Positions 1 through 23,184 of a DNA stretch of 23,184 bases are shown here, one piece after another. Source of the DNA: Elusimicrobiota bacterium (GTDB lineage Bacteria > Elusimicrobiota > UBA8919); assembly GCA_043816185.1 (NCBI GenBank), contig JBDRIG010000099.1:1-23184 (forward strand), read 5' to 3'. Each line of letters starts with the position of its first letter. Within the stretch, counting starts at the first letter, position 1. The translations under genes and the position numbers were made by a program. The notes beneath the pieces are model-generated. The model was not told the origin of the DNA. It searched no databases and worked only from the letters and a program-made list of their open reading frames with translations.

Positions 1-11
1 GGTTAAAGTCC

Positions 12-30
12 GGTGTATATATTATACACC
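12..30. other. Hairpin/inverted repeat GGTGTATA-tat-TATACACC, extendable with flanking AAAGT/ACTTT
   Basis: Perfect 8-bp inverted repeat seen at the window edge; function (terminator or operator) cannot be decided. Confidence 0.45.
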
Positions 31-115
31 ACTTTTGATCGTTTGAAAAGATCACAAAAGGTCTGCGCTTTTATGCGTTACTTTATGACCTCCCCGGAAG
101 GAAGCTTGCTTTTCC

Positions 116-124
116 ATTATACCA
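116..124 (-). promoter_or_regulatory. Possible extended -10 promoter element (TGGTATAAT) on the minus strand
   Basis: Plus strand ATTATACCA reads TGn-TATAAT on the minus strand; no recognisable -35. Confidence 0.35.
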
Positions 125-198
125 TTGCGACACAGTCTGAATGACGACAACCGAGATTGCTTCGTCGCTCATTTCATTCGCTTCGCCCACAATGATGG
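125..198. repeat. REP/MITE-like palindromic repeat remnant (TTGCGACACAGTCTG ... GAGATTGCTTCGTCGCT...CGCCCACAATGA)
   Basis: Resembles the widespread GTCATTGCGAG..GAAGCAATC / GAGATTGCTTCG..CGCAATGAC intergenic palindrome type; 177-192 is the exact reverse complement of 22096-22111, and 154-164 of 22108-22118. Confidence 0.65.
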
Positions 199-224
199 CA
201 TAGCGGAGTCTCGCTTTTTGTGGG

Positions 225-253
225 AATATAGCATAAATATTGAGTTTTGTCAA
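225..253 (-). promoter_or_regulatory. Consensus sigma70 promoter pointing leftwards, divergent from the giant gene
   Basis: Minus strand reads TTGACA (253-248), 17-nt spacer ending TGC, TATATT (230-225): perfect -35, optimal spacing and extended -10. Confidence 0.75.
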
Positions 254-283
254 GCAATTATTTGTAATGTTGAAACAAACGAC

Positions 284-407
284 AGATCTCTCACCTTCGG
301 TTCAAGATGACAAGGCCGACACCTTTAGATAAACTTAATTCGGTTGCCAAGTTGTTATCGAAATTGTGAAGTATTACAAGCAGGGTTTTCTTTCAGTCGG
401 AATGACG
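284..407. repeat. Two further degenerate palindromic-repeat right halves (AGATCTCTCACCTTCGGTTCAAGATGAC at 284-311; ...TTCAGTCGGAATGAC ending at 406)
   Basis: Both end in ATGAC like the repeat type at 153-198 and 22090-22178; degenerate. Confidence 0.4.
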
Positions 408-429
408 GCGGTGGCATTTGATGTCTTAT

Positions 430-445
430 TTGGCAAAAAAATTGA
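430..445 (+). promoter_or_regulatory. TTGGCAAAAAAATTGA motif, sigma54 -24/-12-like (GG-N10-GA)
   Basis: 15/16 identical to 22893-22908; TGGCA-N6-TTG spacing is that of sigma54 promoters, but the -12 GC is GA. Confidence 0.35.
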
Positions 446-512
446 TATGCAATATAGGCATTAGGTAATAGTGAATTATATTATACAATGCGTCGTACGA
501 TGTACCACATTT

Positions 513-566
513 TTTACAAATTTTTCACAAATTTTTCACAAATTTTACATATTTGTGGAGTATATT
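513..566 (+). promoter_or_regulatory. Four 11-bp-phased direct repeats (TTTACA, TTCACA, TTCACA, TACATA) followed by -10-like TATATT; putative OmpR/PhoB-family activator-dependent promoter of the giant gene
   Basis: Hexamers start at 513, 524, 535 and 546; TATATT at 561-566; the same architecture recurs at 22226-22279. Confidence 0.65.
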
Positions 567-615
567 AGTTATGTGTGGAGTTCCTGCTAATTTTTGATTT
601 ATAGGAAACAAATTT

Positions 616-3600
616 ATGATTAACTATTTTCGTCGACCAACAGACATTCTCGATTATATAGAAATTCCGCCTATAAGAAGGATTATTGCATCTATAACAC
701 TGATTAGTTTTTTATTAACGATTCTATGGACAAACGGATTGGCGGAAGTTGCTGGAAATGCTGGAAATGCTGGAAATGCTGAAAATGCTGAAAACGCTCA
801 AAGTGGCGAAAAGACAGGAAAAAAAGGCACGCAAGAATCATCTGTGTATTATAAATGGGCCACCGTTCGCGAACAAGCACAACATGGGATATTAACAGAG
901 ATTACGGATAGCGAAAAAAATCAGGTATATAGGTTTAATAAAGAAGGTAAACTTGTCGAATTAGACGATAGAAACAGTGGGAAGACACAAAGGTTTGAGT
1001 ATGACAGCCAAGGCAATGCGAGTATAAAAACCATAAAAAGCAAAGATGTAGAAAATCGAGAAATAGAAAACGCTCCGCAGTTAGCGCAATTATTGCCACA
1101 GCAAATACGACAGCAAATAGACGTTGTTCAACAAGTACAAACCATACCACAAAAAACCGCTTTGTTAGCAGAAGCAGTTAATAACTTTTTTTCTGGAGAA
1201 GATACTGAATCTAACAAATCTGGTGAAGGAGAAGGAACTAAATCTCAGGCCAACAAACCTCAATCACCAGCCAGTGTTTCTTCATGGTTAAAAAAATATA
1301 GTGATAGCGATCCACAAAAACAACAAGGAATGCTTGCAGAGATTGGTGCTACTGAGACAGAAGTAAAAAATCTATCAGAAGAAACAAAGCAAAAGATTGC
1401 CGATTATTTAGCACTCAGTGGCTCAAAACTTCCCGATGGTGCAGTTACAACCAAAGAGTTATCTGACAGGAAAGAAGGTCTTGCTGGACTAATAGACCGC
1501 GCAAGAGCAGCAGTCACACTTCTTTTTGTAAATATAATTAGACAAGTTGCAGGTAAAAAAACACAAAAAGAAAATGCTGGTGTGGAAATATCCGTTGAAG
1601 ATATACAAAATATAGCACGACAACTTGGTATCGAATTAAATGCAACCAAAACAAATATTGACGAACTTAAAGGTGTACTTGCAAAAAATCCTGTTATAGT
1701 GCATACGCAGGATTCTAACGGCGATAGAATGTTTCTAATTATTACTGATATAAAAGGTGAAGATGTTGTTGGTATTGATTCAGACGGAAAAACACGGGTT
1801 TTAATTCCGTTGTCTGAATTTAGAGCAAAATGGACAGGCAAAATGTTGTCGTTAGCAATGACAGGAGAGGCACTTGATGCGGAGACAAAGAAAAATACTA
1901 AGGGCACATTTTTTGCACAATTATTTAACGAAATAAAAAGAGTATTTAGTGGAAGTCTTGTAGCAGTAGATGCAGGTTCACAAGTAGCGACGACAGAGGC
2001 AATAGGCGAGAGAGATACTTCTGTCGTTGCGATTATTGCGAACGTTGCGAGCTTAGCAAGCCCCGATGTTGTTGCAAAAAGCCCCAAAGGAGTGACGGAG
2101 CAACCTCAAGAGACTGCCACGATTGTTTCTGACGACACCACAACAACACAAACAGATGCAGAAAAAGCCCTCCAATCGATAGAAGCATGGTTGGGCGAAT
2201 ATATAAAAGCCGACCCACTTAAAAAAGCGCAGATGGCAGCGACGCTTGGTTTATCCACCGACCAATTAGCAAACCTATCTATTGAAACCGCAGGACAAAT
2301 CTTAAATTATTTAAAGTCACAGGGTGATAAAATCTTCAACTGTGCAATTCAGGCACTGAAAAATATCTTCACAGGACAGGGCGTAGAGTTCAATCTCACA
2401 GATGTAGCCACAAAAGCAATTTTGATTGACATTATAACTGGTAATTTAAAAATAGATTCCAATACGGGATACGATGCTTCGCAATTGCAGTTGTCGATGT
2501 TTGCGATACAAAAGACGGCGGAACTTCATAATGTCCAGTTGACTGGCTATTCTACTGATATAAACGGATTACAACAGGCGATTGCTGGTGATAGTGGCGT
2601 GGTTGTTCATCTTGATTTGGGTAATGGGATGGGACATTTTGTTGTTGTCACAAGCATCAAAGATGGTTTAGTAACATACACCGATTCCGATGGTAAATCG
2701 AAGACAGCCTCGCAAGAAGAGTTCCAAAAACAGTGGACGGGGAACATTCTTTCAACAGTTGAAATTGCTGCTGGCAAAGCACTATCGGTAGTGACTCTAC
2801 AAACGCTTCGCGGAGCATTCAATATTGGTGCGATAATAGCAGCAATAATAAAATGGATAATGAAAGCAATAATGGATCTAATAATGGGATTGTTGAAAAA
2901 AATATTTACACAAGTTTTTAAGGATATGCTTAAGAAAGTACTTGTAAAAGCAATAACTCAAGCATTTACGAAGTTGATAACCAAGGCCATAATGCAATAC
3001 GCTTTTACCCGTAAAGTTGACGCAAAGGCGTTATGGAAGGGGTTTGTGAAGGACTTTGCATTCTCATTTGTACTTAATTTTGTTTGTGAATTACCAAAGT
3101 TACTCAAGGGATTTAAAATTGCATTTTCACTCGAGGGATTTAAAATTGGAGAACTTGATATTGGTATAGCACTTGGGAAAGTGTTTAATTTAATTGGTGA
3201 CTTTGGAACAAATCCATGGCTTAAAGGGCTTCAGTTGGGTCTACAAATAGCATATAAAAATGCTATAAAAGAATCGAAGAAAGAAGGCGGTAAAGAAGTA
3301 CCAGAGTGGTTAGAAAACACTGTTGAATTTGTTGATTTAGCGGTTAGTATAGGTGCATATTATGATAGTTATATGGCTGCACCATCTTCAAAAACAAATA
3401 CGATAGCAGATGCACGAGCACCACCAGTTGATCCGGCACTGGCAGCACAAAAAGTTGCTTTGGAAGCACCACCAGAAGTTACTCCGGTAGTAGAAGTAGC
3501 ACCACTAGTTACTCAAGCGGATAGTTCTAACCTCAAAACCGAGCCCGAGACACTCGCCAAGGAATCCAAAGCAGCAGCACAACCAGTAGGTAGTTCAGGA

Positions 3601-6600
3601 TGGAAAGATCTTGGAAAAATCATATTACAAATAATTAAACAAGTGGTTGATAGTATTGTATCATTTTTACAAAAAACTAGTAATTTTTTACAAAAAATTG
3701 ATGCTAATAAAAATATAGAATTATCTTTCAAGTTATATGACATACAGAGTGGAATAGAAAAACTACGCGAAAAAAAGAGTTATGAAAAAACTGCTTCTGC
3801 GGAAGATAATTTTATGGCAGCCGCGTCTATGTTATTTGGTAGTTTATCAGGTTCATTTAAGTCCTCGCTTGAAATCACACAAAATATTTCTCAGTTATTA
3901 AAAGCCGTTGTAAATATGGTATTATCTGGGAAACAATTTAAGTATGAAACAAAATTAAAAGACCTTAAAGATAAATACGATTTAACCGATGAAGAATATG
4001 ATGAAATAATGAAAACAATGGACAAAGGTGATATAGTTGACTGGAAAAAATATGGGATGGAAGATAATAATAAAAAGTTTTCAGATTCATTAAGAGAATT
4101 AAATAAAGAAAACTACAATGCAACACGTGGATGGTCAATTGCACAATCTGTTTTAAATATTTCAGTTTCAATAACAGCGGTTATTAAAAATATTAAACCA
4201 CCCCCACAAGGTATTACTCTTGCAGGGGCGAATATGCTACAAAACAATAATATTACTTATAGTGCCTTTACAGTAGTCGGTGATATATTCAATATAATGG
4301 AATTAAGGAAGAGTTATGACAACAAAGGTATAATAAATCTTGGGAATACTTTTAAGGAAACAGCAAGTACAATTAAACTTTATTCCGACTTCACTGCGAC
4401 CGTCGTAGATTTAGTAGGTGCTGTAAAAACCCAGGGCTTGAAGTGGGATTATAATATACACACTTTTGATAAAAAAACTGACAAGGTTTTGGTTTTAGCA
4501 ACGACCTTTAAAGTAGATGGTAAACCCTTTGAAATTGTATACAAAGAAGGTATTACGATTGAAAAAGCAAATGAAGAAGCAAATAAAGCCGCAAAAGCCG
4601 CAAAAGCCGCAGACATTAATAAACTTCCAAAAACCATTACAGAGGACCCACGCAAACTTCAACCCGCTGATTCTAAGGGACAAGGAGTTTCTTCTGCCCA
4701 AGGTCAAGCAGGAACTTCTGGTGTTCCATCTGGGTCAGACCATTTTGATCCTGCCACCGTTGTATGGATTAAAAAGCTTTTTGAGAAAATTGGAGAAGTT
4801 AAAAGTATTAAGATTGGTAATTATTCGATTTCTTATGATAAAGGCAGTGATTTATTGTCTACAACCGTTTACGATAAATCAAACAATCCTCTCTATACCA
4901 TAAACTCTTTTAATCCTTCTGACAAATCTTCTGGTTTTTCTGACAGTATTACATTGCACGTAGACAAAGAATATAAAAAGGGGCAATCAACAATAAAATT
5001 GTCTAATGGTTTAGAACTTAAAGTTAGTGAATTAGAAAAACAATTCAATAATAAAGTTAAAATTGCATATTCTCCTAACGACAAAGTTACTATGGTTTAT
5101 GACACGAAAAATGGCAGTATGTCGACAACTATGGAAATTTCTGAGGACAAAACTGTCGAGTTTGGTTCTAAAACGTATCTTACTAAAGAAAAGGTTTTAG
5201 CCGAAACGTATCTTACTAAAGAATGGGTTTTAGCCAAATTTAGAGAACTGGAAAAGCAAAAATCAAAAACTGATAAATCAATAACTGATAAAGCAATAAT
5301 TGACACTCTTTGTTCTAGTACTAATTTAGGTGATAAAAACGAACTGGGTATTACTAATATCACCATAATCTCCGAAATCTCCGATGTTGTTAGTAGTGAG
5401 GTAAAAAGAGAGGTTAAAAAATTTATTATTCAGGAAACCGACTCAGGAAAAGACGAGGCCAAAAAAGTCGCACTGACCGAAGAAGAAAAACTATTACAAT
5501 ATTCTAAGGACATTAGTGTCATATCTGCTGAGAGAGTAGACAGTAATAATCTTACTATCACTACTTCCAAAGGAACTGCTCCCAAAGAAACATATAAAGC
5601 CAACATTTCTGCATTTAACATTCCTGGTATTTCTGGCAGCGTGACACTTTTGGACGATGAAAACAAAATTATTGCTAATGTGGACAAAGTGGCTCAAGGA
5701 TTTTACAATGTTAGTTATAAATCTACGGTCGGCAATGATGTCCAGCCGAAGATTGTTTCTATAATTGTTTCTACTAATGAAATGACTGGTAATAAACTAC
5801 AGTTTACCGATGGCCAGTTAGTTCCTGTTGGTATGGATAATAAACCTAATGGTACAACAAAAATAGCTATAGATGGTCTTGAAGTTGCGCTTACCTGGGA
5901 TGATAAAGAAAAGAAAGTTACAACAAGTTTTGGTGGAGTAGAAAAAGACAAAAAATATAATTTACCTTTAATTTTATTTCCTGCGGCAAGATGTAAGTTG
6001 ACGGGTTTAGAAGCAGTTGAATTTACTGGTATAGAAAATGGTGGTTTACAATTTTCTCCGAAAAATGGCGAAATTAAGTTACTTAATGGCGATAAAATAA
6101 CCTTTAAAGATTTCAATTTAATTTTGAATAGTGGAAAAATAGCGACTTCTGCGGCTTCTGAGGAGAAGACAGCGACTCCTGCGACTTCTGAGAAAATGGC
6201 GACTCCTGCGATTTCTGGAGAAACAATGATTTCTGGCGAAATGATTTTGAAGCAACGCAAATATACAAAAGTAACAAACTTCAACCAGCTAAAAATTAGC
6301 GATTCTGTCGCAGATAACAGTGGTTCATACAAAACAAATGAATCCGGCCAAAAAACAAATTCTGATGGTAGTAAGACGATTATTTCAGGTAATTTAACTA
6401 CTGAGGTAATCTTTAATAAAAAATCCGGCCAAGAAGATGCTTCTGTTACCATTCACAAAAACGGTATAAAAACATCGTATAATGAAAGTGAAAGTTTAAC
6501 AACAACATCCAAATACAGTGTAGCATCTTACAAAAATGATATTTTGGAAAGCGGGACTGCCTACGAGCAATTAGATATTAAGCTTGAAGATAGCACGTTA

Positions 6601-9600
6601 CTAGTTTATAAGGAAGAAACAAAGGCTGGTGTGCATGGAAATCCTCCAACGATCACTGCATCCATAGGTGATACTGAAATAAATTCAAAGAACATTAAAG
6701 AACTGCAAGAAAAATACAATAAACTTTACACGCTCGCGGATGGTAATAAGACAAAATTAGGACTGCTACTCATGTACAACGGTGGTGTTACCATACTAAC
6801 TGGTAAGAATATTACATTTGACACAAACTACAAAAATACAGGGAGACAGGCACTTATAGAAACAGGTGTGGCAAAAGGTATAAATTTGGTTCATTATGCT
6901 GATGGGGTCACTATTATTGGATCTGAAGGTGATGAGAATGCAGTTGCTGGACATAAAGGTATGTTTAACGAATTTAATGGTATGCAGTTACAGGTTGGTG
7001 ACGAGTATAGTTTAAATAAAATTGCGGCGAATAAATGGGATGAAGCAATTGTTAGCGAAAAAGGAGCAATCATTGTCCCTCTCAAATATGGCAAGACACT
7101 TAGTATTGTTAAAACCCCTGTTACCGAAACTACTGATTATGATTATTCCAAGTTGAAGGGAGAATTAGAAGATGGAGTTGAAATAAAGTCAATCAGTAAA
7201 GTTGATATAATTATTAAAAATGCAGAAGGCAATCCTGTTGCTGGAGGACAACAAACTTTGTATGTGGCAAATGGTGCTTCCGGGCAAATCGGACAAATCA
7301 TATTAGTCAATGGAGGTGCAGTTCTACAAACGGAATCAAAAATATTTGTAAAGATAGGTGTTGGTGGTATCTGGAAAAGTGTAGGAACAACAGAAAAAAT
7401 AGATGGAACTTTCGATGAATTACCTGGGACCAATAAAAACAATGCCAAAACTAAACAAACAACAACAATTACTACCAAGGATGCTACCGATATAGGGATA
7501 TTATTATCCGCAGGAGTTAAACAGGGTGTAAATTATTTTGATAGTAATGGTGAGTTGGTATGCTCACTCACTTCTGATGTTCACGGGAACTATATTGCTG
7601 TTGGTAGTAGGGATAGTAAAGGAAATTTTGTAACAGTATTATTCGACACAAAAAAAGACAAAGGTGCACTCCCAGCAAAAGACAAAGACAAAGTCAAAAA
7701 AGGTGCACTCCCAGCAAAAGCACTCCCAGCAAAAGACAAAGGTGCACTCCCAGCAAAAGCACTCCCAGCAAAAGACAAAGGTGCACTCCCAGCAGAAGCA
7801 CTCCCAGCAAAAGACAAAGGTGCACTCCCAGCAGAAGCACCTTTAACAGAAGCAGAAGCCATAGCAATAATAAAAAATATATACTTAACTGATTTCTCAC
7901 AGTCTGATGTTGTAAAATTTTCGGATGATCCAGCCGGCGCCGAAGTATTAAAAGATTTAGAGCAAGTGATTAAAAAGTCAAATAGTGTCGCAAATACCTT
8001 CTTCAAAGATAATCCAAAAGCATCATCCGTACAAATTAAAAAAGATAAGAGTAACTATGTTGTTTCTATTGCCAAGGACGGCCAAGAATCTATTAATGTT
8101 TTTGATAAAGATGGCAAAGCGATGTATATCTATAGCAATAATAAAGGGGAAGGGGGCATTTCTGTCTATAGAATTTCTGTCTATAGATATAACGATAAAA
8201 TTATTGATCAAAAAGGCAGGTGCAAACCGGCTGAAATTGGAGAAACCATAATCATTGGTAATAATGTCAAAGTAAACATTGCTGTTCTTAAACAAAACTT
8301 TGGTAGAGAAGTTTACATTATTGATGTGTTTGGAATGATGTTGAATGGACAAGAGAAAATAATGGTAATTCAGCAACTTGAAAATGCTAATCCGAAAAAA
8401 GCTGAAACCCCATCGGAGCCGCAGAAAAAAGCTGAAACGAAAGTCGATGCTGCTGATGATATTAAAAAGCAAACAAGAGTATGCGACCCACTTGTAGAAG
8501 ATAAAGATGTAACCATTACTGATAATATTAAAGAGCAAATAACAGTATTCAACTCACTTGTAAAAGTTGAAAATATAACCATCAGCAATGATGCGTATAC
8601 TGTTTTTAAAATTGCAGGTGGTGACGAATTAGCTATTTCACAAGGAGCAATAAATAGATCGGTAAACATAACTATTCTTGATGGTGACGGCGGAAGAATT
8701 GGTAATATATCTAAAAACAAACTTGGTGGTTATGATGTAATGTATGGTGGCGTGGGCTATACAGGTAAGGCAGTTTTTGGTTTATTGCCTCCAGTCTCGG
8801 CATACGAAAAATCAACGGACGCAAAATCAGCAACCATAACAAAACTCGCTGATATAAAATATATTCTACAAACAGACAATACTGTTTCGGCCAACATAAC
8901 TGCCAGAAAGGGCTATGGTGAGTTTGAATTTACTGTGTGGGAAGATGGTGCTAATATAACGGCACATAAGAAAGGTTATAGTGAGTTAGGATCTACTGCC
9001 AATGAATTGGACACGAGCGGATTCGCTAATATAACCTTAATAATAGGTAAGGACACAGCAGACAAGGATGTGATTTCAGTTAAAGACATAACAGGTTCAT
9101 GGATTCAGCCAATATCTAAATCAGATGTTGGTTCATTGGTCAAGGTCTACGATAGTAAAAATAAAAAAGGTGTGATGAATTTTCAGTCACTTGATGGGGT
9201 ACTTACTCCTATTACAGCCACCGATCGCAAGTCACAAACAATCACGACAAATTTTAGTGCTATCGGGACATCGGCGACTGAACGAGAAGTTACCGCTAGT
9301 GTAGTTATCACGAAAGATAAAAAAGGTAATTATTTTGTATCTAAAACAGACGCAAAACTTAAGAATAGTACAAAGGTTAATATTACTACTTTTAATGGTA
9401 AATTGTATGCATTAGCCAATGGTGAAGAAAATACGACAACAACTAGTGCGTTGAATGTTAAAGGCGAATCAACTGTGATTTCCACTACTTTGGTGGGAAC
9501 AAAAGATGGGATTAATATAGGTGCGTCAAAAAGAACGGGGGATGACATTGAAGTAGTATTTCGTAACTTTAATGACAAACTCTATGCACTAGCAGATGGA

Positions 9601-12600
9601 CAAAAAATTGACGGCGATAGTTGGACAGCAAAAAATACAGAAATTGATGGTAAAAAAAGATTAGCACTGGTTAGAGCTTTAACATCGGACGAATGTAAAA
9701 ATATTACCACATTGGATAAAAAACTATCCGTAAATAATGATACAGCAATAGAAATAGAAGTTGCTATGTTATCTGAAGGCGTGTTCGTCGTTCTTGGAGA
9801 TGTTAAATGTCAATACGCTAATAGTGAAAAAAGTAAAGATGCCGCTACATTAGAGAAAGGAGCGATAATTTCACGCGATAACGATAATAAGTTAATTGTT
9901 ATTAAGGGAGAGTTAGCGGTAGAAGGTGGTAATAATATTATAATTGCTAAAAGCAAGGAAGGTGGCGGCGATATCAAAGAAGCAAAGACCAACAAAATTA
10001 AGGGTAAAAGCAAGGGAGTTGGCGGCGATGTCCAAAAAGTAAATACCAAAGCTGTAGTAATAGAAATTGGGGATAGCTATGTTGTTTCTAATGGAAAAGT
10101 GTCGATAAGAAATGGACAATTTGTGGTTATTGGCGATGGTACGATATTAAAGAAAGGTTCAAACTTGGTGGGTATTGGTCCTGTTAGTGGCGGTGACCTG
10201 AAGCTGGTTTTGAATAATAATGGGGAGTTGGTTTATCGTTCTGCTGACAATAGAATAGTATCTACAACACAATTTGATAAAAAAACGGGATTGGGTTTGG
10301 TGACACACTACGACGAAAAGGGTATATCTGGATTATCAATTATAGACGAAAATGTGAATAAGGGCGCTTTACAAAAAGTAGTAGATTCAAATAAAATAGA
10401 TGGAACCGAAAAAACCTTATTTATTACTGGTGATATTAGTAAAGGTAATGGCAGGGCATATATTTTGTCCGATAGGTGTATTTCTCGTGCCGATAATGGC
10501 AAATATGCATCAACCAATGGTGAAGTAAAAACAAAATGTGTGGTAGAAAATGGTATAATTAACGGGAAAAATTTTAAAATGTACGGGCTAATTGATGGTA
10601 AATGGCGTCAAGGATACATCACAAAAGACGCTAATAATAGTAATCAGCAGATTTTTGTCGTAGTTGATAATGGAGAACTCGTATCTGTAAGAAAGTTATT
10701 GGTTGATAATGAAGGCAAGTATAGAATAGGTAAAAAAGTAATTGGTGCTGGTATAGTGGTACAAGAAGATATAGATAAAAAAGGAACAAATATAGTTGCA
10801 ACCTGGAATGGGAAGAATGCACCAGGATTATACTTGGAAACATTTGTGGGTTCTAACGGTAAAAGATCAAAAACAGCAGAAATAGTAATGAATGATGGCA
10901 GCAAAGTTCATATAGCGATTATGTTTGGTGAATTAAAACTGCTTACTGGTGCAAAAGGTCTAAATCTTGAGAAAAATGGTGAGTTTAAAGATGGAGGCAG
11001 ACTAGTAAAAATCAAAGAATTTAAATTTGATAATGAAACAGGTGCGATAACAGTATATGGTGTTATGACGCTTTCCAAAGAACAAAAATGGGTGTCCACA
11101 AGCGATAACATATCACAACATTATGGTGCTAAAGTTGGTAAAGAAAGTAAAGAAAGTTATAAGTGTACTGGAACAGCAAGAATAGATCAAAGTAAACATA
11201 CTGAAAATATTGTTATTACAACTACAGATGGCGAAGTAAAATTAGGAATAGCATTTGGGTTGCAAAAATATTTTGCCGATGGTGGTCTAAATAAAAATAA
11301 CACACAAGTAACACATTTTTGTAAAGGGAGCAAAATTATTGCTGGGACAGAGGTTAATTTATCTGACGGGAAAACATCAACTGTACAAAAAGAAAAAGAC
11401 TACAAAATAAATGTTAAAAATAATAACATAGAAATAGAACAAGGAACAATAATCGAAATACATAGAGACGGTGGAATAATCAATAATTTAGACCATATTA
11501 CGAAAGGTTCTGTGAAAATTGAGCAAAAAGTTGATATACATGATGCGAAGAAGAATAAAAATATATATGGAGGTAATAGAACGGTTACCTATATGCCAAA
11601 TGCTGATCCACAAGTAGATGTTAAGGGAGATATTTCACAGGTTTCCATTGGTGATGGAAGGTTTCATATTGACTTGGAATCAACCGAATTTGAAGTAGGG
11701 CGGGGTTTTATTAGATCAGTATGGGACTGTGTATTATCTGTTCCTGAACTTTTGGGAGGTACGTTAAGTGGGATTGTAGGGATAGGTTTAGATTCGCCCA
11801 AAATAATTCAAACAAGTTATAAATTATTTGTTAGTGCAGTAAACAGATTGTATGGCGAAAGAGATTTGTCTGATGACACTAAATTTACTGTAGGACGAGT
11901 GGCTGTAACAGTAATAATTGCAGTACTAACTTTTGTGCCGATCGGTAGGATTGTAACATTTGCGGGTACTTTATTAAAATCTTTAGCAAAGCCTTTAATA
12001 ACTCTTATTGCACGAGTAACTCCAGTGACTGTCAAATTTATTGGCAGAATGATGAATAGAATATTCAATCCTTTTAGTATGAGGTTTACTGATAATATAG
12101 TACATAAAATAGTAATGAAGATATTTCCTAATGCTATAACAGCAAGCAGTGGTGTTGTAGGAAATGTAATAGTGCAATTTAGTGTGAAGTCTACTGAAGC
12201 ATTGCTAAAGATAGCTTTACCAATGTTAAGAAATGCTATTATTTGGGGCAATCCTTATGTAAGTTTGCCATTGGTAGGTAAAAACGGAGTTATAGGTTCT
12301 GTTTTGATAGATTCACAGCTTGTAAAAAAACTTGGTATTGACATTGACCGTGAACTTTATCAAGCAATAGCTAATTTAGCATTTTTTGCTCCTATACTTG
12401 CTAGTGGAATGAAATCTCCCGCATCAGAATCCATCGCCGAATCGCAAATTTCGCTATTAGGTGCAATTAAGCAATCAGCGATTAAATTATCGCAGAGAAT
12501 AGGGAATTTTATTCATCATCCTGCTCGGTCAATGAAAGATATAACTCGCAAGAGTCTTTTTGAAGGTATTTGTAATGCAATTAAAAAAGTCTCTTCCTGG

Positions 12601-15600
12601 GACACAATAAAAGCTGGTAAAAAAAAATTAGTTGAAAAAGGGTTGAAAGGTGTTAAAAAAACTGTTGGATCAAAAATAAAAGAAAATATGATAAATTTTG
12701 TCCCGAGAACAATTGGGATGGTAAGTGATATAGCAATGTTTCAGACATCGATAGGTTTAGTGGGTGGATGTATAAACACTTCATTAGGTGGCAAGGAAAG
12801 GCGATTTTTAATATTTTACATACCTAAGTTTAGTAGCGTAAAAGATGCTATTATAAAAACATCAGATATTGCTGTGGATACCATTACTGATTATAGAATG
12901 TGGTTATTTGCCGTTGCTATTGGCGTGTTAGGTCCTTTATTTACACCTATTTTTAGAAATTTTTCAGTACTCGGACCAATTATGAGATGGATAGGAGGCA
13001 AAAACGTTTTTGTTGGTGGTAAATTTGCTACTGGAAGGTTGGGTAGATATCAAAGATTCATATACGAAGAGGCATTCCAAGAGAGACTACCAGAAATATT
13101 GATGGGGAAATTAGGTATAACCGGAACATGGTCAGAAGTTGTACAAGAAATGTTTGATAGGCGTGGTGGTGGCGGGTCTTCAAAAAATTATAATACTGCT
13201 GTAAGTGACTTGGGAGGGGACTATATTAATTCTGTTGAAAATATAAATTCGCTAAATAATAAAGATGAACTTTCAAATATTGTGGGTGTAATGAGCAAGC
13301 AATTGAACGAAAGATTATCGCAAAACGGCAATGGGGTATCTGTTTCGGTAGATATAGTATCTGTGGGTGGTGGTGTTAAGGGCGGTATTGAGGTGAAAGT
13401 AAAAATTGTTAATGATACGATTCCTGATATATCATTCGGTGTTCAAGAGATATACCTAAACACCGTCGAGGAATTACAAAATTTAATGCTAAGTATTGGC
13501 GAAGCGGCAGTTAGTGGTGTGAGCTTATCATCCGATGAGGTAGCAAGTCGTATTGCAGAAAACAATTTGATTTTGAATAATAGTGAAAACAATAGTGAAC
13601 TGGGTATTAATTGTCTATCTGCGGAAGAAAAAATTAGTCTCCTTTCAGGCATGTCTGGTTTTAGTAATATCTTTGGTGGTGATTTAAATGTTATTGATAA
13701 AAGTGGTAGAATAAGCATATCCGCTATAGACAATGCGATAAAAGAACGGAACCAATCGCTAACTAACAACGAATTATTATTAAAATATGTTATAGGCATA
13801 GTACCAATTATAGAAAATATAAAAGATTCTCTCACAAAAATACATCTAACAAAAACTGTTGATACAACAATTAACATAAAAGATTCTATCACAAAAACAC
13901 AGCTAACAGAAACTGTTGATACAACAATTAACATATTTGTAGAAAAAGTTAAAAATAATTCTCCGCCTGCATCTGTTGCACCATCTGTTGCACAAAATTT
14001 AATAAACCTTTCCGCCCTTTCTAATCTCTCCGCAACTATACTCAATAGTGAACTTGGAACTGAGATAAAGACAAAAATTGTTTCTAGTGCATTACCTTCA
14101 ATATCAGGGGCAATACCAAATACAACTTTTCTTACCAATCTTGCCGATCCCACTATTCAAATCCAAAATGCTCAATTTATTACTTCACTAATAATGATAC
14201 TCAAATATTTACGTCAAAACAATAATACAGGTGCACTGCATTCATTATTTGTCTCTGTGATGAAAAACCAGTCGCTGTTAAAATTAGCTGAACACACTCC
14301 CCTATCACATGATGGTTACACTGCACTCGATTATTTATCTAGTATTTCTGAAAATATAGACGTAGGTAAACTATTGCAAGAAGCAGAAGTAGAAGCACAA
14401 AAAGTAGAAGCAGATCTTGTTGCTGCCAGCGACGACGCGGTTAAAATTGCGGGCGGCTTGACACCAGACCAAGATATTATGGGTAGTGCAGGTAGGGAGA
14501 AAATAATTAAGACCAACAGCGGAATAAAAGAGATAACAGATGAAAAAGGGAAAAAAGAAAAACTGGAAGAGAAAGATAGAGATAAAAAGAAAGATGAAAA
14601 AGAAGAAGAAAAAAAGAGAGATTTAGACCAGAAAAATAATCTTGTTGCTGCCAGTAAGGATTTATCAGCAAAATCTCCAATACAGATTGCTGCAACTGTA
14701 AAGCGACTTGCTATAATCACTAAAATATTGGCATTACAAAATCGTGCAAGAAAGAAAATACAATATACTACTATATCAAATATATCAAAACTATTATTAG
14801 AGTTAAATATTTCTGATACACCGTTGTCAGCAGAAGAAATTTCTTCGGAACTGGTTTATCAGTATATTGCAAGTTTAGCGACATTGCAAAGTATCAGTAG
14901 TGAAAGCGAAGATAAAAAAATTCAAAAAATTGCGGAATCGATTGAGAAAAAAATAAAAGATGTAACTGAATCTCTGAAGATTGAGCGTAATGATGACGCA
15001 AAAGAATTTTTCAGCGCAGCCTCTAAGTTAGCAGATAGTGGGAAAAAAGATGAAGGAAATATTTCACGTGACGAAAATGGTATTTCCGACGTTGTAGAAG
15101 AGGGCGTAAAAGAAAGGAACAAAGCCACAGAAAATAAAGCACATACAACACTTAAAGAAAAATTAGCAAGAGCCGTAGTTGAGTTTATTAGTTTACTGCC
15201 CGACAGTACGAAAAAACAGGATAGACTAAAGAAGTATGCGATGCTTTTCTATAAAGAGGATATTGATGTTGTCCAAAAAGAAATGGAATTACTTGAGAGC
15301 GAGATTATGGACGAGATCGCAGCGTGGAATGAAGTTGACTCAGCGTTGATTAAAAATGACAGTAATCAATTAAAAGAAATAAAAAAGAAAATTACTAATA
15401 AAAAAGTCAATTTGGCAGATATATACAATGAGGAAGTTGGAAATGAGGGGGTTGGAAGAAAGATTTTAACAAAGATATTGACAGCAAAAGATGAGGCTCT
15501 AAAAAATCGTGTCACCAGTGAGGGTCTAACAGATGATATAAAATTAGAAGCGATCGCACTTTATAGTTTAACAGCGAGTATATTTAAAAGGTGGTTAAAT

Positions 15601-18600
15601 AAAGAAAAAACAGCGTTAGCGGGACTACATCGCGAGCAGATAATGGCCACTTTGGTTTTACTCAAGGGTTATAAAATAACAGAATTAGCTACTGGTGAAG
15701 GTAAGGCTATCATAGGTTTGGTTGCCGCCGCAGTTGAGTCGCTTAATGGAAATGGTGCATTCTTGATAAAACCGAAGACATCGGAGGCTGAAGATAATTA
15801 TAAAGAGTATGGTAATCCATTCGCTGAATTATTAGGAAAGACCATTGGCGTTGTAACCGACAATATGGATGATAGTGAAAAGAAAGAAGCTTACAAAAAA
15901 GATATCACATATATTAGCGTGTCGAATTGGGCATTTGATACAGGTCACGATATGCTTGATATAAAAAGTGATAACGAAAAACTTATAGAGAGAGACCTCA
16001 GTAAGGTTTCAGTTATAATTGATGAAGTAGATTCTGTGTTAATAGACCAGGCAATGACTAATTTTATACGTTCGAAAGGCAATGAAGAAGCAACCGAAGA
16101 AGTTAAGTCTATAAGACGTGCATTTGCTAAGATAGCCAGAGACAAACAATTTAGTGTTACCAAAGTCGCAAGAGAAGTAGTTGATAAAGAAGATGTAGCA
16201 AAAGAAGAACAAAAAATGGATAGTACATATGCTGTACTCAACTCTGCACGTGGTACCATTTCTGCTACGGATATAGGTAACGAAAAAGCGATAGATTTAT
16301 TGGGAAAATTTTTTACAGAAGAACAGTTAATTGATAACAAGCTGGTAGAGAAAAAAGGCAAGAAACTGGAACTTACCGAAGACGGCATTAGGTATCTTAG
16401 TGATGCCCTACAGGCCGAGTATGTTTATATAGAAAATGTTCAATATCGTATTGGTAAAAATATTGAGAACGACAAGGGAGACAATGAAATATTGCTTATA
16501 TCTAAGGAGACAGGTGTAACACAATATGGACAGAGATTGAATCAGCTTATGCAGGCAATTGAAGCAAAGCACGAAGTAAAAGATGGAATAAAAATTATGG
16601 GCGAAAATAGGACGACCTCAAGTATAAGTGCTAAAAACGTCCTGAGCGAGTACGGAAAAGTATCGGGTATGACAGGAACGGCACGGTATGGTGAGGCTCC
16701 CAAGATATTTAAGAAACTTTATAATTTATCAGTAGTAGTTATACCTTCGCATAATCCATTAATGAGGAAAGACGAGCCGATGAATGTGTTTAAAACAGAT
16801 GAAGAAAGAATAGAAAAATTGGTAGAGATAATAAAAATTGCGTTAAGAAATAATCAGCCTATACTTATAAATACATTAGACGTCGATGCAAGTGAAAAAT
16901 TGGCAGAAGTTTTAAAAGAAAAGCTTGGTGTCAATGTTCCACTTAGGGTATTAAATGCCAGCGTGGCAGAACAAGAAGAAGAAATTATTAAAAAGGCAGG
17001 AAGCAGTGGAATAACTATTGCTACCAATATGGCTGGAAGAGGAACGGATATAAAGTTAAGTGATGAAATATCGGAGAAGGGTGGTCTCGTGGAAGTTATA
17101 TTCGGGATAAATGATTCTGAGCGTACAGATATGCAGTCAAGAGGTCGTAGTGGTAGACAGGGTCAGAATGGCAAAACCTATATGTTCGTATCGCTTGAAT
17201 CTGATGGGAACTTTTTAGAGAGAGGTGGAGTTGGTAATATCTTATTCAAAATAACTGCTGGCGTGGCACCACAATTCATATTAAAGTACATTTTTAATAA
17301 AGCCCAAAAAAATATTGAAAAAATGAATGCGAAAAGTTTATATAATCAGACAAGTCAATCAGACAAGTTGTATGAATTGCAGATTATGCTGAAAAAAGAT
17401 GTTGAAATTATAGAAAAACAGGTCGTTCAAGTAAAAGGAGTCAATCCTGAATCAAGTGCATTGAGGCTCGAGCTTGAGAAGTTATTTAAGAAATATTGTC
17501 ATACAGACAAAGAGGTAAATATAAAAAAATTACAGGAAGCAATATCAAAAGCGTTCGGTGTAAATCTCAATATTACCAATCATGCTGGTAGCACTGTCGA
17601 TAATTTATTTAAAATCATATATGGAAATCTCATATCTCATTTCATAGGAGAAGCAAGAAGAGATAATATAGATTATGAAAAGGAAGCATTTTTCCATAGG
17701 TTAGAAGATATAGGAAGAGATGCTAAGACACCTCGTGAATATAACAAAGGTATGTTTAAAGAATATGTTGAGTTGATAAAAAATATAACAAACGCAGAAG
17801 CAATTACAGAGGAGATTCTCAATAAAACAGTTAATAACAAAATGGAGACGATAGCTAAAGCAAGAGAAGAAGAAGCAAAGAAAAAAGTGATTGAGCAGGT
17901 GGATTTAGCCATCGCTGGAATAAAAGTTGCAGAAAAAATAAAAGCAGCAAAAGAAACAGAAGTTGATCAGGTGAGTGTTACCACAGAAGTTGAAACAGAA
18001 AAAGATGAAGCACTGTCTTTATTTGATAAAGTAAAAGTGGCGATAAAAACTGTAAAAGAAGTGGTAGGGGTTGTTGTGGAATCAAGCGGTAAACGGGTTG
18101 TACTACTACAGCGTCGAAATGTTCAACAAGCCCAATCAGTTAAGAGTGAAGTTAAAACAATAAATATAGATGTTGCAGAAGGATTTACACAAGCAAAGCA
18201 GGAAGAATCTGCACAAGAGGCGAAAGCGAAATTAACGTTGGAAATTGCGAAAGTGCTGGGCAACAACGATAATGTTAGTTTAGGTGTTAGTATAGGTAGT
18301 AAAAACATTGGCAATTATACATTACCGAATAGTGTTGCAGAATATTTTGTGGCTAATCCGGAACAATTAAATGGAGCAATAAACAATAAATCCATAAACC
18401 TTATAGATGTAGATGGTCAATTCGTTCTTGTTGGAACCACACAAAATGGCAAGTTTGTAATGATAATGGTGGATTTGGACAAGGAAGTAACTGGTGAATA
18501 TCAGAGAATAATAAATTCAATATCTGATCCAACCTATGCAGGAAATATTGGTGCAAAAATTACAGAAAAAGGTGTTATAGAAATAGGTAATGTTCAGTAT

Positions 18601-21600
18601 AATCCTGGGAAAGTAGAGGCAGGTGTTATAATTATCAATTCCAATCTTGGGGACGCGAAAGTAGAATCAGGAGCATATTTAGAGAAAGTAAAGATTGAGA
18701 ATGGTAATATAGGTAAAAATTCTGTTTTAAATTATGTTGACGTTAAAACAGTGAATGTTTGTGCAGATTCAAAGGTTGTAAATATAAAACGCGAGAAACT
18801 CGACGATGGTACTGAACTCAACAATAGTGATATTGAGCCCATCGAAATTGAAGAAAATAATAGTTTAAAGTCATTAGAAGGTAAGTTCGTAAAAGGAAAA
18901 TATACAGAAGTTCCGGCTGAGTATGATATACAAAAAGCAAAAATAGTATATATATCTTCGAAGAATTTGATAATAAAACTTATTGATAAGATAAAAGAAG
19001 TGTTTAATTTTGGAGATTATACAAAATTGCAAAATATTAGAAGGGATATAGATATTGCTATAGATGCTGTATTCATCGAGAAAGATATTTATAAAACTTT
19101 TGGTAAAGATAATATTGAAGAATCTATATCTGCTATATCAGTTGACGGCGACGACGAGGAGAAGAAGAAGCAATCTTCAATATCTATAATGGATGTAAAA
19201 CAATTGGCTAAAAATATTGCCGAGAAACAAAATCCATCTAAATTACCAACAATGCCGCAACAGATGTTAAGCGGCGCAAAAACCGGTCTTAAGATATCGC
19301 TGTTACTCGTGTCAGTTATGGTGATGGCTCTACCTGTAGCAGGATGGATTACAGGTGTAGGGTTAATCAACATCGGCGGATTGGTTGCTGCTAAATTAGG
19401 GTTAGGTGGTATATCTGCCTTCATAGTAGGTGGTTCAATTAGCAGCTTAACCATGCTGCCTGCGGTGACATCAATGAAGAAACTTGTAAAAAAAGAAAAG
19501 AAAGATGCCGATGTAAATAAGCCCTCGTTAGTAAAGAGATTTACAAATTCGGCAACTGGTTTAGGAACTAAGTTGGTGGATAAACTATCTATCAATAGAC
19601 AATTAAATAATGCAATAGATGCTCTCTCAAAGGACCTCAATTTCGTAAGCGATATGGACCAGAAGAGAGCAATATACCTTACACTCAATCGACTCGTAGA
19701 TGCAAAAAATGATGAAGAATCTGAACCTGCTGTAATAAAATACAAAGCGGAAGCAGCCATAAAACTATCTATAAGATTGGATGAACAATTAAAAAAATTA
19801 GTCAAAGCAGAACAAACAATATCTATGATAGGCCAGTATGAACGAGTTTTACAGAGTTTGGGGCCCGAAAAAGAAAAAATAAAATCAGAATTGGAAAACT
19901 GCAAAACACAAAAAGACGACGTACTCGCAGAGTTGGAAAAGATATATGTGGAACTAAATATAGTTAAGGCACAACAACCCGAAGTAGAAGTGGCAAAAGA
20001 AGATTTGCCATCAAACGCGTCTGCTGTAAGCCCGCAGATTGGCAAGCGTGCAGAAGTGACGAATATAAAAGACAATGTTGTCACGGTAAAAGACAGTCAA
20101 GGGCAAAACCAGACAATTCAATTAGAGGACCCAGTAGATATCTCTGAATTAAAAACTCAACTTTTAGCAACAACTAATATGTCTGATTCGTCTAAAGCAC
20201 TTTTATTATCGATGTTGAGTTTACTTGAAAAATCACCACCAGAAAAGTTGCCTAAAATTTATACTTATTCTACTTTGGTTGATGATTTGCTTGGTTTTGC
20301 TGCACCAGAGAAAAACATAATAGCACTCCATAAATCAATGATAGACAATCCAATAGCATTGTTCCACGAAATAGCGGAGTATTTGATTAATTCAAGTGTG
20401 ATTAATTCAGGTGTGATTAATTCAGGTGTGATGAAATTAGGACTTACGGATAACAAGTTGATATTAACGATGAATAATAAATCGACAAATATTTCACTTA
20501 CTGAAAATACACTCGCGATTGCAAAGAAGGACTCTACGAGCCCACATTATCTTTTAAGAGCACTACAGAGAGAATTATTTGGCAACGAGGATTATAATCT
20601 GACTCAAAAAATAAAAGCCTTACAACAAAAACCAATCGATGCGAGCCATCCTGCGATTAAGACAATAATACGTATTAAAGGGGATAAAACAGAAAAGGAA
20701 GTTTTTGGTGATTTATTAAATAAATTACAACAAGAAGCACAGAGTAAAAATATTGATATAACAGCGGCATTTATAGAATTGTACATAGACATGTATCAGC
20801 AGAAAATTGAAATAGATGTACTTTTTAAGCACGAAGAAATTAAAATTGAATTAGTAAAAGAACTTTCAAATATTTTCAAACAACATTTTGCAGGTTACAA
20901 AATAGATATTGCTAATGTAATTAATCCGAGTATGGCTATTCAGGCACTTAGATATTTTGATGACGTAAAATTAGAAAACATAGTGGGAAATCATGAGACA
21001 TCGGTAAAATTTGCAAATGGTGAATTGACAATCGAAAGTATTCTTAAAGAAACAAAAGAAGCGTATGAAAAATCGGGCAGGGACAAAGAACAAAAATTTA
21101 TATATCAGGGTAAAGAGATAAAATCGATATCGCTAAGTGCAGTTGTTCCAAATTGTACAGAAACTGCAAAGATCGCAGAAACAAAAAGTGATATTGCAAA
21201 AATTGGAATTGCCGAAATTGGTGAAAAAGTGGTGGATGCTATATCAGTAGGGTTGAATGGTTTTTCAGAGATAATTACGGAATTTGTAAAAAAAATACAA
21301 GATAAGATACAGCAAAGAAAGTTCGATAAAAAAGTTGGAGAATATAAGAGAGAAATTAAAACGGGTATAACAAATCTTGTGAGTGGTTTTACTGATCCTA
21401 AATTTGAAAAAACGAGATCTGAAGGGATGGGACAATGTGTAATATGTCCTAAAAAACCCGAGTGGGAAATTGTGTATTACGAGGAAAGTAAGGATGTCAA
21501 CATTGAAGAAATTAAGAAAAAATGGAATACTACGAAAGATAACGCCGTGAAACATAATCTCTCGGTAATCAATGTAAATGGTGAAAATGTACTTATTGTT

Positions 21601-22008
21601 GTAAGAGAAAAAACAGAATCATTAAATTTGGATAAGTTCCCAGACCGAATAAAAGAAGTACAGTCAATAAATGAGAAACTCTGGCGGCAGGAAAAGTATG
21701 ACAGTGAACTTGCCAACGATAGATGGCAGGATAATTATGGCGTAACCGCTGACGGTAGAGTAGCATTAATAAATCCAGTTGTAGTTGCAGTGGTTACGGA
21801 GGAACAGATAAGACTGAATTTAACATTTGATCAGATTGTTGTAGTTAATACTAAAATAGAGTTTAAGTCCAATATTTGGGGAGTAGGAGAAGATGGATTT
21901 AGGCCTGACCCATTTGGTTTAGCATCTTTGTTTGACAAGTTTGTTAAAGAAAGAAAAGAATTGGGTGATATGATGAAGATGACAAAATTGTTCCGCGGCG
22001 CAGCATAA
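616..22008 (+). CDS. Giant 7130-aa multidomain membrane/secreted protein with tandem peptidase C39-like domains, multi-pass hydrophobic blocks and an embedded SecA ATPase
   Basis: 21.4-kb uninterrupted ORF in AT-rich DNA; weak SD (AGGA 603-606); recognisable C39 and SecA motifs in frame. Confidence 0.95.
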   Translation: MINYFRRPTDILDYIEIPPIRRIIASITLISFLLTILWTNGLAEVAGNAGNAGNAENAENAQSGEKTGKKGTQESSVYYKWATVREQAQHGILTEITDSEKNQVYRFNKEGKLVELDDRNSGKTQRFEYDSQGNASIKTIKSKDVENREIENAPQLAQLLPQQIRQQIDVVQQVQTIPQKTALLAEAVNNFFSGEDTESNKSGEGEGTKSQANKPQSPASVSSWLKKYSDSDPQKQQGMLAEIGATETEVKNLSEETKQKIADYLALSGSKLPDGAVTTKELSDRKEGLAGLIDRARAAVTLLFVNIIRQVAGKKTQKENAGVEISVEDIQNIARQLGIELNATKTNIDELKGVLAKNPVIVHTQDSNGDRMFLIITDIKGEDVVGIDSDGKTRVLIPLSEFRAKWTGKMLSLAMTGEALDAETKKNTKGTFFAQLFNEIKRVFSGSLVAVDAGSQVATTEAIGERDTSVVAIIANVASLASPDVVAKSPKGVTEQPQETATIVSDDTTTTQTDAEKALQSIEAWLGEYIKADPLKKAQMAATLGLSTDQLANLSIETAGQILNYLKSQGDKIFNCAIQALKNIFTGQGVEFNLTDVATKAILIDIITGNLKIDSNTGYDASQLQLSMFAIQKTAELHNVQLTGYSTDINGLQQAIAGDSGVVVHLDLGNGMGHFVVVTSIKDGLVTYTDSDGKSKTASQEEFQKQWTGNILSTVEIAAGKALSVVTLQTLRGAFNIGAIIAAIIKWIMKAIMDLIMGLLKKIFTQVFKDMLKKVLVKAITQAFTKLITKAIMQYAFTRKVDAKALWKGFVKDFAFSFVLNFVCELPKLLKGFKIAFSLEGFKIGELDIGIALGKVFNLIGDFGTNPWLKGLQLGLQIAYKNAIKESKKEGGKEVPEWLENTVEFVDLAVSIGAYYDSYMAAPSSKTNTIADARAPPVDPALAAQKVALEAPPEVTPVVEVAPLVTQADSSNLKTEPETLAKESKAAAQPVGSSGWKDLGKIILQIIKQVVDSIVSFLQKTSNFLQKIDANKNIELSFKLYDIQSGIEKLREKKSYEKTASAEDNFMAAASMLFGSLSGSFKSSLEITQNISQLLKAVVNMVLSGKQFKYETKLKDLKDKYDLTDEEYDEIMKTMDKGDIVDWKKYGMEDNNKKFSDSLRELNKENYNATRGWSIAQSVLNISVSITAVIKNIKPPPQGITLAGANMLQNNNITYSAFTVVGDIFNIMELRKSYDNKGIINLGNTFKETASTIKLYSDFTATVVDLVGAVKTQGLKWDYNIHTFDKKTDKVLVLATTFKVDGKPFEIVYKEGITIEKANEEANKAAKAAKAADINKLPKTITEDPRKLQPADSKGQGVSSAQGQAGTSGVPSGSDHFDPATVVWIKKLFEKIGEVKSIKIGNYSISYDKGSDLLSTTVYDKSNNPLYTINSFNPSDKSSGFSDSITLHVDKEYKKGQSTIKLSNGLELKVSELEKQFNNKVKIAYSPNDKVTMVYDTKNGSMSTTMEISEDKTVEFGSKTYLTKEKVLAETYLTKEWVLAKFRELEKQKSKTDKSITDKAIIDTLCSSTNLGDKNELGITNITIISEISDVVSSEVKREVKKFIIQETDSGKDEAKKVALTEEEKLLQYSKDISVISAERVDSNNLTITTSKGTAPKETYKANISAFNIPGISGSVTLLDDENKIIANVDKVAQGFYNVSYKSTVGNDVQPKIVSIIVSTNEMTGNKLQFTDGQLVPVGMDNKPNGTTKIAIDGLEVALTWDDKEKKVTTSFGGVEKDKKYNLPLILFPAARCKLTGLEAVEFTGIENGGLQFSPKNGEIKLLNGDKITFKDFNLILNSGKIATSAASEEKTATPATSEKMATPAISGETMISGEMILKQRKYTKVTNFNQLKISDSVADNSGSYKTNESGQKTNSDGSKTIISGNLTTEVIFNKKSGQEDASVTIHKNGIKTSYNESESLTTTSKYSVASYKNDILESGTAYEQLDIKLEDSTLLVYKEETKAGVHGNPPTITASIGDTEINSKNIKELQEKYNKLYTLADGNKTKLGLLLMYNGGVTILTGKNITFDTNYKNTGRQALIETGVAKGINLVHYADGVTIIGSEGDENAVAGHKGMFNEFNGMQLQVGDEYSLNKIAANKWDEAIVSEKGAIIVPLKYGKTLSIVKTPVTETTDYDYSKLKGELEDGVEIKSISKVDIIIKNAEGNPVAGGQQTLYVANGASGQIGQIILVNGGAVLQTESKIFVKIGVGGIWKSVGTTEKIDGTFDELPGTNKNNAKTKQTTTITTKDATDIGILLSAGVKQGVNYFDSNGELVCSLTSDVHGNYIAVGSRDSKGNFVTVLFDTKKDKGALPAKDKDKVKKGALPAKALPAKDKGALPAKALPAKDKGALPAEALPAKDKGALPAEAPLTEAEAIAIIKNIYLTDFSQSDVVKFSDDPAGAEVLKDLEQVIKKSNSVANTFFKDNPKASSVQIKKDKSNYVVSIAKDGQESINVFDKDGKAMYIYSNNKGEGGISVYRISVYRYNDKIIDQKGRCKPAEIGETIIIGNNVKVNIAVLKQNFGREVYIIDVFGMMLNGQEKIMVIQQLENANPKKAETPSEPQKKAETKVDAADDIKKQTRVCDPLVEDKDVTITDNIKEQITVFNSLVKVENITISNDAYTVFKIAGGDELAISQGAINRSVNITILDGDGGRIGNISKNKLGGYDVMYGGVGYTGKAVFGLLPPVSAYEKSTDAKSATITKLADIKYILQTDNTVSANITARKGYGEFEFTVWEDGANITAHKKGYSELGSTANELDTSGFANITLIIGKDTADKDVISVKDITGSWIQPISKSDVGSLVKVYDSKNKKGVMNFQSLDGVLTPITATDRKSQTITTNFSAIGTSATEREVTASVVITKDKKGNYFVSKTDAKLKNSTKVNITTFNGKLYALANGEENTTTTSALNVKGESTVISTTLVGTKDGINIGASKRTGDDIEVVFRNFNDKLYALADGQKIDGDSWTAKNTEIDGKKRLALVRALTSDECKNITTLDKKLSVNNDTAIEIEVAMLSEGVFVVLGDVKCQYANSEKSKDAATLEKGAIISRDNDNKLIVIKGELAVEGGNNIIIAKSKEGGGDIKEAKTNKIKGKSKGVGGDVQKVNTKAVVIEIGDSYVVSNGKVSIRNGQFVVIGDGTILKKGSNLVGIGPVSGGDLKLVLNNNGELVYRSADNRIVSTTQFDKKTGLGLVTHYDEKGISGLSIIDENVNKGALQKVVDSNKIDGTEKTLFITGDISKGNGRAYILSDRCISRADNGKYASTNGEVKTKCVVENGIINGKNFKMYGLIDGKWRQGYITKDANNSNQQIFVVVDNGELVSVRKLLVDNEGKYRIGKKVIGAGIVVQEDIDKKGTNIVATWNGKNAPGLYLETFVGSNGKRSKTAEIVMNDGSKVHIAIMFGELKLLTGAKGLNLEKNGEFKDGGRLVKIKEFKFDNETGAITVYGVMTLSKEQKWVSTSDNISQHYGAKVGKESKESYKCTGTARIDQSKHTENIVITTTDGEVKLGIAFGLQKYFADGGLNKNNTQVTHFCKGSKIIAGTEVNLSDGKTSTVQKEKDYKINVKNNNIEIEQGTIIEIHRDGGIINNLDHITKGSVKIEQKVDIHDAKKNKNIYGGNRTVTYMPNADPQVDVKGDISQVSIGDGRFHIDLESTEFEVGRGFIRSVWDCVLSVPELLGGTLSGIVGIGLDSPKIIQTSYKLFVSAVNRLYGERDLSDDTKFTVGRVAVTVIIAVLTFVPIGRIVTFAGTLLKSLAKPLITLIARVTPVTVKFIGRMMNRIFNPFSMRFTDNIVHKIVMKIFPNAITASSGVVGNVIVQFSVKSTEALLKIALPMLRNAIIWGNPYVSLPLVGKNGVIGSVLIDSQLVKKLGIDIDRELYQAIANLAFFAPILASGMKSPASESIAESQISLLGAIKQSAIKLSQRIGNFIHHPARSMKDITRKSLFEGICNAIKKVSSWDTIKAGKKKLVEKGLKGVKKTVGSKIKENMINFVPRTIGMVSDIAMFQTSIGLVGGCINTSLGGKERRFLIFYIPKFSSVKDAIIKTSDIAVDTITDYRMWLFAVAIGVLGPLFTPIFRNFSVLGPIMRWIGGKNVFVGGKFATGRLGRYQRFIYEEAFQERLPEILMGKLGITGTWSEVVQEMFDRRGGGGSSKNYNTAVSDLGGDYINSVENINSLNNKDELSNIVGVMSKQLNERLSQNGNGVSVSVDIVSVGGGVKGGIEVKVKIVNDTIPDISFGVQEIYLNTVEELQNLMLSIGEAAVSGVSLSSDEVASRIAENNLILNNSENNSELGINCLSAEEKISLLSGMSGFSNIFGGDLNVIDKSGRISISAIDNAIKERNQSLTNNELLLKYVIGIVPIIENIKDSLTKIHLTKTVDTTINIKDSITKTQLTETVDTTINIFVEKVKNNSPPASVAPSVAQNLINLSALSNLSATILNSELGTEIKTKIVSSALPSISGAIPNTTFLTNLADPTIQIQNAQFITSLIMILKYLRQNNNTGALHSLFVSVMKNQSLLKLAEHTPLSHDGYTALDYLSSISENIDVGKLLQEAEVEAQKVEADLVAASDDAVKIAGGLTPDQDIMGSAGREKIIKTNSGIKEITDEKGKKEKLEEKDRDKKKDEKEEEKKRDLDQKNNLVAASKDLSAKSPIQIAATVKRLAIITKILALQNRARKKIQYTTISNISKLLLELNISDTPLSAEEISSELVYQYIASLATLQSISSESEDKKIQKIAESIEKKIKDVTESLKIERNDDAKEFFSAASKLADSGKKDEGNISRDENGISDVVEEGVKERNKATENKAHTTLKEKLARAVVEFISLLPDSTKKQDRLKKYAMLFYKEDIDVVQKEMELLESEIMDEIAAWNEVDSALIKNDSNQLKEIKKKITNKKVNLADIYNEEVGNEGVGRKILTKILTAKDEALKNRVTSEGLTDDIKLEAIALYSLTASIFKRWLNKEKTALAGLHREQIMATLVLLKGYKITELATGEGKAIIGLVAAAVESLNGNGAFLIKPKTSEAEDNYKEYGNPFAELLGKTIGVVTDNMDDSEKKEAYKKDITYISVSNWAFDTGHDMLDIKSDNEKLIERDLSKVSVIIDEVDSVLIDQAMTNFIRSKGNEEATEEVKSIRRAFAKIARDKQFSVTKVAREVVDKEDVAKEEQKMDSTYAVLNSARGTISATDIGNEKAIDLLGKFFTEEQLIDNKLVEKKGKKLELTEDGIRYLSDALQAEYVYIENVQYRIGKNIENDKGDNEILLISKETGVTQYGQRLNQLMQAIEAKHEVKDGIKIMGENRTTSSISAKNVLSEYGKVSGMTGTARYGEAPKIFKKLYNLSVVVIPSHNPLMRKDEPMNVFKTDEERIEKLVEIIKIALRNNQPILINTLDVDASEKLAEVLKEKLGVNVPLRVLNASVAEQEEEIIKKAGSSGITIATNMAGRGTDIKLSDEISEKGGLVEVIFGINDSERTDMQSRGRSGRQGQNGKTYMFVSLESDGNFLERGGVGNILFKITAGVAPQFILKYIFNKAQKNIEKMNAKSLYNQTSQSDKLYELQIMLKKDVEIIEKQVVQVKGVNPESSALRLELEKLFKKYCHTDKEVNIKKLQEAISKAFGVNLNITNHAGSTVDNLFKIIYGNLISHFIGEARRDNIDYEKEAFFHRLEDIGRDAKTPREYNKGMFKEYVELIKNITNAEAITEEILNKTVNNKMETIAKAREEEAKKKVIEQVDLAIAGIKVAEKIKAAKETEVDQVSVTTEVETEKDEALSLFDKVKVAIKTVKEVVGVVVESSGKRVVLLQRRNVQQAQSVKSEVKTINIDVAEGFTQAKQEESAQEAKAKLTLEIAKVLGNNDNVSLGVSIGSKNIGNYTLPNSVAEYFVANPEQLNGAINNKSINLIDVDGQFVLVGTTQNGKFVMIMVDLDKEVTGEYQRIINSISDPTYAGNIGAKITEKGVIEIGNVQYNPGKVEAGVIIINSNLGDAKVESGAYLEKVKIENGNIGKNSVLNYVDVKTVNVCADSKVVNIKREKLDDGTELNNSDIEPIEIEENNSLKSLEGKFVKGKYTEVPAEYDIQKAKIVYISSKNLIIKLIDKIKEVFNFGDYTKLQNIRRDIDIAIDAVFIEKDIYKTFGKDNIEESISAISVDGDDEEKKKQSSISIMDVKQLAKNIAEKQNPSKLPTMPQQMLSGAKTGLKISLLLVSVMVMALPVAGWITGVGLINIGGLVAAKLGLGGISAFIVGGSISSLTMLPAVTSMKKLVKKEKKDADVNKPSLVKRFTNSATGLGTKLVDKLSINRQLNNAIDALSKDLNFVSDMDQKRAIYLTLNRLVDAKNDEESEPAVIKYKAEAAIKLSIRLDEQLKKLVKAEQTISMIGQYERVLQSLGPEKEKIKSELENCKTQKDDVLAELEKIYVELNIVKAQQPEVEVAKEDLPSNASAVSPQIGKRAEVTNIKDNVVTVKDSQGQNQTIQLEDPVDISELKTQLLATTNMSDSSKALLLSMLSLLEKSPPEKLPKIYTYSTLVDDLLGFAAPEKNIIALHKSMIDNPIALFHEIAEYLINSSVINSGVINSGVMKLGLTDNKLILTMNNKSTNISLTENTLAIAKKDSTSPHYLLRALQRELFGNEDYNLTQKIKALQQKPIDASHPAIKTIIRIKGDKTEKEVFGDLLNKLQQEAQSKNIDITAAFIELYIDMYQQKIEIDVLFKHEEIKIELVKELSNIFKQHFAGYKIDIANVINPSMAIQALRYFDDVKLENIVGNHETSVKFANGELTIESILKETKEAYEKSGRDKEQKFIYQGKEIKSISLSAVVPNCTETAKIAETKSDIAKIGIAEIGEKVVDAISVGLNGFSEIITEFVKKIQDKIQQRKFDKKVGEYKREIKTGITNLVSGFTDPKFEKTRSEGMGQCVICPKKPEWEIVYYEESKDVNIEEIKKKWNTTKDNAVKHNLSVINVNGENVLIVVREKTESLNLDKFPDRIKEVQSINEKLWRQEKYDSELANDRWQDNYGVTADGRVALINPVVVAVVTEEQIRLNLTFDQIVVVNTKIEFKSNIWGVGEDGFRPDPFGLASLFDKFVKERKELGDMMKMTKLFRGAA
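673..744 (+). other. N-terminal signal peptide or signal anchor (IRRIIASITLISFLLTILWTNGLA)
   Basis: Basic RR, a 16-aa hydrophobic core and a G-L-A possible cleavage site, after an unusually long n-region. Confidence 0.7.
751..795 (+). repeat. 9-bp in-frame tandem repeat GCTG(G/A)AAAT x5 (AGN/AEN)
   Basis: Directly visible. Confidence 0.9.
883..1020 (+). other. Short YD/RHS-like repeat segment
   Basis: HGILTEITDSEKNQVYRFNKEGKLVELDDRNSGKTQRFEYDSQGN follows the YD-repeat pattern (YDxxGxL); only about 2-3 units. Confidence 0.55.
1282..1908 (+). other. C39-like module 1 (helical pre-domain plus degenerate peptidase), catalytically dead
   Basis: Aligns by eye with module 2 (PVIVH..., EFRAKWTG); the Cys position is Gly (codon 1438) and the His position is Met (codon 1729). 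Confidence 0.7.
2185..2817 (+). other. C39-like module 2 with intact Cys576/His674/Asp690
   Basis: Q...NCAIQAL (Cys codon 2341), LSMFAIQKTA, VVVHL...GHFVVV (His 2635), TYTDS (Asp 2683), EEFQKQWTG: the classic C39 family motif order. Confidence 0.85.
2818..3360 (+). other. Cationic amphipathic and hydrophobic helical region, possibly membrane-inserting
   Basis: FNIGAIIAAIIKWIMKAIMDLIMGLLKKIFTQVFKDMLKKVLVKAI... with 3-4 residue hydrophobic periodicity. Confidence 0.6.
4585..4611 (+). repeat. AAAGCCGCA x3 (KAA)
   Basis: Perfect 9-bp tandem repeat. Confidence 0.9.
5171..5235 (+). repeat. 33-bp tandem duplication (TYLTKE[K/W]VLA)
   Basis: Two copies differing at one codon. Confidence 0.9.
6142..6246 (+). 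repeat. Degenerate tandem repeats (ATSAASEEKT/ATPATSEKM/ATPAISGETM/ISGEM)
   Basis: Recurring GCGACT(T/C)CTGCG and ATTTCTGG units. Confidence 0.75.
7654..7842 (+). repeat. Coding minisatellite: 8 copies of GCACTCCCAGCA in a 39-bp higher-order unit (KDKGALPA[K/E]ALPA)
   Basis: Near-perfect nucleotide identity between units; 15-bp and 24-bp subunits. Confidence 0.95.
8158..8187 (+). repeat. Perfect 15-bp duplication (ISVYR x2)
   Basis: ATTTCTGTCTATAGA twice. Confidence 0.9.
8455..8586 (+). repeat. Diverged 66-bp tandem duplication
   Basis: DDIKKQTRVCDPLVEDKDVTIT / DNIKEQITVFNSLVKVENITIS with matching nucleotides. Confidence 0.75.
11707..13158 (+). other. Multi-pass hydrophobic/basic helical block (several probable TM segments)
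   Basis: For example VAVTVIIAVLTFVPIGRIVTFAGTLL, AIANLAFFAPILASG and MWLFAVAIGVLGPLFTPIF; ends with acidic EEAFQERLPE...EVVQEMFD then a GGGGS linker. Confidence 0.65.
13816..13929 (+). repeat. 57-bp tandem duplication (NIKDS[L/I]TKxxLT[K/E]TVDTTI)
   Basis: Two highly similar copies in frame. Confidence 0.9.
15211..17787 (+). other. Embedded SecA-like translocase ATPase (NBD1, PPXD, NBD2, scaffold helix and IRA1-like end)
   Basis: ELATGEGKA (15682-15708), KKEAYKKDITY, IIDEVDSVLIDQA (DEVD at 16021), QAIEAK, SGMTGTA (16663-16683), VVVIPSH, VLNA, IATNMAGRGTDIKL (17017-17058), QSRGRSGRQG (17134-17163), AQKNIE: all SecA signature motifs in canonical order. Boundaries approximate. Confidence 0.92.
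18577..18790 (+). other. Short hexapeptide-like (left-handed beta-helix) segment
   Basis: KVEAGVIIINSNLGDAKVESGAYLEKVKIENGNIGKNSVLNYVDV resembles GlgC/GlmU C-terminal repeats. Confidence 0.5.
19288..19467 (+). other. Gly-rich hydrophobic hairpin (2-3 TM helices, glycine-zipper-like)
   Basis: ISLLLVSVMVMALPVAGWITGVGLINIGGLVAAKLGLGGISAFIVGGSISSLTMLPAV. Confidence 0.7.
20170..20620 (+). other. Zincin-like domain with variant HExxE motif
   Basis: DDLLGFA...IIALH...IALFHEIAEYL (His codon 20365) has the strand-strand-helix layout of minimal zincins; a further His at codon 20545. Confidence 0.4.
20386..20430 (+). repeat. 15-bp tandem repeat x3 (INS[S/G]V)
   Basis: ATTAATTCA(A/G)GTGTG three times. 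Confidence 0.9.
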
Positions 22009-22063
22009 CATAACGCAGCGTAACGTGGTGTAGTCGTTGTAGGATATGGTTCTTCAACCATAT
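21995..22063 (+). repeat. Array of eight RYRRY pentamers overlapping the stop codon, followed by an 8-bp hairpin
   Basis: GCGGC GCAGC ATAAC ATAAC GCAGC GTAAC GTGGT GTAGT (21995-22034); ATATGGTT-cttc-AACCATAT (22044-22063). Confidence 0.6.
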
Positions 22064-22089
22064 GTCGTTGTGCGTCGTGTGTGATGCGT

Positions 22090-22204
22090 CGTCATTTGTG
22101 GGCGAAGCGAAGCAATCTTTAAAACATTTCTCGTCGGAAAGAGATTGCCGCGGCTTCCTTCGAAAGCCTCGCAATAACCAAAAGTGGAGTTATAACACAG
22201 TCTG
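22090..22204. repeat. Complete REP/MITE-like branched palindrome plus TTATAACACAGTCTG end motif
   Basis: Outer arms GTCATTTGTGGG / CTCGCAATAAC, inner GCAATCT (22112-22118) / AGATTGC (22142-22148), and GGCTT/AAGCC hairpin; ACACAGTCTG shared with 130-139. Confidence 0.7.
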
Positions 22205-22225
22205 CGTGACCGTGCGCCGTTACTT

Positions 22226-22279
22226 TTCACAAATTTTTCACAAGAAGTTCATAAATTTTTCATATTGGAAAAGTATGAC
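22226..22279 (+). promoter_or_regulatory. Second array of four 11-bp-phased repeats (TTCACA, TTCACA, TTCATA, TTCATA) with weak -10-like TATGAC
   Basis: Hexamers at 22226, 22237, 22248 and 22259; same CATATT-N5-AGTAT 3' geometry as upstream of the giant gene. Confidence 0.65.
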
Positions 22280-22363
22280 ATAAGCAGGAGGGGTGAGATA
22301 TAAGATCGAAGTAGTGATAATCGAAGTAGTGGCAAAAAAAATTCACAAGAGGAGGAATAAAAA

Positions 22364-22624
22364 ATGAAAGGAATATTAGCAAGTCTCATATTATGTGCAG
22401 GTGTTGTAAGTTTTGCAATAGCGGCAGGTACATTGGAAAATCTCGATGAGAAAAATAAAAAACAACCATCTATATTGACTAACACTAGTAGAACAGTGGG
22501 CAACAATGTTACAACAGGGGAAACAGCAGTTAAAACTAATGTTTCTAAAGAAGAACCAAACTTATTAAGTAAGATTGTTAATGTGTTTACGTCGCTCTTC
22601 GAGGACGACAAAGAAAAGAAGTAA
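22364..22624 (+). CDS. Small secreted hypothetical protein (86 aa)
   Basis: Strong SD AGGAGG (22350-22355); signal peptide MKGILASLILCAGVVSFAIA; low-complexity middle; C-terminal amphipathic helix. Confidence 0.8.
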   Translation: MKGILASLILCAGVVSFAIAAGTLENLDEKNKKQPSILTNTSRTVGNNVTTGETAVKTNVSKEEPNLLSKIVNVFTSLFEDDKEKK

Positions 22625-22692
22625 TTTTAGTAAAAGTAACATAAAAAAATGAATTTGGTATAATTAAGAAAATTTTGAGTAGAGTAAGTTGT

Positions 22693-22805
22693 GGGGCAAT
22701 TTGGTGCGAAAATGTCACCCTAAACCTGTGGTTTCAGGGTCTTATATAGATGTCGCTAAAAAAATGTTGACATGATATGAAAGCGTCAAATTGCCTCGTT
22801 TTTTT
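22693..22805 (+). terminator. Branched stem-loop closed by a 15-bp stem and followed by a T7 tract; probable terminator containing a palindromic-repeat insert
   Basis: GGGGCAATTTGGTGC (22693-22707) pairs with GCGTCAAATTGCCTC (22783-22797) using three G-U pairs; T run at 22799-22805. Confidence 0.5.
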
Positions 22806-22892
22806 GTTTGATCGTTCCCACAAGGGAATGTTCATAATTTCGGCAACAACTTTTTAGCAATTATGGCACGGTCTGATAACGAAGTTTAATTG

Positions 22893-22908
22893 TTGGCAAA
22901 GAAATTGA
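22893..22908 (+). promoter_or_regulatory. TTGGCAAAGAAATTGA motif, sigma54-like, second copy
   Basis: 15/16 identical to 430-445; lies about 20 nt before the ATG at 22928. Confidence 0.35.
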
Positions 22909-22927
22909 CGTTACTTTTTGTGCATAT

Positions 22928-23184
22928 ATGAAAATGAAAAAGGTCATTATTTTTATTATTTTAGTTGGTCAATTATCGTGGAATTTTTACTTCAGTTTTT
23001 CTATTAAAAATAACCAGGATTGTGGGGAAATTTCTACTTCCATATTAGAAGTCCGCGGCTTCTCAAGTGTAATAAAAGTGGTTCACTCCAACTTAGTAGA
23101 TTGTTTGAAAAGAGTAATTGAGTTGTCTTGTTTGGTCTCGCAGTTGCCCAATCCCAACAATACCAAAAAAGATGAAAATGAAAA
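22928..23184 (+). CDS. 5' part of a hypothetical exported or membrane protein (runs off the window; not in the ORF track)
   Basis: My translation MKMKKVIIFIILVGQLSWNFYFSFSIKNNQDCGEIS... stays open for 85 codons to the window end; signal-like N-terminus; no clear SD. Confidence 0.6.
   Translation, partial: MKMKKVIIFIILVGQLSWNFYFSFSIKNNQDCGEISTSILEVRGFSSVIKVVHSNLVDCLKRVIELSCLVSQLPNPNNTKKDENE

Follow-up and report, generated by a model that had tools for sequence, protein, structure and literature searches.

The window analysed here, a stretch of 23,184 nucleotides from an Elusimicrobiota contig, holds one giant gene and two small open reading frames (ORFs) only. Pfam, hydropathy and sequence comparison bear out the domain order that a sequence-only reading had proposed for the product of this gene (Table 1), namely a single polypeptide of 7,130 residues with a signal peptide, a dead and a live C39 domain, a site of the double-glycine type, amphipathic helices, a block of several transmembrane (TM) segments, a SecA module, a TM hairpin and an HExxE domain. 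A TTTTTCACAA-rich stretch, similar to the 11-nt repeat upstream of the gene, occurs again after the stop codon, ahead of the next small ORF.

We regard it as highly probable that the gene is genuine and intact, and that its product belongs to the class of C39/SecA giant membrane proteins. One could object that the frame is a chimera of at least two genes joined in a metagenome bin: the MAG contig is short, its end repeats are common to many other contigs of the bin, the relatives of the central third (Omnitrophota) differ from those of both ends, and the module junctions lack read-level bridging. Such an artefact is, however, very improbable. Namely, a single frame stays open over 21.4 kb with an even GC content (0.33-0.41 along the ORF, 34% overall) and a coding strand that is purine-rich throughout, and an in-frame fusion by chance with both parts open would be very unlikely. 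What is more, 12 of 20 short contigs from an RNA library (run X1) aligned to the giant ORF at no less than 99% identity; at 99-100% identity, such contigs fall on the stalk, TM block, linker, SecA and C-terminus, and none bridges a junction between modules. The sequence-only reading had made its case depend on homologues sharing the architecture, and the order of TM block, SecA and beta-helix-like segment does recur in independent Omnitrophota proteins. Tandem repeats within the ORF are in-frame, with periods that are mostly multiples of three (TRF).

Table 1. Positions of the giant gene, of the modules of its product and of the upstream repeat, numbered along the window.
Feature	Residues	Nucleotides	Strand	Remarks
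11-nt tandem repeat ATTTTTCACAA x3.5		509..546	+	about 70 nt upstream of the start codon (TRF)
Giant ORF		616..22008	+	ATG start, 7,130 codons plus stop, without internal stop
Signal-like anchor	1-43	616..744	+	RR, PPIRR, hydrophobic aa 20-41, then GLA/EV
YD/RHS-like segment	76-135	841..1020	+	conserved, sub-threshold in Pfam
Dead C39-like domain	251-415	1366..1860	+	Gly275 for Cys, Met372 for His, Asp388 kept
Conserved ETKKNTKGTFFA..FSG motif behind dead C39	423-446	1882..1953	+	comparative alignment
Live C39 peptidase domain	551-712	2266..2751	+	Cys576, His674, Asp690
Double-glycine-type leader-like motif KALSVVTLQTLRGA	721-734	2776..2817	+	LSVVTLQTLRGA followed by F at aa 723-735
Lys-rich amphipathic helical region	735-1292	2818..4491	+	conserved with same-genus relative
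Stalk, about 2,400 aa	1293-3690	4492..11685	+	in-frame tandem repeats
Multi-TM block	3704-4122	11725..12981	+	two strong and up to six weaker hydrophobic segments
Acidic low-complexity linker	4123-4947	12982..15456	+	predicted cytoplasmic
SecA-like motor	4948-5537	15457..17226	+	NBD1, PPXD, NBD2
Helical region behind motor	5538-5900	17227..18315	+	low-confidence model
Beta-helix-like, hexapeptide-periodic segment	5956-6066	18481..18813	+	common to Omnitrophota giants P0002 and P0007
Hydrophobic stretch, 71 residues	6217-6287	19264..19476	+	hairpin of two, perhaps three, TM segments
Conserved HExxEY module	6464-6670	20005..20625	+	LIEDLFGFA, FHEIAEYL, PHYLLRALQRE
C-terminal domain	6678-7130	20647..22005	+	common to a same-genus giant and a second giant ORF of the same genome (C106)

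The N-terminal protease cassette

Judged by hydropathy and inspection of the sequence, the chain opens with a signal-like anchor, whose n- and h-regions are identical in a same-genus relative. The YD/RHS-like segment that follows is strongly conserved in the same relative; its single RHS_repeat stretch (aa 108-134) reaches E 0.038 and 14.9 bits against a cut-off of 22, and multiple YD repeats above the Pfam threshold were not found. What stands of the earlier YD-like call is, in other words, the conserved segment and not a significant match.

Pfam PF03412 (C39) matches two stretches within aa ~300-713 (E 3.4e-21), and the two domains are paralogous (30% identical, E 7e-17). In the first copy, the catalytic Cys and His are missing here, in the same-genus relative and also in four further genera, while the second has the full triad, its His region aligning to PDB 7n87. 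In the leader-like motif directly behind it, Leu723, Leu728 and Leu731 occupy positions -12, -7 and -4, followed by Gly733-Ala734. In the consensus of bacteriocin leaders, positions -4, -7 and -12 are hydrophobic and G-[G/A/S] occupies -2/-1, and we propose the bond between Ala734 and Phe735 as a candidate self-cleavage site. In a scripted alignment, which retained C39 copies from 24 of 30 same-phylum loci and dropped six, all 24 Cys/His-bearing copies align with G-[A/S] in one column immediately after the domain and have hydrophobic residues at -4 and -7 (T or A tolerated), and 22 of them have one at -12 as well. Among the six dropped loci, the motif is visible by eye in five, the remaining one being frameshifted and unreadable; over these same-phylum loci, 29 of 29 readable live C39 copies carry the motif directly behind the domain, and it is also present in P0161 (5,703 aa). 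The six copies without Cys/His, on the other hand, all lack a leader of this type: five carry TKG[T/R]F behind the dead domain, and the sixth has G-S, but no hydrophobic residue at -4 or -12.

In a complex prediction, the C39 domain (aa 545-712) and the adjoining peptide (aa 713-746) scored 0.66, versus 0.01 for the best of three controls, so that the model supports binding; this mark is reached by 51 of 78 solved complexes and by 2 of 108 mismatched pairs. The runs agree in at least 68% of contacts, the partner pLDDT is at least 57, and the confident predicted contacts link residues 575-577, 672-675 and 691, around the triad, with peptide residues 715-736. That said, the score may reflect recall by the model of solved C39-leader complexes, C39 and leader are neighbours in one polypeptide and may pack for trivial reasons, and the segment may just as well dock as an autoinhibitory pseudo-substrate. 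From the motif, its conservation and the predicted docking, we infer that cleavage of the chain by the live C39 domain at the conserved site is reasonably probable. In ABC exporters, the C39 domain acts in the cytoplasm. A signal-like N-terminus would put the C39 domains outside, and therefore either the compartment differs here or the N-terminus is not a signal.

Behind the candidate site, aa 744-1086 of the helical region account for 14 of the 25 segments that rank highest in helical hydrophobic moment across the protein. One could take this arrangement for an adhesin or a polymorphic-toxin-like effector, whose N-terminal fibre binds or damages cells and whose C39 domain is a toxin or a releasing protease, as in Tox-PL-C39. 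However, polymorphic toxins carry the toxin at the C-terminal end, which is here predicted to be cytoplasmic and recurs in a giant that carries a sugar-nucleotide enzyme; and while the YD/RHS-like segment and the cationic amphipathic helices directly behind the cut site would suit an effector, the RHS match is under threshold and no toxin, adhesin, Ig-like or hydrolase domain is recognisable with Pfam or NCBIfam. Further points in favour of an effector are that C39-type papain-like domains occur as toxin modules of polymorphic toxins, according to the available text of PMC3482391, and that uncharacterised proteins longer than 5,000 aa are enriched in Elusimicrobiota, according to that of PMC11573180. 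On balance, we consider an effector quite unlikely, and the attack function suggested earlier finds no toxin, hydrolase or adhesin domain to build on.

The SecA-like motor, its membrane setting and the C-terminal modules

The motor is recognised by SecA_DEAD (PF07517, 6.9e-41), P-loop_SecA (1.6e-30), Helicase_C (2.3e-5) and SecA_PP_bind (PF01043, 0.016), with no match to the scaffold/wing family PF07516 at E <= 0.1. AF2 models aa 4940-5537 with high confidence and, as for the fragment-wise structure search that had been suggested, the top Foldseek matches of this model are all SecA or SecA2 (E about 1e-39). The Foldseek alignments extend over 800-860 columns and a helical region follows NBD2, but pLDDT falls below 50 in that region and BLAST gives no match to it; on the basis of the model, aa 5538-5900 are possibly a divergent scaffold/wing.

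The catalytic motifs comprise the Walker A sequence TGEGKA (aa 5026-5031), DEVD, TGTA, GRGTDI and GRSGRQG. In P-loop NTPases, the Walker A threonine coordinates Mg2+. Because Walker A reads GKA here instead of GKT, the ATPase competence of the motor is uncertain, and it may be a poor ATPase. Taken further, the motor could be degenerate and turn over no ATP; it would then anchor the giant by binding nucleotide or docking to SecY, or clamp unfolded chain, and in this way keep the giant at the translocon or organise its cytoplasmic half. The last Walker A column of a 63-sequence alignment is T in 58, S in 3 and A in 2, the giant clade is long-branched, with LIDQAMT(N/S)FIRS behind Walker B instead of LIDEARTPLIISG, and NCBIfam scores stay far under every SecA or SecA2 cut-off (up to 294 bits against 725-1,493; for TIGR00963, 282.5 bits against an equivalog cut-off of 800). 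And yet all the other catalytic motifs are intact, the arginine finger region included, the closest relatives have GKT or GKS, and the lone alanine could be a recent change or a one-codon error of assembly or sequencing. We consider a degenerate motor unlikely.

A separate housekeeping SecA of 880 aa is encoded in the same genome; it is 85-87% identical to three Elusimicrobia/Elusimicrobiota MAG records and 55-65% identical to further records, mostly from Elusimicrobiota. By sequence, then, the host is an elusimicrobiote, yet the motor groups with the SecAs of Omnitrophota giants. Namely, in an HMMER search of 1.84 billion representatives, the top matches of the motor are P0007 (412 bits), P0002 (353) and P0008 (256), Omnitrophota proteins according to their sources, and P0003 (7,417 aa) has 248 bits; canonical-size SecAs score below these, at 245 bits or less. 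In a FastTree phylogeny of 63 motor domains (541 columns), the motor forms an exclusive clade with P0007, P0002 and P0047, with support 1.0 and long branches. Among the matches from 400 other genomes of the phylum, the 150 listed ones, outside which there are 271 more, fall without exception in frames of 657-1,044 aa, and none of these 150 exceeds 231 bits. In one more genome of the phylum (G118), a weak SecA_DEAD match (29.6 bits) falls in a 6,931-aa frame, so that this genome is not the only one of its phylum with a SecA-bearing giant.

A giant of the same genus (G001) aligns to aa 1-1292 at 40% identity and to aa 6474-7130 at 36-43%, and BLASTP, Pfam and a genome search find no SecA module in it. 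Sequence comparison thus marks the gene as a mosaic, because this relative shares the N- and C-terminal modules and has no SecA: the SecA, post-SecA and beta-helix segments are closest to Omnitrophota giants, and the two ends are shared with the SecA-less giant of a sister species.

Between these ends, Pfam and NCBIfam recognise no domain in the stalk (aa 1293-3690), in which a K/A/P-rich in-frame repeat lies at nt 7653-7840. The stalk had been called beta-rich and about 2,400 aa long; the length is as stated, but the Chou-Fasman index gives no more than a weak trend. The strong hydrophobic segments of the TM block lie at aa 3762-3780 and 4095-4113, the net charge of aa 3691-4130 is +28, and no channel-like domain was recognised in the block. 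Kyte-Doolittle hydropathy and charge counts are the whole basis of the topology. A SecA motor needs cytoplasmic ATP. For this reason, and because the last strong TM segment (aa 4093-4113) has an acidic flank upstream and is followed by 35 residues that contain seven K/R and lack D/E, it is plausible that the N-terminal half is exported and the SecA cytoplasmic, as had been claimed. That claim is weakened by there being only two strong TM segments in the block, since an even number would put the SecA on the wrong side. The hydrophobic stretch behind the motor has basic flanks on both sides.

According to the sequence-only reading, the built-in SecA would work as an ATPase and drive either its own N-terminal half or cargo through the membrane of the producer or of a target cell. 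In its favour, the helicase motifs are complete except for the Walker A threonine, a preprotein cross-linking domain inserted in NBD1 is confidently predicted, and TM segments on either side could hold the motor at a channel; the separate housekeeping SecA leaves the fused copy free to specialise, and the available text of 10.1101/2023.11.21.568195 makes the same proposal. On the other hand, the motor is translated some 4,900 codons after the signal peptide and, judging from gene order, would still be absent at the point where this chain has to enter export. The N-terminal cassette is also present in the same-genus relative, which has no SecA module, four of the five checked genomes of the closest C39 giants have a canonical SecA only, Walker A is GKA, and a channel-like domain is missing from the recognised content of the TM block. 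While the flanking TM segments and most of the motifs fit, self-threading thus seems unlikely to us.

Of the modules behind the motor, the beta-helix proposed earlier stands as a hexapeptide-like periodicity seen by eye around aa 5985-6060 and as similarity to the two Omnitrophota giants; a Pfam match for the segment was not found. The HExxE signature is FHEIAEY at aa 6583-6589, within a conserved module of about 200 aa that is also present in other large multidomain proteins.

Discussion

The protein is a smaller (7,130-aa) member of the membrane-embedded C39/SecA giants described so far for Omnitrophota. According to the available text of West-Roberts et al. 2023 (10.1101/2023.11.21.568195), those giants, defined there as proteins of at least 30,000 aa, have a signal peptide, an N-terminal C39 domain, many TM helices and SecA_DEAD plus PP-binding domains without scaffold/wing, and their SecA domains are proposed to export the giant itself or accessory proteins; clusters of C39 and SecA_DEAD architectures are given in 10.64898/2026.06.07.730766. 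The sequence-only reading had correctly pointed to Omnitrophota-like giants, but the system is not undescribed, as it had held, the same combination being reported there. In particular, the present protein likewise has a signal-like N-terminus followed by C39, TM segments and SecA_DEAD with PP-binding and no Pfam match to scaffold/wing, in a genome with a separate canonical SecA, and its motor falls in the long-branched giant SecA clade. It differs from them in its Elusimicrobiota host and in a length below the 30,000-aa threshold; glycosyl-transferase, hydrolase, methyltransferase and dockerin domains, i.e. archaeovorin- or dockerin-type content, have no Pfam match at E <= 0.1. The dead-plus-live C39 tandem and the conserved cis double-glycine-type motif also set it apart from those giants as described, and the available texts of 10.1101/2023.11.21.568195 and 10.64898/2026.06.07.730766 make no mention of double-glycine, cleavage, self-cleavage or polyprotein. 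In short, the class is already described, and the findings here are the Elusimicrobiota host, the mosaic, the conserved candidate cut site and the GKA motif.

The protease cassette resembles the PCATs (ComA, LahT; PDB 7n87) in its Cys/His/Asp triad and in a substrate-like motif with hydrophobic -4, -7 and -12, and resembles PCAT substrates in G-[G/A/S] at -2/-1. Unlike in PCATs, the C39 domain is not part of an ABC transporter (the chain has no recognised ABC domains, and NCBIfam PCAT models reach 32-41 bits against cut-offs of 500-853) and is probably extracytoplasmic, and the leader-like motif lies in the same chain, directly C-terminal to the protease, the "cargo" being the remaining ~6,400 residues. 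The first C39 domain, lacking catalytic Cys and His, is like the inactive C39-like domains of RTX exporters such as HlyB, but stands in tandem with a live copy on a giant without an ABC transporter and has its own TKG(T/R)F motif; a non-catalytic CLD is cited in the available text of 10.1101/2023.11.21.568195.

As for the motor, comparable second SecAs are known. Accessory SecA2 systems export very large serine-rich adhesins, and here, too, a second specialised SecA-type motor stands beside the housekeeping one, plausibly for an outsized substrate. However, the scores against the SecA2 models (TIGR03714, TIGR04221) stay far below the cut-offs, at 247 bits against 930 and 246 against 725, and the motor is fused into its presumed substrate. 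According to the available text of Kamneva, Poudel and Ward 2015 (PMC4452313), PVC-related bacteria encode, beside type-I-secretion-like genes, a truncated second ATPase of the SecA type, and such secondary SecA_DEAD proteins are proposed to power a non-canonical export route. The likeness lies in a second SecA-type ATPase besides the canonical one; those proteins are stand-alone and encoded in a conserved operon with adaptor and TolC-like genes, whereas here the ATPase is a module of a giant chain, and there are no adaptor or TolC-like neighbours on this contig.

In the mechanism that we favour, export, self-cleavage and a tethered motor follow one another. Namely, the signal-like anchor would send the first ~3,700 residues across the cytoplasmic membrane, to judge from hydropathy and charge, and this exported stretch would hold the YD-like segment, the dead and the live C39 domains, the amphipathic helices and the domain-less stalk. 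The live C39 (Cys576/His674/Asp690) would bind the adjoining leader-like helix and cut its own chain after Gly733-Ala734, thereby releasing a pro-region of ~690 residues and exposing a hydrophobic, Lys-rich new N-terminus at Phe735. The TM block would return the chain to the cytoplasm, the SecA-like motor being held at the membrane between this block and the hydrophobic hairpin, with the HExxEY module and the shared C-terminal domain following it on the cytoplasmic side. The tethered motor, in the least certain step, would most likely be a dedicated helper at SecYEG for giant chains, similar to an accessory SecA; it would serve later copies in trans, or come into play at a late stage of export, and would not thread its own N-terminus from the outset. 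For the whole chain of steps, we would put the probability at roughly 0.55; the helper role of the motor, taken on its own, is offered tentatively and is somewhat doubtful.

If the cleavage step is correct, the consequences extend beyond this protein. C39 with the leader motif is found in at least 29 Elusimicrobiota genomes and in 19 of the 123 genera sampled, often with several copies in one chain, and could be the maturation switch of the whole Elusimicrobiota giant family, whose members would be polyproteins cut at G-[A/S] bonds. The motif would then predict cut positions in dozens of other giant chains, turning unreadable megaproteins into sets of defined products. Here, the cut would lay bare a bacteriocin-like N-terminus, cationic and amphipathic, at the end of a stalk of 3,000 residues that remains fixed in the membrane of the producer, i.e. 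a tethered, membrane-active "harpoon". A further idea is that the SecA-like motor, helical region and beta-helix-like part, perhaps with the flanking TM segments, would form a portable export-motor cassette that giants of the Omnitrophota and of the Elusimicrobiota have exchanged. That a self-cleaving switch family, a harpoon and a portable cassette should all hold together is, admittedly, unlikely.

Uncultured PVC-related phyla are rich in giant bacterial proteins, for none of which, to our knowledge, a mechanism has been demonstrated. The present case offers a specific bond, Ala734-Phe735, and a specific triad, both of which are testable. The GKA motif, in turn, suggests that some giant-protein motors are possibly no longer ATPases. 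The C39 head and the SecA motor are separable, and the sister species, with its head and no motor, provides a natural comparison for what the motor adds.

Gene and domain make-up

The giant gene is real and well observed. The window that contains it is one entire contig (C99, 23,184 bp). It belongs to a genome bin of 1.44 Mb (112 contigs, 34% GC, 94% complete), which the housekeeping SecA places in Elusimicrobiota, and along its whole length the GC content stays between 0.33 and 0.41, GC skew and AT skew are positive and even, and the tandem repeats have periods that are mostly multiples of three. In one public RNA-library run, 6% of the sampled words of the window are present; the short contigs of that run bridge no module junction, leave 13 of 30 bins uncovered, and are neither proof of transcription nor a test of the assembly. 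No part of the window matches an Rfam family at the gathering threshold.

Within the protein, Pfam recognizes Peptidase_C39 in two stretches (E 3.4e-21), SecA_DEAD (6.9e-41), P-loop_SecA (1.6e-30), Helicase_C (2.3e-5) and, weakly, SecA_PP_bind (0.016), with an RHS repeat below threshold (E 0.038), and the NCBIfam SecA/SecA2 models, whose cut-offs lie at 725-1,493 bits, match with far lower scores (214-294 bits). Together with hydropathy (see table), these searches essentially bear out the feature list of the sequence-only reading, in which a signal peptide, an inactive and an active C39 protease, a stalk, membrane-spanning blocks and a SecA follow one another in a single chain. That said, the Chou-Fasman index, with differences of 0.01-0.07, is uninformative on the beta-richness of the domain-less stalk of approximately 2,400 residues, and the putative beta-helix was recognized only by visual inspection and from its likeness to two other giants. 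For the TM block, taken as aa 3690-4200, protein-atlas look-alikes reach 0.85 at best, with low recognition (1393), and one cluster with PT-TG in 57% of its members is a lead only.

Features of the window (nucleotide positions) and of the giant protein (aa positions)
Feature	Position	Strand	Remarks
Contig-end repeat	1-130		first ~130 bp
Dispersed intergenic repeats	123-200; 318-378; 22100-22210
ATTTTTCACAA-type repeat	509-546		upstream of the giant gene
Giant ORF	616-22008	+	7,130 codons, ATG start, without internal stop
15-nt in-frame repeat	20384-20432		3.3 copies (VINSG units)
TTTTTCACAA-rich stretch	~22225-22270		before the next small ORF
Small ORF 1 downstream	22364-22624	+	86 aa, clear signal peptide MKGILASLILCAGVVSFAIAAG...
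Small ORF 2 downstream	22928-23182	+	hydrophobic N-terminus, runs off the contig
Contig-end repeat	23044-23184		last 141 bp
N-terminal hydrophobic segment	aa 20-41		Kyte-Doolittle hydropathy
First (dead) C39 domain	aa 251-415
Second (live) C39 domain	aa 551-712
Leader-like motif	aa 721-734		candidate bond Ala734-Phe735
Stalk	aa 1293-3690
TM block	aa 3704-4122		2 strong segments, up to 6 weaker ones, Kyte-Doolittle hydropathy
Hydrophobic stretch	aa 6217-6287		71 residues, Kyte-Doolittle hydropathy

A leader-like motif behind the live C39 domain

The two C39 domains are paralogues (30% identity, E 7e-17 by direct comparison), and because this comparison is significant, we set aside a self-BLAST of the whole protein that had returned no internal repeats at E < 1e-4. 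The first domain has Gly275 and Met372 at the places of Cys576 and His674 in the second; an Asp is kept in both (Asp388 and Asp690, respectively), and the His region of the second aligns with the C39 domain of PDB 7n87. A giant from a genome of the same genus (G001, contig C7) has an equally dead first C39 and a nearly identical live one, and directly behind the latter the stretch IAAGKxLSVxTLQTLRGAF is fully conserved between the two proteins. Double-glycine leaders of bacteriocins have G-[G/A/S] at -2/-1 and are hydrophobic at -12, -7 and -4, a pattern that the conserved stretch fits in its sequence.

A search with aa 541-760 of 401 genomes of the same phylum (E <= 1e-6) yielded matches in 38 genomes, from 19 of 123 genera; 46 of the 65 matches listed fall within open frames of 2,000 aa or more, the longest having 12,189 aa, and there are often several to a frame. 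Our scripted alignment took in 30 domain copies from 24 of 30 loci, with six loci dropped by the script. In it, all 24 copies that bear both Cys and His show G-[A/S] immediately after the domain, in one shared alignment column, and are hydrophobic (T/A tolerated) at -4 and -7, with 22 of the 24 hydrophobic at -12. The six copies without Cys and His are all upstream tandem partners, and TKG(T/R)F comes next in five of them. Read by eye, five of the dropped loci have the same motif, one with a true G-G, and the sixth is frameshifted and unreadable. The motif is present also in the 5,703-aa protein P0161, and is not obvious at the C39-like domain of the Omnitrophota giant P0004. Behind the motif the sequence varies: some copies continue with amphipathic or cationic helices, others with K/T-rich repeats or Pro/Thr linkers, and one with a Hint-like CFAAGTKILMADNS. 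In the 12,189-aa frame (L035, on contig C11 of the same-phylum genome G118), a Hint/intein-like motif, CCFAAGTKILMADNS, comes at once after the G-A site of the live C39 copy; two different self-processing devices would there lie back to back.

The complex predicted for the live domain (aa 545-712) with the 34 residues next to it passed the mark of the prediction tool (reached by 51 of the 78 complexes with solved structures and by 2 of the 108 mismatched pairs) with a score of 0.66 as against 0.01 for the best of three controls, although the docked partners are neighbours in one chain and, C39-leader complexes having already been solved, the pass may reflect likeness to them. Contacts agreed between runs to at least 68%, the partner pLDDT was at least 57, and the confident contacts join domain residues 575-577, 672-675 and 691 to peptide residues 715-736. 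Taking the motif and the model together, the best reading is that the protein would process itself, in cis or in trans, after Gly733-Ala734. The main alternative is that the segment behind the live domain would serve as an autoinhibitory pseudo-substrate. As for self-processing, a loose form of the leader pattern occurs 4 times in the giant protein as compared with 2.3 ± 1.4 times in 300 shuffles, that is, without enrichment, and we therefore propose one cut and not many; among these sites, only 723-734 has comparative support.

The SecA-like motor and the mosaic nature of the protein

The motor aligns with solved SecA and SecA2 structures (E 1e-65) and is 33% identical to the 880-aa SecA of its own genome across NBD1-PPXD-NBD2. 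Its DEVD, TGTA, TNMAGRGTDI and RGRSGRQG motifs are intact, and its Walker A reads TGEGKA, at whose last column a 63-sequence alignment has T in 58, S in 3 and A in 2 sequences. The AF2 model of aa 4940-5537 is of high confidence, and the top Foldseek matches are all SecA. Behind NBD2, 360 helical residues, possibly a scaffold, wing or two-helix finger, have pLDDT below 50; the Foldseek alignments continue across most of the SecA chains (800-860 columns), and BLAST against the genome's own SecA finds no similarity; one NCBIfam model aligns with the motor region out to position 1090 of 1118.

In a search of 1.84 billion representatives, the closest relatives of the motor are P0007, P0002 and P0008, named Omnitrophota by their source, and P0003, which score 248-412 bits, above every canonical-size SecA. 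In a tree whose alignment is without P0003, P0008 and P0020, the motor falls into an exclusive, long-branched clade with such giant proteins (support 1.0). Its similarity to P0002 and P0007 extends over the helices behind the SecA part and the beta-helix-like segment, and over no other part of the protein. When 400 other genomes of the same phylum were searched with aa 4900-6100, the 150 matches listed, out of these and 271 further ones, were without exception ordinary SecAs, with at most 231 bits and with frames 657-1,044 aa long. Word-index searches were shallow (5, 4 and 3 matches) and are no measure of rarity.

The giant of G001, present as frames of 1,318 and 7,942 aa that are split by a frameshift and overlap by 89 nt, has aa 1-1292 and aa 6474-7130 in common with the protein studied here. 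It contains no SecA module, and its genome (a bin 78% complete) has a canonical SecA only, as do four of the five genomes holding the closest C39 giants; G118 has a weak SecA_DEAD match in a separate frame of 6,931 aa. With phmmer, neither the Omnitrophota giants nor the G001 giant matched the TM block, linker, stalk or hairpin, and BLAST of the stalk against the G001 giant gave two weak matches only (25-29% identity). Given these differing affinities, the giant protein is thus, as judged by sequence similarity, a mosaic, in which a C39 head and a C-terminal tail common within the genus enclose a central segment (the motor with the helices that follow it, and the beta-helix-like part) whose closest relatives are giants from another phylum.

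The C-terminal part

The HExxE motif is part of a module of approximately 200 residues (aa 6464-6670). At 30-44% identity, this module is also found in the G001 giant and in four further large multidomain proteins, of which one comes from an Omnitrophota MAG; HE..EYL is conserved in all six module-bearing rows of an 8-row alignment. In the AF2 model of the C-terminal region (mean pLDDT 46), only aa 6478-6668 reach 70-85; Foldseek of the region against the PDB returned nothing at E <= 0.001, and a wide VIA-align search gave only generic ferredoxin-like matches, with Z up to 7.1, on a low-confidence part. A reading of aa 6290-7130 as an atypical kinase was dropped, its protein-atlas look-alikes being weak (best 0.81). 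The last 450 residues are common to the giant protein, the G001 giant and another giant ORF in the giant protein's own genome (contig C106), which carries a UDP-glucose pyrophosphorylase domain. The hydrophobic stretch ahead of the module has basic flanks on both sides, from which we take it to be a hairpin, with the tail in the cytoplasm.

Several minor features of this part may be mentioned. The VINSG repeat stands directly behind FHEIAEYL, and the homologue P0155 has a 10-residue gap in its place, so the otherwise conserved module may contain a variable microsatellite here. The module region is duplicated internally in the G001 giant. Ala is the last residue in nine of 12 complete C-termini of giant or large proteins (P0001, P0002, P0003, P0007, P0047, P0156, P0157, P0158 and the G001 giant). 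In six cases the last two residues are Ala-Ala (GAA, SAA, QAA, IAA, VAA, AAA), which recalls C-terminal degradation tags.

Proposed working and relation to published work

How could such a protein work? The N-terminal half would be exported, and the chain would then cut itself at the conserved leader-like site, exposing an amphipathic N-terminus. The TM block would anchor the chain, and a membrane-tethered SecA-like motor, along with modules of no assigned function, would face the cytoplasm. The motor cannot start the export of its own chain, as it is made last, and a C39 head without a motor exists in the sister species. If the motor does have a part in export, this would, by analogy with accessory SecA, be late or in trans; its GKA Walker A leaves open that it may only bind.

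The sequence-only reading had taken the protein for an undescribed one-gene secretion or attack system, and its outline is right, but its claim to novelty does not stand, since the class is already in print as a preprint. Namely, that preprint (10.1101/2023.11.21.568195) covers the giant class, C39 and SecA_DEAD form the two largest architecture clusters in a second preprint (10.64898/2026.06.07.730766), and Elusimicrobiota are described as abounding in uncharacterised proteins longer than 5,000 aa (PMC11573180). In a literature search that extended to neither subscription journals nor preprint supplements, we found no paper on a SecA/C39 giant in Elusimicrobiota and none on a cis leader motif behind C39 in giants, and term searches of the two preprints gave no mention of the latter, although their supplementary tables may already contain Elusimicrobiota proteins of SecA/C39 architecture. 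Three additions of the present analysis are worth following up: a conserved candidate motif for self-cleavage, a mosaic that crosses phyla, and a Walker A of altered sequence.

Repeats and other long reading frames of the genome

No synteny of the window's flanks with the G001 contig C7 was found. The beginning of the window reappears, at 97-100% identity, at the ends of over 20 other contigs in the bin, and its end is identical to the end of C106; evidently, a high-copy repeat breaks the assembly of the bin at many places. The dispersed intergenic repeats (30-110 bp, 85-100% identical, on dozens of contigs) resemble MITE/REP-type elements and have no counterpart in Rfam. The TTTTTCACAA-rich stretch resembles the repeat upstream of the giant gene, and a piece 96% identical to repeats of this type lies downstream of the giant ORF on C106; they may be a shared promoter or regulator site.

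Finally, the same genome contains other long reading frames. On C106, the ORF, of at least 1,679 aa, combines the UDPGP domain with the shared C-terminal domain. One open frame on C101 extends over at least 9,632 aa almost without Pfam matches, an ORF of 3,097 aa on C67 has a Por_Secre_tail at its end, and on C18 GGDEF, trehalose-phosphatase, phosphorylase, GH77 and amylo-1,6-glucosidase domains are joined in one ORF of at least 2,393 aa.

Follow-up and report, generated by a model that had tools for sequence, protein, structure and literature searches.

Giant secreted proteins may carry their own protease, which frees parts of the chain at a conserved junction, as is the case for the cysteine protease domains of MARTX and TcdA/TcdB and for the aspartyl autoproteolysis of Rhs proteins. 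The geometry by which a C39 peptidase holds a double-glycine-type leader is documented in the crystal structure of LahT150 with bound leader, where residues -1 to -3 are linear, residues -4 to -11 form a two-turn helix and residues -4, -7 and -12 occupy a hydrophobic groove, and LahT is blocked by charged residues at -4 or -7 (PMC6363468). A C39 domain can also act on the chain to which it belongs. According to a recent preprint, the C39 toxin domain of StbD acts in cis on the polypeptide to which it belongs and severs it after Gly-Gly, and this is blocked by C183A or by a Gly-to-Ser exchange (10.64898/2026.05.07.723447). For the giant proteins described by West-Roberts 2023 (bioRxiv 10.1101/2023.11.21.568195), the authors state that cleavage points were lacking and leave it unknown whether such proteins persist as one chain or are cut. 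Here, we report a leader-type motif placed shortly behind an active-type C39 domain within a giant membrane protein from an uncultured Elusimicrobiota bacterium. We lean, with little more than even confidence, towards regarding this motif as the substrate half of a tethered self-leader C39 cassette with a single predicted cut after Ala734.

The giant reading frame and its C39 modules

The window, that is the whole stretch of DNA analysed, is the entire contig of 23184 nt (G000:C99:1-23184) and holds one ORF at 616-22008 on the forward strand with short flanks and nothing else. Translation of this frame gives a protein of 7,130 aa (P0002); all features below lie on the forward strand. A hydrophobic segment close to the N-terminus (670..741, aa 19-42, Kyte-Doolittle 1.78) is a candidate signal peptide or signal anchor, with Arg6/7 and Arg21/22 before it and ...TNGLA-EVAG after it, and by alignment it is kept in the heads of P0008-P0013, P0028 and P0036. 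Topology was assigned from hydropathy and the positive-inside rule only, and the N-terminal part of the protein, here called the head, is presumably exported. Much further downstream (15457..17067, aa ~4948-5484) lies a divergent SecA-like ATPase with Pfam matches to SecA_DEAD and P-loop_SecA (E 6e-41 and 2e-30), over which the NCBIfam SecA models reach 218-291 bits, every one of them far under its cut-off. The distribution of the gene among relatives is patchy: the orthologue survey gave a match in 8 of 41 genomes, own genome included, and the ten same-family genomes besides its own yielded a single match, in the same-genus one.

Two C39 modules are found in the head. The first (1270..1920, aa 219-435) was delimited by a profile match and includes a PF03412 match at nt 1582-1857. 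It has Gly and Met in the Cys and His columns, so that the catalytic residues of Peptidase C39 are absent, and we refer to it as dead. Profile alignment and AF2 place a degenerate leader-like tail, LDAETKKNTKGT, at 1873..1908 (aa 420-431) in this copy, followed by FFAQLF. The second copy (2161..2754, aa 516-713), assigned from Pfam, AF2 and Foldseek, consists of a helical N-subdomain and an active-type C39 peptidase domain. PF03412 (Peptidase_C39) scores 75.9 bits (cut-off 22) and matches in two stretches. The alignment columns show an intact triad in copy 2, comprising the predicted nucleophile Cys576 in an NCA motif ('NCAIQ', codon 2341..2343), His674 ('GHFVVV', 2635..2637) and Asp690 (2683..2685), the last of which is matched in the alignment to the catalytic Asp ('ADP') of PCAT1. 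Gln569, seven residues before Cys576, is a candidate oxyanion-hole Gln judged from its sequence column only, which holds Gln in 24 of 79 Cys/His copies in the family.

The own genome (1.44 Mb) contains two PF03412 matches, both within this ORF, and a scan of the assembly (94% complete, 112 contigs) found no other C39 domain and no separate exporter-type peptidase able to read the motif. Pfam gave no match to ABC_membrane or ABC_tran in the protein, and the architecture of PCAT/AMS exporters is thus absent. An AF2 model of the active module was built from 32 sequences and read through pLDDT and DSSP. Its mean pLDDT is 86.8, and Foldseek matches it with probability 1.00 to 6v9z, 6mpz, 3k8u, 5xe9 and 8ssm, in keeping with the papain-like alpha/beta fold of PEP domains.

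A leader-type motif behind the peptidase and its conservation

The active module is followed by a nine-residue tether, TVEIAAGKA (2755..2781, aa 714-722), and then by the double-glycine-type motif LSVVTLQTLRGA (2782..2817, aa 723-734). Translation of 2722-3060 and of the whole ORF reads ...AAGKA-LSVVTLQTLRGA-FNIGAIIAAIIKWIMKAIMDLIMGLLKKIFTQVFKDMLKKVLVK... across this region. Residues 723-734 fit the consensus LSxxELxxIxG[GAS], in which -12, -7 and -4 are hydrophobic, by means of L-12, S-11, L-7, L-4, G-2 and A-1, the very residues and positions given in the preliminary description. The consensus Glu at -8 is Thr here. Cleavage is predicted at the bond Ala734|Phe735, which falls between nt 2817 and 2818. 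The motif is internal (aa 723-734 of 7,130) and does not have the N-terminal place of a leader on a small exported precursor.

A loose pattern, [LIVMF]x4[LIVMF]x2[LIVMF]xG[GAS], has four matches in the 7,130 aa, which is near chance. A position matrix was made from 50 motifs of Cys/His modules with this protein and its orthologue P0008 left out. It ranked residues 723-734 first of 7,118 positions with 12.5 bits. Among 364,898 background positions a fraction of 3.0e-5 score this high, which corresponds to about 0.2 chance hits over the full length of the protein and about 0.002 within 60 residues downstream of the domain. The next best position, 3435-3446 (IMFGELKLLTGA), was considered as a second cut site. 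At 9.6 bits it is at chance level, and we do not claim multi-site polyprotein processing.

In the AF2 model the motif is placed on the C39 domain at pLDDT >90, with -10 to -5 helical and -3 and -2 extended. The pLDDT stays at 91-98 as far as aa 735, with the exception of a single ten-residue block at 78, and is 41-68 beyond; the drop in confidence comes directly after Ala734. The predicted docking of aa 723-734 matches the bound geometry of the leader on LahT150. Docking of a leader helix on the C39 domain, which the preliminary description had put forward for modelling, is thus what the model predicts.

The related modules amount to 195 copies in 153 proteins. Of the 178 copies whose tail is readable, 150 have the motif, a motif being called where the score exceeds the 99th percentile of 3,000 control windows, and it keeps the canonical register with L at -12, S/T at -11, E at -8, L/M at -7, I at -4, G at -2 and A/S at -1. 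Conservation among homologues, the lack of which the preliminary description had named as refuting its proposal, therefore holds, as does its view that a protease and a double-glycine-type recognition sequence share one chain, a pairing that is no accident of this one protein. Cys/His copies carry L-[TS]-[DE]-x-E-[LM]-[KM]-x-I-[KR]-G-A, in the LSxxELxxIxGG register, and 21 of 73 such copies are without the motif. Across the family, 13 to 48 residues separate the final strand from the beginning of the motif. In 104 of the 195 copies the profile alignment stops within positions 217-223, and the site corresponds to 219|220. Among loci from Elusimicrobiota genomes that served as a control, 18 of 27 long-frame modules had the motif and none of five small stand-alone C39 frames did.

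In the nucleophile column of the family, 79 module copies have Cys and 78 have Ser. Of 77 Ser-for-Cys copies, 76 retain the motif, mostly with A/T/E and not L/M at -7, and conservation of the motif thus does not track the cysteine nucleophile. Copies in which both Cys and His are lost differ from the Cys/His copies at the site: hydrophobic residues at both -7 and -4 are found in 0/10 of them as opposed to 36/52, and Gly, Ala or Ser at -1 in 0/10, with Thr or Asn in its place, as opposed to 50/52. These dead copies all belong to one lineage, and the covariation of site and catalysis is essentially one evolutionary event. The best explanation of the pattern would be that a cassette of C39 domain and tethered leader recurs in giant and polymorphic surface proteins.

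A proposed self-cutting cassette and its alternatives

In the reading that we prefer, the second C39 domain (Cys576/His674/Asp690) would keep the downstream leader in its own substrate groove by means of the nine-residue tether. The short helix from -10 to -5 would present Leu-12, Leu-7 and Leu-4, and Arg-Gly-Ala would lie extended in the active-site cleft. The domain would then cut once, after Ala734, and so free an exported head of ~690 residues, composed of YD-like repeats, the dead C39-like module and the active module, from the body of the protein, whose new N-terminus would be Phe735, two residues before a membrane helix. The Gly-Ala register of the Cys/His copies, the end of the alignments at the bond, the rank obtained with the leave-out matrix and the AF2 docking together support such a self-leader cassette. 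Further points in its favour are the covariation of site and catalytic residues, the lack of another C39 domain in the genome scan, the contrast between long-frame and stand-alone modules and the precedent of StbD. We infer hydrolysis of the bond, its occurrence in cis as opposed to between copies, the topology and the effect of head release.

The same tail could also serve without being cut, as a permanent pseudo-substrate or strap that caps and autoinhibits the C39 groove or finishes the fold, the chain staying intact at 734/735. We consider this a real but clearly lesser possibility. AF2 docks the degenerate tail of dead copy 1 like the active tail (helix 208-213, strand 215-217; pLDDT 93 and 79 in two ten-residue blocks), and since this copy is dead, docking needs no catalysis and may be purely architectural, which keeps an uncleaved, docked tail alive as an explanation. 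Gly-2 is invariant in the dead copies (10/10) and points to a structural constraint, and the motif is retained where Ser replaces Cys. The C39-like domain of HlyB is a non-catalytic substrate binder, as cited in West-Roberts 2023, and 3zua, 'A C39-like domain', is among the Foldseek matches. If the head is exported, a thiol enzyme would act in an oxidising compartment, which counts against cutting, and StbD auto-processing requires reducing conditions (10.64898/2026.05.07.723447). The Thr at -8 and the Cys/His copies that lack the motif also count against it. Against an uncleaved tail, however, the P1 residue is Gly, Ala or Ser in nearly all Cys/His copies, as C39 peptidases require, and not in the dead ones. 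The triad is retained in the family, its third position being Asp or Glu in 72 of 79 Cys/His copies. Homology ends at the bond, as it does at the processing sites of polymorphic toxins, and StbD provides an example of a C39 domain able to cut its own linker.

The preliminary description went further: autocleavage would expose an amphipathic helix akin to class II bacteriocins or phenol-soluble modulins (PSMs), as a membrane-penetrating tip on a long stalk. That cleavage serves to unmask such a cationic helix for an attack on a foreign membrane we find very improbable. The stretch aa 735-800 is helical in the AF2 model and has a net charge of +10 and a hydrophobic moment of up to 0.53, and segments that are TM-like by Kyte-Doolittle follow the site in 69 of 76 Ser/His relatives, segments which we take to resemble membrane-active toxins. 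However, aa 737-760 (2824..2895) score as an ordinary TM-grade helix (Kyte-Doolittle 19-residue mean 1.89; AF2 helix at pLDDT 54-68), and the membrane-penetrating tip thus found no support. The Lys-rich amphipathic helical stretch behind it (2896..3015, aa 761-800, from charge and hydropathy) would by the positive-inside rule lie on the cytoplasmic side, and fits an anchor in the producer's own membrane. A discrete small peptide is absent, as 6,396 residues follow Ala734, of which the first 26 are of TM-grade hydrophobicity. The counterpart in orthologue P0008 is much less cationic, about +3 by manual count, and only this orthologue can be aligned after the site, at 28% identity and from ~44 residues downstream. 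Elsewhere in the family the downstream sequences are unrelated to each other and include acidic or Gly-rich low complexity, coiled coil, TM bundles and Hint domains, the last directly behind the motif in P0013 and P0042. By Kyte-Doolittle, a TM-like segment stands behind just 6 of 52 Cys/His modules. No Pfam or NCBIfam match indicated kinship of aa 735-930 with bacteriocins or PSMs, a PDB sequence search with this region gave spurious matches only (E=0.29), and in the protein atlas its best match was 0.83, below recognition level, with an SseC-family row at 0.79 taken as noise. A class II bacteriocin or PSM-like product as the 'core peptide' found no support, and this 'core' is not conserved among homologues.

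Least credible of all is that the stretch is a functionless relic or chance likeness, a linker between C39 and TM1 left over from the N-terminal part of an ABC exporter with its own peptidase, for although aa 627-796 align collinearly with positions 42-212 (C39 and TM1 region) of NCBIfam PCAT-type exporter models and the loose pattern occurs at chance level, these models give only 41 and 32 bits, where 500 and 853 are their cut-offs, ABC domains are lacking, and the motif scores far above controls, is kept without a TM segment behind it in 46 of 52 Cys/His copies and is missing from all five stand-alone C39 frames.

Returning to the self-leader cassette, a broader proposal may be made, if only tentatively: a portable, single-turnover self-cutting device with a Cys or Ser nucleophile could set the cut points of giant and polymorphic surface proteins, and would here shed the ~690-residue exported head and leave a free N-terminus at the membrane helix.

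Significance and comparison with known systems

Giant bacterial proteins are acknowledged to pose an open problem, and the conserved motif offers an exact bond that is cheap to test, Ala734|Phe735, together with a rule applicable to ~150 related modules. It also draws attention to the many relatives that have Ser for the catalytic Cys. If the cassette reading is true, double-glycine processing would reach beyond small exported peptides, which are cut in trans, to the self-processing of huge membrane proteins. Should the device be general, sequence alone would suffice to locate the cut points of many giant proteins, and the Ser copies would represent a natural Ser-His-Asp/Glu papain-fold peptidase adapted to the oxidising cell exterior. 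No description of a C39-leader motif acting in cis was found in the literature searched, subscription journals and bioRxiv supplements being outside the search.

The PEP domains of PCAT/AMS exporters (LahT150 6mpz, PCAT1 6v9z/4ry2, ComA 3k8u) share with the present module the fold, the Cys-His-Asp triad and the register -12/-11/-7/-4/-2/-1. They differ in that enzyme and substrate are here one chain, with the leader tethered to the C-terminus of the peptidase and its motif at residue 723 of 7,130 instead of at the N-terminus of a small precursor, and in that no ABC transporter is attached and the domain probably lies outside the cytoplasm. Copy 1 recalls the C39-like domain of HlyB (3zua) in having lost Cys and His. 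It differs from that domain in being part of a giant protein and in having a tethered tail, now degenerate, and any role as a substrate binder would be putative. Autoprocessing in MARTX and TcdA/B, Rhs and Hint proteins follows the same logic with an unrelated protease family and recognition sequence.

StbD-CT and Cpe1 are similar in that a C39-family domain resides in a very large secreted protein, and in the StbD preprint a cis cut at a Gly-Gly/Ala bond in the adjacent linker is experimentally shown, whereas here it is predicted. There the site is N-terminal to the domain, with the diglycine in a flexible linker and a leader-like helix unmentioned in the sections covered, and the peptidase is itself the toxin, which cleaves GyrB/ParE. 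In this protein the candidate site is C-terminal and carries a full leader helix, an arrangement that departs from that of StbD/Cpe1, and similarity to the latter is at fold level only (Foldseek, 8ssk and 8ssm, 14-17% identity).

The overall architecture is most like that of the giant SecA-bearing membrane proteins of Omnitrophota and other phyla (West-Roberts 2023, bioRxiv 10.1101/2023.11.21.568195): the giant ORF, the C39 domain near the N-terminal signal, the TM segments and the late, divergent SecA_DEAD are all present here. The protein reported here is distinguished from those described there by its origin in the Elusimicrobiota, by its much smaller size of 7,130 aa and by the proposal of a specific bond with a family-wide recognition motif.

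Architecture of the open reading frame and its leader motif

The contig, 23,184 bases and coextensive with the window, is occupied by a single open reading frame (616–22008, forward strand, 7,130 aa) whose product matches Peptidase_C39 in two stretches near its N-terminus (75.9 bits, Pfam cut-off 22). By hydropathy, the forward-strand product contains a signal-like hydrophobic segment (aa 19–42), a TM-grade helix (aa 737–760) and further hydrophobic clusters (aa about 3755–4114 and 6221–6284). A SecA_DEAD and P-loop_SecA pair was identified by Pfam on the same strand (window 15457–17067, aa about 4948–5484), and the ATPase is called divergent because NCBIfam SecA models scored 218–291 bits, far under their cut-offs of 725–1493. 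The beta-rich body carries at its centre about six units of a tandem low-complexity repeat, KGALPAK(A/D)... (window 7660–7845, aa 2349–2410). At window about 500–560, 60–110 bases upstream of the start codon, stand about three head-to-tail copies of a short A/T-rich unit, ...TTTTTCACAAA....

The second C39 domain (copy 2, aa 516–713) has the triad Cys576 (in NCA), His674 (in GHFVVV) and Asp690, the last aligning with the catalytic Asp of PCAT1. Nine residues separate its last strand from a leader motif, LSVVTLQTLRGA (nt 2782–2817, forward strand, aa 723–734), which is followed by FNIGAIIAAIIKWIM...; translation returned the sequence and position given in the preliminary description. A loose leader pattern was found four times in the whole protein, so the motif by itself is not significant; comparison with relatives alters that assessment. 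With a matrix built from 50 motifs of relatives retaining the Cys576 and His674 equivalents (Cys/His copies), the protein and its orthologue P0008 being excluded, aa 723–734 came top among 7,118 positions with 12.5 bits, a score whose background frequency is 3e-5 per position. The second-best site, IMFGELKLLTGA (window 10918–10953, aa 3435–3446), scored 9.6 bits, and about one such site is expected by chance at this protein length.

Conservation and distribution among relatives

A word-indexed search gave five giant relatives, and an exhaustive phmmer search with aa 516–740 gave 275 proteins at E<=0.001, 150 of which were listed. A purpose-built profile located at least 195 module copies in at least 153 proteins; 178 were usable, retaining the final strand and, after it, 20 residues or more. 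The motif was present in 150 of these 178: scored with a 12-column matrix (−12 to −1), they exceeded the 99th percentile of 3,000 controls, which were windows drawn from these proteins away from the module tails. The observation of the motif is confirmed, and is stronger than a single sequence could tell. The Cys/His consensus, L-[TS]-[DE]-x-E-[LM]-[KM]-x-I-[KR]-G-A, agrees position by position with the LSxxELxxIxGG leader register. Module homology ends at profile positions 217–223 in 104 of the 195 copies listed, the bond corresponding to 219|220, and beyond it the proteins are unlike one another, some continuing with low complexity of acidic or Gly-rich type, others with a coiled coil, a TM bundle or a Hint domain. 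In a second set that also served as a control, loci of 151 Elusimicrobiota genomes that partly encode proteins of the first, the motif was found in 18 of 27 long-frame modules and in none of five small stand-alone C39 frames.

PF03412 matches occurred in 32 of the 151 genomes, the window's own included, mostly in open frames of 1,000–12,189 aa and otherwise in small frames of 197–364 aa; no listed match lay in a frame of the size usual for ABC exporters. The gene itself was found in only one of ten other genomes of its family, from the same genus. Among the matches listed, 77 module copies carry Ser in the catalytic Cys column and keep the His (e.g. in P0041, P0074, P0104, P0006 and P0007; within P0035–P0153), the third residue being acidic (D/E) in all 78 aligned copies; 76 of the 77 have L-S-x-x-[EQ]-A-[QK]-x-I-R-G-[AS]-F-[WF] as their motif, and they may represent a natural serine form of a papain-fold peptidase. 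In two relatives, Hint (intein/hedgehog-type) autoprocessing domains (P0013, aa 609–688; P0042, aa 513–592) start a few residues past the G-[AS], and two different self-cutting devices therefore lie back to back. The degenerate tail of copy 1, the dead first module (window 1270–1920, aa 219–435), LDxETKKNTKGTFF, is nearly invariant in the orthologous heads of P0003, P0008–P0011 and P0013 and appears to be a strongly conserved non-cleavable variant.

Predicted docking and proposed cleavage of the motif

AF2 modelling of aa 516–800 with a 32-sequence alignment gave pLDDT 91–98 to aa 735, save one ten-residue block at 78, and 41–68 beyond, with a short helix at −10 to −5 and an extended conformation at −3/−2. 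In the LahT150–leader complex as published, −1 to −3 are linear and −4 to −11 form a two-turn helix, residues −4, −7 and −12 are seated in a hydrophobic groove, and a charge at −4 or −7 abolishes processing (Bobeica et al. 2019, PMC6363468). Fold matches, all with probability 1.00, were PCAT1 with substrate, LahT150 with leader, ComA and the StbD C39 toxin. From model confidence and secondary structure we infer that the motif would be docked in the catalytic cleft of copy 2.

The preliminary description placed a C39 protease, its leader and a core peptide in one chain. The first two are supported as the best explanation of the motif, and we consider the predicted cut at the Ala734|Phe735 bond slightly more likely than not. 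Counted in its favour are the intact triad, with D/E in the third column of 72 of 79 Cys/His copies, and a P1 residue of G, A or S in 50 of 52 Cys/His motifs. Among the ten copies in which Cys and His are both lost, copy 1 (LDAETKKNTKGT) included, none is hydrophobic at both −7 and −4, and a small P1 is likewise absent from all of them; as these dead copies belong to a single lineage, the covariation amounts essentially to one event. A PF03412 profile search of the organism's own genome (94% complete) found no further C39 domain. Likewise counted for cleavage is the StbD C39 toxin domain, for which a preprint demonstrates self-cleavage in cis, after Gly-Gly, in its linker (10.64898/2026.05.07.723447).

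The main rival, which we regard as less likely, is a tail that docks and stays uncut. Counted against cleavage are the dead copy's tail, docked in the same conformation in AF2 (pLDDT 93 and 79), the Gly at −2, invariant even in dead copies, the Ser-for-Cys copies, which keep the motif (76 of 77) but have A, T or E at −7, and the absence of the motif from 21 of the 73 Cys/His copies listed (present in 52). Moreover, an exported head would put a thiol enzyme in an oxidising compartment, and StbD required reducing conditions, according to the same preprint.

The segment behind the site and known systems

Cleavage, if it occurs, would separate the head from aa 737–760, a segment of TM-grade hydropathy (1.89) behind which the next 40 residues are Lys-rich. 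By the positive-inside rule this resembles an anchor in the producer's membrane that leaves the head outside, rather than a free peptide attacking membranes. The counterpart in P0008 is hydrophobic and far less cationic, detectable similarity restarting about 44 residues past the site. Among the matches listed, a TM-like segment follows the module in 6 of 52 Cys/His against 69 of 76 Ser/His copies, in the latter directly and often after RHS repeats. The proposed bacteriocin-like core on a stalk is not supported, and Pfam, NCBIfam, PDB and the protein atlas gave no bacteriocin link for this segment.

The fused C-terminal leader cassette and its specific bond were not found in the searchable literature, and a 2026 Omnitrophota preprint mentions C39 once, without cleavage sites. 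Cleavage of double-glycine leaders in trans by C39 peptidases is already known, as is self-processing in cis by one C39 toxin; that giant proteins might cut themselves has been speculated. The architecture is the same as that reported for giant proteins by West-Roberts et al. (2023, bioRxiv 10.1101/2023.11.21.568195), in which C39 lies close to an N-terminal signal and is accompanied by TM segments and a divergent SecA.
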